Below, piece after piece: positions 1 through 64,000 of a DNA stretch of 64,000 nucleotides (position 1 is the stretch's first letter; every line of letters begins with the position of its first letter). The DNA comes from Candidatus Marinacidobacterales bacterium (lineage in GTDB: Bacteria > Acidobacteriota > Vicinamibacteria > Marinacidobacterales > DATDRI01): contig OZ245365.1 of assembly GCA_965226495.1 (NCBI GenBank), positions 928,001 to 992,000 on the forward strand, written 5' to 3'. The notes beneath the pieces were generated by a model, which had not been told where the DNA came from, made no database searches, and saw only the letters and a program-made list of their open reading frames with translations. A program made the translations under genes and the position numbers.

Positions 1-95
1 GCAGAGTAATGCAATTGGCGTGCTTGCTCATGTGAGGTCACGACACGCCTGACGCCAGGGCTTAAGTTGCCTAGGCGTGAGAAAGGAGAACGATC

Positions 96-3000
96 ATGAG
101 GGTACGGACATTGACGCTCGTTATTGCCGGGATGGCGTTGGCCTCTCAAGCTCCGCATCTTCAAGGAGAGACCGCCGAGCTGGCTTTCGATTCTTTATTC
201 AATCTAGGTGCCGTCCTGGAAGATCGCAATGGGGATGGCATTGCCGACTTCGTCAACGTCCGGATCGTGGTTCCGGAGGCGGCCTCGCCATCCGACATCT
301 CGGGAGCGGCAGAAATCGCCGCCCGGCTCGGCTACGAGACCACGGCAACGGACATACCGCTGGTTGTAGCCGACACCGGCATCGAGCCGGCCTCGGCCGG
401 CCAACCGCTCATCCTCGTGGGCCGGAACAATAAATGGGTGGACGAGAAGAAACTCGGTTCGGGCCAGCTAGCGGCGGGCCAGGGCGCCGCTGTTCTGGTT
501 GGCTCGGCTTTCGGCTCGAACGATGCTCTGATGGTCTTCGGGGCGGATGAAGCAGGGAGCTTGGCAGCGGCTCGAGCGGTCGCGAGCCGCGTTCCGTTTG
601 TAGGAAAGATCGGCGGGGCCACGTTCGCGACGGTAGAAACGGATGTCGAAAACTTCCTTTCCGAAAAGGACATCCGACCAGCCTCCCCTCCGCGGTCGAC
701 GCGAATGGTCACGGATTCGAGCCCGAATACCGTTAGGGTTTCGGTCGACGTGCGGCTCTCGAGTCAACAGCAAGTCCGAGCGGCGCAGGCGGCCCTTCGG
801 TCGCTGGCGGGGGCGCACCGGCAGGGTCGAAGCGGGGAGGTTTTGAGCTACCCGGGGCTTACGAGTCTCGAAGTGGAGCTTTCTGCGGAGGGTCTCCGAA
901 GGTCGGTGGTCATCCCGGGTGCGGCGGCTGTGGAGATGACGATGGCGGCTCCTCCGGGTAAGCCGGGGAGCAAACAGTTCGATCTCTCGAATCTTTACAG
1001 CATCGAGGGTCTGTTTGAAGACACCAACAACGACCTGATCCCGGACGCGAGCGTCACTGCTCTCATTCTGGGGGAGGGAAGCGCGCGGCCCGCGGTGGGC
1101 TGGCTGGCCACACGGCTGGGACTGGAATCGGCTGGAATCCGTCTGCCTCTCAGCGAGAGCGTTTCCAACCTTGAAGAGGTTCCCAAGGAGGGACATCCCA
1201 TCTTGATCGGAACCCAGGGAGATTTGATCGACCCTCTGCGAGAGCAGGGAAAACTCCGAGGCGGGGAGCTGGGTGCCGGGGAAGGGCTCGTGCAGGTGGT
1301 CCGTAAGGCGATTGACGACTCTGCCGCGGTGGTGGTGACCGGCGGGGACGAGGCGGGCTTGGACGCGGCGCTGGACTACGTGAGCCAGCGGCTGCCGCAC
1401 CTCGACGAGCGGGGCAAGGATCGGCCCACCCTGGGCGATGTGGTCGAGGAAGGAAGGAGATTTCTCGGCGCCCGCAACGCTTCCGGCCAAGCGGCCACCG
1501 CGATTTACAAGCTCGACCAGATGGTGTCGGACCTCGAGGGCAAAGATTTAGAGCGTCTCGAGGCGAAGGTTTTCATCGATAAGGCGAGCCCTGAGTTGAA
1601 GGGCTTCCTCGAGCAACGGCTTGGCTCGAAAGTCCGTGCCGACGAGCTAGAGGTTGAAGTAGCCAGCCTCAATATCCACGACTCGGTCACCTTGCATGAA
1701 GAGACGGTGGAGTTCCCTTGGGAGGTGGATGATTTCTGGAAGGTCTTCCGGGAGAAGCTTCTCCGTCGCGTGAAGTCGCGCTCGAAGGTGGAGCTCGAGG
1801 TGCGGCTCGGCGAGTCTCCCGAGATCCGGCGGGAGCTCGTGAAGCAGATCCGCTCCGAGCTGAAGCAGAAGGCCAAGAGGGGCACGGTGGAGGTTCAAGT
1901 GCTGTCCTCGTACAAGGCGGGCTACAGCTGGCTGACGGAAGTCGTCGCTCCGGCCATTCAGGGAAAGGACATCGGGAAGATCCGCGTCAGCTTTGCCGAG
2001 CTCAAGCCTGAAAAGTGGCAGGAGATCTACTCGAAGATCCGCTGGTTGCTGGAGCTTTACCCGGTCGATGAAGTGCTGGCTCGGGATCTGGGGATACCGC
2101 TGGGGTCGGTCGAGTTTGAGATGAAGGACGAAGACTCCCCGACCTACGAGGTCCTGGTGACCGACAAGCAAGGAGGAGAGCTCTACCGGGGAAGCTTCGA
2201 CGCGAAATACGTTATTCGTCCAATGTTCGACCAGTTTCCGGATTACGACAAAGTGCATGTGACAACGGGTTGGGTCACGGCCAAGGTGGACGGTAAGCCG
2301 GTGGTCGATGAGCGCATCGTGACCGACATCGAGAAATTCTGGGATCACTATCAAAAAGAAACGCTTCCTCGCGCTTACAGCCATATCATGGACCTGTACG
2401 AAGGCAAGCCGCGGGCGCGATACGCGCCTTACTTCGGAGAGCTGCGGGTCGATCTGACGATGAGCGAGCCCAACTTTCGCATCGGGATCGACGAGGAGAT
2501 CATCTCCTCGCTGGACGCCGTCCACGAGGACATCTATTTCGATACCATCGCCTTTTTCGACGTGATGGGCATGCGGACGTCGGAGGAAAAGCTCTGGCAT
2601 CCGGGCCGGATTCTGCCCTATATGCGCCCGACCGAGAAAGGAGGGCCGGGGAAAGCAGTGATCCGTTTCACCGGCAAGCCGGCCGGTTACCCTCGAGTGG
2701 TGGTTCGTTTCCAGGAGCGAGGCGGTGAGACGACGGAGCGCAAGCTGGAGATCGCGCCGATGGAGATCGACCCCCCTCGGGCGGCAGCGGTGAGGGTGCG
2801 TGGGGGCTCCAATCGTCTGGAGAAGCTATTCCTGGAATGCAAGGTCGACACCGAGCGGGATGAGAGGGAGGCTCTCTTGCTCCGGGCGCGAGAGGAGCAG
2901 GTGGACCGTTTGATCCTCTCCCAGGAGCAGGCGGTGGCGATGGTGGAGGCGTTAGCGGAGCTGCAGCAGAGGGGGCTTTACACCGAGGCGTTTGGGTATC

Positions 3001-4292
3001 CGGCTCTCGAGGAGCTCGATTTCGTCTTTCAAGTGGGAGAAAAAGAGGCAGCCGCCTCACTGCGGTCCAGCGGGAAGAAACCACAACAGGATATCAAGAC
3101 TGTAGCGAAAGGCTATCAACACCGGGGGGAGCGTATCGTTCATTGGGATGCTCCGATCAGCCCCAAGGAAGCCGAGCAAATGGTGGCGAAGCTAGACACT
3201 TTCCCCGAGTTCACGGCCTATCACGCCGGCCGGTCGTTTCTGGGCCAGGACATCTGGGCGATGGATGTGATGCTGCCGGTGGAAGCCAGTCACTGGTCCC
3301 AGGCCAAGGCCAGCACCGTCAAGCCGGTCCTCATTATCTCGGGCCGCCAACACGCCAACGAGGTTTCGAGCACCAGCCACATACTCCGTCTCGCCGAGCT
3401 AGTGGCCACCAAGGAGGAGTACAAGCGTTATCTCGAGCGGGTCAACGTGGTCATCCACCCGATTACCAACCCGGACGGCGCCGCGCTTGCCTATGAGTTT
3501 TACCAGATCACCCCCGACTTCATCCTACATGCGGGCTATCTCGGCTCGCTCGGAATCGATATGACCACCCAGATGTGGGAGAAGGATCCTATCTACCCGG
3601 AGGCGAAGGTCCGTACCGAGCTGTGGAGAACCTGGCTTCCGGACATCTTCCTCAATCCGCACGGCTACCCCAAGCACGAGTGGGTGCAGTACTTCGCCGG
3701 CTACGCGGCCTGGGTGCGGGCCCGCTTCCCCACGAACCACGCGTGGGCCGGCCCTCGGGGCTGGTACACCAGCGTACGCTATGTGGACGACCCCAAGTAC
3801 CCGCACCACAAGGAGGTTGCTTTCGCCCTGCGTGACTACGTCGTCAAAGGTATCCTCAGCGAGCCGGCGGTGATGGCAATGAACGAGCGCATGTACTCCC
3901 GCTATGACCGGTACGGGGGGAGGTTCGATCCCGAGAACTTCAAACGCGACTACTATGAGCGTGTCCGCATTTATGAGGCGCTCAAGGGAGGGAAGCCGGA
4001 CCCGAAATCGAGCGATTTTGGCACGCGCTACCCGAACGTCACGGTCAAATCATGGGGCACGGAGGCTCCCGACGAAACCGCCTATGGAGATTGGATGAAG
4101 CTGGTTGCCTCCGCCGGGTTTCAGTTCGACTTGGCCAACCTGAAATATCTCTACGATTCCACCTATGAAGTGAAAAGAACCCACGAGCGTCTTGGGGAAA
4201 CGGTACGGTTTGCGACAATTAGGCCGAGGCCGCCTCGGCCGGGTAAGTCGAGTACGTCGAGTACTGAAGAGAAGCCCACATCCGAACCGTAA
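96..4292 (+). CDS. Giant exported M14-family zinc metallopeptidase/amidase, paralog 1 (1398 aa)
   Basis: RBS AAGGAG; signal peptide; C-terminal M14 motifs GRQHANE (HxxE), HPITNPDG, NPHGYP, TEAPDET; two N-terminal DxNxD + 'AARLG' modules. Confidence 0.85.
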   Translation: MRVRTLTLVIAGMALASQAPHLQGETAELAFDSLFNLGAVLEDRNGDGIADFVNVRIVVPEAASPSDISGAAEIAARLGYETTATDIPLVVADTGIEPASAGQPLILVGRNNKWVDEKKLGSGQLAAGQGAAVLVGSAFGSNDALMVFGADEAGSLAAARAVASRVPFVGKIGGATFATVETDVENFLSEKDIRPASPPRSTRMVTDSSPNTVRVSVDVRLSSQQQVRAAQAALRSLAGAHRQGRSGEVLSYPGLTSLEVELSAEGLRRSVVIPGAAAVEMTMAAPPGKPGSKQFDLSNLYSIEGLFEDTNNDLIPDASVTALILGEGSARPAVGWLATRLGLESAGIRLPLSESVSNLEEVPKEGHPILIGTQGDLIDPLREQGKLRGGELGAGEGLVQVVRKAIDDSAAVVVTGGDEAGLDAALDYVSQRLPHLDERGKDRPTLGDVVEEGRRFLGARNASGQAATAIYKLDQMVSDLEGKDLERLEAKVFIDKASPELKGFLEQRLGSKVRADELEVEVASLNIHDSVTLHEETVEFPWEVDDFWKVFREKLLRRVKSRSKVELEVRLGESPEIRRELVKQIRSELKQKAKRGTVEVQVLSSYKAGYSWLTEVVAPAIQGKDIGKIRVSFAELKPEKWQEIYSKIRWLLELYPVDEVLARDLGIPLGSVEFEMKDEDSPTYEVLVTDKQGGELYRGSFDAKYVIRPMFDQFPDYDKVHVTTGWVTAKVDGKPVVDERIVTDIEKFWDHYQKETLPRAYSHIMDLYEGKPRARYAPYFGELRVDLTMSEPNFRIGIDEEIISSLDAVHEDIYFDTIAFFDVMGMRTSEEKLWHPGRILPYMRPTEKGGPGKAVIRFTGKPAGYPRVVVRFQERGGETTERKLEIAPMEIDPPRAAAVRVRGGSNRLEKLFLECKVDTERDEREALLLRAREEQVDRLILSQEQAVAMVEALAELQQRGLYTEAFGYPALEELDFVFQVGEKEAAASLRSSGKKPQQDIKTVAKGYQHRGERIVHWDAPISPKEAEQMVAKLDTFPEFTAYHAGRSFLGQDIWAMDVMLPVEASHWSQAKASTVKPVLIISGRQHANEVSSTSHILRLAELVATKEEYKRYLERVNVVIHPITNPDGAALAYEFYQITPDFILHAGYLGSLGIDMTTQMWEKDPIYPEAKVRTELWRTWLPDIFLNPHGYPKHEWVQYFAGYAAWVRARFPTNHAWAGPRGWYTSVRYVDDPKYPHHKEVAFALRDYVVKGILSEPAVMAMNERMYSRYDRYGGRFDPENFKRDYYERVRIYEALKGGKPDPKSSDFGTRYPNVTVKSWGTEAPDETAYGDWMKLVASAGFQFDLANLKYLYDSTYEVKRTHERLGETVRFATIRPRPPRPGKSSTSSTEEKPTSEP

Positions 4293-4357
4293 CAAAGGGT
4301 GCACGGAGAAAGAGAACGTCTGGCTCACACTGACAATTGAAACGGTGTAAGAAACTG

Positions 4358-6595
4358 ATGGCCCATCGTCCTCTGCTGGTGGGAGGAGGCCCGCTCCGGC
4401 CGGTCCGGGCTCTTCTCGTCCTCACCACGCTCCTCTTGGTCGGGACGGAGGAACTTGCCGCGAGCCCTCGTCAGGTTCAGGCGGCCGCCGAACACGAAAC
4501 CGTCCTGCGCGCGATCCCGGTGTCTGAGCCTCCGAGACTAGATGGGGTTCTGGACGAGCCGCTCTGGCAGGACGCTCCTCTGTTCGACAGGTTCCTCCAG
4601 CAAGTTCCGGACGAGGGGAAGCCGGCCACGGAAAGAACGGAAGTCCGGATCGTTTACACTCGTGACAAGCTGTATTTCGGGGTCATGGTGTTTTACAGCG
4701 ATCCGAACAAGATGATTGCCAACGAGCTTCGCTACGATCAGGCTCGCATGTATGCCCAGGATGACACCTTCTCCATCATGCTGGACACCTTTCACGACCA
4801 TCGTAACGGCTATCTGTTCCTCATCAACGCACTAGGGACGCGCAACGAATGGGCCTGCACCGAGGAAGGGCGTCACTGGAACCGATACTGGGATCCGGTG
4901 TGGGACGTGGCGACCCGGGTGGGGCCCGACGGGTGGTCGGCGGAGGTGGAAATTCCTTTCAAGAGCCTTCGCTATGACGGTGAGAGTGGCGAGTGGGGCA
5001 TCAACCTCCGTCGGGCGATTCTGTATAAGAACGAGTGGGTTCACGCGACCCTCATTCCGCCTGGGTATAACCACCCCTCTCAAGGAATCGGGAAGCTGTC
5101 TTCGGCGGCGGTGCTCGAGGGGCTGGACGGCATCACCGAAAGCCGGAACCTCGAGTTCAAACCGTTTGTAACTGCCGCGGCAGTCGAGACTGACGTCGAA
5201 ATCCCCGGAGTTGTTCCAAGCAGCGACATCCAGCCGGGGATCGACATCAAGTACGGGTTTACGCCCAACCTGAACCTCGACCTGACCGTCAACACCGACT
5301 TTTCCCACGTCGAGGTGGACCAGCAGCAAATCAACCTCACTCGTTTCGGACTCTTCTTTCCGGAGAAACGTGCGTTTTTTCAAGAGGGCCAAGGAATCTT
5401 CGACTTCGGCCAGGGGCGAGGGAACTACCGCGTGCTGCCCTTCTTTAGTCGAAGAATCGGACTAGAGGACGGCCGACCGGTACCTATTCGCGCCGGAGCC
5501 CGGCTCACCGGAAAGCTCGGCCCCTATAGTTTGGGTTTGCTCGGGATGCGGACCAAGGACGCGGGCCTCTACCCCGCCACATCGTTCTCCGCCCTCCGGC
5601 TCAAGCGAGACGTTCTCCAGAGGTCGAGCCTCGGTCTTCTTTTTACCGATCGCCGGCCGACCGGACCCGTCAATTCCTCAGCCAACCAGGTGGCGGGGCT
5701 CGACGCCAATTTCGCCTTCTTTGCCAAGAGCAAGGTGGATCTGTTCTGGGCCCGAAGCAATCAGGACGCACCCGGTCAGAGCTCCACTTCTTACCGCGCC
5801 CACCTACTTCTGGAGAGCGATCTGCTGGGTTTAGAAACGGACTGGATGCAGGTGGGCGACACCTTTAGTCCGGAAGTGGGTTTCGTCCAGAGAGACGATA
5901 TGGACCGGCGCTACCTCGGGCTGCAGGTGAGTCCGCGGCCGGGCCGGTGGGGCATGCGCAAGGTCTACTTTCGCTCCTCTGTGGACTATGTTGAAAACCT
6001 TCGGGGGCTACTCGAGACCCGTCACCTGGCGAGCGGCATCGAGATCGAGTTCGACAACGCCGATGAGCTCTCCGGCAATTGGGTGCGCTCTTACGAGGCC
6101 CTCGAACAACCCTTCTTAGTCGCGGGGCTTTTGGCGGTCGCACCGGGCGAGTATCGTTTCGACCATTGGAACGCTCGTTTCGTGTCTTCCCAACACCGCA
6201 ACGTTTCGGCAACGGTCGACCTGAGGGGCGGGGGCTTCTTCGACGGCACTCGTCGAGACCTCGGTGCGGCTACGAAGCTCAAGGTCAACCAGCATTTATT
6301 CTTTGACCTCGACTACTCGACCAGTGATATACGGCTCTTGGCGGGAGATCTCCGAACCCATCTGGCGGGTCTCAGAAGCAGTGTGGCTCTGAACACTCGG
6401 CTGTTTGGTGCCGCAGTGGTGCAGTGGAATAGCGTGAGCCGGGAGTTCGGAGTGAATGTTCGACTGCGCTACACGTATCGCCCGGGGAGTGACTTTTACA
6501 TCGTCTTCAACGAACGCATGACGCGCCCGGGCGATCTCTGGTTTTTGAACGAAAGAAGCCTCACCGTCAAATGGACTTACCTGTTTCAGGTCTAA
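4358..6595 (+). CDS. DUF5916-type outer-membrane protein with N-terminal CBM9-like domain, paralog 1
   Basis: PRLDGVLDEPLW, LDTFHDHRNGY, GWSAEVEIPFKSLRY, TVNTDFSxVEVD, FFPEKRxFFQEG, FFSRRIGL; barrel-like C-terminus KWTYLF; ATG 4358 chosen (ORF opens at 4337). Confidence 0.8.
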   Translation: MAHRPLLVGGGPLRPVRALLVLTTLLLVGTEELAASPRQVQAAAEHETVLRAIPVSEPPRLDGVLDEPLWQDAPLFDRFLQQVPDEGKPATERTEVRIVYTRDKLYFGVMVFYSDPNKMIANELRYDQARMYAQDDTFSIMLDTFHDHRNGYLFLINALGTRNEWACTEEGRHWNRYWDPVWDVATRVGPDGWSAEVEIPFKSLRYDGESGEWGINLRRAILYKNEWVHATLIPPGYNHPSQGIGKLSSAAVLEGLDGITESRNLEFKPFVTAAAVETDVEIPGVVPSSDIQPGIDIKYGFTPNLNLDLTVNTDFSHVEVDQQQINLTRFGLFFPEKRAFFQEGQGIFDFGQGRGNYRVLPFFSRRIGLEDGRPVPIRAGARLTGKLGPYSLGLLGMRTKDAGLYPATSFSALRLKRDVLQRSSLGLLFTDRRPTGPVNSSANQVAGLDANFAFFAKSKVDLFWARSNQDAPGQSSTSYRAHLLLESDLLGLETDWMQVGDTFSPEVGFVQRDDMDRRYLGLQVSPRPGRWGMRKVYFRSSVDYVENLRGLLETRHLASGIEIEFDNADELSGNWVRSYEALEQPFLVAGLLAVAPGEYRFDHWNARFVSSQHRNVSATVDLRGGGFFDGTRRDLGAATKLKVNQHLFFDLDYSTSDIRLLAGDLRTHLAGLRSSVALNTRLFGAAVVQWNSVSREFGVNVRLRYTYRPGSDFYIVFNERMTRPGDLWFLNERSLTVKWTYLFQV

Positions 6596-7455
6596 GCTTC
6601 CGGCAACAATCCCAGCGCTTTCGCCTGATCCAGTGTTCGCTTGGCTCCTTTGAGGTGGAGCTCTTCAATCAGCTCCCCGTCCAAGCTCGTCACCGAGCTG
6701 CCCTGTTTCATGGCTTTTTCCATCGCCGCCGCGACTTTCGTTGCACGGGCCACCTCGGACGGCGTGGGCGAGAAGATCTCATTAATGGTAGCAACCTGGG
6801 CCGGATGGACCGCGGTCTTGCCGTCGAAGCCTAGCAAGCGAGCGCGGCGAGCGCTGCGGTCGAGCGCCTCGTCGTCGAGGTACTCGAAGGTGGGTGTGTC
6901 GAAGGCGAATACATCCGTGCCGGCGGCTCGAGCCGCGTGGACCACTTGACTCCGGGCGAAGAAAATCTCGCGCTCCTCGGCGTCCGGTTGCATCCGCATG
7001 CTTTCCCGGTAGTCCGCGGCGCCAAGGACGAGCCCGGCGACCCGCGGCGAGCACCGTGCCAGCGAAGCGACGTTCAGCACTCCCGCCGCCGTCTCAATCA
7101 TCAGGAACAAGGGCGTCGCCTCGCCAAGCTTCTCGTCCACCGGGGTCACGTCATCTTCATCGCTTACCTTGGGAAGCACCACGCCGTCGGGGCGAATGCC
7201 GGCGATGGCCTCGATGTCTCGGGCTCCCCAGGGAGAGGAGAGAGAATTGGCACGGACGAAGACCTCGGCCCCTCCAAAATCGACTTCTGGAATGAGCCGG
7301 GCGACTTGCTCGCGAGCCTGGTCCTTGGCGTCGGGATGGACGCCGTCCTCGAGATCCAGGATCAGGACATCGGCGCCCCGGCGTCCGGCCTTCCGGATCA
7401 TCTTCTCAGAGGATCCCGGGGTGTATAGAAGTGAGCGCTTCAGCGGGGCTGCCAT
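6592..7455 (-). CDS. CitE/HpcH-HpaI family CoA-ester lyase (citrate lyase beta-like; malyl/citramalyl-CoA lyase-like)
   Basis: RSLLYTPG, LDLEDGV, VRAN, LPKV, MIETAAG, GFDGKTAVHPAQV; start at MAAPLKRS; stop overlaps the convergent DUF5916 stop. Confidence 0.85.
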   Translation of the reverse strand: MAAPLKRSLLYTPGSSEKMIRKAGRRGADVLILDLEDGVHPDAKDQAREQVARLIPEVDFGGAEVFVRANSLSSPWGARDIEAIAGIRPDGVVLPKVSDEDDVTPVDEKLGEATPLFLMIETAAGVLNVASLARCSPRVAGLVLGAADYRESMRMQPDAEEREIFFARSQVVHAARAAGTDVFAFDTPTFEYLDDEALDRSARRARLLGFDGKTAVHPAQVATINEIFSPTPSEVARATKVAAAMEKAMKQGSSVTSLDGELIEELHLKGAKRTLDQAKALGLLPEA

Positions 7456-7528
7456 GCCGGGTATGGTAGCTGCGGCCGCAGCTCCGCCGCCACCATCATC
7501 AGCCCTCCGTCTCCGGTGAGCCGGTTTC

Positions 7529-7556
7529 TTGAAAGGCAACACACTTGCGGTACTAT
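7529..7556 (+). promoter_or_regulatory. Putative sigma70-type promoter for the MmgE/PrpD gene
   Basis: TTGAAA (7529-7534) N16 TACTAT (7551-7556) in the divergent intergenic region. Confidence 0.35.
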
Positions 7557-7628
7557 ACCAGGCACAACCTGTCGGAACATCAAGACGGGTGCGGAAATCT
7601 CGCGTTCTTACGTCAATCTGGAGGTCGG

Positions 7629-8984
7629 ATGATGGTTGAAGCATCCGTTACCGAACGTCTTGCGCGCTGGCTGACTAGATGGCGCGAGGCGGGGTTACCG
7701 CAAGCGGTTCTGGAAACTTCTCAAGGTTATCTCCTCGATTGGTTGGGCTCCGCGCTCGCCGGGACGGCCACCGGACCCGGAGCCAAGCTGCTTGACTATG
7801 CGCAGGCTCAGCCGCCCGGACCTTGCGGTCTGGTCGGGAGCGATTTGTCCCGGTCGGCGGAGGTTGCCGCTCTTGTGAACGGCGGTCTCTCGCACATTGT
7901 CGAGATGGACGACGTGGATCGTGGATCGGTGGTGCACCCGGCCGCCGTCGTCATTCCGGCTGCCTTGGCCGTGGCGCAGCGGGAGGACCTGAACGGCAGA
8001 GACTTCCTTTCGGCGGTGGTGGCGGGTTACGAGGTGGCCATTCGTGTGGGCGAGGCGGTCGGTAAGCGACACTACTACTACTTCCACAACACGGGGACGT
8101 GTGGTGTTTTCGGTGCCGCGGCGGCGGTGGGCTGGCTTCTGGGACTGACGGAAGACCAGCTGGTATGGGCTTTGGGGAACGCGGGTACTCAATCGTCCGG
8201 CCTTTGGGAGTTCAAGGCGGACGGCGCGATGACGAAGCACCTGCATACCGGGCGCGCAGCGGCTAGTGGTGTTCTCGCCGCTGACCTGGCGGCGAGAGGC
8301 TTCACCGGCCCGCGCCGCATCCTGGACGGAGAGCGGGGACTTTTCGCCGCTACGGCTCCGGACGCCGCTCCCGAGCGGGTTGTCGACGGACTCGACGCTC
8401 GTTCGCCGATCTTTAAGATCGGTGGCGTCTCCATCAAACCCCACGCGTCTTGTCGTCACACGCACGCCGCCATCGATTTGGCATTGACGCTTCGGAGCCG
8501 ACTCGAAGGCCGCTCGGTCGATCGTGTCGAGATCGACACCTACCAGGCGGCGCTCGATCTCTGCGACGACCCCGGTCCTCAAACACCTTATGCCGCGCAG
8601 TTCAGCTTGCAGTACTGCGTCTCCTTAGCCCTCGAGCGAGGTCATGTCACGCTCGAGGATTTCACGCCCGCGAGTATGACCGACCCGGCTGTCGGCGACC
8701 TGCTGCCTCGAATCACCGCTGCGGCCCGACCGGATCTCGAGGCGCGCTATCCGCTCGAGTGGCCGGCTCGTATCCGTCTCGTGTTGGAGGGCGGCGAGAA
8801 GTTGGACGGCGCGGTAACTCACCCCCGGGGAGACCCCGAATCGCCACTCACCCGAGCCGAGCTCGAAGAAAAGTTTCGGATGCTTGCATCTTATGGCGGC
8901 CACGCCGCGCGGGCGGATGGTTTGCTGTCCTGGGTGTTTGGCCTCATCAAAGACGCCCCCGTCGCTCACGCCGCGACTGCCTGA
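7629..8984 (+). CDS. MmgE/PrpD family protein
   Basis: AALVNGGLSHIVEMDD, HPAAVVIPAALA, FHNTGTCG, KPHASCRHTH, AQFSLQY, PRGDPESPL; GGAGG RBS before ATG 7629. Confidence 0.9.
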   Translation: MMVEASVTERLARWLTRWREAGLPQAVLETSQGYLLDWLGSALAGTATGPGAKLLDYAQAQPPGPCGLVGSDLSRSAEVAALVNGGLSHIVEMDDVDRGSVVHPAAVVIPAALAVAQREDLNGRDFLSAVVAGYEVAIRVGEAVGKRHYYYFHNTGTCGVFGAAAAVGWLLGLTEDQLVWALGNAGTQSSGLWEFKADGAMTKHLHTGRAAASGVLAADLAARGFTGPRRILDGERGLFAATAPDAAPERVVDGLDARSPIFKIGGVSIKPHASCRHTHAAIDLALTLRSRLEGRSVDRVEIDTYQAALDLCDDPGPQTPYAAQFSLQYCVSLALERGHVTLEDFTPASMTDPAVGDLLPRITAAARPDLEARYPLEWPARIRLVLEGGEKLDGAVTHPRGDPESPLTRAELEEKFRMLASYGGHAARADGLLSWVFGLIKDAPVAHAATA

Positions 8985-9122
8985 CCATCATTCAGTACCC
9001 CCGCCTCGGTGGGAATGGCGCCACGGCACTGGATCGTGCTTAAATGCCGAGAATCTCGGCAGGCGTTCACGCCCACAAGACCCTCAATTGGACGCGACGC
9101 CAACTCTAACCGACAAACGTTG

Positions 9123-11342
9123 ATGCGAGGAAAAGGGTCTTTGCGACCGGTGCCGATTCTCCTCGTCTTCACCACCCTCCTCTTGGTCGGGCCGGAGGGG
9201 CTTGCGGCGCGCCCTCCTCTTCTTCACCAGGCCGCCGCGGAACCCGAAACGGTACTCAGCGCGGTTCCGGTATCCGAGGCTCCCAGACTCGATGGGGTTC
9301 TGGACGAGCCTCTCTGGAAGGACGCTCCTCTCTTCGACAGATTTCTCCAGCAAGTTCCGGACGAGGGGAAGCCGGCCACAGAAAGAACGGAAGTCCGGAT
9401 TGTTTACACCCGCGACAATCTGTATTTCGGGGTCACGGTCTTTTATAGCGATCCACAGAAGATCATTGCCGACGAGCTGCGTCGTGATTCCCCCGGCCGT
9501 ATGCATGTTCGAGACGATACGTTCTCCATCATCCTCGATACATTCCACGACCATCGCAACGGTTATCTCTTCACCTTCAACGCCCTCGGGGCGCGTGACG
9601 ATTGGGCTTGCACCGATGAAGGGCGCCACTGGAACCGATATTGGGATCCGGTGTGGGATGTGGCGACCCGCGTCGGACCCGAAGGGTGGTCGGCGGAAGT
9701 GGAAATTCCTTTCAAGAGCCTTCGCTATAGCGGCGAGGATGTTGAGTGGGGCATCAACTTCCGCCGCGTGGTCCTCCACAAGAACGAATGGACTTACGCG
9801 ACCGCCATCCCGGCGTCGTACTCGACCGCGGGAATCGGGAAGCTGTCCTCGGCCGGCGTACTGGAAGGGCTGGACGGTATCACCGTAAGCCGCAACCTCG
9901 AGTTCAAACCTTTCGTGACCGCGGCGGCGGTCGAGTCTCGGGCCGAGGTTACCGGAGATGTGCCCACCAGGGACGCCTTTCAGCCGGGGATCGACATCAA
10001 GTACGGGTTCACGCCCAACGTGAACCTCGATCTGACCGTGAATACCGACTTCTCGGACGTCGAGGTGGACCAACAACAGATCAACCTCACTCGCTTCGGA
10101 CTCTTTTTTCCGGAAAAGCGCGACTTCTTTCAGGAAGGCCGCGGGATCTTCGACTTCGGCGTGAGACGGGGGAGTTACCGTGTGCTGCCTTTCTTCAGTC
10201 GAAGAATCGGACTGGAGGATGGCCGCCCAGTGCCTATTCGTGGCGGGGCCCGGCTAACCGGAAAGATGGGGCACTACAGTGTGGGATTTCTCGGGATGCG
10301 TACCAAAGACGTGAGCCTCTACCCCGCGACGTCGTTCTCCGTCTTGCGGCTCAAACGAGATGTTTTTCAGAGATCGAGCGTCGGTGTACTCTTTACCGAT
10401 CGTCGCCCGACCGGACCCGTCAATTCCTCCGCCAACCAGGTGGCGGGACTCGACGCCAATTTCGCCTTCTTTTCCAAGAGCAAGGTGGATCTGTTCTGGG
10501 CCCGTAGCAGTCAGGACACTCCGGGCACGAGCCCCACGTCCTACCGCGCGCATCTTCTATTGGAAAGCGATCTGCTGGGTTTGGAAACGGACTGGATGCG
10601 GGTGGGCGATACGTTTCGTCCGGAAGTGGGGTTCGTGCAGAGAGACGACATGGACCGTCGCTTCCTTCGCCTACAAGTGAGTCCGCGGCCCGGCCAGATG
10701 GGCATCCGCAAGGTCTACTTCCGCTCGTCGCTGGACTATGTCCAGAACCTCCGGGGGCTGCTGGAAACCCGTCACCTGGCGACAGACGTCGAGGTCGAAT
10801 TCGACAGCGCCGATGTGCTCTCCTTCGCTTGGCTACGCTCTTACGAGGCTCTGGAACGACCTTTCCGGGTCGTCGGGCTCGAGATCGCCCCGGGCGAGTA
10901 CCGTTTCGACCATTGGAACACTCGTTTCGTGTCGGCCCAGCACCGCAAGGTCTCGGCAACGGTGGACCTGAGGGGCGGGGGCTTCTTCGACGGCAGCCGT
11001 CGAGACCTCAGTGCCGCCACGCTGCTCAAGGTCAACCGGCATTTATTCCTTGACCTCGACTACTCGACCAGTGATATACGTGTGTTGGCGGGAGACCTCC
11101 GCACCCACCTGGTGGCTCTGCGCAGCAGCGTTGCCCTCAACACCCGCCTGTTTGGTGCAGCACTGGTCCAGTGGAATAGCGTAAGCCGGGAATTCGGAGT
11201 CAATGTTCGCTTGCGATACATGTACCGTCCAGGAAGCGACTTTTATATCGTCTTCAACGAACGGATGACTCAGCCGGGGGGTGTCTGGTTTCTCAATGAA
11301 CGGAGCTTCATCGTCAAGTGGACTTACCTGTTCCGAGTCTAG
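9123..11342 (+). CDS. DUF5916-type outer-membrane protein with CBM9-like domain, paralog 2
   Basis: Colinear with and highly similar to 4358-6595; same motifs; start uncertain (ORF opens at 9009). Confidence 0.8.
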   Translation: MRGKGSLRPVPILLVFTTLLLVGPEGLAARPPLLHQAAAEPETVLSAVPVSEAPRLDGVLDEPLWKDAPLFDRFLQQVPDEGKPATERTEVRIVYTRDNLYFGVTVFYSDPQKIIADELRRDSPGRMHVRDDTFSIILDTFHDHRNGYLFTFNALGARDDWACTDEGRHWNRYWDPVWDVATRVGPEGWSAEVEIPFKSLRYSGEDVEWGINFRRVVLHKNEWTYATAIPASYSTAGIGKLSSAGVLEGLDGITVSRNLEFKPFVTAAAVESRAEVTGDVPTRDAFQPGIDIKYGFTPNVNLDLTVNTDFSDVEVDQQQINLTRFGLFFPEKRDFFQEGRGIFDFGVRRGSYRVLPFFSRRIGLEDGRPVPIRGGARLTGKMGHYSVGFLGMRTKDVSLYPATSFSVLRLKRDVFQRSSVGVLFTDRRPTGPVNSSANQVAGLDANFAFFSKSKVDLFWARSSQDTPGTSPTSYRAHLLLESDLLGLETDWMRVGDTFRPEVGFVQRDDMDRRFLRLQVSPRPGQMGIRKVYFRSSLDYVQNLRGLLETRHLATDVEVEFDSADVLSFAWLRSYEALERPFRVVGLEIAPGEYRFDHWNTRFVSAQHRKVSATVDLRGGGFFDGSRRDLSAATLLKVNRHLFLDLDYSTSDIRVLAGDLRTHLVALRSSVALNTRLFGAALVQWNSVSREFGVNVRLRYMYRPGSDFYIVFNERMTQPGGVWFLNERSFIVKWTYLFRV

Positions 11343-11380
11343 TGGGCCCAAGTTTCGAGTAATGAACTGAGGTGTATGGT

Positions 11381-14300
11381 ATGGAACCAATCCAGGATCG
11401 AAATTTCTCGATATGCGCGCGGTTGGCCGCAGTCCTTCTCCTAAGCGTAGTGAGTACGAGCGCGACTGCCCAAGAGCCTGAAACCTCCGGACTGGAGGCG
11501 GTGTTCTCGCCGGGTCTCATTCTTCAAGATCGCAACGGCGACGGGGTCATCGACTTCGTCGACGCCGCCATCGTTGTGGGGGAGTCGCCCACGGTTGGTG
11601 ACATAGCCGCCGCGGCCGACATCGCGGCGCGGCTCGGCTACGAGACGATGGCGATGGATATCCCGCTCGCTTCCACCGAGGAGTCGTCCGGGGTTGCGAT
11701 CCTCGTCGGGTCGGCCGCCCTCACGCGAGCCGGGCTTGCGGCCACCGAGGTCGGCCTCGCGGAATTGGAGACCGGCGAGGGCATCATCGCGCTGTTAACC
11801 GCCAATGGACGTGAGTGGTTGGTGATTGCGGGTGCCGACGAGGCGGGTACACGGACCGCGGCCGAAGTGCTGGCGGGGCGTCTACCGTATGTCTGGGACC
11901 CCGAGGGGCCCACTCTTGAAAAGGTGGTTGAGGAGCTAGGTGCCTTCCTGACCGCTCAAGAGGTTTCGGTCAGCGCGGTACAGGTCCCCTCGGTTCATGT
12001 GAAAAGCGGCGAGGAAACACTGACCAGGCTTGTCGTGACGGCGAAGCTGGGATCGGCCACCGACGTCGGCAAGGCCGAGTCCGCGTTGCGCGCGCTGGCT
12101 CGCCGCCCGGCCGAAGCGAGTGCCGACGAGGAGGCACCGCTTTCCTACGCTGGCACTCGGGTTCTGCGGGTGGTGCTCTCCGCTCCCGACACCGAGACGG
12201 TGGAGGTGGAGGTGCCGGGTGCTCGGGCGATTCCTACCCGCAAGCCCACGCCGCCTCGACCCGGATCGGATGCGAAGGCCGACCTCGATCTTTCAAACTT
12301 TTACACGCCTAAGGGGTTCCTGGGCGATTCCAACGAAGACCTGATCGCCGACCGGGTGGACGTGTTGCTGAGTCCTTCTGGGGAGGGAATCGAAGGGACG
12401 GTCGACCTTGCCGCGCGCATCGGGCTCGAGTCGGCTGGGATCCCTATTCCCATCGCTCGCGACCCGGAGGCCATCGAAGAGGCCGAAGAGCATCCGACGC
12501 TGGTTCTTATCGGCACGGACCATCCCCTCGTGCAGCAATTGGTGCAAGAGGGAAAGCTCCAGCTACCTACCCTTGAGGCGGGCCAGGGTCTCATTCAAGT
12601 GGTACCCAAAGCATTTGGCGACAAGAGTGCAGTGGTGGTGACCGGGGGTGACGGGGCCGGTGTGGCCCGGGCGCTCGAACAAGTTGCCGAGCGGTTCCCC
12701 AACGTCTGGGAGCGGGGCAAGGATCGGACCACGATCGATAGCGTCGAGGAGGACGCGCGGCGCTTCCTGTCGGGTCGATCCCCTTCCGGGCAGGCGGCTA
12801 CCGCTTTGTACAAGCTGGAGAAGTTGGTGCAGAAACTGTCAGGGAAGGATCTGGAGTCGGCCCACGTCGTGGTCTCTGTCGAGAAGCCCGCAGACGGTTT
12901 CGAGCAGGTGGTGCGCGAGCAAGCGGAAGCGCTCGGGGCGGACTCCCTGGAGGTGACCGTCGATAACCGGGATGTCGAGAAGGCCGCGATCATCTTCGAG
13001 GAGGAGTTCGAGGTGGCCTCGGAGGTAGAGGCGTTCTGGGGGGTCTTCCGTTCGGAGGTCGTTTCGAAGGTCCGGAGGGGGCAGCCGGTGGTGGTGGAAG
13101 TGCGGCTGAGCGAGTCGCCGGAGGTCCGGGCGAAGCTCGAAGGACAGGCGAGGGCGGAGCTGATCCTCGCCGGTGCCGCGGAGGTGGGGACCGAGGTCAC
13201 TGTTCTTTCCGCCTACAAACAAGGCTACAGCTGGCTGTACGACGTGGTGCGTCCGGCGCTCGAAGGTAAAACGATCGATCATTTGACCATTCGCTTTGCC
13301 GAGTCCGGACCGCCGCCGGAGTGGAAACAACAGGCAATGTACACCCCGTCACGGTGGCTGTTGGAGCTCTACCCCATCGACGAGATATTGGCCAGGGAGC
13401 TGAAGCTCGATTTGGATCAGATCGGCTTCGAGATGATGCCCATTGACGCCCCCACCTATGAGGCGATTGCCACCGCGCCGGATGGGACCGAGATCCTGCG
13501 GTCGACGTTCGAGCCCAAGTTCGTGCTGCGGTCGTTCTTCGACCGCTTCCCCGATTACGAGAAAGTCCGGGTGACCACCGGATGGATCACCGCTCGGGTG
13601 GGAAACGACACGATCGTGGATCGCAGGATCGTCACCGACGTCGAGCGCTTCTGGGACCACTACCAGGCAAAGACCCTGCCGGCCGTCTACGACTACATAA
13701 TGAAGAATTCCAAGGGCAAGCCTAGGAAGGCCGACGCACCCCATTTTGGAAAGCTCGTCGTGGAGCTGACTCTCAGCGAGCCCGACTACTTGATCGACAT
13801 CGATCGGGAGATCATCGCCTCCATGGAGGCGATGCACGAGGAAATCTACTTCCACACCCTCCACTTCTTTGATGTGCTGGGCCGTTTTACGCGCGGCGAA
13901 GCGCTCGACTACATCGGGCGAGTCATCCCCATCATGCGTCCCAAGGGAGATGGCAAGGCGGGGCAGGCCAAGATCACCTTCTCTGGCTTCCGTACCAACC
14001 GCCCAGCGGTGGTCATCGAATATACGGAGCGCGGCGGCCAGCGCGGTGAGGCGCGCCTCGACGTCCCCAAAGTAAAGGTGAAAAAGCCCCAGGCGCTTGC
14101 CGCCCTGGTCCGGGCCGGCCAGCCCGGTCTCGAGCGTCTCGATCTGCGCGTCAAAGTCGACACCGAGACGGACGAACGCGACGAGCTCGTGAAACGAGCG
14201 CGTGCAGAACAGGTGGATGAACAGATCATTTCGGCCGAGCAGGTGGGGGCGATCCTGGCCAACCTGGAGCGGCTGCGTGGGGCGGGTCTTTACCGGGACG

Positions 14301-15610
14301 CCTTGGCGTACCACGACCTCGGCGTCCTAACGATGGCCGCTAGCTGGGAACACGAGGTGGACCCGGCAACAGAAGTACGGTTCTCACTCGATCGGAGCGG
14401 TGTGCCGGAACCCTTCCCTGACATCCGTGCCGTGCTGCCTACCGGATACAGATACGAAGGCGGGCCCATCGTGCAGTGGGATACACCCATTCCTCCGGGG
14501 GAGGCGGCCGAGCTGGTAGCCAAATTGTCCACGTTCGACGAAGTCAACGCTTACAAACTCGGCGAGAGCTACCTGGGCACGGACATCTGGGCCATGGACC
14601 TCATGCCGCCCATCGAGGCGTCTCACTGGTCCCACGCCAAGGCCACCACGCTCAAACCCACGATCGTTTACTCCGGTCGCCAAGACGCCAACGAGGTATC
14701 GTCGACGAGCCACCTCTTGAAGCTCTCCGAGATGCTCTTGACCGAGCCGGAGTTCAGGAAGAAGCTCGACCGGGTGAACGTGGTGGTGCACCCCATCACC
14801 AACCCGGGTGGTGCCCAGCTCGCCTACGATCTCTACAAGATCACTCCTGATTACATGCTTCATGCCGGGTACTTGGGTCCGCTGGGGGTCAGCCTGGTCA
14901 CCCGCTGGGACCCCGATCCGATTTATCCGGAATCGAAGCACCGCGTACACTTGTGGCAGACGTGGCTCCCGGACATCTTTCTCAATCCTCATGGGTACCC
15001 TTCGCACGAATGGGTACAGCTCTTCTCCGAGTATGCCGCATGGGTGCGTAATCGAGCCACTGAATCGCGTGACTGGTGGGGAACTCGTGGCTGGTTCATC
15101 CCAAGTTTCAATTACCTCGATGACGCCAAGTATCCTCGGCACAAGGAGGCGGCGTTCCAGATTCGCGAGCGGATCACCGAGTACATCAACGCCGTCCCCG
15201 ATGTCAGGGCCCTCAACCAGCGCAACTACGCTCGGTACCAGCGCTATGGCTTCGCGCACGACCCAGAAAACTTCAAGTTGGATTTCACCAATGAAGTGCT
15301 GATCTACAGCGCGATCAAGGGATGGGAAGCCGATCCGGGTACAAGGGACACGGTGGGCGACAACTTCATGGTCAGAAACCCGAAGGTGACGATTTTTTAC
15401 GGAGCGACCGAAGCGCCCGACGAAACGGCCTATGGTGACTGGATGACGCTCGTCGCGACGGCGGGTCTACAGTGGGACAAGGCCAACCTGGACTACCTGG
15501 TTGAAGGTGACCACGCGGTGGAAAGAAAGGCGAAGACGTTCTTTGGTGGGATAAGCCTCAGCATGCACCGTCCCCGGCCACCGAAGCCGAAGGAGGAGGG
15601 GATCCAGTAG
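11381..15610 (+). CDS. Giant exported M14-family protein, paralog 2 (first Zn ligand His->Asp)
   Basis: Paralog of 96-4292; signal peptide ending ATA-Q; motifs read GRQDANE, HPITNPGG, NPHGYP, TEAPDET. Confidence 0.85.
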   Translation: MEPIQDRNFSICARLAAVLLLSVVSTSATAQEPETSGLEAVFSPGLILQDRNGDGVIDFVDAAIVVGESPTVGDIAAAADIAARLGYETMAMDIPLASTEESSGVAILVGSAALTRAGLAATEVGLAELETGEGIIALLTANGREWLVIAGADEAGTRTAAEVLAGRLPYVWDPEGPTLEKVVEELGAFLTAQEVSVSAVQVPSVHVKSGEETLTRLVVTAKLGSATDVGKAESALRALARRPAEASADEEAPLSYAGTRVLRVVLSAPDTETVEVEVPGARAIPTRKPTPPRPGSDAKADLDLSNFYTPKGFLGDSNEDLIADRVDVLLSPSGEGIEGTVDLAARIGLESAGIPIPIARDPEAIEEAEEHPTLVLIGTDHPLVQQLVQEGKLQLPTLEAGQGLIQVVPKAFGDKSAVVVTGGDGAGVARALEQVAERFPNVWERGKDRTTIDSVEEDARRFLSGRSPSGQAATALYKLEKLVQKLSGKDLESAHVVVSVEKPADGFEQVVREQAEALGADSLEVTVDNRDVEKAAIIFEEEFEVASEVEAFWGVFRSEVVSKVRRGQPVVVEVRLSESPEVRAKLEGQARAELILAGAAEVGTEVTVLSAYKQGYSWLYDVVRPALEGKTIDHLTIRFAESGPPPEWKQQAMYTPSRWLLELYPIDEILARELKLDLDQIGFEMMPIDAPTYEAIATAPDGTEILRSTFEPKFVLRSFFDRFPDYEKVRVTTGWITARVGNDTIVDRRIVTDVERFWDHYQAKTLPAVYDYIMKNSKGKPRKADAPHFGKLVVELTLSEPDYLIDIDREIIASMEAMHEEIYFHTLHFFDVLGRFTRGEALDYIGRVIPIMRPKGDGKAGQAKITFSGFRTNRPAVVIEYTERGGQRGEARLDVPKVKVKKPQALAALVRAGQPGLERLDLRVKVDTETDERDELVKRARAEQVDEQIISAEQVGAILANLERLRGAGLYRDALAYHDLGVLTMAASWEHEVDPATEVRFSLDRSGVPEPFPDIRAVLPTGYRYEGGPIVQWDTPIPPGEAAELVAKLSTFDEVNAYKLGESYLGTDIWAMDLMPPIEASHWSHAKATTLKPTIVYSGRQDANEVSSTSHLLKLSEMLLTEPEFRKKLDRVNVVVHPITNPGGAQLAYDLYKITPDYMLHAGYLGPLGVSLVTRWDPDPIYPESKHRVHLWQTWLPDIFLNPHGYPSHEWVQLFSEYAAWVRNRATESRDWWGTRGWFIPSFNYLDDAKYPRHKEAAFQIRERITEYINAVPDVRALNQRNYARYQRYGFAHDPENFKLDFTNEVLIYSAIKGWEADPGTRDTVGDNFMVRNPKVTIFYGATEAPDETAYGDWMTLVATAGLQWDKANLDYLVEGDHAVERKAKTFFGGISLSMHRPRPPKPKEEGIQ

Positions 15611-15953
15611 GCCGAGCATTCGGGTCATCCGACATTCGGGCGAGGTTCGGGCGCGCCGGTCCTTCTGGGTCGTCAGAATATGCTCATTAACATTTGGCTC
15701 GATTGCCGGGTGTACTGTTTTGGAAAAAAAGATCGAAAAAAGACTTGACAGGTTTTCGGAGGCCCTTTCGAAAAGCGATACGTCGTCCGCGTAAACGCCT
15801 TCCTGGAACGCCCACACGCCCTCTCCCCCTCCTTTCTCCAAGATTTGAGCACCTTCTTAATTTTAGTCGTTTGCGCCCGTCTGACGACGGCTGAGGATCC
15901 AGAAAAACCCGTTGCTATAGTTGGGGAATAGAGAATCGAAAGAGGGGGCAACG

Positions 15954-17093
15954 GTGATCATCGAAAAAATCAAGACCTACTTTGGAACGCTCGAAGGTCT
16001 CTCCACCGAAGAGCTCGACCGCTCCGCCGAAAAGCTGGTCCGTGCCGAGAAACGAAACGTAGCCCTGGTCATCGCTCACATCGCGGAGATGTCGAGAAGA
16101 AAGGGCCACCTCGAGCGCGGCTACAAGAATCTTTTCGACTATTGCACGAGGCGGCTGCATCTGAGCGAAGGCTCGGTCGCCTTGCGGATTCAGGTGGCCA
16201 ACGTCGCATTACGTTTCCCTCAGATACTCCTGGCGCTGGCTGAGAACCGGATGAGTCTAACCGTGGCGGGTCTCCTCGCGCCCGTCCTCACAGAGAGCAA
16301 CGTCGCGAAGCTTCTCGCGGATTGCGACGGAATGACCAAGCGGGAGGCCGAGGAATACCTCGTCGCGCTCCGGCCCAAGCCCATCTTCGCGCCCTCGATT
16401 CGAAAAACACCCTCTCGGCCGCCTTTCACGTCGCCACCGAAGTTGCTAGTCACGTCTCCCCCGAAGTCTCCCGCGGTCCAGGAGACCAGGGGCGCGCGCC
16501 CGGATTTCCGAACGTCGCCGAGCATCCTCGAGCCGGCAAGACCGGAGCTCTACAACTTCCGCTTTGCCGCTGATCGAAAGTTCAAGGAGAAGTTCGAGCG
16601 CCTGGCGGAAGTCCTCGGGATCGAAAACCCTCTACAACATATGACCGCGATCATGGAGCAGGCCCTGGACATCGCGCTCGACAAGAAGGACCTCAAGAGA
16701 AAGCGCGCACGGCGGCTCCAAAGGGAGGAGGAGCGGACCACGGAGCCGACCCAGGAAGAATCTTGTCTGGACAAGGTTTCTGCGAGGGAGCAGAAACCAG
16801 TCTCCCGCTACATCCCGTCAGCGGTCCGCGAGCGCGTCCACGAGCGGGCTGGCCATCAATGCGAATTCCAAGCTCGGGACGGGACCCGTTGTCGCTCGCG
16901 AACGAGACTCCAGATCGAGCACGTGCGGCCCTTTGCTTTGTATCGAAGCCACGACGAGAGATTCCTCCGGCTTCACTGCCCTCCGCACAACCGTTTGAGC
17001 GCAGAAAGGGTTTTCGGGGTCGCGTTCATCCAGGAGAAGATCGATGCCTCTCGGCGGAAGCCCTCGCCGAATGCCCGTGCCGACTCATCGTAG
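15954..17093 (+). CDS. HNH-endonuclease-domain protein with long helical N-terminus
   Basis: C-terminal SRYIPSAVRERV..HQCEF..GTRC..LQIEHVRP..LHCPPHN; GTG start after AGAGGGG; TGCTATAGT (-10-like) at ~15913. Confidence 0.7.
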   Translation: MIIEKIKTYFGTLEGLSTEELDRSAEKLVRAEKRNVALVIAHIAEMSRRKGHLERGYKNLFDYCTRRLHLSEGSVALRIQVANVALRFPQILLALAENRMSLTVAGLLAPVLTESNVAKLLADCDGMTKREAEEYLVALRPKPIFAPSIRKTPSRPPFTSPPKLLVTSPPKSPAVQETRGARPDFRTSPSILEPARPELYNFRFAADRKFKEKFERLAEVLGIENPLQHMTAIMEQALDIALDKKDLKRKRARRLQREEERTTEPTQEESCLDKVSAREQKPVSRYIPSAVRERVHERAGHQCEFQARDGTRCRSRTRLQIEHVRPFALYRSHDERFLRLHCPPHNRLSAERVFGVAFIQEKIDASRRKPSPNARADSS

Positions 17094-17242
17094 CCAACAA
17101 CCTGCCGCCCCTCACCCGAGCCGTGAAGGAAGCGATTGAGAACAAGCGATTCAGTGCCGATTCGCCTGTTACCGTCCACTAAATACTCGCCTATCGAAGC
17201 AGAGCGCGAGTGTCCCCTTTTCGCCAGGTGGGCAGCGGCTCG

Positions 17243-19393
17243 CTACCAGATGAAACGAAACGCTATCTCGGCTTGCCTCCCAGGCTTGGCGGTCAGGATC
17301 TGTCCGAACGATGGGGAAAGAGAGTTTTCTATGTTCGGGGTTGCAACGTTAAGTCCTTGGCGCGTACCTAGATTGACGTTGCTGAAGACATTAAACACCT
17401 GAAAGATGACCTCTAAGGCTGTCCCACGACCGGTTGGAATCTGTTTACTCACGCGCAAATCCAGGTTGAGAAACCGGCTGCTATCGATCTGGTCGGGAGA
17501 GACCGGCCCCAATCCGTTCTCGGCCCTCCAAGCATTCACCAAGGAAAGGTCGAGATCGCGGTTCCCCTGGTTGCGGGTGGTGCCCGGCACGTAGTCGCCA
17601 GCCCTGCCGGTGGCAAAGCCGTCCCCATTGAGATCCCTGCCTGCTTTCGCACTAAAGGGCATCGTCGTGCGCCAGGTGAAGATTCCCGACAGCCCGATGT
17701 CGTAAGGGAGATCCACGAAGCCGGAGGCCACTAGCATGTGCCGACGGTCAATATCGAAGGGCCCGTAATCCGCGTCCCGATCCAGCTGATTCACGAAACG
17801 TCCACTCGGCTTGTTATCGTGTCCCTTCTGGAAGGTGTAGCTCAGCAGGTACTGATAGTTGTCCCGGTAGCGCCTCTCGAGCCTTATGTATAGGCCCTTG
17901 TAGTCGCTCTCGGAGATGGACTCGTGCTGGTCGATTCGGCCGAACTCGGGAATGGGCCGCCGGCGGGTGATCGGATCCCTTGGGTTCAGGTCGACCCTCT
18001 TTCGGTGGTCCCGGACACGTGTGTGCAGGAAGTCCGCGTTGAACGAAAATCCTGGCGAGAGCTCCTTCTCGAAACCCAGGTTCAGCTGCTGCGACCAGGG
18101 ATTGTGAAAGTCTTCGGCCAAAAAGCTGACGTTGGGTGGACTCGAGACCGCAAACAACAGAGGGTCCTGGTCCCGGTAGGGATCGGGAAAGCCTGGATTA
18201 CTGATCCGGAGAGACAAAACGCCAAAGTTTCGCCACTCTTGGAAGTTGGCCAAGGTGCGGATGTTGTCGTAGTAGATGCCGTATCCGCCACGGATCACCG
18301 TCTTGGCGTCACCGACTGGGTCATAGGCGAAGCCAAAGCGGGGCCCAAAGTTGTTCTTGTCTCCCCTGTCTTTTGGATTGGGCTGGAAGGGAATGGGGCG
18401 GACGTTGGCGGAAAGCGCGGCGACGACATCGGGTGGGACGGGGGGGTCTCGGCCTTCGACGAGGGGATAGTCGTTGACATCCAGCCGCTCATTGAAGGAG
18501 CCATACTGCCGGTCGTAGCGGATCCCGAGGTTGAAGGTCAGTTTTGAGTTCGGCGACCAGTCGTCCTGGAAATAAAAGGCCAAGTGCTGTGAGTCGACCC
18601 GGGTATAGATTTCCGGCAAAAAGTTGACGTACAAGATCGGATGAGTGGTGGGATCGTCCGGATCGAAGGGCCGGTTGGTGGCGAAGATGTACGTTCCTCC
18701 GTCAGGAGTCAGTGCGACGCTGTCCTCAAAGGGAATATGGCTGAAGTCGACACCCATCTTGAAGTTGTGCTCGCCTCCCCAGTCGCTCTGGAAGTAGGTA
18801 AAGTCGTCGCGGAACTCCCAGCGATGCTCGGGTCCAAGCTCGTCGAAGTTGGTACCGTCGACGACATTGGGACGCACGATCTGGCCCTGGATGTTGTCTA
18901 ACCGTTGCTGAGGAAACTCGGCCACCTTGGTAAAGATCGGAGTTCCGGAGGGAGCGAGCTGGTACATGGAGAAGGCCCGCTGGAACTTGAACTCGTTCAG
19001 GGCCTGCGCACTGAGGATCGAAGTCAGTCCGACGACCAGCGCCTTCCGAGGGATCTGGAGGTCGGAGCCTGCATTTTCCCTTCGCGTGCCGCCACAGTTA
19101 AAGCAGCCCGCGAATTCATCCTGCTGTGCGTAGCGGGCGAAGAGGTTATGGTTCTCCGAGATCGTTTGATCCCATCGAATCGAGAAGAGGTTCCGCCAGA
19201 ACTCTCTGGGAAAGGCTCCGTCGAAATGCGGGAACACTCCACCCGTGTTCACCGTAAAGGCTTCCTCCTGGTCCGTCCTTTCGACAGCCACATAAAAGTG
19301 ACTCTTGTCCTGTACGATCGGCCCTCCCAGGCTACCTGTGGTTCGCCAATACTCGATCGCCACTAGACTGAGTCGTTGCGGAAGATCGCTCAA
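17243..19393 (-). pseudogene. Oar-like TonB-dependent receptor, 5'-truncated (barrel portion only)
   Basis: Homology starts at GSLGGPIVQDK; YFQDDW, NLGIRYD, NNFGPRFGFAYD, VIRGGYGIYYD, C-terminal FRFIW; no signal peptide, N-terminal domain or plug upstream. Confidence 0.7.
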
Positions 19394-19629
19394 TCATAAT
19401 CCTCGACCGTAAAATTTGAGGAGGACGGCCGACGTGTGCCTTCACGTCCAAAAACCTCCCCACTTACCGCTTTTCGCAACGTCTTTGCCTCTCTACCCAG
19501 GCTTCTGCTATCCTCGCCGCGATACAAACGGCCTCACAACCTCGCCAGAGCTGGGAAACTCGACGCGGACCGGAGTCGGATAGGTATTGAATGCTCCTAA
19601 TTTTTCTTGTCCGCATTTAGGAGGGATTC

Positions 19630-22600
19630 ATGAAGGGACTGTGGAAAATCATTACGCATGTCTCGATGTTCGCCACCCCGCTTTGTCTGTTAACGAGCCT
19701 GCCTGCTGCAACCCATGCCCAGGATCCCGTGACCAAGAGTCATGTTGTCTACCACCCCGCTCTCTACCAGGCACTCAAGTACCGGATGATCGGACCGCAT
19801 CGAGGGTCTCGGGTCACCGCGGTAAGTGGTGTTGCCAGCCAGCGTGAAACCTTCTACATGGCTCCGACGGGTGGTGGGGTCTGGAAGACGATCGACGGTG
19901 GGGAAATATGGGAAAGCGTCTCAGACGGATATTTTGAGGCGGGGTCGATGGGAGCCATTACGGTGGCCGACTCTGACCCCAACGTAATCTACGTAGGCAC
20001 GGGCTCTGCTTGCATCCGCGGCAATGTGTCGCCGGGCATCGGGATGTACAAGTCGACGGATGCTGGCAAGAGTTGGAAGCATGTGGGGTTAGAAGATGCC
20101 GGGCAGATCGGCCGGATTCGAGTGCATCCAAACAATTCCGACCTGGTGTATGTGGCGGTGTTGGGGCATGCGTTTGGGCCGAACGAACAGCGGGGGGTGT
20201 TCCGTTCGAAGGATGGTGGGCGAACCTGGGAGAAAGTTCTTTATATCAGCGAGAAGACCGGGGCGATCGACCTTGCGATGGACACGAACAACCCGCGGGT
20301 GCTGTACGCCGCCATGTGGACCGGGGAGCGGAAGCCCTGGGCGATCCTCTCCGGCAGTGAGGAGGGTGGTCTCTACAAGACCACTGACGGGGGCGACACC
20401 TGGACCGAGCTGACAAACGGGTTACCGACGGGTATCACGGGAAGGATTGGGGTCACGGTTTCTCCGGCCCAATCAGAGCGAGTGTGGGCGCTCGTCGAAG
20501 CCGAGGAAGGTGGGGTATTCCGTTCCGACGATGCCGGCACCACGTTCCGCCGGGTCAACAAGGAGCGCGGTCTCCAGAGACGGCCCTGGTACTACATGCA
20601 CATCTTTGCCGACCCGAAGGACGAGAACACCGTCTACATTGCGACCCGGCACTTCGTCAAGTCGGTCGACGGAGGGAAAACGTTCGAGCCCATCAATGTT
20701 CCACACGGGGACCAGCATGATCTTTGGATCAATCCGCATGACCCGAACGTCATGATCGAGGCGAACGACGGTGGGGCTAACATCTCTTTCAACGGCGGCA
20801 AGAGCTGGTCGACGCAGCTGAACCAACCGACGGCGGAGATGTACCGAGTCACCGTTGACAACCAGTTTCCGTACCGGGTGTACGGTGCACAGCAGGACCA
20901 GTATGAGGCCATCTCGCTGCCGAGTCGCTCGGCAAATTTCGGCGCCAAACTCCAGCTGCAGTACTGGTATGGAGTGGGCGGCTTTGAGGGCGGACACGTT
21001 GCCGTACATCCCGACAACCCCAACATCGTCTATGGAGGGGGGCCCTCCGGAATTATCAGTAGGTACGACCGATCCACGGGCCAGATCCGCCAGATCAAGG
21101 GGTACCCGGAGGGCTGGTCGCGGGGAACGGCGGCGAAGAACCTGCGCTACCGGTTCCCGTGGAGCGCGCCCATCCGGCTCTCCCCGCACGACCCGAACAT
21201 CCTGTACCACACGTCGCAATATGTGCATAAATCCACCAACGGGGGCCAGAGCTGGGAGCTTATCAGCCGGGACTTAACCACCAACGACAAGGCCAAGCAG
21301 GACTACTCCACCGGCCCCATCACGCGGGGCGGAGGCAGCGCCGAGATCTACACCACCATTTTCGCCTTCGAGGAGTCGCCGAAAAAGCCTGGGTTACTTT
21401 GGGCCGGGAGCGACGACGGCCTGATGCACATCTCCCAGAACGGCGGTGCCAGCTGGGACAACGTCACGCCCGAGGGCCTGCCCGAGTGGGGCACCGTCAA
21501 TACGATCGACCTTTCGGCCCACGACCCGGGAAGGGCGTTTGTTGCGGTACACCGTTACCGTCTCGATGACTTCAAGCCGTATATCTTTCGCACCAACGAT
21601 TACGGCAAGAGCTGGAAGCTGCTCACCGACGGCAGCAACGGTATTCCCGCGAACCACTTCGTGCGGGTGGCTCGAGAGGACCCGGATCGAAAGGGCCTGC
21701 TGTACGCGGGCACGGAGTTCGGCATGTACATCTCCTTCGATGATGGGACGCACTGGCAGTCGTTCCAGCTCAACCTGCCGGTGACGCCGATCACCGATAT
21801 GGTGGTGCACCAGAAGGACCTGGTGATGTCGACCCAGGGGCGCTCGTTCTGGATCCTCGATGACTTGACGCCGTTGCACCAGATTACCGACCAGGTGGCC
21901 AAGTCTGAAGCCTACCTGTTCAAACCTCGCGATGCCTACCGGGTGAGGACCTCGGAGGAGGAGGCGGACCAAGCCTACGTTGCCGGGCGAGAGAATGTTA
22001 CTAACCCGAGGGATCCTATAGGGGGCGCGAGAATTGAACGGCATCGTATGGGTACGGAGGCTCCGGACGGGGCGATCATCTACTCCTACTTTGCCAAGAA
22101 GCCTGAGGAGGAGGTCACCGTGGAGATTCTGGACCTCAGTGGCAACGTAATCCGCAGCTTCTCCAGCAAGGACGAGCCCAAGGACAAGTCCGTGGTGGCA
22201 AGGCCGGAGCCGCCCTGGCTGAAGGACGAAAGCACCTATTCCAAAGCCGGGTTGAACCGCTTCGTGTGGGATCTGCGCTATTCCGGTGCGGAGGTGGTTG
22301 AAAATGGGACTCTCAGCAGGCTTACCCGAGATTTGGGTGCGCCCGAGACTATTGGACCCAAGGCAGTTCCCGGTACTTACCAGGTGAGGTTGGCGGCCGG
22401 TGAGTGGAGTCAGACGCAGAGTTTCGAGGTGCTGAAGGACCCGAGACTGGATACGACCCTCGCGGATTACCGGCAGCAATTCGACCTGCTCACCCAGATC
22501 CGCAACCAGATCGGCGAACTCCACCATGCGGTCAGCCAGATTCGGGACGTGCGTGAGCAGGTAAGCCAGCTGGTGGTGCGGTTAAAGAAGACTGCTCGAG

Positions 22601-22989
22601 CGGACGAGGTTGAGAAGGCAGGAAACGCCCTGATCGAGAAGCTCACAGCAATCGAGTGGGAACTGGTGCCGACCGAGGATGACTACCGGATGGATCGGCT
22701 CGACTTCCCGCCGAAGCTGCTCAACCGGTTTACATTCCTTTATAACTTCGTAGGTAGCGCGGACGCCAAGCCTACAGACGGTTCTCATGAACGCTTCGAG
22801 GACCTAAAGCCCGAGCTGGCGAAGCGTGTCGCGCGATTGCAGGAAGTCATCGAAACCGAACTGCCTGCGTTCAACACGCTGATTCTGCAGAGCGATGTGG
22901 CACCGGTTATCGTCACCGACCTGTCCCTTGAAGAAACTGAGTCCGCGAACGTTTTTCGGATGAAAGGGGGTTGCCAAGACCCTTCTTAG
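19630..22989 (+). CDS. Exported VPS10/BNR (Asp-box) repeat beta-propeller protein ('glycosyl hydrolase'-like)
   Basis: RBS AGGAGG; signal peptide; YRMIGPHRGSR; many S/T-x-D-G-G-x-T/S-W repeats; GLNRFVWDLRY; C-terminal helical region. Confidence 0.85.
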   Translation: MKGLWKIITHVSMFATPLCLLTSLPAATHAQDPVTKSHVVYHPALYQALKYRMIGPHRGSRVTAVSGVASQRETFYMAPTGGGVWKTIDGGEIWESVSDGYFEAGSMGAITVADSDPNVIYVGTGSACIRGNVSPGIGMYKSTDAGKSWKHVGLEDAGQIGRIRVHPNNSDLVYVAVLGHAFGPNEQRGVFRSKDGGRTWEKVLYISEKTGAIDLAMDTNNPRVLYAAMWTGERKPWAILSGSEEGGLYKTTDGGDTWTELTNGLPTGITGRIGVTVSPAQSERVWALVEAEEGGVFRSDDAGTTFRRVNKERGLQRRPWYYMHIFADPKDENTVYIATRHFVKSVDGGKTFEPINVPHGDQHDLWINPHDPNVMIEANDGGANISFNGGKSWSTQLNQPTAEMYRVTVDNQFPYRVYGAQQDQYEAISLPSRSANFGAKLQLQYWYGVGGFEGGHVAVHPDNPNIVYGGGPSGIISRYDRSTGQIRQIKGYPEGWSRGTAAKNLRYRFPWSAPIRLSPHDPNILYHTSQYVHKSTNGGQSWELISRDLTTNDKAKQDYSTGPITRGGGSAEIYTTIFAFEESPKKPGLLWAGSDDGLMHISQNGGASWDNVTPEGLPEWGTVNTIDLSAHDPGRAFVAVHRYRLDDFKPYIFRTNDYGKSWKLLTDGSNGIPANHFVRVAREDPDRKGLLYAGTEFGMYISFDDGTHWQSFQLNLPVTPITDMVVHQKDLVMSTQGRSFWILDDLTPLHQITDQVAKSEAYLFKPRDAYRVRTSEEEADQAYVAGRENVTNPRDPIGGARIERHRMGTEAPDGAIIYSYFAKKPEEEVTVEILDLSGNVIRSFSSKDEPKDKSVVARPEPPWLKDESTYSKAGLNRFVWDLRYSGAEVVENGTLSRLTRDLGAPETIGPKAVPGTYQVRLAAGEWSQTQSFEVLKDPRLDTTLADYRQQFDLLTQIRNQIGELHHAVSQIRDVREQVSQLVVRLKKTARADEVEKAGNALIEKLTAIEWELVPTEDDYRMDRLDFPPKLLNRFTFLYNFVGSADAKPTDGSHERFEDLKPELAKRVARLQEVIETELPAFNTLILQSDVAPVIVTDLSLEETESANVFRMKGGCQDPS

Positions 22990-22994
22990 GAAGT

Positions 22995-23056
22995 ATAGGA
23001 AATTTCAAGCCCGCCCGGCGAGTGGAAGCGTCACTCCGTCGAATCCGTGTGCACAC
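22995..23056 (-). repeat. S9 gene 3' end plus ~40-bp flank, repeated in inverted orientation at ~44221-44261
   Basis: GTGCACACGGATTCGACGGA(G/C)TGACGCTTCCACTCGCCGGGCGGGCTTGAAATTTCCTAT follows both S9 genes; contains a short GC hairpin, possibly a terminator. Confidence 0.8.
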
Positions 23057-25088
23057 GATTGTGCTTGGCCAGGAAGGCAGCCGTCCGGACGTATACGTCG
23101 CGGAACGAACCGGTGTGGCTGAACCCGTGACCCTCCCCGACGTAGGCGACGTACTGCACGGTCTTGCCCGCCTTGCGCATGGCCTCGTAGAGCGACTCCC
23201 CCTGCTCCGGGACGACGCCGGGGTCGTCCTGTCCCTGGAGGATGAGCAACGGGGAGCGGGCCTGGGCCACGAAGCGGATCGGTGCCGCCCGATGCCAGAG
23301 CTCCGGGTTCTCTGCCGGGTCGCCGAGTTTGGCCAGGACGCGGACGTTGTAGAGCTTCCTATCGGGCTGCTTGAGCATGAGCTCCCAGTCCGAGACGCCA
23401 AACTCAGAGATCCCCGCGCTGCAGACCTCCGGAGCCTTGGTGATCGCCAACATCGTCATATAGCCCCCGTAGCTGCCCCCCCAACAGGCGATCCGCTCGG
23501 GATCCACGCCCACCTCTTTCTCAAGGAACTCGGCGCCCGCCACCACGTCGTCCAGCTCGCCCCCGGCGTAGTCCCGATAGTTGGCCCGCTCGAACTCGGT
23601 GCCGTAGCCGATGTGGGTGCCCCGCCAGTTGATGGAAAGCACGGTGTAGCCCTGCTGCACTAGGTACTGGTGAAAGGTGTAGTAGCGCAGCCCTCCCCAG
23701 CCCTTCAGGTTGATGCCGCCCTTGCCGTGGAAGAACAGCAGTCCGGGGCCCGACGGGAGGCTCTCCCGTGGTCGTAGGAGGATGGCCGGGACCTGGGTGC
23801 CGTCGCGGCTGGGATAGCGGACCGCCTCGGGCTCGACGAAGCCCGCGGTGATGACGGGATCGGGCCTGGATTCGGTCAGACGAAGCACGGGAGCTCCCGG
23901 GGCCGCTTCCTGGACCACCACCTCCGGCGGCTCGGTGGCGCTGGATCGTCGGTAGGCCAGCCGGCTACCATCCGGCGACCACGCCGGATCGGTGCAGAAA
24001 CCATCGGGTGAGACCCGCACCGGCTCGTCTCCGGAGGCGTCCACCACCCAGACATGTCGCTCTTCCACGTCGCCGGCACGACTGCCGATGAACACGATCC
24101 GATCGTCGGTGGGGGACCACCGGGGGCTGTAGTCGACGTACGGTCCGGTGGTGATCTCCACCGGATCGCCTCCCGCGACGGGTGCGATCCAAAGGTGGTT
24201 GTAACCGGTGCGGCTTGCGAGATACACGATGCGCGTTCCGTCGGGGGAGAAGTGGTGGTTGCCGTCGAAGCGGAACTCCTCCACACCCCGCTCGTAGGTT
24301 TCGGTGACCAGTTGCCTTTGCTCCGAGCCGTCGAGGTTGCTGATCCATATCTCGTAGCCCTTCCAGTCTTCGAATCGCCGGATGAAGGCCAGGCGATCCG
24401 ACGAGGGCGACCAGATAGGAGAGTCCTCATCCCGCGCCGTCTCTGCGATCATCTTCACCTCGCCTCCCGAGGCGGGCACGATACCGACGTCCGTCTGATG
24501 GCCGAACCCAGCCGGCGAGCCGGGTCGAGACAGCGCGTCCTCGCGCTGAACGAAGAAGGCGATGTGGCTCCCGTCTGGCGACCAGTTGAGGACCATGCCC
24601 CTCGGGGCGTAACTGCCCTCCTCGGTGGTCAGACGGACCGGCTGGCCGCCTTCCAGGGGAATCTTCCAGATGTGATCCTTCGAGACGTACGCGAGGTGCC
24701 GCCCATCCGGAGAAATCGTGGTAACGGCCCGGTCCACGAGGGGCGAAAGTTGCCTCAGGGTTGGCACTCCTGGCTGCCCGGGTTCGGCGGCTGCGGCGTC
24801 GGCGGCCCACAGCTCTTTTTCGCCTCCCTGGCTCCAGGAAAAGGCCACCTCCCGGCCACCGGGCAACCAGGAGGGCGAACCCGTATCCCGGATCTCGAGG
24901 ATCTCCTCGATGGTGATGTTGCGTGGCGCACTCGGCCCATCGGTGGCGCAGGCGCAGACCACCCCGGCAAGGGCCCCCACGAGCAGCATGGGCCCGAGAC
25001 CAGAGCGTGGCCGCCCCCACCCACTTTCGGCTCCGGCTCGGCCATCGGGGGGGCAGGGGTTCACGCGATCGATGTTCCGTACCAGCAT
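23031..25088 (-). CDS. S9 (prolyl oligopeptidase/acylaminoacyl peptidase-like) peptidase with PD40 propeller, paralog 1
   Basis: WSPDG repeats; nucleophile GGSYGG; Asp in GQDDPGV; His in GEGHGF; possible lipobox (VVCAC); RBS GAGGAGG. Confidence 0.9.
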   Translation of the reverse strand: MLVRNIDRVNPCPPDGRAGAESGWGRPRSGLGPMLLVGALAGVVCACATDGPSAPRNITIEEILEIRDTGSPSWLPGGREVAFSWSQGGEKELWAADAAAAEPGQPGVPTLRQLSPLVDRAVTTISPDGRHLAYVSKDHIWKIPLEGGQPVRLTTEEGSYAPRGMVLNWSPDGSHIAFFVQREDALSRPGSPAGFGHQTDVGIVPASGGEVKMIAETARDEDSPIWSPSSDRLAFIRRFEDWKGYEIWISNLDGSEQRQLVTETYERGVEEFRFDGNHHFSPDGTRIVYLASRTGYNHLWIAPVAGGDPVEITTGPYVDYSPRWSPTDDRIVFIGSRAGDVEERHVWVVDASGDEPVRVSPDGFCTDPAWSPDGSRLAYRRSSATEPPEVVVQEAAPGAPVLRLTESRPDPVITAGFVEPEAVRYPSRDGTQVPAILLRPRESLPSGPGLLFFHGKGGINLKGWGGLRYYTFHQYLVQQGYTVLSINWRGTHIGYGTEFERANYRDYAGGELDDVVAGAEFLEKEVGVDPERIACWGGSYGGYMTMLAITKAPEVCSAGISEFGVSDWELMLKQPDRKLYNVRVLAKLGDPAENPELWHRAAPIRFVAQARSPLLILQGQDDPGVVPEQGESLYEAMRKAGKTVQYVAYVGEGHGFSHTGSFRDVYVRTAAFLAKHNRVHTDSTE

Positions 25089-25115
25089 CTGAAGCCTCCT
25101 CCTCGGTGCGCCTCC

Positions 25116-28100
25116 TTATGGGCGATCGCTCGTCGTGGGCGACGGCTCCTCCTTTTTCTCTGGCGGTCGTGCGCGATGCATGCTGAAGTGGACACCGCGG
25201 AAGAAGATTTTGCTTTTTCGCTCGACTACGTGGTTACCCTCCACGAGGTAGTCGAGGTTGGCCCGGTCGAACTGGAAGCCCGCGGTGGCCACGACCTTCA
25301 GCCAATCGCCGTAGGCGGTCTCGTCAGGACCCTCGGTGCCACCCCGATAGATGGTGACCTTGGGGTTCTTGCTCATGAAGTCGTTGCCCTCGCCGGCTTT
25401 CTCACCCTTGATGGCGGTGTAGGCGAGCACGCCGTTGGTGAAGTCGAGCCTGAAGCTTTCGGGGTCGAACGCGACGCCCCAGCGGCGGTAGCGGTCGTAG
25501 GCTCGCCGGTTCATGGCCATCACCTCCGGCTCGGCGCTGATGTACTGGGTGACCTTCTCGCGGATCTCGAAGGCCGCCTCCTTGTGTCGGGGGTACTCCG
25601 GGTCCTCGAGGTAGCGGATGCTGGCGTACCAGCCTCGCGTCGCCCACCAGTCGTGGGACTCGGTCGTTCGTTTGCGAACCCATGCCGCGTACTCGGAGAA
25701 CATCTGGACCCATTCGTGGTGGGGGTAGCCGTGCGGGCTGAGGTAGATATCGGGGAGCCACTTCCTCCAGAGTTTCGGGCGATTGTGGGACTCTGGGTAG
25801 ATAGGATCGGGATCCCAGTGGGACTCCTGCACCCCCACGCCCAGGGCCCCCAAGTACCCGGCGTGGAGCATGTATTCGGGGGTGATCTCGTAGAGATCGT
25901 AGGCGAGCTGCGCACCGTCCGGGTTGGTGATGGGATGGACCACTACGTTGGCCTTGTTGAGCTTCTGGCGGAACTGCTCGTCGGTGAGCAGACGCTCGGT
26001 GAGCTTCAGCACGTGGCTGGTGGAGGAGATCTCGTTGGCGTGCTCCCGCGCGGAGTAAATGATAGTGGGCTTGAGCGTGGTCGCCTTCGCGTGAGACCAG
26101 TGGGAGGCCTCTATCGGCGGCATCAGATCCATCGCCCAGATTTCCTTGCCTAAATAACTCTCGCCGAGCTTGTAGACGGTCGTCTCGGGGAAGGTGGACA
26201 TCTTGGCGAGGATTTCGAACGCTTCGTCGGGAGGGATGGGAGTGTCCCACTGCACGAGGGTCTGGCCGTTGTATTGCCAACCTGCGGGCAGGCGCTCGGT
26301 GATGTCGGGGAATGATGGGGGAGCGCCGTTGCTTCCGAGTGACGCCACCGCCTGAGTTGCCGGGTCCACCTCGTACTCCCACCCGGCGGTGATTTTGAGC
26401 TCGCCTAAGTCGTGGTACGCGAGAGTGTCACGATAGAGACCAGCCTGCCGCAGCCGGGACAGGTTCTCCACCAGTGCCGTGATTTGCTGGGCGGACATGA
26501 TCCGTCGGTCCACCTCTTCAACACGCGCTCGCGTCAGGAGCTCGGTGCGCTGATCCGTTTCGGTATCCACCTTCACCCGCAGTTCCAGGCGCTCGATCCC
26601 GTCGAGTCCGTCTCGTACGGTTGCCGCCAGGGCCTGGGGGCGTTCCAGATCCACGCGCCGTATGTCCCGGCGCACCTTGCCTTGCCCGCCCCCTCGCTCC
26701 GTGTACTCCACCACCACCGCCGGACGAGGGGAGGCGAAGCCGCTGAAAGAGATCTTCGCCCGTCCCGCCTTGCCGTCTCCCTTGGGACGCATGATGGGGA
26801 TCACCCGGCCCGGAAAGCGCAGCTTGTCGCCCTGGGCGAATTGGCCCAGCACGTCGAAGAAATGCAGGGTGGTGAAGTAGAGATCCTCGTGCATCGACTC
26901 CATGGAAGCGATGAGCTCCCGGTCGACGCCCAGCAAGTAATTGGGCTCGCTGAGGGTCAAGTCCACGACGAGTTTCCCGAAGTGGGGTGCGTCCTCCGCC
27001 CGGGGGTTGCCCTCGGTAAGCTCCATCACGTAGTCGTACATCCCTTGCAGGGTCTTTTCCTGATAGTGGTCCCAGAAGCGCTCGACGTCGGTGATGATCC
27101 TACGGTCCACAACCGTATCGCCGCCCACCCGGGCGTTGAGCCATCCGGTGGTTACCCGGACCTTCTCGTAATCGGGAAGGGGATCGAAATACGACCTCAA
27201 CACGTACTTAGGCTCGAAGGTCTGCCGGAGCAACTCGCGGCCGTCGGGCGCCGTGGCGATGGCCTCGTACGTCGGTGCACCGATCGGCATCATCTCGAAG
27301 CCGATCTGATCCAACTCGAGGCCCAGCTCCCGAGCCAGCACCTCGTCGATGGGGTAGGTCTCCATCAGCCAGCGACTCTTGGCGTACATGGCCTGCTGCT
27401 TCCACTCCGGCGGCGGGCCGTTCTCCGCAAAGCGGATGGTCAGCTTACCCACCTTCTGGCCTTTGAGCTCCGGGCCTACTACGTCGTGCAGCCAGCTGTA
27501 GCCTTGTTTGTAGGCCGAAAGCACAGTGACGTTGGTGCCCGATTCCGCCGCGCCCGCGGCGATCAGCTCCGCCCTTGCCTTTCCTTCGATCTCCGTCCGG
27601 ACTTCCGGCGGCTCGCTCAGGCGCGCCTCTATCACCACGGGCTGCCCACTCCGGACTTCCGGCACAACCTCCAAGCGAAAGATCTCCCAGAACTCCGCAA
27701 CCTCCGAGGCAACGTCGAACTCTTCTTCGAAGAGGATCGCGGCGTTCTCTACGTCCCGGTTATCGATGCTTACCTCGAGGGAGCCGGCACCCAGGGCTTC
27801 CGCATGCTCCCGCACGATCCCCTCCAGTCCGTCCGCCGGCTTCTCCACCGAAACCAGAACGCGCGCGGACTCCAGGTCTTTTCCGGACAACTCCTGAACG
27901 AGGCTATCCAGTTTGTACAGGGCGGTGGCCGCCTGCCCGGCGGGGGAGCGACCCGAAAGGAACCGGTACAGGTTCTCCTCGACGCCCTCGATGGTCGTGC
28001 GATCCTTGCCGCGCTCCCAGACATTGGGAAACCGCTCGGCAATTTGCCGAAGCGCCCGGGCGACACCGGCCCCGTCACCTCCTGTGATCACCACCGCACT

Positions 28101-29357
28101 CTTGTCCTTGAACGCTTTGGGTACCACTTGGATGAGACCCTGGCCCGGCTCGAGGGAAGGCAGCTGTAGCTTTCCCTTCTGCTCCAGTTGCTGCACGAGA
28201 GGATGGTCGGTGCCGATGAGCACCAGCGACGGCGCCGCTTCCGGATCCTCGATGGCCTCCGGCGCGCGGGCTATGGGGATCTGGACTCCGGCCGACTCCA
28301 GCCCGATGCGGGCGGCAAGATCCACCGTCCCCTCGATCCCCTGGCCAAAGGGACTGAGGAGCACGTCGATCCGGTCGGGGATCAGGTTCTCGTCCGAATC
28401 GCCGAGGAAGCCATCGTTGGTGTAAATACTAGAAAGATCCAACTTTACCTTTGCCTTAGAGCCTGGCCGCGGAGGGATCGGCCCTGCCTTGGGGACGGAA
28501 TTCACTTTTGGCACCTCCACCTCCGCCGCGTCGGCCCCTTGTGCCAAGAGCGCCACACGCAGCACGCGCGCACCCGGGTAGGAGAGAGGCGCCTCGGCGC
28601 CGCTTGCTAAGCCACGACGCGCCCCGACCAGCTCCTCGAGGGCTCCTCGAGCGCGGCTGAGGTCAGACGCCGAGCCTAGCTGCACCTTCACCTCCAGGAG
28701 CCGAAACCCCTGCTCGCCTGCTTTCACACGAAGGCCGGCCACCTCGGAGCCTTGCGCCCGAACCCCGTGCTCGACCAAGAAAGCCTCCACGTCCTGAGTT
28801 ACGTCCTTCAGCTCCGGGCCCTTTGGATCCCACACATGGGGAAGGCGTTGTGCGAACGCGTCCGCCGCCGCCCGGGTGCCGGCATCGTCGGAGCCTGCCA
28901 CCACGACCCAGCGGGGCCCGCTTCCGGAGACCATCCGGACCACGCCCTCGCCAGGCGAAAGGCCCTGAAGCCCGGCATCGGCGGCACGGAGGCCAGCCCG
29001 TGCCACGGCCCCTTTACCAATGAGGATTCCGGTGGTGGCAGCCCCGGGCTCCGAAGCCACCGGCACGTTCATGGCCATGGTTTCGTGGCCCATTCGAGCC
29101 GCGATATCGGCCGCGGCGGCGACTTCCTGAGGCGTCGGCGCCTCACCCAAAACGATGGCCGCCTCGACGAAATCGACTACCTCATCGCCATTTCGATCCT
29201 GCAGGATGGCTCCCGTCGAAAAAATCCCCTCGAGGCCGGTATCGGACTCTTGCGGCGTCGTCTGCGACACCGGCACGGCGGCACCCGACACTGCCAGAAG
29301 GATTATCACGACCAACAACGTGGCCCCTCGGGGCACTCGATACTCTGCCTGTCTCAT
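25116..29357 (-). CDS. Giant exported M14-family metallopeptidase/amidase, paralog 3
   Basis: RBS AAGGAG before ATG 29357; AREHANE, HPITNPDG, SPHGYP, TEGPDET; 27 bp upstream of S9 paralog 1. Confidence 0.85.
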   Translation of the reverse strand: MRQAEYRVPRGATLLVVIILLAVSGAAVPVSQTTPQESDTGLEGIFSTGAILQDRNGDEVVDFVEAAIVLGEAPTPQEVAAAADIAARMGHETMAMNVPVASEPGAATTGILIGKGAVARAGLRAADAGLQGLSPGEGVVRMVSGSGPRWVVVAGSDDAGTRAAADAFAQRLPHVWDPKGPELKDVTQDVEAFLVEHGVRAQGSEVAGLRVKAGEQGFRLLEVKVQLGSASDLSRARGALEELVGARRGLASGAEAPLSYPGARVLRVALLAQGADAAEVEVPKVNSVPKAGPIPPRPGSKAKVKLDLSSIYTNDGFLGDSDENLIPDRIDVLLSPFGQGIEGTVDLAARIGLESAGVQIPIARAPEAIEDPEAAPSLVLIGTDHPLVQQLEQKGKLQLPSLEPGQGLIQVVPKAFKDKSAVVITGGDGAGVARALRQIAERFPNVWERGKDRTTIEGVEENLYRFLSGRSPAGQAATALYKLDSLVQELSGKDLESARVLVSVEKPADGLEGIVREHAEALGAGSLEVSIDNRDVENAAILFEEEFDVASEVAEFWEIFRLEVVPEVRSGQPVVIEARLSEPPEVRTEIEGKARAELIAAGAAESGTNVTVLSAYKQGYSWLHDVVGPELKGQKVGKLTIRFAENGPPPEWKQQAMYAKSRWLMETYPIDEVLARELGLELDQIGFEMMPIGAPTYEAIATAPDGRELLRQTFEPKYVLRSYFDPLPDYEKVRVTTGWLNARVGGDTVVDRRIITDVERFWDHYQEKTLQGMYDYVMELTEGNPRAEDAPHFGKLVVDLTLSEPNYLLGVDRELIASMESMHEDLYFTTLHFFDVLGQFAQGDKLRFPGRVIPIMRPKGDGKAGRAKISFSGFASPRPAVVVEYTERGGGQGKVRRDIRRVDLERPQALAATVRDGLDGIERLELRVKVDTETDQRTELLTRARVEEVDRRIMSAQQITALVENLSRLRQAGLYRDTLAYHDLGELKITAGWEYEVDPATQAVASLGSNGAPPSFPDITERLPAGWQYNGQTLVQWDTPIPPDEAFEILAKMSTFPETTVYKLGESYLGKEIWAMDLMPPIEASHWSHAKATTLKPTIIYSAREHANEISSTSHVLKLTERLLTDEQFRQKLNKANVVVHPITNPDGAQLAYDLYEITPEYMLHAGYLGALGVGVQESHWDPDPIYPESHNRPKLWRKWLPDIYLSPHGYPHHEWVQMFSEYAAWVRKRTTESHDWWATRGWYASIRYLEDPEYPRHKEAAFEIREKVTQYISAEPEVMAMNRRAYDRYRRWGVAFDPESFRLDFTNGVLAYTAIKGEKAGEGNDFMSKNPKVTIYRGGTEGPDETAYGDWLKVVATAGFQFDRANLDYLVEGNHVVERKSKIFFRGVHFSMHRARPPEKKEEPSPTTSDRP

Positions 29358-29628
29358 GGTTCTCTCCTTAACTCCCCCCAACAAACAACCGGGAGTACGT
29401 CGGATCCGACATCAAGAATTTTGTCTCCGTTGAATTGTCCTGGCGGTGGAACGGGCGCTTTGGCCTCTGGAGGACCCGAGTCTACCACGTCCAACACCTC
29501 CAAATCCCGAAAGAACGCCGCCGCATTCGACAGCGTCGACTGGAAGGCTACATCGAGGTATAAGGAGTTTCCTTCGGTTTAGGATCGGGCGGGCTAGCTT
29601 CTTTTGTCTTATGTCCAAGGAGGTTCGA

Positions 29629-31347
29629 ATGATGCGAGCATGGAAACGTTACCGAGCAATGGCTGCCGCGTGTGTGCTGGCGGGGACTATCGTCCTGCTG
29701 AGCATGTGGAGCGTCATACCCATTGAGGCTCAGAACATGGCCATCAACGGCATGGTGGTGACCTCACACCCAATGGCGGGGCAGGCGGGTCTGAGAATGT
29801 TGCAACAAGGCGGGAACGCCTTCGATGCCGCGGTGGCAACCGCCGCGGTGCTCGCCGTCACCGAACCGCTGATGTCCGGGCTCGGCGGTGTTGGTGGCTA
29901 CGCGCTGATCTATGACGCCAAAGAGAAACGGGTTCGCTCGGTGGACTTCGTCGGCGACGCGCCCGCTGCGGCGACGCCCGAAATGTACGAGGCCGGCGCG
30001 CGGCTCTGGGATCGTACCCACCCCGCCCGAGACGGCTTCATCGCGCCTCTCGTTCCAGGGAACCTCGCAGGTTGGGCCGCCCTGCTCGAGGAGTACGGCT
30101 CGATGAGCTGGCCGCAAGTGTTGGCACCCGCCATCGAGTACGCGGAGGCCGGCTTCGCGATGACCCCGTCGGTCAGCAATCCCTTCGGCAATGGGAGTTT
30201 TGGGGGCGCGGTGGGACGCTACCCTTACGGCGCAAGCATTTTCTTCAAGAACGGTAAGCCCTGGCCGGTAGGCGAGGTGCTGCAACAGCCCGACCTCGCG
30301 GCGAGCTTCAAGACCATCGCCGCGGAGGGCCCAGCGGCTTTTTACGGTGGGTCTCTCGCCGAGAAGTTCGCAGCGTTCTTTCAAGCAAACGGTGGCATCG
30401 TTACCGTCGAGGACTTCGCCAGCTATCGCGTGCGGTGGGCGGATCCGCTCTCGATCACCTATCGGGGTTATGACGTTCACAGCCAGCCCCCCGGTGGGTC
30501 GGGGATGACGGTCCTACAAACGCTCAATATTCTCGAACAGTTCGAGATTTCCGCTCTCGGTCACAACTCGCCGGAGTTCATCCATCTAGCGGCAGAGGCG
30601 ATGAAGCTGGCCTTCGTCGATGACGATGCCTACAATGTCGGCAAAGCGGGTGCCGAGGTTCCGCTTACGCGATTGCTCTCGAAGGAATATGCTAGGGAGC
30701 AGGCAGCGCGCATCGATCTAAAACGAGCGTCGTTCTATCCGCCGGTCCGTCGGTCGACGACGACCACCAGCGCCATCGATCACACCACCCATCACACCGT
30801 GGTTGACCGAGATCACAACGTGGTATCGATTACTCAAACGCTGATGCTTCCGGCAGGCGTCGTGGTTCCGGACACCGGCGTCATTTTCAATAACGGGATG
30901 TCGTACTTCAGCACCGATCCTGAGGACGCCAACTACATCGAAGGAGGAAAGCGCCCTCGCTTCGTCATGAGCCCGACCCTCATCATGCGGCACGGCGAGC
31001 CTTACTTCGCGCTCGGGGCCGCCGGTGGGTGGACGATCCAACAAACGGTTCTGCAGGTTGCAGTGCGTGCAATGGATTTCGACATGGACGCCCACGCGGC
31101 GGTGAAGGCTCCACGCTTCGTGCTTCGCTACCTGCGGAACTCGATCCCCTATATGGAAGGAACCGACCTGGTGTTGGAGCGCCCGTTCTCGAGCGAGGTA
31201 CGGGAGGCTTTGTCTTCGATGGGGCACCGCTTACGGGAGCCGGCCGAGCGGTTGGGGACGCTCCACGCCATCAAGATTTACCCGCAGAGCGGGGTTCTCT
31301 CCGGAGGCGCCGATGCACGACGGGAGGGTCACGCCGCTTCGTGGTGA
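29629..31347 (+). CDS. GGT-family Ntn hydrolase with non-canonical acyl pocket, paralog 1
   Basis: RBS AAGGAGG; signal peptide; GGNAFDAAVA, SGLGG, VPG, autoprocessing site H-TTHHTVVD, GAAGG, ADARR. Confidence 0.88.
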   Translation: MMRAWKRYRAMAAACVLAGTIVLLSMWSVIPIEAQNMAINGMVVTSHPMAGQAGLRMLQQGGNAFDAAVATAAVLAVTEPLMSGLGGVGGYALIYDAKEKRVRSVDFVGDAPAAATPEMYEAGARLWDRTHPARDGFIAPLVPGNLAGWAALLEEYGSMSWPQVLAPAIEYAEAGFAMTPSVSNPFGNGSFGGAVGRYPYGASIFFKNGKPWPVGEVLQQPDLAASFKTIAAEGPAAFYGGSLAEKFAAFFQANGGIVTVEDFASYRVRWADPLSITYRGYDVHSQPPGGSGMTVLQTLNILEQFEISALGHNSPEFIHLAAEAMKLAFVDDDAYNVGKAGAEVPLTRLLSKEYAREQAARIDLKRASFYPPVRRSTTTTSAIDHTTHHTVVDRDHNVVSITQTLMLPAGVVVPDTGVIFNNGMSYFSTDPEDANYIEGGKRPRFVMSPTLIMRHGEPYFALGAAGGWTIQQTVLQVAVRAMDFDMDAHAAVKAPRFVLRYLRNSIPYMEGTDLVLERPFSSEVREALSSMGHRLREPAERLGTLHAIKIYPQSGVLSGGADARREGHAASW

Positions 31348-31529
31348 GTCGGTAGAACGCCCGAAGCCTGATTGTTTTCGAGCCGCAACCGTGTTACCTA
31401 CGGACTTGCCGTGGGTCGTCGCCCCATGAAGTCTTGCCTTTCTTGGACTCCACCCAGCAGACCGGCCTCGGCCTGAAGGAACGAGAAAAACGACAAGAAC
31501 ATTCAACCCTTTGAATTGAGGAGTTGGCT

Positions 31530-34500
31530 ATGGAACAGGACCGAAGTCTCGCCACCGGCCTGCGGTTCGCCGCTGCGCTGCTCTTAGTCGTGTTAGGGAC
31601 GGGCGCGACCGCCCAAGAACCTGAAACCTCCGGACTGGAGGCGGTGTTCTCGCCGGGTCTGATTCTTCAAGATCGCAACGGGGACGGGGTCATCGATTTC
31701 ATCGACGCCGCCATCGTTGTGGGGGAGTCGCCCACGGTTGGTGACATTGCCGCGGCGGCCGACGTCGCGGCTCGGCTCGGCTACGAAACGATGGCCATGG
31801 ACATTCCTCTCGGCTCCACGGAGGAATCGTCCGGTCCGGCGATCCTCGTCGGCTCCGCGGCGCTTGCGCGGGCCGGCGTCGCCGCCGCCGATGTCGGCCT
31901 CGCGGGCTTGGAAAGCGGCGAGGGCATCATCACGCTTGCAGCCGCTAATGGACGTGAGTGGTTGGTGATCGCCGGAGCCGACGAGGCCGGTACGCGCGCG
32001 GCGGCCGAGGCGTTCGCGGGGCGCCTGCCTCATTTGTGGGAGCCCAAGGGCACGACGCTCGAAGACGTGGTCGGGGAAGTCCGAGAGTTCCTCACCGAAC
32101 AAGGTGCGGAAGCAGGCTCGATGCGGATCCCTACTATTAAAGTGAAAGAGGGTGGCACGGCCCTCGAGAGTCTGGTTGTCGAGGCCCATCTCGGCTCGGC
32201 CGACCAGGTTGGACTGGCGCAATCGGCTCTGGAAACACTGGGTCGTGACCGAGGTGAGGCCGCTTCCGCTTCCGAGGACGAGCCTCCGCTTTCCTACTCC
32301 GGCGCCCGGGTTCTCCGGGTCGTGCTCTCCGCTCCCGGCGTCGAGCAGAGCGAGATCGAGGTGCCGCAGGCCGAGCCGGACTCGAAGGGTGGGCCCATTC
32401 CTGCGCGGCCCGGATCGGGTGCGAAGAGAGAACTGGGTCTTTCCAATCTCTTCACCCCTAAGGGCCTGCTGGGCGACTCCGACGAAAATCAAATCCCGGA
32501 TCGGGTGGATGCGATGCTGAGCCCCTCCGGAAGCGGTACCGAGGGCACGGTCGATCTGGCGGCCCGTCTCGGGCTGGAGTCGGCCGGCATCAGCATTCCC
32601 GCGGCTCTGACGCCCGACGAAATCGACGATCCGAAAAAACAGCCGACTCTCGTCCTCATTGGTCGTGAACATCCTTTGATCGAAAAGCTCGTCGAGGACG
32701 GCAAGTTGGACGTCGATTCCCTCGAGCCCGGCCAAGGTCTTATTCAAGTGATACCTAAGGCGTTCGGCGAAAAGAGTGCGCTTGTGATCACCGGTGGGGA
32801 TGAAGCCGGTGTGGCGCGTGCCCTCGAGCAAGTGGCAGAGCGGCTCCCCAATTTATGGGAAAGGGGTAAGGACCGCACCACCATCGACGCCATCGAGAAC
32901 GACATGTGGCACTTTTTTTCCGGACGCTCCCCGGCTGGGCAGGCGGCCATCGCTCTCTACAAGCTCGACCGGATCGTCGCGGACCTCTCGGAGAAGAATC
33001 TCGTTTCGGCCGAAGTGCTGGTCTCAGTAGAAAAACCAGCCGACGGGTTCGACGAAATGATCCGTGAGCATGCCGCCGCTCTCGGTGCCGACTCTCTGGA
33101 CGTGACGATCGATAACCGGGACGTCCAGAAAGCGAACGTCATCTTCGACGACGGGTTTCAAATCCCTTCCGAGGTCGACGAGTTTTGGAGCATCTTTCGA
33201 TCGCAAGTATTGCCGAAGGTCCGGCCGGGTCAGCCGGTGGAGATGGAGGTGCGTATCAGCGAGCCTCCAGCGATCCGCGCCGACATCGAGAGGCAGGCCC
33301 GAGCGGAGCTGGTCGAAGCCGGCGCCTCGGAAAGCGGCACCCGGGTCAAAGTTCTCTCCGCCTTCAAGCAAGGGTTTAGCTGGCTAACCGAGGTCGTAGG
33401 GCCGGCTCTCTCCGATCAGGCGGTCGAACAGTTGACCATCCAGTTTGCCAAGAACGATCCGCCAGACGAATGGAAGCAACAGGCGATTCACACCCCCATC
33501 CGCTGGCTGCACGAAATTTTCCCCGTCGACGAGATTCTCGCGCGGGATCTAAAGATGGATCGAGCGAAGATCCGTTTCGAAATGGAGCCACCCGGCTCTC
33601 CCATCTACCAAGCCGTTGCCACCGGTCCCGATGGTCGAGAAGTGTTCCGCGAGACTTTCGAGCCACGGTACGTGCTGCGACCCTACTTCGATCGTTTCCG
33701 CGACTACGAGTTGGTGCGGGTGACGACCGGGTGGATCGAAGCGACCAGCGGTGGCGATACCTTGGTCTCCCAGCGCATCGCGACCGACGCGGAGAAATTC
33801 TGGGATCATTACCAGCAAAAAACGCTTCCCGCCATCTACGACTACGTGATGGAGCTCCACAACGGAATCCCCCGGGGTGGAGGCCAGGATGCGCCGCTTT
33901 TCGGAGAGCTCACCGTGGAGCTGAGCTTGAGCGAGCCTCATTACTTGCTGAACTTGGACAAGGAGCTCATCGCTCCGATGGACGCTCTGCACGAGGAGAT
34001 TTATTTCACCACCATCGAGTTCTTCCAGTTGCTGGGCCGGAACTCTCGAGGACAGGAGATCATCTATCCGGGCCGGATCATTCCCATCATGCGTCCGAAA
34101 AGCGACGGCGACTCGGGGACAGCGAAGATCACCTTCACCGGCTTCGCCACCCACCGTCCTGCCGTCGTCGTCCGGTTCGAGGAGCGCGGCGGCGAGCCTG
34201 GCGAGGTGCGACTGGACGTGCCCAAGATTACGATGGATAGACCGAAGTCCATGGGGGCGCTCGTTAGAGATGGAAACGCCGGGCTCGAGCGGCTGGACGT
34301 CCGTATCAAGGTCGATACAGAAACGGACGAGCGCGCCGCACTCATCTTGCGCGCGAGGGAGGAGCAGGTCGACGAGCAGATGCTCTCCGCCGAGCAGGTC
34401 ACGGCGACAGTAGCGAACTTGGGCCTACTTCGCGCCCGCGGGATGTACCGTGAAGCGCTGGCGTATACCGACCTGGCCGAGCTTAGAATGACCGCCGGCT

Positions 34501-35840
34501 GGGAGCACGATGTCGACCCCGAAACACAGGTGGTTGCCAGCCTCGAGCCGAACGGCAGCGCCGCCCCTTATCCCGATATCAAAGACCGGTTGCCGGCCGG
34601 CTACCAATACGACGGCTCACCGATCGTTCAGTGGGACACTCCCATTCCTCCTCCCGAGGCGTTCGACATTCTGGCCAAGATGTCCACGTTCGCGGAAGCG
34701 ACCGTGTACAAAGTCGGGCAGAGCTATCTCGGCAAGGAGCTCTGGGCCATGGACCTCATGCCGCCGATCGAGGCCTCCCATTGGTCCCAAGCCAAGGCGA
34801 CGACGCTCAAGCCCACGGTGATCTACTCGGCACGCGAGCATGCCAACGAGGTTTCATCGACGTCTCATGTGCTGAAGCTAGGGGAGCGCCTGCTGACCGA
34901 GCCTGAGTATCGAGAGAAACTCAACAAAGTCAATGTCGTGATCCATCCGATCACCAACGCCGACGGCGCCCAGCTTGCGTACGATCTCTACAAGATCACA
35001 CCCGACCTCATCCTGCACGCCGGATACTTGGCTTCGCTGGGCATGGGACCATCTTCCGGGAGTCGTGAGCCGATGCCCATCTACCCTGAGGCCAAGGTTC
35101 GGCCACGGCTCTGGGCCACTTGGCTACCGGACATTTTCCTGAACCCCCACGGGTACCCTTCTCATCAGGTGGTACAGCTCTTTTCCGAGTACACCGGCCT
35201 GGTGCGCCGCGGTCGAGTCACCGAGCGCAATTGGAGCATGAACAAGGGGTGGTTCATTCCTGGCTTCCGCTATCTCGACGATCCCCGCTATCCACGTCAC
35301 AAAGAGGCGGCGTTCAAGATCCGCGACTACATTACCGAAGCCATCAACGCCGCGCCCGACGTCTACGCGATGAACCAGCGGAATTACGATCGATACCGCC
35401 GGTACGGCGCCGAGTTCGACCCCAAGGACTTCAAGTTGGATATGGTCGATGACGTGCTCATCTATATGCCTCTCAAGGGGGCGAAGGGGCCATCCCGCGA
35501 CGGGGGCGCACCGGCAGCCGGCCGGCGGCGGCCGCGGGGCTATAACCCCAAGGTCACCATCTGGAGCGGGGGCACCGAAGCGCCCGATGAGACCGCCTAT
35601 GGGGATTGGATGAAGATCGTAGCCACGGCAGGGTTGCAGTGGGACACCGCAATCCTCAACTACTTGGTCGACGGGAAACACAAGGTCGATCGCAAAGGGA
35701 AGTCCTTTTGGGGTGGGGTGAGCCTCAGCATGGATCGACCGCGACCGCCCAAGCCCGACGAGCCTGACGAAGATAGCGAGCCTGACGAAAGTGGCCAGCC
35801 CGAGCCGACCGCGGAGAGCGGCGGGAATCAGGAGCGGTGA
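31530..35840 (+). CDS. Giant exported M14-family metallopeptidase/amidase, paralog 4
   Basis: RBS GAGGAG; AREHANE, HPITNADG, NPHGYP, TEAPDET; acidic tail. Confidence 0.85.
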   Translation: MEQDRSLATGLRFAAALLLVVLGTGATAQEPETSGLEAVFSPGLILQDRNGDGVIDFIDAAIVVGESPTVGDIAAAADVAARLGYETMAMDIPLGSTEESSGPAILVGSAALARAGVAAADVGLAGLESGEGIITLAAANGREWLVIAGADEAGTRAAAEAFAGRLPHLWEPKGTTLEDVVGEVREFLTEQGAEAGSMRIPTIKVKEGGTALESLVVEAHLGSADQVGLAQSALETLGRDRGEAASASEDEPPLSYSGARVLRVVLSAPGVEQSEIEVPQAEPDSKGGPIPARPGSGAKRELGLSNLFTPKGLLGDSDENQIPDRVDAMLSPSGSGTEGTVDLAARLGLESAGISIPAALTPDEIDDPKKQPTLVLIGREHPLIEKLVEDGKLDVDSLEPGQGLIQVIPKAFGEKSALVITGGDEAGVARALEQVAERLPNLWERGKDRTTIDAIENDMWHFFSGRSPAGQAAIALYKLDRIVADLSEKNLVSAEVLVSVEKPADGFDEMIREHAAALGADSLDVTIDNRDVQKANVIFDDGFQIPSEVDEFWSIFRSQVLPKVRPGQPVEMEVRISEPPAIRADIERQARAELVEAGASESGTRVKVLSAFKQGFSWLTEVVGPALSDQAVEQLTIQFAKNDPPDEWKQQAIHTPIRWLHEIFPVDEILARDLKMDRAKIRFEMEPPGSPIYQAVATGPDGREVFRETFEPRYVLRPYFDRFRDYELVRVTTGWIEATSGGDTLVSQRIATDAEKFWDHYQQKTLPAIYDYVMELHNGIPRGGGQDAPLFGELTVELSLSEPHYLLNLDKELIAPMDALHEEIYFTTIEFFQLLGRNSRGQEIIYPGRIIPIMRPKSDGDSGTAKITFTGFATHRPAVVVRFEERGGEPGEVRLDVPKITMDRPKSMGALVRDGNAGLERLDVRIKVDTETDERAALILRAREEQVDEQMLSAEQVTATVANLGLLRARGMYREALAYTDLAELRMTAGWEHDVDPETQVVASLEPNGSAAPYPDIKDRLPAGYQYDGSPIVQWDTPIPPPEAFDILAKMSTFAEATVYKVGQSYLGKELWAMDLMPPIEASHWSQAKATTLKPTVIYSAREHANEVSSTSHVLKLGERLLTEPEYREKLNKVNVVIHPITNADGAQLAYDLYKITPDLILHAGYLASLGMGPSSGSREPMPIYPEAKVRPRLWATWLPDIFLNPHGYPSHQVVQLFSEYTGLVRRGRVTERNWSMNKGWFIPGFRYLDDPRYPRHKEAAFKIRDYITEAINAAPDVYAMNQRNYDRYRRYGAEFDPKDFKLDMVDDVLIYMPLKGAKGPSRDGGAPAAGRRRPRGYNPKVTIWSGGTEAPDETAYGDWMKIVATAGLQWDTAILNYLVDGKHKVDRKGKSFWGGVSLSMDRPRPPKPDEPDEDSEPDESGQPEPTAESGGNQER

Positions 35841-35847
35841 AAAGCTC

Positions 35848-37539
35848 ATGGATGATCGAAACGCGAGGACGCGAAGGTCGCCGTTAGCTGTTCTTATTCT
35901 TACTGCGTCGCTGCTAACGGCTCAGACCGGTGGCGAGACATCGGCGCAGTCCATCATCGGGCGCAATGGTTTGGTCACGACGTCTCACCATCTCGCCTCG
36001 CACACCGGTCTCCGCATTCTCCAAGAGGGAGGGAACGCCTTCGACGCGGCCGTTGCTTCGGCGGCGGTTCTTGCGGTGGTCAACCCGTTCATGGCGGGAA
36101 TGGGAGGTGTGGGCGGATACGCCCTGCTCTATGATTCCGAGTCCAAGGAGACGGTAGCTCTCGACTTCATAGGCACCGCGCCTCAGTCGGCCACCGTGGA
36201 AATGTACCAGGGCGATAAGCTCTGGGATTTCGCGAAACGCGCCACCACCGGATATCTCGCGCCCCTGGTGCCGGGCAATGTTGCGGGCTGGGCCGCCATC
36301 CACGAGCGCTATGGATCGTTGAGCTGGGCCCAAATTTTCGCTCCCGCCATTGAGTACGCCGAAAATGGATTCGCACTCACACCGCGCGTGCAACGTTCGA
36401 TGACCACGGGCGAGATGTCGGTGGTCAAGCGCTACCCTTACGGGCGCGGTATCTTCAAAAACGGCAAGGACCCGTGGAAACCCGGAGAGGTCTGGGTGCA
36501 GAAGGATCTCGCCGAAACCCTCAAAGCGATCGCGGCGAACGGGCCGGGCGAGTTCTACGAAGGAGCGATCGCGAAGAAAATCGCGGAGCACTTCCAAGCC
36601 AACGGGGGCCTCATGACCGCGGCCGACCTGGCGGCCTATCGGGTTCGGTGGAGCGAACCGATCGCGACGACCTACCGGGACTATCGCGTTCTGACCCATG
36701 GCCCGGGCTCTTCTGGGATGACGATCCTCCAGTGGCTAAACGTTCTCGAGGGCTACGATCTCGAGGCCCTGGAGCGCAACAGCCTCGAGTACATCCATTT
36801 GGTGGCCGAGGTAGCAAAGCTCGGGTTTTTGGACGACGATGTCTACAACTCGGGGAGGCCGCGACCGGAACTACCGCTCGAGAAACTCATCTCCAAGGAA
36901 TACGCCGCGCAGCAACGAGAGCGAATCAACAAGGCGGAGGCGCAGTTTTACCCCGCGGCCCGTCCCGACTCCGTCTCGAAGCTCGGCGAGCACACCAGTC
37001 ACCACACCGTCGTCGACAAGGACCACAACATCGTCACCATCACGCAGACTCTAATGTACGCCTCGGGTGTGGTCGTTCCGGAGACCGGTGTCTTCTTCAA
37101 CAACGGGATGTGCTATTTCAGTCTCGAACCGGGCCACCCGGACGAGATCCTGGGAGGAAAACGGCCCCGCTTCGTGATGAGTCCGACCATCGTCTTCCGG
37201 GGCGAAAGGCCGTATCTGGCACTCGGTGCGGCCGGCGGATGGACGATTCCTCAGACGATCCTTCAGACGCTCCTCAACGTGTTGGATTTTCGCATGGACG
37301 TGGAAAAAGCGGCCTCCGGGCCGCGATTCATACTCCGTTATCTTCGAAACTCGATTCCCTACGTACCCGGTACCGATATGAGTGTGGATAGCGGGATCTC
37401 GAGTGATGTGAAAAAGGAGCTGGAGGCCCGGGGACACCGCATCATCGACTCCGAGCGGCCGGGCCGAGCGCTCAACGTCATCCTCATCGATCCTCGGAGC
37501 GGTGCCCTGTGGGGCTCGGGTGGTGCGGTAACCTATTGA
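35848..37539 (+). CDS. GGT-family Ntn hydrolase with non-canonical acyl pocket, paralog 2
   Basis: Paralog of 29629-31347; H-TSHHTVVD; GAAGG; starts 7 bp after the M14 paralog 4 stop. Confidence 0.88.
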   Translation: MDDRNARTRRSPLAVLILTASLLTAQTGGETSAQSIIGRNGLVTTSHHLASHTGLRILQEGGNAFDAAVASAAVLAVVNPFMAGMGGVGGYALLYDSESKETVALDFIGTAPQSATVEMYQGDKLWDFAKRATTGYLAPLVPGNVAGWAAIHERYGSLSWAQIFAPAIEYAENGFALTPRVQRSMTTGEMSVVKRYPYGRGIFKNGKDPWKPGEVWVQKDLAETLKAIAANGPGEFYEGAIAKKIAEHFQANGGLMTAADLAAYRVRWSEPIATTYRDYRVLTHGPGSSGMTILQWLNVLEGYDLEALERNSLEYIHLVAEVAKLGFLDDDVYNSGRPRPELPLEKLISKEYAAQQRERINKAEAQFYPAARPDSVSKLGEHTSHHTVVDKDHNIVTITQTLMYASGVVVPETGVFFNNGMCYFSLEPGHPDEILGGKRPRFVMSPTIVFRGERPYLALGAAGGWTIPQTILQTLLNVLDFRMDVEKAASGPRFILRYLRNSIPYVPGTDMSVDSGISSDVKKELEARGHRIIDSERPGRALNVILIDPRSGALWGSGGAVTY

Positions 37540-37543
37540 GCCG

Positions 37544-38557
37544 TTAAGCCCACTCTGTCCGAAATCCCGATCTCAACCGATCGTGGGGATCCAAAACGAA
37601 CTGATGGAACCCGGTGATGTGGGCCGAGCCCGTTATCTCGGGTACCACCGCCTTCCGGCCCGCGACGTCGGTTTCTTCGAGGATCCGACCCCGGAAGACA
37701 CCGTCGGTAACGCTTTCGACCCACACCTCCTCGCTCACTTTTAATTGACCCTTGGCGTGGAGCACCGCCATCCGGGCGCACGTTCCGGTGCCGCCCGGCG
37801 ACCGGTCGAATTGTCGCGGACCGAAGACGTGCACGTTCCGGTACGTCCTTTTAGGATCCTTAGGCTCGGTAAGGATGGTGGCGATGTTGATGCGGTTGCT
37901 CTGCTCGATCTCAGGATGTTGGACCGAAAGATGCTCGTTGGCTGCTTCCATGACCCGCATCCCGACGTCGACGACGTTTTTGACGTTTTGCAGCGATACC
38001 TCCACTCCGACGGCTCGGGCGTCGAAGAACACGAACCAGTTGCCTCCGTAGGCGATATCCACCGTTACTTTGCCGATGCCGGGCACTGCCAACGACACAT
38101 CTAGTTGTTCGGCGTATGCTGGCACGTTGCGGAAAGAGACGCTCTCCGCTCTCCCGTCCTTCACGCTGACGATCGATTCGACGAGGCCGGCCGGCGTTTC
38201 CAGTTTGAATCGCGTCCGCGGCTCTTCGACAGGAACCATTCCGAGCTCGACGAGCGCCGTCGAGACCCCGATGGTGGCGTGCCCACACATGCTCATGTAG
38301 CCACCGTTGTCCATGAAGAACGCACCCCAAGCAGCGTCGGGAGAGAGCGGCTCGGTCAGGACGCACCCGTACATATCCTTGTGGCCCCTCGGCTCGGCGA
38401 CGAGCGCCGTGCGGAGGCCGTCCATGTGCTTCCGAAAGTACGCTAGCTTCTCGGCCATGGTGCTCCCGGCGATGTGCGCGATCCCTCCGGTGACGATTCG
38501 AGTCGGCTCTCCCTCGGTGTGCGTGTCCACCGCGGTGATCCATCGCGAAGCCTGCAT
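37544..38557 (-). CDS. Proline racemase superfamily protein (Cys/Gly variant)
   Basis: DTHTEGEPTR, EPRGHKDMYG, MCGH, DIAYGGN, DRSPGGTGT. Confidence 0.9.
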   Translation of the reverse strand: MQASRWITAVDTHTEGEPTRIVTGGIAHIAGSTMAEKLAYFRKHMDGLRTALVAEPRGHKDMYGCVLTEPLSPDAAWGAFFMDNGGYMSMCGHATIGVSTALVELGMVPVEEPRTRFKLETPAGLVESIVSVKDGRAESVSFRNVPAYAEQLDVSLAVPGIGKVTVDIAYGGNWFVFFDARAVGVEVSLQNVKNVVDVGMRVMEAANEHLSVQHPEIEQSNRINIATILTEPKDPKRTYRNVHVFGPRQFDRSPGGTGTCARMAVLHAKGQLKVSEEVWVESVTDGVFRGRILEETDVAGRKAVVPEITGSAHITGFHQFVLDPHDRLRSGFRTEWA

Positions 38558-38572
38558 CGTTACATGCCTCGG

Positions 38573-39880
38573 CTAGTCTCGCCCATCGCGGAGCGGCCGA
38601 AGGTTCCATAGCGTGAAATTCAAGAAGCTCGACACCACCGCCATGACCAAGATGATGTTGAACGCGTCCTGCCAGCCGTACGCGTCGATGAGGAAGCCCA
38701 TCCCAACTCCGGTAAGGATCGCCCCCACCGACCCGACCGCGTCGATGATCCCCGCCGCGGTGGCCGATGAGTACTTCCACCCGAAATCCATCGCAACCGC
38801 GCCGGCCAACAAAGAGTACGGCCCGTAAAGTGTAAAACCGACCAGACCCAAGGAGATCATCAGCCACATCGTCTCATCCCCCGGTACTTGGCTGAACAAG
38901 TAGAGGGAACCGGTCAAGAGTACACCCATGATGGCCAAGACCGGACCTCGTCGCGCGCCCATTCTGTCCGAAATCCAACCCGTCGTGATCGAGCCCGCCG
39001 AGCCCAGGAGGGGGAAGATCGCGGACGTGAGGGCGGCGGTTCCGATTCCCATGCCGCTCTGCATCAGGTAGTCCACCGACCAGCCCCAGAAGATATACCG
39101 GATGATCGAGAGGAAGAGATAGCTTAGGCAAACGACCCAGAACCACTTGTTGGAAAGCATCCCGCGCAGCCAGCGGTTCGCCTCGATCCGAGTTGGCGTC
39201 TCCTCGTGCCGACCGGAAGCGACACCGAGTTCTGGTGGATCCCCCGAGGCGACGCCGGCCGTGTACTCGTCGATATCGGAAAGCCCCTGCAATGCCGGCG
39301 ACGGTTTGACGAGCGTTGCGAGCGCGATTCCGACCAATGCTAAGAAAGCCGCGTGGGTCCAAAACAAGCCCGACCAGCCGATGGCGACGATCAAAAACGC
39401 CGCGGAGGTCCTGGCGACGAAATCTCCGATTTGATAGCTCAGCGACATGACTCCCATCGCTCGCCCAGTCTCTCTACTCGTGTACCACCGGGCCATGATG
39501 GGCACGATGGAAAGCCAACCCATCGACTGGAAGTACGCGTTGGTTGCCCAAATCAAGACGAAGAACGTCAGCTCGCGCCCAAAGCCGAACGCGATGTTGC
39601 AGGCGACGGAGCCGGCGATGCCGACGAGTAGCATGACCTTGCCGCCGATTCGATCACCCAGGAATCCGTTGGCGAGTTTCGCGACGGCATAGAAGGTGTA
39701 GTACGCGGAAAGGATGAGGCCGGTTTCGGTATGGGAATACTGGAAGATGTCGCCGATGACCGGTAGCGCGACCGGGAGCGTCACGCGGCAGAAATAGTAG
39801 CCGACGTACCCGATGAACAGCAGTACCGTCAGGAATAGCCGGTGCCTATGAAATCGGCTAGAGGGCTCCGGTCCCCACAT
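38573..39880 (-). CDS. MFS transporter, OPA (GlpT/UhpT-like) family
   Basis: YVGYYFCR, GFLGDRIGG, NAYFQSMGW, GWISDRMGARR, ATAAGIIDAVGSVG; about 12 hydrophobic segments. Confidence 0.85.
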   Translation of the reverse strand: MWGPEPSSRFHRHRLFLTVLLFIGYVGYYFCRVTLPVALPVIGDIFQYSHTETGLILSAYYTFYAVAKLANGFLGDRIGGKVMLLVGIAGSVACNIAFGFGRELTFFVLIWATNAYFQSMGWLSIVPIMARWYTSRETGRAMGVMSLSYQIGDFVARTSAAFLIVAIGWSGLFWTHAAFLALVGIALATLVKPSPALQGLSDIDEYTAGVASGDPPELGVASGRHEETPTRIEANRWLRGMLSNKWFWVVCLSYLFLSIIRYIFWGWSVDYLMQSGMGIGTAALTSAIFPLLGSAGSITTGWISDRMGARRGPVLAIMGVLLTGSLYLFSQVPGDETMWLMISLGLVGFTLYGPYSLLAGAVAMDFGWKYSSATAAGIIDAVGSVGAILTGVGMGFLIDAYGWQDAFNIILVMAVVSSFLNFTLWNLRPLRDGRD

Positions 39881-39927
39881 CGCTCATCATCGGCTCTGGT
39901 AATAGCGAGTAATTTCCCGCTGACCGG

Positions 39928-40350
39928 TTACTTATCAAGCTCCTCTTGGACAATGTAGGCACGCATACGATCGATCTTACCTTCGCGCACATGTTCCACC
40001 GATGCGACCCAGAATTGCACCCTCGTTCCAGGTTTCCCTCCGCCTATGGCCTTCGTGCTCCTTGTGCCTATTCCCGAGATTTCTACCAAAACCTGATCGT
40101 CATGAGCAAATATATTGTCAATACTCCATTTCAGATCTGGAAACGAAGCAAGGTATCCCCGTATCTCCTCTTCAAGCTCCCCTCGGCCGTTTTTTGGAGG
40201 TTCTCCAAAATCTTCATCCACGACGTCATCTGAAACGACAGAAAGGGACCGCTCGATATCGTGTTCTGCGAAGCCTTCTATATGGGTTCTCACTAGGTCA
40301 ATATTGGCCCTTTCTTCTTCTGTGTGGTCCGTGTTACTGAGATTATTCAT
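39928..40350 (-). CDS. SnoaL-like/ester cyclase (NTF2-like) protein
   Basis: SFPDLKW, DDQVLVE, REGKI; RBS AGGAG; visibly AT-richer than its neighbours. Confidence 0.75.
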   Translation of the reverse strand: MNNLSNTDHTEEERANIDLVRTHIEGFAEHDIERSLSVVSDDVVDEDFGEPPKNGRGELEEEIRGYLASFPDLKWSIDNIFAHDDQVLVEISGIGTRSTKAIGGGKPGTRVQFWVASVEHVREGKIDRMRAYIVQEELDK

Positions 40351-40413
40351 TTCTATATTGCTCCTGTTATCAAGAATGAAAGGCGTGTTTTCTGATCGCC
40401 CCAGTTGGTATTT

Positions 40414-42114
40414 CTACAACTTGGTGCTTTCGTTGGGCGCGGCATTCTTTGTGATATGAGCCGCCATTTCCTTCAGGAGCTCCGCGTTGGTGATAGGGGT
40501 CCACCCGTGTCCTTTGCTCGGCCGCCCAAACCGGAACGAGCCGGCGTAGTAGGGCGCGGACGTGTTTTCGAGAAACTCTTCCATGAGGTCGACCGGCTGA
40601 TTGAAATAGTAGTTGTCCATGTCTCCGCAGATAAAGTGCAGCTTGCCCACCAAGTCTCGTCCGATGCGGGGCCAGTTTTGCTCGAGGTAGTATCGGAGGT
40701 CGTACCCATTGTCTCTCCAGTAGAGGGCGACTTCGCGATCGATCTCTCCGGTCCGCTTGTTCCACAGCGGCTTGGGGTAACCGTCATCGCCCACGGGTCC
40801 AAACGAGGCCTCCCACGCTTCCAGGTAGTCGGTGGATCGCCCTCGGCTTCCGAGAACCGAGGCGAGTCGGCTGAGGTCCCGGATACTCTGAATCGGCTGC
40901 CCGTCGGCGGCACGGAATGCATAACGCTCCGGGGAGAGCTGACTGAGGTTCCATCCCGGCGCTTCGAATGCGTTGTCGTCCTCGTAGATATTGATGAGGA
41001 AGTGCCGTCGAAAATCGATGGGGTCTGGATAGTATACCCAGGCGCCGCCGAAAGACGTGGGATGGTGGGCTTGGAGCGCCAGCGCTTCGTACCCGCCGGT
41101 GGAGCCCCCGGTGAGCATGCGGGCGTATGAATGAGGGATCATCCTGTAGCGTTCCTCGAGATACGGAATCAGTTCCGTCAGGATCGCGTCCGCGTACGGC
41201 CCGTTGTTCGCCGAGTTCACCGCGTAGGAATCATCGAAATAGGGCGTGGGATGTTGGAAGGTGATCGCGATCATTCGTGGGAAGTCGTCGGCTATCCACG
41301 ACCGATAGAACTCGAATCCGTTCTCGACACCGCGCTCGAGCCGCGCCGCCTTGGCTGCCGGCGACTCGTCGGCCGGCTCGGTTTGGAAACCGAACGCGGG
41401 ATTGAGACTGAAGTGCCCTTGCTGGTAGACGGTTGGGTAGTAGACGTCGGGGTGTGTGTCGTAGCCCCGTGGCAGGAGGACGGTGGCGCCGATGAATATC
41501 GGGCGACCCCAAAACTCGGTTAGCAGTCTGCTCTCGAACTTCACTCGCTGGACCCATGGGTCGTCCTCGGGCACTTCGATCGGTGGGAGCTTCTCGGTCA
41601 CTTCGATCTCAACCGCGTAGCCCGCGTCGGGATTCAGGTGAACTAGCCGTTCATTGCTAAAGAGGTTTCCGGGCGCCCAATTGAAGTGCTGGCCCTCCCA
41701 TTGATCCATGTGGGCCCAGATCACGTGCCCATCGGCTCGGTGGAATTCGGTGTATACGTTGAGGAGGGCTTGCGCGTAGTATTCGCCGGGTGGGAGATCG
41801 CTGAGGCTTTCAAGGGGGTAACCCAAGGTCGACGAATCGATTACCGCGGCCTGTCCGGGTTGGAGTCGATCGATGTCGACGGCGAAGAACGGGACGCCCC
41901 GCGCGTTGGTGACCGGTTGGTGCCCGAGACTCCGCTGCCGAAGGGCGTTGCTGTTCGGCTCGGGCGAGAGGATTAGGTAGACGCGCCCCGTGATCGGCCC
42001 TGCATGGAGTGCCTTCGGAAAAGTTATCTCGAAATGCGACGAGGGATCGGAGGGCCCACAGGAGGTCAGGAAGCAAGCTAGGGCCGCGGCGATCGCGAAC
42101 TGCCGAAACGTCAA
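40414..42114 (-). CDS. Lipoprotein alpha/beta-hydrolase (putative esterase family)
   Basis: TTG start after GGAGGAGG; lipobox LTSC; GATVLLPRGY, NSANNGPY, nucleophile elbow TGGSTGG, GDMDNY. Confidence 0.8.
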   Translation of the reverse strand: MTFRQFAIAAALACFLTSCGPSDPSSHFEITFPKALHAGPITGRVYLILSPEPNSNALRQRSLGHQPVTNARGVPFFAVDIDRLQPGQAAVIDSSTLGYPLESLSDLPPGEYYAQALLNVYTEFHRADGHVIWAHMDQWEGQHFNWAPGNLFSNERLVHLNPDAGYAVEIEVTEKLPPIEVPEDDPWVQRVKFESRLLTEFWGRPIFIGATVLLPRGYDTHPDVYYPTVYQQGHFSLNPAFGFQTEPADESPAAKAARLERGVENGFEFYRSWIADDFPRMIAITFQHPTPYFDDSYAVNSANNGPYADAILTELIPYLEERYRMIPHSYARMLTGGSTGGYEALALQAHHPTSFGGAWVYYPDPIDFRRHFLINIYEDDNAFEAPGWNLSQLSPERYAFRAADGQPIQSIRDLSRLASVLGSRGRSTDYLEAWEASFGPVGDDGYPKPLWNKRTGEIDREVALYWRDNGYDLRYYLEQNWPRIGRDLVGKLHFICGDMDNYYFNQPVDLMEEFLENTSAPYYAGSFRFGRPSKGHGWTPITNAELLKEMAAHITKNAAPNESTKL

Positions 42115-42262
42115 AGCGTACCTCCTCCTAATTCATCGAGTCGGTATTCCCACGAGCTTGTGGATGTCGAGCCGGCAACAAGGTACTCTCCACGGGCAGG
42201 CGCGTCAACGTGACCGGCGCTCCCCAGAGCGTCCCCACCCTTGGCCGAGAGGGAGGCTTCAG

Positions 42263-44245
42263 ATGCTCGTATGGAAACGGATTAATTGTGTTCTCTTCCT
42301 GGTCCTTGCCGGGGCGACCTGTGCTTGCACTGCCAGTGGGCCTAGTGAGCCACGCAAGATCACGATCGAAGATGCCCTCGAGATCAAGGACACCGGGGCA
42401 CCCGCGTGGTTGCCTGGGGGCCGGGAGGTGTCTTTCTCCTGGAGCCGGGGTGGGGAAAGCGAGCTATGGGCGGCGGACGCGGCTGCGACCGAGAGAGGGC
42501 AACCAGGAGCCCCGACGCTCAGGCAGCTGGCGCCCCTTTCGGACCGGTCGGTTCCCACGATTTCCCCGGATGGGAAGTATCTCGCGTACGTCTCGAAGGA
42601 TCACATTTGGAAGATCCCGTTGGAAGGCGGCCGGCCGGTTCGCTTGACCACCGAGGAGGGCAGTTACCCTTCGAGGGGGATGGTCCTCAACTGGTCGCCG
42701 GACGGAAAACACATCGCGTTCTTCGTCCAGCGCGAAGACTCGCTGGCGCGACCGGGCTCACCGGCGGGGTTCGGCTACCAGACCGACGTCGGCATCGTAG
42801 CCGCTTCCGGAGGCGAGCCGAAGATGATCGCCAGCACCACCAGGGACGAGGACTCACCCATTTGGACGCCCGCGTCGGATCGCCTGGTTTTCTTAAGACG
42901 GTTCGAGGACTGGAAGGGCTACGAGATGTGGATCACCAACCTCGACGGCTCGGAGCAGCGACGGTTGGTGACCGAAACCTACGAGCGAGGTGTAGAGGAG
43001 TTCCGATTCGACGGCAACCACCACTTCTCCCCGGATGGGAAGCGCATCGTGTATCTCTCCAGTCGAACCGGTTACAACCACCTTTGGGTCGCACCCGTCG
43101 CGGGAGGCGACCCGGTTGAGATCACCACCGGACCGTACGTCGACTACCACCCCCGGTGGTCCCCCACCGAGGATCGAATCGTCTTCATCGGGAGTCGTGC
43201 CGGCGACGTCGAGGAAAGACACGTATGGGTGGTGGACGCTGATGGCGGCGAGCCGGTGCGGGTCTCGCCTGATGGTTTCTGCACGAATCCAGCATGGTCG
43301 CCGGACGGCAGCCGCGTGGCATACCGACGATCGAGCACTACCGAACCGCCGGAGATCGTCGTCCAGGAGGCTACGCCGGGGTCTCCCGTTTTTCGCCTGA
43401 CGGAGTCAAGGCCGGATCCCGTGGTCACCGCGGGCTTCGTCGAGCCCGAGGCCGTCCGCTATCCCAGCCGCGACGGTACCGAGGTTCCGGCCATTCTCCT
43501 GCGGCCCCGCGGGAACGAGCGGTCGGGCCCCGGGCTGTTGTTTTTCCACGGCAAGGGCGGCATCAACCTCAAGGGCTGGGGAGGCCTGCGCTACTACGCC
43601 TTCCACCAGTACCTGGTGCAGCAGGGTTACAGCGTGCTCTTCATCAACTGGCGCGGCACTCATATCGGGTACGGTGCCGACTTCGAGCGCGCCAACTACC
43701 GGGACTACGCTGGCGGCGAGCTCGACGACGTGGTGGCGGGCGCCGAGTTCCTCGACAAAGAAGTGGGAGTGGATCCAACGAGGATTGCCTGTTGGGGAAG
43801 CAGCTACGGCGGGTACATGACGATGTTGGCTATCACCAAGGCCCCTGAGGTCTGTAGCGCCGGGATCTCTCGCGTGGGCGTGTCCGACTGGGAGCTGATG
43901 CTCGAGCAGCCCGACAGGAAGCTCTACAACGTCCGCGTCCTCGCCAAGCTCGGCGACCCGGCCGAGAACCCGGAGATTTGGCAACGCGCCGCACCGATCC
44001 GCTACGCGGCCGAAGCCCGCTCCCCGCTCCTCATCCTTCAGGGACAGGACGATCCCGGCGTGGTGCCGGAGCAGGGGGAGACTCTCTACGACGCCATGAT
44101 CAAAGAGGGGAAGACGGTGGAGTACGTTGCCTACATCGGGGAGGGGCACGGCTTCACCCACACCGGGTCGCTCCGCGACCAATACAACCGGATGGTTGCC
44201 TTCCTCACCGAGCACAATGGTGTGCACACGGATTCGACGGACTGA
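42263..44245 (+). CDS. S9 peptidase with PD40 propeller, paralog 2
   Basis: Highly similar to 23031-25088, including the GGAGGCTTCAGATGCT start context; GSSYGG, GQDDPGV, GEGHGF. Confidence 0.9.
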   Translation: MLVWKRINCVLFLVLAGATCACTASGPSEPRKITIEDALEIKDTGAPAWLPGGREVSFSWSRGGESELWAADAAATERGQPGAPTLRQLAPLSDRSVPTISPDGKYLAYVSKDHIWKIPLEGGRPVRLTTEEGSYPSRGMVLNWSPDGKHIAFFVQREDSLARPGSPAGFGYQTDVGIVAASGGEPKMIASTTRDEDSPIWTPASDRLVFLRRFEDWKGYEMWITNLDGSEQRRLVTETYERGVEEFRFDGNHHFSPDGKRIVYLSSRTGYNHLWVAPVAGGDPVEITTGPYVDYHPRWSPTEDRIVFIGSRAGDVEERHVWVVDADGGEPVRVSPDGFCTNPAWSPDGSRVAYRRSSTTEPPEIVVQEATPGSPVFRLTESRPDPVVTAGFVEPEAVRYPSRDGTEVPAILLRPRGNERSGPGLLFFHGKGGINLKGWGGLRYYAFHQYLVQQGYSVLFINWRGTHIGYGADFERANYRDYAGGELDDVVAGAEFLDKEVGVDPTRIACWGSSYGGYMTMLAITKAPEVCSAGISRVGVSDWELMLEQPDRKLYNVRVLAKLGDPAENPEIWQRAAPIRYAAEARSPLLILQGQDDPGVVPEQGETLYDAMIKEGKTVEYVAYIGEGHGFTHTGSLRDQYNRMVAFLTEHNGVHTDSTD

Positions 44246-44347
44246 CGCTTCCACTCGCCGGGCGGGCTTGAAATTTCCTATCCTTAATGCAAGCTTGGCG
44301 GGCCGTAGCCGGCACGAAAAGTCACGCTGGGAAGTAAGCGGCGAAGG

Positions 44348-44734
44348 TCAAGCAAGCTCGAGGTCAGTCTTCGGGAAATCGTCACCCGCAGCCAGCAAGG
44401 GTCGGCCCGCCAGGTGTGCGGTCGCGTAGGACATGCAATCGCCGAAGTTCAAGGCTGCCGGATGACGGCCCTTCCCAAACCGGAGCCAGGCTTCAACGGC
44501 GGTTCCATAGTGCGCCTCGCCAAAGGGAACGGTTGCGATGGAGGCTTCTATGAGGAAGCGCGAGAGGAGACTGCGGGCATCCTGACGCAACCGGGCAGAC
44601 AAGACAATGGCGGTCTCGGTCAAGGTCGGCACTCCGATACCAGCGTTAGGCTCCCGGAGCAGTTTCTCCAACAGGCTTTCAAAGCCGGGTTCTTTCAGGG
44701 CGATCGCAACAACTGCCGAGCTGTCGAGAATCAC
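44348..44734 (-). CDS. vapC: VapC PIN-domain toxin
   Basis: ILDSSAVVAI, E in TLTETAIV, GKGRHPAALNFGDCMSYA, GDDF; GTGA overlap with the antitoxin stop. Confidence 0.92.
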   Translation of the reverse strand: MILDSSAVVAIALKEPGFESLLEKLLREPNAGIGVPTLTETAIVLSARLRQDARSLLSRFLIEASIATVPFGEAHYGTAVEAWLRFGKGRHPAALNFGDCMSYATAHLAGRPLLAAGDDFPKTDLELA

Positions 44735-45003
44735 ACTCCCGCTTTGCCATACCCTAGTATGGCCTCCTCTTCTGCACGACTCAGTCTCCGGCCGATCTCC
44801 TCCGCGGGTACCGTCGGCCAGACCTCCTGCTCGAGAAACCGTCGGAGTCTGGCCTCACGGTTCGCGCTTGATACCAGGAAAGTGAGTCTTTCCCGGCGCT
44901 CCTCCAGCGCCTTCCGGACGGCTTCAGTCTTGCTCTCCCCGGCCAACCGGGCGACCTCCCGAACGAGCCGTTCAACCTCAGGATTCTTTATGTTCAATGG
45001 CAT
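44731..45003 (-). CDS. vapB: VapB antitoxin (Rv0623/PSK transcription factor-like)
   Basis: MPLNIKNPEVERLVREVARLAGESKTEAVRKALEER..EEEAILGY, directly upstream of vapC. Confidence 0.9.
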   Translation of the reverse strand: MPLNIKNPEVERLVREVARLAGESKTEAVRKALEERRERLTFLVSSANREARLRRFLEQEVWPTVPAEEIGRRLSRAEEEAILGYGKAGV

Positions 45004-45128
45004 AAGGGACTTACCTAGAGAGGATTATATGATGTATGGTTTAAAAAGTCAACCATGGTTGACCAACTCCCCCACGGCGGCACCTTTTCGAAGTTGACAG
45101 CAAAGTGGGTATCAGTTAAAATGATACC

Positions 45129-45332
45129 ATGAAACCGAAGGAAACTCTCGCAAGGTTCGCCGCTTTTCTGGGGATCGATCTTCAGGACTGCGTCGCACTC
45201 GCCCCGAATCACGAGGAGCTGAAGGTCGTCGTCGCACCATGGATAGAGGCGCCGGATGCGAACGTCGATTGGCCCGCTCCTGTCCGTGCCACACTCGAAG
45301 ACCTGCAACGGAGGCTGGGCCGTGGCGTATAA
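45129..45332 (+). pseudogene. Probable internally deleted DUF6036-like nucleotidyltransferase
   Basis: N-terminal MKPKETL..F..FL joined directly to a C-terminal-type segment GIDLQDCVALAP..WP..VRATL.DL.RRLG; family assignment is from memory. Confidence 0.45.
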
Positions 45333-45993
45333 ACGTGTCGACGTGTCCTCCGAGCCTCTCCGCGGCGAAGAGCTCACAGCTGCGATGGTGGGCGTTGGCT
45401 TGAACTTCGCTGCTTCCGCGACCGCTGAGCCGAACATGGAAGACACGCTTCTTGATGCCTCGGTGGAAGGGATGGAGCGAGATGATCTACGGGTGCTTGC
45501 CGTTCTCGTCACGTGGCTGGGAATCCACCATCCGTGGATCAACGCGGATCGTCTCATCCGGGCGGTTCGCACTCAGACAAGCTCGCGAGTACGGTGCTTC
45601 TGGGCTGCGGTAGCGCGTTGGCTGCACCGCGATCGGCGCCTTGTGCGTCTCGTCGAGCTGTACGATGGCCCGCGCATCGATCTTCTCAGGACAGGGACGG
45701 GTTTTCAGATGCGCCGCAGAGGCGAGGACGAGCGATTCGTTGGTGGACCGCTACGAGCCCCTGCAGGAGTCCTTCGTGATCGCGTAAGCGATGTGCTCTC
45801 GGCGGCCGAGCTCGCGAAGCACCATCGGACGTATCGTTACCGCGTGCTGATGGGTCCGAGCTACCGGGCAGACATGTGGGCCGCACTCGAACTAGACCCG
45901 ACGCTGTCACCCTCTGAGCTTGCGCGTCAAACCTATGGATCGTTCGCTACTGCGTGGCAGGTCAAACGCGACTGGGAGCTGCTGGCAGCCTGA
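45322..45993 (+). CDS. Hypothetical protein with C-terminal HTH; putative partner of the upstream nucleotidyltransferase
   Basis: GTG start overlaps the upstream ORF; C-terminal LSPSELARQTYGSFATAWQV is HTH-like. Confidence 0.6.
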   Translation: MAYKRVDVSSEPLRGEELTAAMVGVGLNFAASATAEPNMEDTLLDASVEGMERDDLRVLAVLVTWLGIHHPWINADRLIRAVRTQTSSRVRCFWAAVARWLHRDRRLVRLVELYDGPRIDLLRTGTGFQMRRRGEDERFVGGPLRAPAGVLRDRVSDVLSAAELAKHHRTYRYRVLMGPSYRADMWAALELDPTLSPSELARQTYGSFATAWQVKRDWELLAA

Positions 45994-46038
45994 TGCGACT
46001 AATGAGCACACTCTAGAGAACGCGGGGGAGCATTCCAA

Positions 46039-46446
46039 GTGGCGGGCTATTCGGGAACTCCACTTGCAACGAAGCTCGGCATCAAGCCGGGATTCCGAGT
46101 GAAGATCAAGAACGCTCCAGCGAACTACCGGCGGCTGTTGGCTCCACTGCCGAATGAGGTGCTGATTTCCGCCGGTCTCCGCAGTGAGATCGACCTTTGG
46201 CACCTTTTCACCAAGTCACGCTCGGAACTCTCACGTCAACTTAAGAGCTGTTTAGTTCAGATCCGGCAGGACGGTATGATCTGGGTATCCTGGCCGAAAA
46301 AATCATCAGCCGTAGAGACAGACATTACAGAGGACACTATCCGTGAGCTCGCGTTACCACTCGGTTTGGTTGACGTAAAAGTCTGCGCGGTTGACGATAC
46401 CTGGTCGGGACTGAAACTTGTCATTCGGAAGAGCCATCGCAAGTGA
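46039..46446 (+). CDS. DUF3052 family protein
   Basis: MAGYSGTPLxxKLGIK, IWVSWPKK, GLVDVKVCAVDDTWSGLKLVIR. Confidence 0.85.
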   Translation: MAGYSGTPLATKLGIKPGFRVKIKNAPANYRRLLAPLPNEVLISAGLRSEIDLWHLFTKSRSELSRQLKSCLVQIRQDGMIWVSWPKKSSAVETDITEDTIRELALPLGLVDVKVCAVDDTWSGLKLVIRKSHRK

Positions 46447-46480
46447 CGACTAACCAGTCACGCCGGACGGCGCCCCATGC

Positions 46481-47107
46481 ATGCCGGATGATTTCATGAG
46501 CCTGGTCGGAGATCGCGGCGTACGGGCTCGAGCGTTGGGTCGAGGCTACTTCCCCCATCAGCTATCGTGCCTAATCGACAACCCGTTGCGCCGACTCTTG
46601 CTCACCCCGGCACAACTGGCGAACCGGCTGCCTCTAACAGAGTCTAGTCACGTGCTGGAAGTTGGTCCAGGCTCCGGATACTTCAGTGCGGAGCTAGCGC
46701 GCCGCGTCCCGCAGGGCCGGCTCGAGCTTCTCGATCTGCAACCGGAAATGCTCGCGAAGGCGAGGCGGAAGCTGCAGGCGAGGGGGCATCGGAACGTGAG
46801 CTACACGACGCACGATGCGAGTGAGCGCTTCCCCTTCCCGGACGAGTCCTTCGACGTTGCGGTTCTGGTCGCCGTCCTCGGCGAGGTTCCGAATTCAGAG
46901 TCCTGTCTGCACGAACTGTTTCGCGTGATGCGGGGTGGTGGAGTGCTCGCTATCCACGAGCACGTACCCGATCCCGACCGGATCCCCCTGGTAGAACTTC
47001 GACCGATGGTGGAAGCGTGCGGTTTTCGGTTTCGCCAATGCTGCGGCCCGCGGTGGAATTACACCGCCACCTTCGAGCGTCCTTTGCCGGCGAGGGGCGC
47101 CGCGTAA
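46481..47107 (+). CDS. Class I SAM-dependent methyltransferase
   Basis: VLEVGPGSGYF, DLQPEML, FPDESFD, LFRVMRGGG. Confidence 0.85.
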   Translation: MPDDFMSLVGDRGVRARALGRGYFPHQLSCLIDNPLRRLLLTPAQLANRLPLTESSHVLEVGPGSGYFSAELARRVPQGRLELLDLQPEMLAKARRKLQARGHRNVSYTTHDASERFPFPDESFDVAVLVAVLGEVPNSESCLHELFRVMRGGGVLAIHEHVPDPDRIPLVELRPMVEACGFRFRQCCGPRWNYTATFERPLPARGAA

Positions 47108-47272
47108 CAAGCATTTGAACGTGACGCCGGTCAGGTGGCGCAGTCGTGCTGATGTCGCGAATGCCTTTCAACTGAAAAGCGAATTCGGTTGCTGAACCGT
47201 TGCTGCCGCGATAGCGAGACGACCGGCACTCGCGAGCTTCGGGAGGCGATCGGTCTTAAAATCGCTTAGACG

Positions 47273-48465
47273 ATGAACCGCCGGGGTTTTCTGTTCAATG
47301 CGGCGAGTGCAGTGCTCGCGCTAGCAGGCAAGGCGCCGGCGCGCGCCTCGCCGCCTCGCCATTCTGGTGCCGTTACCCTCTTTCTATGTGGCGACGTCAT
47401 GACCGGCAGGGGCATCGATCAGGCGCTCCCCCACCCGAGCGACTCGCGTATTCACGAGCGCACCCTTAAATCGGCCCTCGGCTATGTGCAACTCGCCGAA
47501 GCCGCCAACGGCCCCATCGCTCGACCGGTCGACTACGACTACACATGGGGAGCGGCGCTCGAAGAGTTGGACCGGGACACTCGACGCCAGGATCATCAAT
47601 CTCGAGACAACCGTGACGAAAAGTGACGATTGGTTGGCCAAGGGGATCAACTATCGGATGCATCCTGCAAACGTTTCTTGCCTGACGGCGGCAGGAATAG
47701 ACTGCTGCGTGCTCGGCAACAATCACATTCTAGATTGGGGCCACTCCAGCCTTTCCGAGACATTGGCGACTCTGCGGAAGGCCGGCTTGAAAACCGCGGG
47801 AGCGGGACGAGATATCGAAGAAGCGGAGGCGCCGGCGATTTTGGAGCTCGACGGCGAGAGACGAGTCCTGGTCTTGTCTTTTGGATCGGTCACTGCCGGG
47901 ATACCGCGGCAGTGGGCCGCCACCAGGGGCACTCCCGGTGTCAATCTGTTCCCAAACCTCTCCGGCGGAACCATCCGGCACATTGCTAGGAAGGTCGAGG
48001 CTCTGAAGCAGCCGGGAGACGTCGTGGTGGCTTCGATTCATTGGGGTAGTAATTGGGGCTTCCACATTCCGCGTGAGCAGCGGACGTTCGCGCACAAGCT
48101 CCATCGAAGAGGCATACGTGGACGTGGTGCATGGCCACTCGTCGCACCATGCCAAGGGAATCGAGGTCTACAAAGAAAAGCCAATCCTCTACGGATGCGG
48201 TGATTTCATCAATGACTATGAAGGGATCCACGGGCATGAAGAGTATCGAAGCGATCTGTGTCTGATGTACTTCGTCCGGATGGACCCGTCGACGGGCACG
48301 CTTTCCGGTTTGGAGATGACGCCTCTCCAGATCCGGCGCTTCCGCCTGAATCACGCATCGAAAGAGGACGCGAGATGGCTACGAGACACGCTGGACCGAG
48401 AATCTCGAAAGCTCGACACCCGCGTGGAATTGCGGGCGGACACCCTGTCCCTCCAATGGCACTGA
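47273..48465 (+). pseudogene. CapA/PGA_cap metallophosphatase-family gene with Tat signal and two frameshifts
   Basis: MNRRGFL and GDVMTGRG in ORF 47273; INLET, GNNH, SIHWG in ORF 47484; HGHSSHH, YGCGDF in ORF 48073; shifts near 47576 and 48101. Confidence 0.8.
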
Positions 48466-48503
48466 AAAAGCCTGTGAAGAGGAAGGTGCGATTGCCGGAG
48501 AGG

Positions 48504-48662
48504 GAGGGACCCGCTGCGGGTGGTCGTGCCCTTTCCCCATTACCTCGAATGTGCTATTTTCCGGACGTACCGAGAGCCGAAGCGCTCTCGCGAACATGAA
48601 CTCAGTGGTTCTTGCTCACGCGGCCACGGTCCAACTTCCTATGATTTGATTTTCCTATGATC
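48504..48662 (+). promoter_or_regulatory. Duplicated promoter/structured leader, copy 1
   Basis: Aligns with 50594-50749; palindrome ACCCGC-T-GCGGGT (48509-48521); extended -10 TGCTATTTT (48552-48560); two hairpins. Confidence 0.65.
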
Positions 48663-49670
48663 TCTCTCCCCCTGCCTGTGATCGATCGCGCCTCCATTGC
48701 CCGTGGCACGATCGCTGCCTGCCTGATGCTGGCCGCTCCCGCTAGCGGTGTCGAGCTCGATTTGAAGGAGTACAACGAGCTCGTGGAGCGCTATCGCCAA
48801 GGGCTCCGCTTCTCCGCGGCCCGGGCGCTGTCGGAGCTTCCCCAAGAAAGCGCTCGCTCGACGGCAGCAGAGTTCCGCGCGAGTGCTCCTCCCGACCTCC
48901 AGCTCCAAGCCGCAGCTCTCCTTCACATCGAGATCGCGCGTCGGTTCGCGAAGGGCAGGGCCACGCACATCGAGTTGGCGATACAGCACACGCAGGCGAT
49001 GAAAGATGCCGACCGGCGAACGAGCTTTCAGAAGAGATGGGGTCTGGCCCTCGGCTATTTCTACTACTACGTCCTCCGCTTTTCCGATGGGGAGGCCGTG
49101 CTCCAGGCCGCCTTCGATCTTACACCTGGAGATTGGGAGCTCCGATACGCCCTGGCGACTCTGCGTGAGGCGTTTGCGTTCACGCGAAGGGACCCAAGTC
49201 TCTTTCAGGCGGCCGAATCGGATTACCGGGCGATGCTACGAGAGCGTGCCGAGGAGCCGGAGCTCCACATACGACTGGGACACGTGCTGTGGCGTCGCGG
49301 TAGGGTGTCGGAGTCTCTCGACGAGCTTCGCAGAAATGTTTCGGCGGTCGAAGGACCGACTCGGCTGGTTGCTCATCTCGTTCTCGGTGAGATCTACGAT
49401 GGTCGTGACGAAATGGAGGAAGCCTTGCTCAACTTTCGGGCCGCCCTCGCGGTCGACCCGGACTGTCAGGCCGCATCGGCGGCCCTTGGAATGGCGCTTC
49501 ATCGAGCTGGGGAACGGCGAGACGCCTTGACGGTCACGAAACGTTTGCTGGAATCGAAGGAAGGCGCCTCCGTTCGAGACGATGGCTGGTGGCGCTACTT
49601 ATTGAGCAGGGCCGTGGATTACGACAAGATGTTTCAGGAGCTCCAGGAAGAAGTCCGCCCCCTGAGATGA
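48657..49670 (+). CDS. Exported tetratricopeptide-repeat protein
   Basis: Signal-like N-terminus; TPR-like helices (LHIRLGHVLW, AHLVLGEIY, ALAVDPD..ASAALG). Confidence 0.7.
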   Translation: MISLPLPVIDRASIARGTIAACLMLAAPASGVELDLKEYNELVERYRQGLRFSAARALSELPQESARSTAAEFRASAPPDLQLQAAALLHIEIARRFAKGRATHIELAIQHTQAMKDADRRTSFQKRWGLALGYFYYYVLRFSDGEAVLQAAFDLTPGDWELRYALATLREAFAFTRRDPSLFQAAESDYRAMLRERAEEPELHIRLGHVLWRRGRVSESLDELRRNVSAVEGPTRLVAHLVLGEIYDGRDEMEEALLNFRAALAVDPDCQAASAALGMALHRAGERRDALTVTKRLLESKEGASVRDDGWWRYLLSRAVDYDKMFQELQEEVRPLR

Positions 49671-50581
49671 TGACGGTTCTTCCCCTGCTCTGTAGCTTGT
49701 CGCTAATGGTCACCGCGCCCACGCGACAGGACGTCATAACGTTTCGCGTCGACGTTCGGACGGTCTACATCGACGTCTTCGTGACCCGAAACGGCAAGCA
49801 AGTGACCGGGCTTGGTGCCGAGGACTTCGAGGTCTACGACAACGGGGTCAAGCAAACGGTCCAGCTCGCAGATACCGAGGGTCTGGCGCTAAGCGTCCTG
49901 CTCTTGCTGGACACCAGCGGAAGCATTACCGGCTCCGGGTGGAACCAGCTCGGGGAGGCAGCGGTGGCCTTTACGAGGGAGCTGGGGGGTGAGGACGAAA
50001 CCGCCTTGTTGACTTTCTCCCGGCGTGCCAGTCTGCGGATGGGGTTCGGCGAGGAGGGAGGGGATGCTTTGTATGCCGCCGTCGCCGATAGAGGAGAGCG
50101 CGGGCCTACGGCACTGAACGAGGCACTGTTTTTCGGCCTGAATGTACTCGAAAGCAGGGAAGGAAGACCGCTCGCGCTCATCCTTACGGATGGCATCGAC
50201 AACGCGAGCTGGCTTTCCGCGGAAAGTGTCTTGCAGATGGCTCGCTCCTCCGAAGCCGTGGTCTACGCGTTGTTCGTAACTCCGCTCGGCCGGGGGACGA
50301 TTCGCTCACCGCTTTCCGCCCCGAGCTCCAAACCGGAGGGAACGGAGCAGTTCCTCTCGGATCTGACCCGAGCCACAGGAGGGCGCCTCATCCGACTCGA
50401 CTCGACGAAGAACTTGGGGGAGGACTACCTCGAAATCCTGGCCGAGATGAAAACGCGTTACCTCCTGGCCTTCGAGCCGCAGGGCGTCTCCGATTCCGGA
50501 TGGCACCGCTTAGAGGTACGTCTCCCGGGAAAAAGAGGGACGCAGCTCCGTGCTCGCTCGGGCTATCAAGCGAAGCCGTGA
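49667..50581 (+). CDS. VWA domain protein (Acidobacterial VWFA-related type)
   Basis: FRVDV..V.IDVFVT, GLGAEDFEVYDNG, MIDAS DTSGS, LTDGIDNAS, ATGGR, RARSGY; ATGA coupling to the TPR gene. Confidence 0.88.
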   Translation: MMTVLPLLCSLSLMVTAPTRQDVITFRVDVRTVYIDVFVTRNGKQVTGLGAEDFEVYDNGVKQTVQLADTEGLALSVLLLLDTSGSITGSGWNQLGEAAVAFTRELGGEDETALLTFSRRASLRMGFGEEGGDALYAAVADRGERGPTALNEALFFGLNVLESREGRPLALILTDGIDNASWLSAESVLQMARSSEAVVYALFVTPLGRGTIRSPLSAPSSKPEGTEQFLSDLTRATGGRLIRLDSTKNLGEDYLEILAEMKTRYLLAFEPQGVSDSGWHRLEVRLPGKRGTQLRARSGYQAKP

Positions 50582-50593
50582 GGGAAGGGAAAT

Positions 50594-50749
50594 GAGGGAC
50601 CCGCTGCGGGTGGTCGCGCCTTTCCCGCATTGCGTCGGATGTGCTATTTTCCGGGCGTGACGACAGCCCGAACCGGGTCTCGCCAACATGAACTCAGTGG
50701 TTTTTGCTCACGGGGCCACGGTCAAATTTCCTAGGATTTTCCCATGATC
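50594..50749 (+). promoter_or_regulatory. Duplicated promoter/structured leader, copy 2
   Basis: Palindrome 50599-50611; TGCTATTTT 50642-50650; 19-codon uORF 50688-50747 overlapping the kinase ATG. Confidence 0.65.
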
Positions 50750-53707
50750 GGGCGCACGCTCTCCCACTACAAAGTCCTCGAGGAGCTGAGCCGAGGCGGC
50801 ATGGGCATCGTCTACAAGGCGCTCGACCTGAAGCTCAACCGCGAGGTTGCCCTCAAGGTGCTGCCTCCCGAGCTCGTCTCCGACCCGGAGCGCAAGCGGC
50901 GCTTCGTCCAGGAGGCGAAGGCGGCGGCCGCCCTCAAGCACCCCAACATCGCCCATGTCTACGAGATCGACGAAGTCGAAGGCGAGACCTTCATCGCGAT
51001 GGAGCTCATCGAGGGGGAAAAGCTCGGCGACCTCATGCAGCGGGAACGGCTCCCCGTGGCTCGGTCGCTTCAACTAGCGGTAGAGGTAGCGGAGGGCCTC
51101 TCCCGCGCCCATGACAAAGGCATCGTTCATCGCGACGTGAAACCCGCGAACCTCATGGTCACCGAGGATGGCCACGCCAAGATCATCGACTTCGGCCTCG
51201 CCAAGCTCCTGGAGCCCATTGGAAGTGAAGACAGCGACGTGGAGACGGCGATTCGGGGAAAGACCCAGGCCGAGGTCCGATTGGGCACGGTGGCTTACAT
51301 GTCTCCTGAGCAGGCGCGAACGGGCGAGGTCGATGAGCGCAGTGATGTATTCAGCTTCGGCATCGTCCTCTACGAGATGCTCACCGGTGAGCTTCCTTTC
51401 AAGGCTTTAAGCGCGCCTGAGACCCTGAACGCGATTATTCACGAACCCACTCCTCGGCTGGATGCTTCGCTGGCGGGTGATCTGACTTCCGAGCTTCAGC
51501 GCGTCTTGGACAAGTGCCTAGCGAAGGATCCGGGCGAGCGCTATCAGACGGTGAGGGACCTGGCGGTAGACCTACGAGGGGCGCGCCGCCGGCTCGAGTC
51601 AGCCTCCCTCCTAGCGCTTCCGGTGAGGGGTAGCCGCAAGGCCTGGCTCTTCGTGGGGGCTGCCGCCGCCGCTCTTTTACTGGCCATGACGCTGGTGCTC
51701 TTTCTCCGCCAGCCCATTCAGCAGGAGACTCCCGCCGCCCGCTCCAAGCCCTCGATCGCGGTGCTTTACTTCGAAAACAACACCGGAGACCCTTCGCTCG
51801 ACTGGCTACGCATGGCTCTCACCGACATGCTGGTCACGGATCTCTCCCAGTCGCCGCAGGTCAAGGTTCTGGGCACCGAGACGCTCTACCAGATTCTGAA
51901 AGAAATGCGACGACTGGACGCGCGGGTCACGTCACTGGAAGTGGTTCAAGAGGTCGCCGAGCGCGGCGACGTGGACACCGTGGTTTTGGGGAGCTTCGTC
52001 AAGGCGGGCGATACGATCCGCATTAGTGTCCGACTTCAAGACGCGAGTAGCGGTGAGATCCTGTCGACCGAAAGAGTCGAGGGGGTTGGGGAGTCGAGCA
52101 TCTTCCCGATGGTGGACGATCTGACCCGCCGCATCAGGGCGAACTTCGAGACATCTGCCGTAGCAAAGGACGAGTTGGACCGCGACATAAAGGACCTGGT
52201 CACCTCCTCCGTCGAGGCCTACCGCTACTATGAGGAGGGGCGAAGATACCACCTGCTCGGCAAGGCGAAAGAGGCCGTTCTTCCTTATGAGAAGGCCTTA
52301 GAGGTGGATCCTGGCTTTGCCATGGCCCTCCTGCGGCTCTCCGAAGTCCATAACATCCAAGGCCTCAGGAAGGAAGGCGACGAATACGCGAGGCGAGCGC
52401 TCGAGCAGGCGGATCGGCTCACCGCACGCGAGCGCTATTACATCGAGTGCGTGTACTACCAGCGGAAGGAGGGGACGCGCGGCCGCTCCATCGAGGCCTA
52501 CGAGAAAGTGCTGGAGCTGGACCCAGACGACGGCGCGGCGCGAATCAACTTAACTTTGGCCTATTTCGGTCTCGAGCGCTTTGACGAGGCCATTGTCCAC
52601 TTGGAGGAGCTGACTCGGCGCAGGTATTCCTTCGTGGGCACGCCTTGGCTACTGGCACTTGCCTACTCTGCCCAGCGAGCGCAGTTTGACAGGGGATATG
52701 AGGCACTTCAGGATTACATCGCGCGCAACCCGGATACCTCGCAAGGCCATCTCAACCTCGGTGACCATTTCACCGACTGGGGAAAGCTCGATGAGGCACT
52801 CGCGGCCTTCGAGAAGGCGCAGTCGCTAAGCCCGGGTGACCCATCTCCCCTCGTGGGAATGTGGAGGGTGTTTATCCTACGCGAGGAGTGGGAGCGGGCC
52901 CAGGCGGCGGCTCAGAGCCTGGAAGAGTTGCCTGAGTCAGTCTGGAAGTACAGGGGCTCGCGCTTCCTTGCGGTGACTCGGCTTTACCAGGGTCGATCCC
53001 GAGAGGGGCTCACCTTCCTCGAGAGGGCGCGTGCCTACGCCGAATCAGGAACGAGGAAGGCCCAAGCCGACAATGATGCCGCTCGTGTTCTTCTCGAGAA
53101 AGGCCAGGCGGCTCGAGCCCTCGAACGAGCGCAACAGGCGCAGCGCGAGGGTAAGGGGGACCTCCCCGAGTGGGAGGGCCTCTTCCTCGCTGCTCTCGCT
53201 CAGGCGCGGCTCGGACGCAGGGAAGATGCCGAGACCACCGCAGAGGCACTTCGGCGGACAACAGAATCGCTTCCCACCGAGAAGGAGAAAAGGCGCTACC
53301 ACCACCTTGCCGGCGAACTAGCCCTCGGCCGTGGCGACGCGAGGGTTGCCATCAAGGAGCTCGAACAGGCTCAGTCGATGCTCCCCGCTCGGGGGCCAAT
53401 GCCATTGTTTCTCGTCGCGCCTCAGCCTCAACATGTTCCGGTCTGGTTTTCCCTGGCCACGGCCTATCTAACGGCCGGCGAGGAGGAGAAGGCGGCCGAA
53501 GGGTTCTATCGCATCACCGAAAGCACCACCGAGCATATCTTCTGGCCCATCCCTTACGTGCGCAGCTTCTACTTCCTCGGCAAGATCCACGAGAACCGTG
53601 GCGAGTTGGACAAATCCCGCGAGTACTACCGGCGCTTCGTGGACTTCTGGCAAGATGGCGATATGGACCGGAAGCGAGTCGAGGAAGCCCTGGGTAAACT
53701 CTCTTAG
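50744..53707 (+). CDS. Membrane Ser/Thr (Hanks) kinase with TolB-N-like and TPR sensor region, paralog 1
   Basis: SRGGMG, VALK, HRDVKPAN, DFG, GTVAYMSPE; one TM helix; SIAVLYFEN; TPR repeats. Confidence 0.92.
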   Translation: MIGRTLSHYKVLEELSRGGMGIVYKALDLKLNREVALKVLPPELVSDPERKRRFVQEAKAAAALKHPNIAHVYEIDEVEGETFIAMELIEGEKLGDLMQRERLPVARSLQLAVEVAEGLSRAHDKGIVHRDVKPANLMVTEDGHAKIIDFGLAKLLEPIGSEDSDVETAIRGKTQAEVRLGTVAYMSPEQARTGEVDERSDVFSFGIVLYEMLTGELPFKALSAPETLNAIIHEPTPRLDASLAGDLTSELQRVLDKCLAKDPGERYQTVRDLAVDLRGARRRLESASLLALPVRGSRKAWLFVGAAAAALLLAMTLVLFLRQPIQQETPAARSKPSIAVLYFENNTGDPSLDWLRMALTDMLVTDLSQSPQVKVLGTETLYQILKEMRRLDARVTSLEVVQEVAERGDVDTVVLGSFVKAGDTIRISVRLQDASSGEILSTERVEGVGESSIFPMVDDLTRRIRANFETSAVAKDELDRDIKDLVTSSVEAYRYYEEGRRYHLLGKAKEAVLPYEKALEVDPGFAMALLRLSEVHNIQGLRKEGDEYARRALEQADRLTARERYYIECVYYQRKEGTRGRSIEAYEKVLELDPDDGAARINLTLAYFGLERFDEAIVHLEELTRRRYSFVGTPWLLALAYSAQRAQFDRGYEALQDYIARNPDTSQGHLNLGDHFTDWGKLDEALAAFEKAQSLSPGDPSPLVGMWRVFILREEWERAQAAAQSLEELPESVWKYRGSRFLAVTRLYQGRSREGLTFLERARAYAESGTRKAQADNDAARVLLEKGQAARALERAQQAQREGKGDLPEWEGLFLAALAQARLGRREDAETTAEALRRTTESLPTEKEKRRYHHLAGELALGRGDARVAIKELEQAQSMLPARGPMPLFLVAPQPQHVPVWFSLATAYLTAGEEEKAAEGFYRITESTTEHIFWPIPYVRSFYFLGKIHENRGELDKSREYYRRFVDFWQDGDMDRKRVEEALGKLS

Positions 53708-53751
53708 GAGAATCGAACTTGGCGCACCGACCGCGGGGACCAACTCAAGGG

Positions 53752-53824
53752 GGTCACCGGTTCCGCTACACCGGGTCGCTCCGCGACCAATACCTCCGGA
53801 CGGCTGCCTTCCTGGCCAAGCACA
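53752..53824 (+). pseudogene. Short remnant of an S9 peptidase C-terminus
   Basis: Encodes GHRFRYTGSLRDQYLRTAAFLAKH; exact DNA matches to both S9 paralogs. Confidence 0.8.
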
Positions 53825-53837
53825 TAGAGGTGTTCCC

Positions 53838-53907
53838 CAGCCTATTCCACAGAACCGCAGCTCATGGCTCCACAGCCGCAGCCTGTGCGATAGAACCGCA
53901 ACTCATG
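53838..53907 (+). repeat. Degenerate direct repeat, 41-nt period
   Basis: CAGCCT-N7-AGAACCGCA(G/A)CTCATG at 53838-53866 and 53879-53907. Confidence 0.6.
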
Positions 53908-54027
53908 AGCACTTCTTATTCAAAGACAGATCGTAAGCGCATACCCAGCGGCGATTCCGGCGGCGCTTGAAGGGACCGGAAGGGTACCGTAGAATGCCTC
54001 GCAAATGATGGTCTCTTCTTCCGTTAC

Positions 54028-54061
54028 CCCCTCTCCCTTTGGGAGAGGGCCGGGGTGAGGG
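54028..54061. repeat. boxC-like extragenic palindrome
   Basis: CCCTCTCCC-TTT-GGGAGAGGG followed by CCGGGGTGAGGG. Confidence 0.65.
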
Positions 54062-54073
54062 CCTCCGAGTCCG

Positions 54074-57067
54074 ATGATTGGCCGAACGCTCTCCCATTAC
54101 AAGATCCTCGACGAGCTTAGCCGCGGCGGAATGGGTGTCGTCTACCGTGCGGTAGACGTCAAGCTCGACCGCGAAGTGGCCCTCAAGGTTCTCCCGCCAG
54201 AGCTGGTGGAAGACGAAGAACGAAAGCGTCGTTTCGTGCAAGAAGCGAAAGCGGCCGCGGCTCTCGAGCATCCTCATATCGGCGTGATCTACGAGATCGA
54301 TGAAGCCGAAGGCGTGACCTTCATCGCCATGGAGCTCATTCGTGGCGACAAGCTGGGCGACGTGATCCAAAAGGAAAGGCTTTCCGTTTCGCGCGCACTG
54401 GATCTCGGAATCGAAGTGGCGGAAGGACTCGCCCGGGCGCACGACAAAGGCATCGCCCACCGGGATCTGAAGCCCGGCAACATCATGCTCACCGAGGATG
54501 GCCACGCCAAGATCATCGACTTCGGTTTGGCGAAGCTGGTGGAACCCCTCACCGGTGGGCCGAGCGAGGCGAAGACCGTCACACGGAGGGAGACCGATCC
54601 CGGAAAGATCATGGGGACGGTAACCTATATGTCGCCCGAGCAAGCACGAGGCATCAAGGTGGATCACCGGAGCGACGTCTTCAGCTACGGCATCGTCCTC
54701 TACGAGATGCTAAGCGGGAAGCCTCCTTTTCAAGGTGCCACGGGGATGGACACGCTTCACGCGATCATGAAGGAGCCGGCACCACCCCTCGCCACGCTCG
54801 GCGGTGAAGTTCCGGAAGAAGCGGGCCGCGAGATCCGTCGTGTCCTCGACAAGTGCCTGGCCAAAGAGCCCGGTGAGCGTTACCAGACGATGAAAGACGC
54901 GGTGGTGGATATGCGCACCGCGCGTCGCCGCCTGGAGTCAGGCACGATGTCCGCCGTCTCGGGGGTGCACGCTCCGGTGGTGGAGAGCAAGGAAGGCCGC
55001 CGGCCCTGGACCATCCTAGGGGGCGTTGCGGCGGTCATCTTCTTGGTTGCCGCTATCTTGTTTTTCTGGCGGCCGAGCACCGAGGAGGTACCTTCCGGAA
55101 CGCCGTCGAAACCTTCGCTCGCCGTGCTCTATTTCGAGAACAATACCGGAGACCCTTCGCTCGACTGGCTTCGCACCGCCATCACCAACATGCTGGTCAC
55201 GGATCTCTCCCAGTCGCCGCAGGTCAGGGTTCTGGGCACCGAGACGCTCTACCAGATCCTGAAAGAAATGCGACGACTGGACGATCGGGTCACGTCACTG
55301 GAAGTGGTTCAAGAGGTCGCCGAGCGTGGCGACGTGGACATCGTGGTTCTGGGGAACTTCGTCAAGGCGGGCGATACGATCCGCATTAGTGTCCGACTTC
55401 AAGAGGCGAGTAGCGGTGAGATCCTGACCACCGAAAGAGTCGAGGGGGTTGGGGAGTCGAGCATCTTCCCGATGGTAGACGATCTGACCCGCCGCATCAG
55501 GGCGAACTTCGAGACCTCTGCGGTAGCAAAGGTGGAGTTGGACCGCGACATAAAGGACCTGGTCACATCCTCCGTCGAGGCCTACCGCTACTATGAGGAG
55601 GGGCGAAGATACCACCTGCTCGGCAAGTTTAAAGAGGCGGTTCTTCCTTATGAGAAGGCCCTAGCTGTGGATTCTGGCTTTGCCATGGCTCTCCTGCGGC
55701 TCGCCGAGGTCCATGGCAATCAAGGCCACATGAAGGAAGCCGAAGAATACGTGAGGCGAGCGCTCGAGCAGGCGGATCGGCTCACCGCACGCGAGCGCTA
55801 TTACATCGAGGGCGTGTACTACCAGCGGAAGGAGGGGACGCGCGGCCGCTCCATCGAGGCCTACGAGAAAGTGCTGGAGCTGGACCCAGACAACGCGGCG
55901 CGATTCAACTTGGCTTTCGTCTATTACAGTCTCGAGCGCTTTGACGAGGCCATTGTCCACTTGGAGGAGCTGACTCGGCGCAGGTATTCCTTCGTGGGCA
56001 CGCCTTGGCTACTGGCACGTGCCTACTCTGCCCAGCGAGCGCAGTTTGACAGGGGATATGAGGCACTTCAGGATTACATCGCGCGCAACCCGGATACCTC
56101 GCAAGGCCATTTCAACCTCGGTGACCATTTCACCGACTGGGGAAAGCTCGATGAGGCACTCGCGGCCTTCGAGAAGGCGCAGTCGCTAAGCCCGGGTGAC
56201 CCATCTCCCCTCGTGGGAATGTGGAGGGTGTTTATCCTACGCGAGGAGTGGAAGCGGGCCCAGGCGGCGGCTCAGAGCCTGGAAGAGTTGCCTGAGTCAG
56301 TCTGGAAGTACAGGGGCTCGCACCTCCTGGCGGTGACTCGGCTTTACCAGGGTCGATCCCGAGAGGGGCTCACCTTCCTCGGGAGGGCGCGTGCCTACGC
56401 CGAATCTGGAACGAGGAAGGCCCAAGCCGACACTGATGCCGCTCGTCTTCTTCTCGAGGAAGGCCAGGCGGCCCGAGCCCTCGAACGAGCGCAACAGGCG
56501 CAGCGCGAGGGTAAGGGAAACTACCCCGAGTGGGAGGGCCTCTTCCTCGCTGCTCTCGCTCAGGCGCGGCTCGGACACCGGGAAGATGCCGAGACCACCG
56601 CAGAGGCACTTCGGCGGAACACAGAATCGCTTCCCACCGAGAAGGAGAAAAGGCGCTACCACCATCTTGCCGGCGAACTAGCCCTCGGCCGTGGCGACGC
56701 GAGGGTTGCCATCAAGGAGCTCGAACAGGCTCAGTCGATGCTCCCCGCTCGGGGGCCAATGCCATTGTTTCTCGTCGCGCCTCAGCCTCAACATGTTCCG
56801 GTCTGGTTTTCCCTGGCCACGGCCTATCTCGCGGCCGGCGAGGAGGAGAAGGCGGCCGAGCGGTTCTATCACATCACCGAGAGCACCACCGAGCATATCT
56901 TCTGGCCCATCCCCTACGTGCGCAGCTTCTACTTCCTCGGCAAGATCCACGAGAACCGTGGCGAGTGGGACAAATCCCGCGAGTACTACCGGCGCTTCTC
57001 AGACTTCTGGAAAGACGGCGACATGGACCGGAAGCGAGTCGAGGAAGCCCTGAGTAAACTCTCTTAG
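54074..57067 (+). CDS. Membrane Ser/Thr kinase with TPR sensor region, paralog 2
   Basis: HRDLKPGN, DFG, GTVTYMSPE; TM helix; sensor half nearly identical to paralog 1. Confidence 0.92.
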   Translation: MIGRTLSHYKILDELSRGGMGVVYRAVDVKLDREVALKVLPPELVEDEERKRRFVQEAKAAAALEHPHIGVIYEIDEAEGVTFIAMELIRGDKLGDVIQKERLSVSRALDLGIEVAEGLARAHDKGIAHRDLKPGNIMLTEDGHAKIIDFGLAKLVEPLTGGPSEAKTVTRRETDPGKIMGTVTYMSPEQARGIKVDHRSDVFSYGIVLYEMLSGKPPFQGATGMDTLHAIMKEPAPPLATLGGEVPEEAGREIRRVLDKCLAKEPGERYQTMKDAVVDMRTARRRLESGTMSAVSGVHAPVVESKEGRRPWTILGGVAAVIFLVAAILFFWRPSTEEVPSGTPSKPSLAVLYFENNTGDPSLDWLRTAITNMLVTDLSQSPQVRVLGTETLYQILKEMRRLDDRVTSLEVVQEVAERGDVDIVVLGNFVKAGDTIRISVRLQEASSGEILTTERVEGVGESSIFPMVDDLTRRIRANFETSAVAKVELDRDIKDLVTSSVEAYRYYEEGRRYHLLGKFKEAVLPYEKALAVDSGFAMALLRLAEVHGNQGHMKEAEEYVRRALEQADRLTARERYYIEGVYYQRKEGTRGRSIEAYEKVLELDPDNAARFNLAFVYYSLERFDEAIVHLEELTRRRYSFVGTPWLLARAYSAQRAQFDRGYEALQDYIARNPDTSQGHFNLGDHFTDWGKLDEALAAFEKAQSLSPGDPSPLVGMWRVFILREEWKRAQAAAQSLEELPESVWKYRGSHLLAVTRLYQGRSREGLTFLGRARAYAESGTRKAQADTDAARLLLEEGQAARALERAQQAQREGKGNYPEWEGLFLAALAQARLGHREDAETTAEALRRNTESLPTEKEKRRYHHLAGELALGRGDARVAIKELEQAQSMLPARGPMPLFLVAPQPQHVPVWFSLATAYLAAGEEEKAAERFYHITESTTEHIFWPIPYVRSFYFLGKIHENRGEWDKSREYYRRFSDFWKDGDMDRKRVEEALSKLS

Positions 57068-57077
57068 GAGAATTACG

Positions 57078-57638
57078 ATGAAGAAAATCTCGAGTCTGGT
57101 ATGGCTGCTTGTTTTCTGTGTGCTGACCGCAAACGCACATGGGAACTTGATTAAGAACGGTAGCTTTGAGAGTGGAAAGCTGGTGCCCAATAAGAATGGG
57201 GATATGCTGCTGCATGCGGGCGCAACAGATCTGACCGGCTGGATTGTCATCAATGATCTGACCTGGATAGATCTGGATAATCCATGGAAGCTCTCGGCGA
57301 GCGACGGCAACCGGTTCGTTGACTTCACCGAATACAGGGCAAAAGAGCTTGGCGGTGTTTCTCAGTCCATTCCAACGACGGCCGGTGAAGACTACGAGAT
57401 AACGTTCGATCTGGGCAGTTCAACTCAATGGAAAGTGCCAGTCTCCATTACGGTCATTGCGGGTGTTGAATCTGCCATCTTCACCTCGACGAATCTGACA
57501 GATCTTGACGTGTGGGAGAGCTTCTCGTTCAAGTTTACTGCCACCTCATCCAATACCTTGATCATTTTCTTGGGTCTGACGGGCAAAGGCTACACTGGCC
57601 TGGATAACGTCTCCGTGAAAGGAGCGGATACGAAATGA
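57078..57638 (+). CDS. Exported DUF642/choice-of-anchor-C-like jelly-roll protein
   Basis: Signal peptide; NLIKNGSFE, ASDGNRFVD, GGVSQSI, FTATSSNT, LDNVSV; AT-richer than its neighbours. Confidence 0.75.
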   Translation: MKKISSLVWLLVFCVLTANAHGNLIKNGSFESGKLVPNKNGDMLLHAGATDLTGWIVINDLTWIDLDNPWKLSASDGNRFVDFTEYRAKELGGVSQSIPTTAGEDYEITFDLGSSTQWKVPVSITVIAGVESAIFTSTNLTDLDVWESFSFKFTATSSNTLIIFLGLTGKGYTGLDNVSVKGADTK

Positions 57639-60085
57639 TGCGAGCCGTGAAGTGCCGTGTCGCGTGTTGCCTGATGTTCGCCCTCGCCGGATCGGTGACG
57701 TCCTCGTACGCGCAGTGGACGAATCGCTATCCGAAGCTTGCGGGTTACAGAAGCCATCTCTACATGGCAGGTTACGAGCTACCCGTGATGGGCGCCGGAC
57801 CGAGCGATCCGGCGCCGTCGCCGGACACTAGGAGCCTGGCGATTTCAGCGCGGGGATGGATCTGGCTCCTCGACCTGTCGTCGCGGGAGGCCCGCCGCGT
57901 GACAAAGGGCCAGGGCATGGACTCGAGACCGGCCTGGTCGCCAGACGGGGAGCACCTGGCGTTCGTCAGGGACGACGGAAGTGACACTTCCATCGTTGGG
58001 TTGGATTTGCGCAACGGCACAGAGACAGTCCTCGTCGACACGGCTGGGCTCGACCTCGATCCCACATTCTCTCGGGATGGGCGCTCTCTGTTGTACAGCT
58101 CCGCCGAAGCAGGTGATCTCGATCTGTGGCGCCTCGAGCTGGCGACGGGCGCGAAGACCCGTTTGACGACCGAGAAGGGGCTGGAGCTCAAGCCGTCGCC
58201 GCTTCCGGACGATCTCCGGCTCGTCTACTTGAGAAAGAAACGCGGCGCTCAGGACGCGGTCTGTCTTCTGGACACGCGGGATGGCAGCACGCGGGTTCTG
58301 GAGGAGGCGGGCATCGCGTCCCAGACCCGGCCCGCCTTGAGCCCGGATGGACGGAGTCTCGTCGTGAACTTGCCCGGTGCCGGTAGCTGGAATCTTTGGC
58401 TGAGAGACCTAGAGGGTGGGTCGAAGATCCACTTGGCGCCGGAGACCCATCTGGCGTTGACGCCCGCTTGGAGCGCCGACGGGGCCGATATCTATTTCGT
58501 CGAGGCCGACGAGCGCCAGCGCTTCCATGTGTACGAGATCGCCGCGTCGGGCGGAGAGGTCCGCGACGTGTCACCGATCGCGTGGAACTGGGGAGAAGAG
58601 GTAGGCCGCCTTACCATCACGACACGCCTGGCAGGCGAGGCGGGGGCCGTTCCCGCACGCCTGGCGATATTCGATCGAGATGGGCATCCGGTGCTTCCGG
58701 AGCAGGGCCAAGCGCGATTCGATCTCCAGAACGGCATTGTTTACAGCTACTCTTCAGGTGTTACGACCGTCGACGTTCCTCCTGGGGAGGTGCGGGTGAC
58801 CGCGACGCACGGCTTTACTGCACCGCCGGTATCGGTAACCCGCACCGTCGGCGCCGGCGAAACGACAGCGGTGGAGCTAGAACTTACGCGCATGTGGGAT
58901 CCGTCGTCCGCGGGCTGGTACTCGGGCGATCATCACATCCATCTGGATTGGGGTGGAACTTACAAGTTGGTTCCCGAAGATTTCGTGATCCCTCTTCAGG
59001 CGGAGGACGTCGACGTGGCGACGCCGGTGGCGGCGAGCCTGGATGTACGCATCAAGGATCTCGAATGGTGGGGTTGGAGCAGGCTCGACGCGGGTACTCC
59101 CTTGATCGTATTCGGTCAGGAGGTCCGTCCGCATTTTTTCGGACACACCGCGTTCATCGGTATCGCGTCGCGTTTCTGGCCGAACTATTGGGGGCCCAGG
59201 TATCCGGTCTATCGAAACGCGGATATCCTCAAGGCGGACGCGCATGACCATGCCCACAAACAGGGGGGCTTCAGCTACTACGTGCACCCGGTTTCCACCG
59301 CCAATCCGTTCCCGAAAGATGCCAGCCCTACTGGAATACCTATGGAACTCGTGCCCGATGCCGTCCTCGGCGATCTCGACGGGCTCGAGATCGTGTGCCT
59401 GTGGAGCGACTCACTCGGCACGAGCGCAGCATGGCACCGCCTGCTGAACCTAGGGTTGAACATCGTGCCCACCGGAGGGAGCGACGCTCTCCTCGATTGG
59501 TACCGCAGCATGAGCGTGGGCTCGGCCCGGGTCTATGCACGGGTCGACGGGCCTTTGAACCTCGGTAGCTACATGGCGGCGCTCAGGGCCGGCAGAACGT
59601 TCGTTACCAACGGTCCGCTGATGCAGTTCGTTGTGGATGGGCAGGAGGCGGGAGGCGTCGTGCAACCGAGTAGCGAGGTGGATTGGGCGCTAAAGATGTG
59701 GTCTCCGGCGCCGGTCGAGAAGATTGAGGTTCTGGTGAATGGCGATGTCGTCTGGGAGGGATCCGGCTTTACGGCCGCTGGCGAGAAGAGTTTCGGCGGC
59801 CGAGTGAAAACGCCCGCCGGCGGATGGATCGCGGCGCGCGCCTACGGAGGACCGACCGCCTGGCCGATCATGGACGGGATGCCATATGCGCACAGCGCGC
59901 CGATCTGGTTCGGCAACGTCGGCAGCCGTGATGCCGATGCCGCCCGCCGTGCAGCGAGCGACCTGCTGCGGTGGATGGACGTTGCCGACGCCCGGCTGGC
60001 CGAAAATTATGGCGACACGCCAATCCCCAGAATCAGGGAGAGATTCGCGGCCACGCGGGAGAGGCTCGAAGAGCTCGCTCGATGA
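57635..60085 (+). CDS. TolB-like PD40 propeller fused to a CehA/McbA-family (PHP-like) metallohydrolase
   Basis: PAWSPDG repeats; WYSGDHHIH, GQEVR..FFGH, YVHP, GGSD, GRTFVTNGP, WIAAR, AHSAPIW. Confidence 0.8.
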   Translation: MMRAVKCRVACCLMFALAGSVTSSYAQWTNRYPKLAGYRSHLYMAGYELPVMGAGPSDPAPSPDTRSLAISARGWIWLLDLSSREARRVTKGQGMDSRPAWSPDGEHLAFVRDDGSDTSIVGLDLRNGTETVLVDTAGLDLDPTFSRDGRSLLYSSAEAGDLDLWRLELATGAKTRLTTEKGLELKPSPLPDDLRLVYLRKKRGAQDAVCLLDTRDGSTRVLEEAGIASQTRPALSPDGRSLVVNLPGAGSWNLWLRDLEGGSKIHLAPETHLALTPAWSADGADIYFVEADERQRFHVYEIAASGGEVRDVSPIAWNWGEEVGRLTITTRLAGEAGAVPARLAIFDRDGHPVLPEQGQARFDLQNGIVYSYSSGVTTVDVPPGEVRVTATHGFTAPPVSVTRTVGAGETTAVELELTRMWDPSSAGWYSGDHHIHLDWGGTYKLVPEDFVIPLQAEDVDVATPVAASLDVRIKDLEWWGWSRLDAGTPLIVFGQEVRPHFFGHTAFIGIASRFWPNYWGPRYPVYRNADILKADAHDHAHKQGGFSYYVHPVSTANPFPKDASPTGIPMELVPDAVLGDLDGLEIVCLWSDSLGTSAAWHRLLNLGLNIVPTGGSDALLDWYRSMSVGSARVYARVDGPLNLGSYMAALRAGRTFVTNGPLMQFVVDGQEAGGVVQPSSEVDWALKMWSPAPVEKIEVLVNGDVVWEGSGFTAAGEKSFGGRVKTPAGGWIAARAYGGPTAWPIMDGMPYAHSAPIWFGNVGSRDADAARRAASDLLRWMDVADARLAENYGDTPIPRIRERFAATRERLEELAR

Positions 60086-60153
60086 GGCAGGTCGAGAGCG
60101 TTTGACACGCTTCCATTGAGACTGCTAGATCCACCAAACCGGAGGAACCGAAC

Positions 60154-62277
60154 ATGATAGGCATGATAGGCATGAAAGGCATGAGAGGACCCCGGCTCGG
60201 GGTGCTTTCCGCGGTGTTGGTCGTCGGAACCCTGCTCACGGACAGCGCGTCGTCCGCGCAGATGGCATCTTCCGAACCGGAGGGGCGGCCGGGGTCGATC
60301 GAGATCGAGCCTTCACTACTCGTATTGGAGGTCGGCGACAAGGCGCAATTGAAAGCGGTCGTCAAAGATGCGGATGGTACGGTTCTTCCTGACGCCCAAG
60401 TGATCTTTTTCTCCGGCGCGAGGGACTCGGTCGGTGTCACACCGGCCGGGCTCGTCCAGGCCTACCGTCCGGGAAAGCACAAGCTCACTGCCCTCTCTCC
60501 CCTGAATCCGTTCGAGGGTGACGCCGACAGTTACAGTCGAGGCGAACCAGGCATCCGAGCCACGGTGGTGGTGACCGTACCGTTACCGCCGCTGGCCCGC
60601 TTGGAGTTCGTGAACGTACCGGCCGTTCTCTACACCGGCGCGAGCGTTCCGGTCCGTCTGACGGCGACCGACACCAGTGGAGCGATACGCCGGGACGCTC
60701 GTCCGACACTAAAGGTCGACGATGGGACGGTGGCCGCGACGGATGGGTTCGGCGAAGTCACCGGCCTGAAACCGGGCAAGGTGACACTGACCGCGTCCGC
60801 CGAGGCCGCCGAGGCGGACCTCGAATTGACGATCAAAGAGAACCCGATTCGCTCCGTCGAGCTGACGGCTTCGCTCGACAAGGCGCGCACCGGCGACGTC
60901 GTTCACTTCCGAGCCACCGCGAAAGACGCTCGAGGAAAGATCGTAGCCGACGCTCCTCTTAGTTTCTCGCTTCAGGCTCGGCCCGATCCCAACCTTGCCG
61001 AGTCGATCGGCGCGGGCGCTTCCGCCCAGGTGGCTCCCGATGGTCGCTTCGTTGCCGAGCAGCCCGGTATCTACACCGTCGTCGCCTGGTCCGGCAAGGA
61101 GATGGCCCGCCGGAGCATTCAGATTACACCCCGCAACGTGAGGCGAAAGATCGAGCTGGTGGGGCACGCGCCGGTTCGGGATCGGGTGACCTCGGACCTC
61201 TGGGTGTGGGAAGGCGTCGATGGCCGTGACTATGCGGTGCACGGCACGTGGAACGCGGACGGCCACGCGTATTTCTACGACGTGACCGATCCGTCCAACA
61301 TGCAAAAGATCGACATCGTGCAGGTGGACGCGCGGACGGTCAACGACGTCAAAGTGTCGGAGGACGGTCGGATCTGCGTGATCAGTCGTGAAGGCGCCTC
61401 GAACCGGCGGAACGGCATCGTGATCCTGGACGTGAGCGATCCGCGAAACGTCAGAATTCTTTCCCAGTTCGACGATCAACTAACGGGAGGGGTGCACAAC
61501 ATCTTCGTTCACGACCAACACGTCTATGCGGTGAACAACGGGCGGCGTTGGGACGTGATCAACATCGAGGATCCGGCCAAGCCGGTTCGGGTGGGCCGAT
61601 TCGAGAGCGCCACCCCGGGCCGCTCGGTGCACGATGTCTGGGTCCGTGACGGCGTCGCCTACCAGGCCGGTCGTACCGATGGTCTCATCATGGTGGATGT
61701 CGGGGGAGGTGGCCAAGGGGGCTCGCCGGCACGTCCGGTGGAAATGGGACGGATGGAGCAGTTGACCGACTGGAACCATGCGGTATGGCCGTTCCAGAGC
61801 AAATCGGCCGGCAAGTTCTACGTGGTCGGCGGCGACGAGGCCTTTTGGGACAACCCGCTCGCACCCGGCGTCGGGATCAGTTGGAAGGAACGGGTTCCGT
61901 CGTACGCCATGGGATGGCTTCATTTCGTGGAGTTCGACGATCCGAAGTATCCGCGGGAGGTGGCCCGTTACCAGGTGCCGGAATCGGGGCCGCACAACCT
62001 CTGGATCGATTGGGAGAACGAGGTGATGTACGTGGCTCACTTCGAAGCAGGCCTCCGGGTGGTGGACATTTCCGGGGAGCTCATGGGCGACCTGTACCGG
62101 CAGGGGCGCGAGATCGCCAAGTTTTACTCCGACGACACCAAAGGGTTTATTCCCAATGCGCCCTTCGCTTGGGGACCGCAGCCCCATAAGGGGCATATTT
62201 TCTTCGCCGATCTTTATAGCGGGCTTTGGGCGGTTCGATTGGTGCCCCCCGAAGAAACCGAGGCAGAAACGCCTTAA
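60154..62277 (+). CDS. Exported Ig-like (Big_2) + LVIVD-repeat propeller protein, paralog 1
   Basis: RBS GGAGG; Ig-like repeats (VTGLKPGKVTLTAS); GIVILDVSDP, GLIMVDV, GLRVVDIS. Confidence 0.8.
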   Translation: MIGMIGMKGMRGPRLGVLSAVLVVGTLLTDSASSAQMASSEPEGRPGSIEIEPSLLVLEVGDKAQLKAVVKDADGTVLPDAQVIFFSGARDSVGVTPAGLVQAYRPGKHKLTALSPLNPFEGDADSYSRGEPGIRATVVVTVPLPPLARLEFVNVPAVLYTGASVPVRLTATDTSGAIRRDARPTLKVDDGTVAATDGFGEVTGLKPGKVTLTASAEAAEADLELTIKENPIRSVELTASLDKARTGDVVHFRATAKDARGKIVADAPLSFSLQARPDPNLAESIGAGASAQVAPDGRFVAEQPGIYTVVAWSGKEMARRSIQITPRNVRRKIELVGHAPVRDRVTSDLWVWEGVDGRDYAVHGTWNADGHAYFYDVTDPSNMQKIDIVQVDARTVNDVKVSEDGRICVISREGASNRRNGIVILDVSDPRNVRILSQFDDQLTGGVHNIFVHDQHVYAVNNGRRWDVINIEDPAKPVRVGRFESATPGRSVHDVWVRDGVAYQAGRTDGLIMVDVGGGGQGGSPARPVEMGRMEQLTDWNHAVWPFQSKSAGKFYVVGGDEAFWDNPLAPGVGISWKERVPSYAMGWLHFVEFDDPKYPREVARYQVPESGPHNLWIDWENEVMYVAHFEAGLRVVDISGELMGDLYRQGREIAKFYSDDTKGFIPNAPFAWGPQPHKGHIFFADLYSGLWAVRLVPPEETEAETP

Positions 62278-62289
62278 GGGAGGAGACCG

Positions 62290-64000
62290 ATGAAAGCCGT
62301 GATTGTGGGCTCCTTGCTCGTGGTGATCTCCGCCGGGCTTCAAAACGCCGATGAGCCGGCATCGATAGAAGTGCGTCCTGCCTCGCTCACGTTGAGAGTC
62401 GGGGAGAAAGCTACTCTCGAGGCGGTGGTGAAGAATCAGGCTGGTACGGTGCTCGAGGACGCCCCGGTGATTTTTTTCGCCACCGGGATGTCATCTTCGA
62501 TCACGGCTACTCCGGCAGGCATCGTGACCGGGCATCGGACGGGAGAGAACGATGTCGTGGCGCTCTCGCCCTCGGGCATTCGAGCGGATTCCGATCTGTA
62601 CCGCGAAGGGGATCCCGGTGTCCGGATCCGAATCCCGGTGAAAGTGCTGCCGTCTCCGGTCGCCCGGCTCGAGTTCAAAGATCTCCCAGCGAGTCTCTAC
62701 GTTGGCATGACAGTGCCGGTGAGGGTGACAGGGGCGGACGCGGGACAGCGAGAGCGGGACGTACGGGCGGAACTTCGTGTGAGTGACCCGGAGATGGCCG
62801 CTGTTTCTATGTTCGGGCCGGAGTTCCAAGGTTCATCCGACTCTCACCCGTTCTACTACCGGCCGCGACCCGAGCTCTACCCGGGAGAGGCCGCCGGAAT
62901 CCTTACCGCGGTCCGCCCGGGCACGTTGACCCTAACAGCTTCCACCGCCGACGGCGTCCGGGTCGATCGACAACTGACGGTCAAACCCAGCCCGGTAGGC
63001 ACACTCGAGCTGACCGCTTCCCGCGATGAAGCGCGCACCGGCGACGTCGTTCACTTCAAAGCGACCGCCCGAGATTCCGGAGGTCAGACGATCGTGGACG
63101 CACCGGTTCGCTTCGCGCTCCAGAGCTGGCCCGATCCGAGTCGCGCCAGAACGGTCGGCGCGGGAGCCGCGGGCCAGTTGGCGCCCGACGGTCGTTTCGT
63201 GGCTGAGCAGCCGGGTGTTTACACCGTGGTGGCGACCTCCGGAGCTCAAATGGCCGAGCGGAGCGTGCGGGTCACGCCGCGCAACGTGGAACGAACGATC
63301 GAGCTCGTGGGGCACGCGCCGGTGCGGGACCGGGTGACCTCGGACCTCTGGGTATGGGAGGGGATCGACGGCCGCGACTACGCTGTGCATGGCACCTGGA
63401 ACGCCGATGGACATGCGTACTTCTATGATGTCACCGATCCGTCCAACATGCAACGCATCGACATCGTGCAGGTCGACGCGCGCACCGTGAACGACGTCAA
63501 AGTCTCCGAGGACGGCCGGATCTGCGTCATCAGCCGCGAAGGTGCGTCGAATCGGCGGAACGGTTTGGTCATCCTCGACGTCAGCGATCCGCGGAACGTC
63601 AAAATTCTCTCCCGGTTCGACGATCAGTTGACCGGCGGCGTGCACAACGTCTTCATCCACGACAACCACGTCTATGCGGTGAACAACGGGCGGCGTTGGG
63701 ACGCCATCAACATCGAAGATCCGGCCAAGCCGGTGCGGGTGGGTCGATTCGAGACTCAGACCCCGGGCCGCGCGGTGCATGACGTGTGGGTCCAAGACGG
63801 CATCGCCTACCAGGCCGGAAACACCGATGCGCTCATCTTGATCGACGTCGGAGGAGGCGGTCAGGGTGGCTCCCCGGCTCGCCCCGTGGAGATGGCCCGG
63901 ATGCCTCAGCTGACCGGGTGGAACCATTCGGTCTCGCCGTTTCTCAGCAAGTCGGCAGGGAAGTTCTATGTCGTTGGAGGTGACGAAGCGCATCCTCTCA
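62290..64000 (+). CDS. Ig-like + LVIVD-repeat protein, paralog 2 (3'-partial; absent from the ORF track because it runs off the window)
   Basis: RBS GGAGGAG, ATG 62290, MKAVIVGSLLVV..ASIEVRPASLTL; propeller region closely matches 61150-61840. Confidence 0.85.
   Translation, partial: MKAVIVGSLLVVISAGLQNADEPASIEVRPASLTLRVGEKATLEAVVKNQAGTVLEDAPVIFFATGMSSSITATPAGIVTGHRTGENDVVALSPSGIRADSDLYREGDPGVRIRIPVKVLPSPVARLEFKDLPASLYVGMTVPVRVTGADAGQRERDVRAELRVSDPEMAAVSMFGPEFQGSSDSHPFYYRPRPELYPGEAAGILTAVRPGTLTLTASTADGVRVDRQLTVKPSPVGTLELTASRDEARTGDVVHFKATARDSGGQTIVDAPVRFALQSWPDPSRARTVGAGAAGQLAPDGRFVAEQPGVYTVVATSGAQMAERSVRVTPRNVERTIELVGHAPVRDRVTSDLWVWEGIDGRDYAVHGTWNADGHAYFYDVTDPSNMQRIDIVQVDARTVNDVKVSEDGRICVISREGASNRRNGLVILDVSDPRNVKILSRFDDQLTGGVHNVFIHDNHVYAVNNGRRWDAINIEDPAKPVRVGRFETQTPGRAVHDVWVQDGIAYQAGNTDALILIDVGGGGQGGSPARPVEMARMPQLTGWNHSVSPFLSKSAGKFYVVGGDEAHPL

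Follow-up and report, generated by a model that had tools for sequence, protein, structure and literature searches.

A hydrolase island of a marine Vicinamibacteria genome, possibly assembled from separately conserved gene modules

The genome of a marine member of the Vicinamibacteria (Acidobacteriota) contains a hydrolase island of about 44 kb that is real and conserved at the genus level. Within the window, which is the whole stretch of 64,000 nt that was analysed, Pfam and NCBIfam profile searches gave family matches for all but one of the 19 genes at positions 96 to 44,245 (Table 1), and recovered all genes of the first-pass annotation at the positions given there. The island reaches beyond the window on the upstream side. 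We consider the balance to lie slightly in favour of an island made of separately conserved gene modules that were brought together and amplified through duplication, rather than of one dedicated pathway. For comparison we used 41 relatives (genomes of the order, labelled G, with G000 for the source genome and G002 for a sister genome) and 80 wider loci (labelled L), the latter chosen by best score rather than at random and the kin among the compared genomes not being independent. The gene content, the duplications, the conservation of the modules and the retention of active-site changes across relatives were observed directly in this dataset. The exported status of the hydrolases is predicted from N-termini read by eye.

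Table 1. Genes of the hydrolase island and their positions in the window
Feature	Positions	Strand	Description
M14a	96..4292	+	1398 aa, predicted exported; M14-like metallopeptidase (Pfam and alignment)
DUF5916a	4337..6595	+	752 aa, predicted exported; PF19313 E 5.5e-18; 44-nt gap after M14a
CitE-like acyl-CoA lyase	6592..7644	-	PF03328 E 6.7e-48; start probably near residue 64, ~7455
MmgE/PrpD-family protein	7545..8984	+	PF03972 and PF19305; start probably near 7626
DUF5916b	9009..11342	+	777-aa ORF, start probably near 9123; predicted exported; PF19313
M14b	11372..15610	+	Giant M14-like; RQDANE, first zinc His replaced by Asp
Multi-copy 390-aa gene	15921..17093	+	C-terminal HNH-like motif (by eye)
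TonB-dependent-receptor-type remnant	17243..19393	-	PF25183 positions 154-836 of 838
Sortilin-Vps10/BNR protein	19630..22989	+	1119 aa, predicted exported (Pfam)
S9a peptidase	23031..25088	-	PD40/DPPIV-type propeller; 27 nt downstream of M14c
M14c	25116..29384	-	Giant M14-like, 1422 aa; copy used for modelling
GGTa	29446..31347	+	GGT-family Ntn hydrolase, hydrophobic acyl pocket; start probably near 29626
M14d	31524..35840	+	Giant M14-like, 1438 aa
GGTb	35791..37539	+	Second GGT-family hydrolase, pocket same as GGTa; start probably near 35848
ProR	37544..38557	-	Proline-racemase-superfamily enzyme, Cys/Gly active-site pair; Pfam Pro_racemase 405 bits
MFS transporter	38573..39880	-	Organophosphate/anion type; 15 nt upstream of ProR
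SnoaL/NTF2-like ORF	39928..40350	-	140 aa; TIGR02096 30 bits, below cutoff
Esterase-fold lipoprotein	40414..42114	-	566 aa, GGSTGG; PF00756 30.9 bits
S9b peptidase	41990..44245	+	True start probably near 42260; divergent from esterase

The island of G002 is syntenic with that of the source genome at 82-96% identity, and a version of about 100 kb in G026, which belongs to a different family, yielded matches to 7 M14, 7 GGT-family, 2 DUF5916, 2 esterase, VPS10 and TonB-dependent receptor (TBDR) genes. The previously noted amplification (four M14, two DUF5916, two GGT and two S9 genes) was borne out by computed paralogue identities: M14b, M14c and M14d are 60-68% identical to each other and 44-47% identical to M14a, the two GGTs are 56% identical, the DUF5916 proteins 82-83% with a direct DNA repeat at 75-87%, and the S9 peptidases 81-86% with an inverted DNA repeat of 1985 nt at 84%. 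The four M14 proteins of about 1400 residues are the sole ones of this kind in the genome. The first 300 nt at the 5' ends of M14d and M14b are 85% identical and the remainder 71-72%, and the more similar tract is a likely product of gene conversion. This tract, the DNA repeats, and the IS-type integrase genes and one AbiEii gene located upstream are signs of recent reshuffling. Scans for promoters and terminators gave signals no higher than background.

The first of the modules, A, appears to be an operon of a rebuilt-pocket GGT gene and/or an esterase gene, the MFS transporter gene and ProR, and three families within the order have retained it (operons in the island are predicted solely from gene spacing). 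The genes are co-linear as GGT-esterase-MFS-ProR in G025, GGT-MFS-ProR in G019 and esterase-MFS-ProR in G035, with esterase orthologs of 70-72% identity adjoining MFS-ProR in G025, G035 and G026. The MFS gene, for which a PgtP/GlpT-type model was the best match at a score below the cutoff, adjoins ProR in all 8 genomes for which the flank of ProR was read, and the distance between GGT and ProR is 1.3-18 kb in 8 of the 9 genomes of genus g12. In G026 and G012 the module is placed beside M14.

Both GGTs scored above the TIGR00066 cutoff of 357.85 bits (434.9 and 437 bits) and retain the nucleophile Thr and the oxyanion Gly-Gly, whereas the lid loop is absent and six substrate-binding positions are altered to Val/Ile, Met, Gly, Tyr, Phe and Val. 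We take these positions to be those occupied in E. coli GGT by Arg114, Asn411, Gln430, Asp433, Ser462 and Ser463, residues that bind the amino and carboxyl groups of the gamma-glutamyl moiety. The homology is full-length both to E. coli GGT (PDB 2e0w, 281.7 bits), from which the island enzymes differ in these features, and to a GGT-family cephalosporin acylase (PDB 2nlz, 263.3 bits). The pocket is identical in 8 of 8 orthologs from family f3, and M14 loci of genomes other than the source genome yielded 12 GGT-family genes, 11 of which have it rebuilt in the same manner. The exported Ntn amidase of module A, with hydrophobic residues in place of the gamma-glutamyl-binding ones, and the esterase would free a small acidic or imino-acid product for uptake by the MFS transporter, and the single-Cys ProR might then transform it by one-base chemistry, in the manner of 3-hydroxyproline dehydratase, rather than by racemisation. 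All substrates, here and elsewhere in the island, and the direction of flow across it are putative.

Module B would comprise a TonB-type receptor, a giant M14 and the VPS10/BNR protein, such that a large zinc peptidase or amidase, associated with the envelope and carrying S-layer-like domains at its N-terminus, may act beside an outer-membrane importer. In the source genome the module is decayed to the VPS10 gene and the receptor remnant, whose truncation, already suspected in the first-pass annotation, was evident from the comparison: the remnant has 716 residues and lacks about 250 at the N-terminus, while the receptor in six relatives and one paralogue has open frames of 943-1024 residues with a signal peptide and N-terminal domains. 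Of the 7 clade-iii giant M14 loci in family f3, 6 have a VPS10 ortholog next to the M14 gene, and a clade-iii M14 in G001 has such a neighbour too. A TBDR adjoins M14 in 15 of the 80 wider loci, and in relatives M14 often follows directly after the receptor. Module C would consist of a giant M14 paired with DUF5916, the protein clusters matching DUF5916a being of the DUF5916/CBM9_1 type. The rebuilt-pocket GGT accompanies DUF5916 in G009 and G013 and TBDR in G035, GGT-TBDR-M14 trios were found in G028, L056 and L062, and M14 is located beside a hydantoinase/oxoprolinase-family gene in 8 of the 80 loci as well as in G000 and G002. The varying pairings of the same families in distant genomes argue for a functional linkage beyond mere patchwork.

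The CitE-like and MmgE/PrpD genes, which are divergent from each other, had been taken to process the acid freed by the hydrolases. They are better explained, judging from gene order in relatives, as the outermost genes of a CoA-ester cluster of the itaconate/methylsuccinate type that is split in the source genome (module D). G001 and G002 contain one contiguous cluster in which PrpD is divergent from genes for an acyl-CoA dehydrogenase (ACAD), a CoA-transferase (CoAT3), a MaoC hydratase, a TPP enzyme and an aldehyde dehydrogenase, followed further on by CitE; this middle part would have moved about 14 kb upstream in the source genome. The CitE-like protein scored below cutoff with TIGR01588 (204 bits) and RipC_Ccl (163 bits) and matched malyl-CoA lyase and CLYBL in PDB, the best PDB matches of PrpD were IDS-epimerase, B. 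subtilis IRG1 and cis-aconitate decarboxylase, and the best NCBIfam match of the MaoC gene was RipB/Ich (215.6 bits, below the equivalog cutoff). As described in the excerpted text of PMC12290011, the itaconate/methylsuccinate cluster of Pseudomonas and Cupriavidus is a set of five enzymes, and its CoA-transferase, MaoC-type hydratase, CitE-type lyase, acyl-CoA dehydrogenase and MmgE/PrpD families are all shared with G001 and G002. The clusters differ from that set in the added TPP enzyme and aldehyde dehydrogenase, in scores that all lie below equivalog cutoffs and, in the source genome, in the split and the flanking DUF5916-M14 pairs. The gaps between PrpD, DUF5916b and M14b are only 25 and 30 nt, and the three genes may therefore now be co-transcribed.

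Polysaccharide utilization loci of the SusC/SusD type and peptide-importing RagAB-type systems are found in Bacteroidota, where exported hydrolases are encoded beside a TonB-dependent receptor, as the giant M14 often is in relatives. An integrated system of this kind for N-acylated or otherwise unusual peptides or amides, as the first-pass annotation proposed, would lead from uptake (DUF5916, TBDR) over periplasmic hydrolysis (M14, GGT, S9, esterase) and the MFS transporter to cytoplasmic CitE/PrpD and ProR. We regard it as unlikely, although it is the strongest of the alternatives. In its favour, M14, GGT, TBDR, DUF5916 and esterase-MFS-ProR co-locate repeatedly (G002, G026, G028, L056, L062, L107), two Gemmatimonadota loci carry ACAD (60-61% identity) with CitE or PrpD beside M14 (L088, L092), and the hydrophobic GGT pocket suits an acyl group other than gamma-glutamyl. 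However, the receptor is truncated, neither a SusD-like gene nor a regulator was detected with Pfam among the 19 genes, and gene combinations vary by genome. The CoA cluster is present in G001 without M14a-d, and its composition is that of a known self-sufficient pathway, as far as the excerpt of PMC12290011 describes it. In 7 small-genome relatives of family f3 that have both genes on one large contig, the distance between GGT and M14 is 176 kb or more. The '48%' M14 clade of that family has no neighbour like those in the window at any of its 13 loci, and most of the 80 wider loci contain M14 alone. The S9 genes, present in 2 of the 41 genomes (G000 and G002), seem to be genus-specific additions; in G002 an M42 peptidase gene is in place after M14c. 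The predicted co-location of M14 with GGT and DUF5916 recurs as varying pairs and trios.

We find it quite improbable that the enzymes together break down proteins or peptides rich in hydroxyproline (collagen- or spongin-like material, for example), with M14 and S9 trimming peptides, GGT or esterase freeing the imino acid, the MFS importing it and ProR acting like a 3-hydroxyproline dehydratase. Record titles assign many relatives to Candidatus Palauibacter or give them isolate labels that we take to denote sponge or coral samples, S9 propeller peptidases occur in the island and an M24/PepQ gene adjoins M14 in L033. ProR retains the first catalytic Cys and has Gly in place of the second (DRSPGGTG). 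Of the 120 protein clusters nearest to ProR, 103 keep this Gly, as do the examined orthologs from seven relatives. A single catalytic Cys is shared with the trans-3-hydroxy-L-proline (t3Hyp) dehydratases, which have Thr at the second site, and the excerpted part of PMC4113996 describes only Cys/Cys, Cys/Thr and Ser/Cys sites. About half of the residues are identical to proline racemase 7pb3, by an alignment read by eye rather than computed. The NCBIfam t3Hyp-dehydratase model gave 340 bits, but the top model was proline racemase and no equivalog cutoff was reached; the second site is neither Thr nor Cys, and no collagenase gene was seen, nor, with Pfam and NCBIfam, a pyrroline-2-carboxylate reductase or other hydroxyproline-pathway gene in the island.

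The giant M14 proteins have three parts, as seen in M14a: the N-terminal domains are S-layer-like, the middle region has no recognised fold, and the C-terminal domain has the M14 fold and the motif HANE...H...E. All four match PF00246 at 33.8-48.8 bits (cutoff 21.6) over the N-terminal half of the profile only (its first ~115 positions), and each matches PF05124 (S_layer_C). The modelled C-terminal domain of M14c (pLDDT 83, pTM 0.86) shares the fold of the metallocarboxypeptidases CPA, CPB, CPD and CPN (Z 25.1, rmsd 2.8 over 254 residues), and its HxxE, the His further on and the acidic residue are at the expected places, but identities are 10-17% and about 1000 extra residues precede the domain. 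An invariant His-Ala-Gly, by alignment reading, sits where we would expect the Asn-Arg anchor for the substrate carboxylate. A model of the middle region of M14c (pLDDT 84.5) gave no clear match in a structure comparison with PDB. HxxE...H...E is retained in three copies, while the DxxE variant of M14b was found in 7 of 129 distinct domains, the Asp being kept in the M14b orthologs of G002, G026, G028, L062, L077 and L078. The M14a ortholog in G002 is 83% identical.

As improbable as hydroxyproline degradation is a structural reading, in which the giant M14s serve chiefly as structural or self-processing proteins of the envelope or S-layer type, or trim cell-wall peptides, and the island is just a hotspot of duplication whose genes share no substrate. 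In its favour, besides the S_layer_C domains, residues 50-166 match the dimerisation domain of the Methanococcus voltae S-layer anchor (PDB 9FSA, profile E 1.4e-5; excerpt of PMC11410804), giant M14s occur in 34 of the 41 genomes, often in one or two copies with variable neighbours, and contig pieces from two RNA libraries map on M14c and M14d. The similarity to the anchor is weak, and in the M14s the domain is fused to an enzyme and the host is a diderm bacterium. Against the structural reading, the zinc and catalytic residues hardly vary (R114, E119, H175, D355 and E356 are kept in all 129 distinct domains and H219 in 128), which argues for catalysis, and the repeated adjacency to TonB-type receptors suggests nutrient uptake. 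Deviations at key sites had been claimed for four families; those of GGT, ProR and M14b are kept across the order, and S9a does show HGKGG where aligned PDB chains show HGGP, with its triad intact (GGSYGG, Asp, His).

The 390-aa gene is not a member of the hydrolase set. It gave no match in Pfam and NCBIfam searches. Its paralogues in the genome number at least 20, and the 14 best full-length ones are 65-77% identical; the equivalent junction in G002 holds an HNH/DUF222 gene. The SnoaL/NTF2-like ORF is 95% identical in G002. Its GC3 is 0.47, compared with about 0.75 in the neighbouring genes.

All gene families named in the first-pass annotation were recovered at their positions in the island by Pfam and NCBIfam scans; the host genome (G000) is a single contig of 6.34 Mb. 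Four proteins of about 1400 aa, M14a-d, combine a weak C-terminal match to peptidase family M14 with N-terminal S_layer_C matches (Pfam). The Pfam and NCBIfam scans also placed in the island two DUF5916 proteins, two GGT-family hydrolases (GGTa and GGTb), two S9 peptidases, an esterase-fold lipoprotein (Est) and a Vps10/BNR protein. Further genes encode a barrel of the TonB-dependent receptor (TBDR) type, an MFS carrier, a CitE-like lyase, an MmgE/PrpD protein, a proline-racemase homologue (ProR*) and a small SnoaL-like ORF. Export of the island proteins is predicted from N-termini judged by eye. We take the island to be a patchwork of modules, namely A (GGT*/Est-MFS-ProR*, where GGT* denotes GGT-family hydrolases with a hydrophobic pocket), B (TBDR-M14-VPS10), C (DUF5916-M14) and D (a CitE/PrpD CoA cluster), together with genus-specific peptidases. 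We also take its assembly and amplification to have occurred in the lineages with large genomes (G000, the same-genus G002, and G026 from another family), with reshuffling ongoing.

Searches of the whole genome with the island proteins (tblastn) identified M14a-d as the only giant M14 genes. M14b, M14c and M14d are 60-68% identical to one another and 44-47% identical to M14a, while the DUF5916, S9 and GGT pairs share 82-83%, 81-86% and 56% identity, respectively. The S9 genes form an inverted DNA repeat of 1985 nt with 84% identity. At the DNA level M14b and M14d share 85% identity over their first 300 nt, compared with 71-72% downstream, and these 5' ends are therefore likely to represent a gene-conversion tract between paralogues. 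An HNH-like gene near M14b gave no match in the Pfam and NCBIfam scans; the genome contains at least 20 paralogues of it, of which the top 14 full-length ones share 65-77% protein identity; an HNH/DUF222 gene occupies the equivalent junction, adjoining M14b, in G002. The SnoaL-like ORF has a third-position GC content of 0.47, against about 0.75 in its neighbours. Its G002 counterpart is 95% identical, and a paralogue at another site in the genome shares 48% identity with it. Scans for promoters (17 against 17.8 expected) and terminators (19 against 14.1 expected) gave background numbers.

Positions of the features discussed, in window numbering unless a contig or locus is named
Feature	Position	Remark
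Island	96-44245	
5' 300 nt of M14b	11393-11692	
HNH-like multi-copy gene, 390 aa	15921-17093	C-terminal HNH-like motif
5' 300 nt of M14d	31536-31835	
SnoaL-like ORF	39928-40350	
Joint skipping part of the esterase gene	40627-41206	578 nt
One-base T insertion	behind 44267	
First Ser/Thr kinase gene	50744-53707	about 990 aa, TPR array
Second Ser/Thr kinase gene	54074-57067	about 990 aa, TPR array
Integrase, HTH_38 and AbiEii ORFs	G000:C1:915360-921905 (L146:7360-13905)	
Fused hydantoinase/oxoprolinase-family gene	G000:C1:924249-927845 (L146:16249-19845)	1198 aa
GGT* copy in the G026 super-island	L022:17960-19087	Asn at the nucleophile Thr position

The model of the M14c C-terminal domain (AF2, pLDDT 83, pTM 0.86) adopts the carboxypeptidase alpha/beta fold (Foldseek E ~1e-11; VIA-align Z 25.1, rmsd 2.8, 254 residues). 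The presumed metal-binding and catalytic residues are nearly invariant over 129 distinct giant M14 domains, with E119 present in all 129, H219 in 128, H116 in 122 (Asp in 7) and E352 in 119 (Asp in 10). From their positions and from general knowledge we take them to be the counterparts of His69, Glu72, His196 and Glu270 in carboxypeptidase A (CPA), listed in the order H116, E119, H219 and E352. M14b, in which Asp replaces the first zinc His (DxxE), belongs to a stable orthologous subclade that accounts for the seven exceptions, and Asp at the acidic position 352 occurs in a clade adjoining VPS10. The residues of CPA that presumably hold the substrate C-terminal carboxylate are Asn144, Arg145 and Tyr248; in the aligned region of the giant M14 proteins no Asn-Arg motif is apparent and an invariant His175-Ala-Gly is seen.

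The N-terminal ~1000 residues of the giants contain two or three S_layer_C-like domains, and a profile of this part matches PDB 9FSA, the anchor dimerisation domain of the Methanococcus voltae S-layer protein. The PDB matches came from the profile search, since a single-sequence search with M14b gave none at E <=0.01, and residues 40-1000 of M14c yielded no usable match in the ESM Atlas. For the middle region of M14c (520-1000) a confident model was obtained, for which Foldseek gave TM values of at most 0.17 where E was <0.01 and of at most 0.26 among the matches listed, and the top hit of a wide VIA search (Z 7.1) fell inside the noise range stated for the tool. No fold is assigned to this region, and the absence of a clear solved relative is not proof of a new one.

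The family is large, with 637 representative clusters at E <=0.001, 1188 proteins at E <=1e-5 in a 90% collection, the fullest name among them being "M14 family metallopeptidase", and at least 565 loci in a species-genome set, from Acidobacteriota and Gemmatimonadota (Longimicrobiales, Palauibacter). Within the order, 34 of 41 genomes carry a giant M14 gene (4/7, 13/17 and 16/16 in families f1, f2 and f3). Two contigs with typical genes are labelled Bifidobacteriaceae (L058) and Woeseiaceae (L065), which are probably binning or labelling errors. No link between Vicinamibacteria and M14 peptidases was found in the searched literature.

GGTa and GGTb exceed the cutoff of 357.85 of the gamma-glutamyltransferase model TIGR00066 (434.9 and 437 bits; MEROPS T03) and retain the nucleophile Thr and the oxyanion Gly-Gly. 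In an alignment with E. coli GGT (PDB 2e0w) they lack the lid loop and carry Val/Ile, Met, Gly, Tyr, Phe and Val at six positions, which we take to be Arg114, Asn411, Gln430, Asp433, Ser462 and Ser463 of the E. coli enzyme, the residues that presumably hold the gamma-glutamyl amino and carboxyl groups. With residue roles so assigned, the alignment indicates that neither protein has the residues that would bind the alpha-amino and alpha-carboxyl groups of the gamma-glutamyl moiety. The genome has five further GGT paralogues, of which only one, at ~2.14 Mb, combines a near-canonical set with the lid loop, keeping four of the six positions (Arg, Asp, Ser, and Glu for Gln). Outside the source genome, 11 of the 12 GGT-family genes found in M14 loci have the rebuilt pocket, as do 8/8 f3 orthologs, and GGT*-type genes occur in 19/41 genomes. 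Current rules name members of this clade gamma-glutamyltransferase despite the missing gamma-glutamyl site, which points to a likely systematic mis-annotation. In the G026 super-island the nucleophile of one GGT* copy is replaced by Asn, and this copy may be inactive.

ProR* keeps the first catalytic Cys (MCGH), whereas the second is replaced by Gly (DRSPGGTG), giving a Cys91/Gly255 pair. It does not have the two-residue site of proline racemase or 4-hydroxyproline epimerase (Cys/Cys or Ser/Cys; NCBIfam 417 bits against a cutoff of 556), nor is it a typical trans-3-hydroxy-L-proline dehydratase, having the single Cys but Gly rather than Thr (340 against 540 and 290 against 550). The Gly is kept in the examined orthologs from seven relatives; of the 120 nearest protein clusters (P0270-P0389), 103 have Cys/Gly and the remaining 17 are Cys/Cys proline racemases. 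Named sources among these clusters read "proline racemase" or "proline racemase/trans-L-3-hydroxyproline dehydratase". Two paralogues in the same genome have Ser/Cys and Cys/Cys. The excerpt of PMC4113996 describes Cys/Cys sites for racemases and epimerases, a lone Cys with Thr for dehydratases, and Ser/Cys for one epimerase, without any Cys/Gly example. The S9 peptidases (PF00326, 152-154 bits, plus PD40 and DPPIV_N in Pfam) have an alpha/beta hydrolase domain and an N-terminal propeller. In S9a the triad is intact, with GGSYGG, Asp and His aligning with solved S9 chains, and HGKGG stands at the HGGP of those chains. The deviating sites to which the earlier annotation drew attention are thus real in the GGT, ProR, S9 and M14 proteins, and the GGT, ProR and M14b variants are conserved in relatives.

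DUF5916a and DUF5916b match PF19313 (65.5 and 65.3 bits, cutoff 22.6) over profile positions 5-96 of 572 only, and score 0.99 to DUF5916/CBM9_1 clusters in the Atlas. Other paralogues in the genome have heterogeneous neighbours, and two of the DUF5916 genes elsewhere are preceded by HyuA-HyuB. The searched literature did not mention DUF5916.

We also examined the gene neighbourhoods in 40 stretches of at most 20 kb, taken from 23 relatives among the 33 that had a match, and in the 80 best-scoring wider loci, at least 7 of which belong to genomes already among the relatives. In module A, ProR* adjoins the MFS gene in 8/8 genomes in which the ProR* flank was read. The pair is preceded by Est in G000 (with SnoaL between), G002, G026, G025 and G035, and directly by GGT* in G019 and by GGT*-Est in G025. 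In genus g12 the distance between GGT* and ProR* is 1.3-18 kb in 8/9 genomes, with separate contigs in the ninth. In module B, VPS10 adjoins a giant M14 gene of subgroup iii in 6/7 f3 loci and in the sister genome G001, and a full-length TBDR is present in 5 of the same 7 loci and in G001, whereas the window contains only VPS10 and, 236 nt apart, a 5'-truncated TBDR. Module C pairs are found in G000, G002, G026 and L107.

Module D in G001 and G002 consists of PrpD divergent from ACAD, CoA-transferase III, MaoC hydratase, TPP enzyme and ALDH, and further along CitE, DUF5916a and a hydantoinase/oxoprolinase gene; in G002 only, DUF5916b precedes PrpD and M14a lies between DUF5916a and the hydantoinase/oxoprolinase gene. 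In the source genome the ACAD-to-ALDH block lies upstream, some 14 kb from the window, with an AbiEii gene and three IS-type integrase genes in between. The ORFs that separate this relocated CoA-ester cluster from the island comprise three with rve_3 integrase domains, two of them equal in length and score, one with HTH_38 and one with AbiEii. CoA-transferase, itaconyl-CoA hydratase, citramalyl-CoA lyase, acyl-CoA dehydrogenase and MmgE/PrpD make up the itaconate/methylsuccinate degradation cluster described in PMC12290011; G001 and G002 have the same five families in one cluster, which is split in G000. The best NCBIfam matches are RipB/Ich for the MaoC hydratase and RipC_Ccl for the CitE-type lyase, all below the equivalog cutoffs, and the activities are predicted. 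G001 has the cluster and DUF5916a and none of M14a-d. CitE and PrpD are more readily read as the ends of a putative cluster of this type than as enzymes that process the products of the hydrolases.

The first-pass annotation had proposed one integrated system across the island resembling a polysaccharide utilization locus (PUL), which we consider unlikely. Its best support is the synteny of the island in G002 and a ~100-kb region in G026 with matches for 7 M14, 7 GGT-family, 2 DUF5916 and 2 esterase genes, VPS10 and TBDR. The expected co-location of giant M14 genes with GGT* (G026, and as GGT*-TBDR-M14 in G028, L056 and L062) and with DUF5916 (G002, G026 and, as DUF5916 followed by M14, the Gemmatimonadaceae record L107) was seen in these genomes, but that with S9 was not borne out, as S9a/b-type genes occur only in G000 and G002 among the 41 genomes, and an M42 peptidase follows M14c in G002. 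Window-like neighbours were seen in 0/13 f3 loci of one subgroup of the giants (the "48%" clade), the flanks of which are heterogeneous. Across the 80 wider loci the neighbours were TBDR in 15, S9 in 9, GGT in 5, VPS10 in 4, DUF5916, ProR and MFS in 3 each, Est in 2, and SnoaL, CitE and PrpD in 1 each; eight of the nine S9 genes showed only 24-29% identity and the ninth was the G002 ortholog (94%). Moreover, where one large contig carries both genes (7 f3 genomes), GGT* and the nearest giant M14 gene are separated by 176 kb or more, and the contexts of M14 and GGT* genes present as single copies in f3 genomes had no neighbour set in common. The intact TonB-dependent transporter with plug that such a system implies was not recovered, as the sole receptor gene of the island lacks the N-terminal ~250 residues, and the Pfam scan of 18 large ORFs, with the SnoaL ORF scanned against NCBIfam only, detected neither a SusD-like lipoprotein nor a dedicated regulator. 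The island differs in these three respects from a SusC/SusD-type PUL.

Further associations, beyond those in the first-pass annotation, were also seen. The fused hydantoinase/oxoprolinase-family gene, which joins hydantoinase A and B parts, ends 250 nt before M14a, and its best NCBIfam matches, below cutoff, are caprolactamase subunits; in 8/80 loci a gene homologous to its A part is found no more than 10 kb from a giant M14 gene, in 4 of them directly downstream. ACAD (60-61% identity) with CitE or PrpD adjoins M14 in two Gemmatimonadota loci. In G009 and G013 GGT* has DUF5916 in its vicinity, and in G035 it follows a TBDR. Such recurring but variable pairings of families are the main evidence for a functionally related guild.

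Vicinamibacteria and Gemmatimonadota are abundant and largely uncultured, and how they feed is poorly understood. The overall design of the island, with exported hydrolases, an outer-membrane receptor, a carrier and cytoplasmic enzymes, is already known as a kind. The island gathers three large, unstudied clades (giant M14, GGT* and ProR*), in which the catalytic machinery was kept and the substrate sites were rebuilt and then conserved, and which appear to be uncharacterised so far. Within the patchwork of modules, the most likely role of the exported enzymes would be the scavenging, in the cell envelope, of peptides or other amide-linked organic matter. Module A would most likely release a small product, either imino-acid-like or acidic, take it up and convert it. 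The conserved GGT*/esterase-MFS-ProR* gene set, a putative operon, is compact enough to be tested as a unit in the search for a new catabolic reaction. A far more speculative idea, to which we give little credence, is that giant M14 proteins, hydrophobic-pocket GGT, predicted DUF5916 barrels, TonB-type receptors, Cys/Gly ProR and a hydantoinase/oxoprolinase-type lactamase form one guild across Acidobacteriota and Gemmatimonadota. This guild might capture and dismantle amide-linked natural products or imino-acid-rich polymers, such as acylated peptides or hydroxyproline-rich matrix proteins, with the M14 giants as an enzymatically active S-layer-like surface array feeding the receptor.

Island DNA was found at a word share >=0.6 in 18 runs from 6 studies. 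Mismatch-free contigs from two metatranscriptomic libraries of one study lie on M14c; for each library the listing has six such pieces that fall outside the part with which the runs were found. Contigs of both libraries also fell on M14d, and on S9b in one library; contigs from RNA libraries may stem from DNA and show presence only. GGTa and the region from ProR* to the esterase were without contig pieces in the two libraries, although contigs cannot show absence. Two DNA sequencing runs (X1 and X3) both contained a T insertion just beyond the island at about one third of the depth and, weakly, a joint within the esterase gene, the shorter side of which spans 21 letters. Downstream of the island, the two Ser/Thr kinase genes are tandem paralogues, and are followed by genes for DUF642, PD40 and LVIVD/Big-domain proteins.
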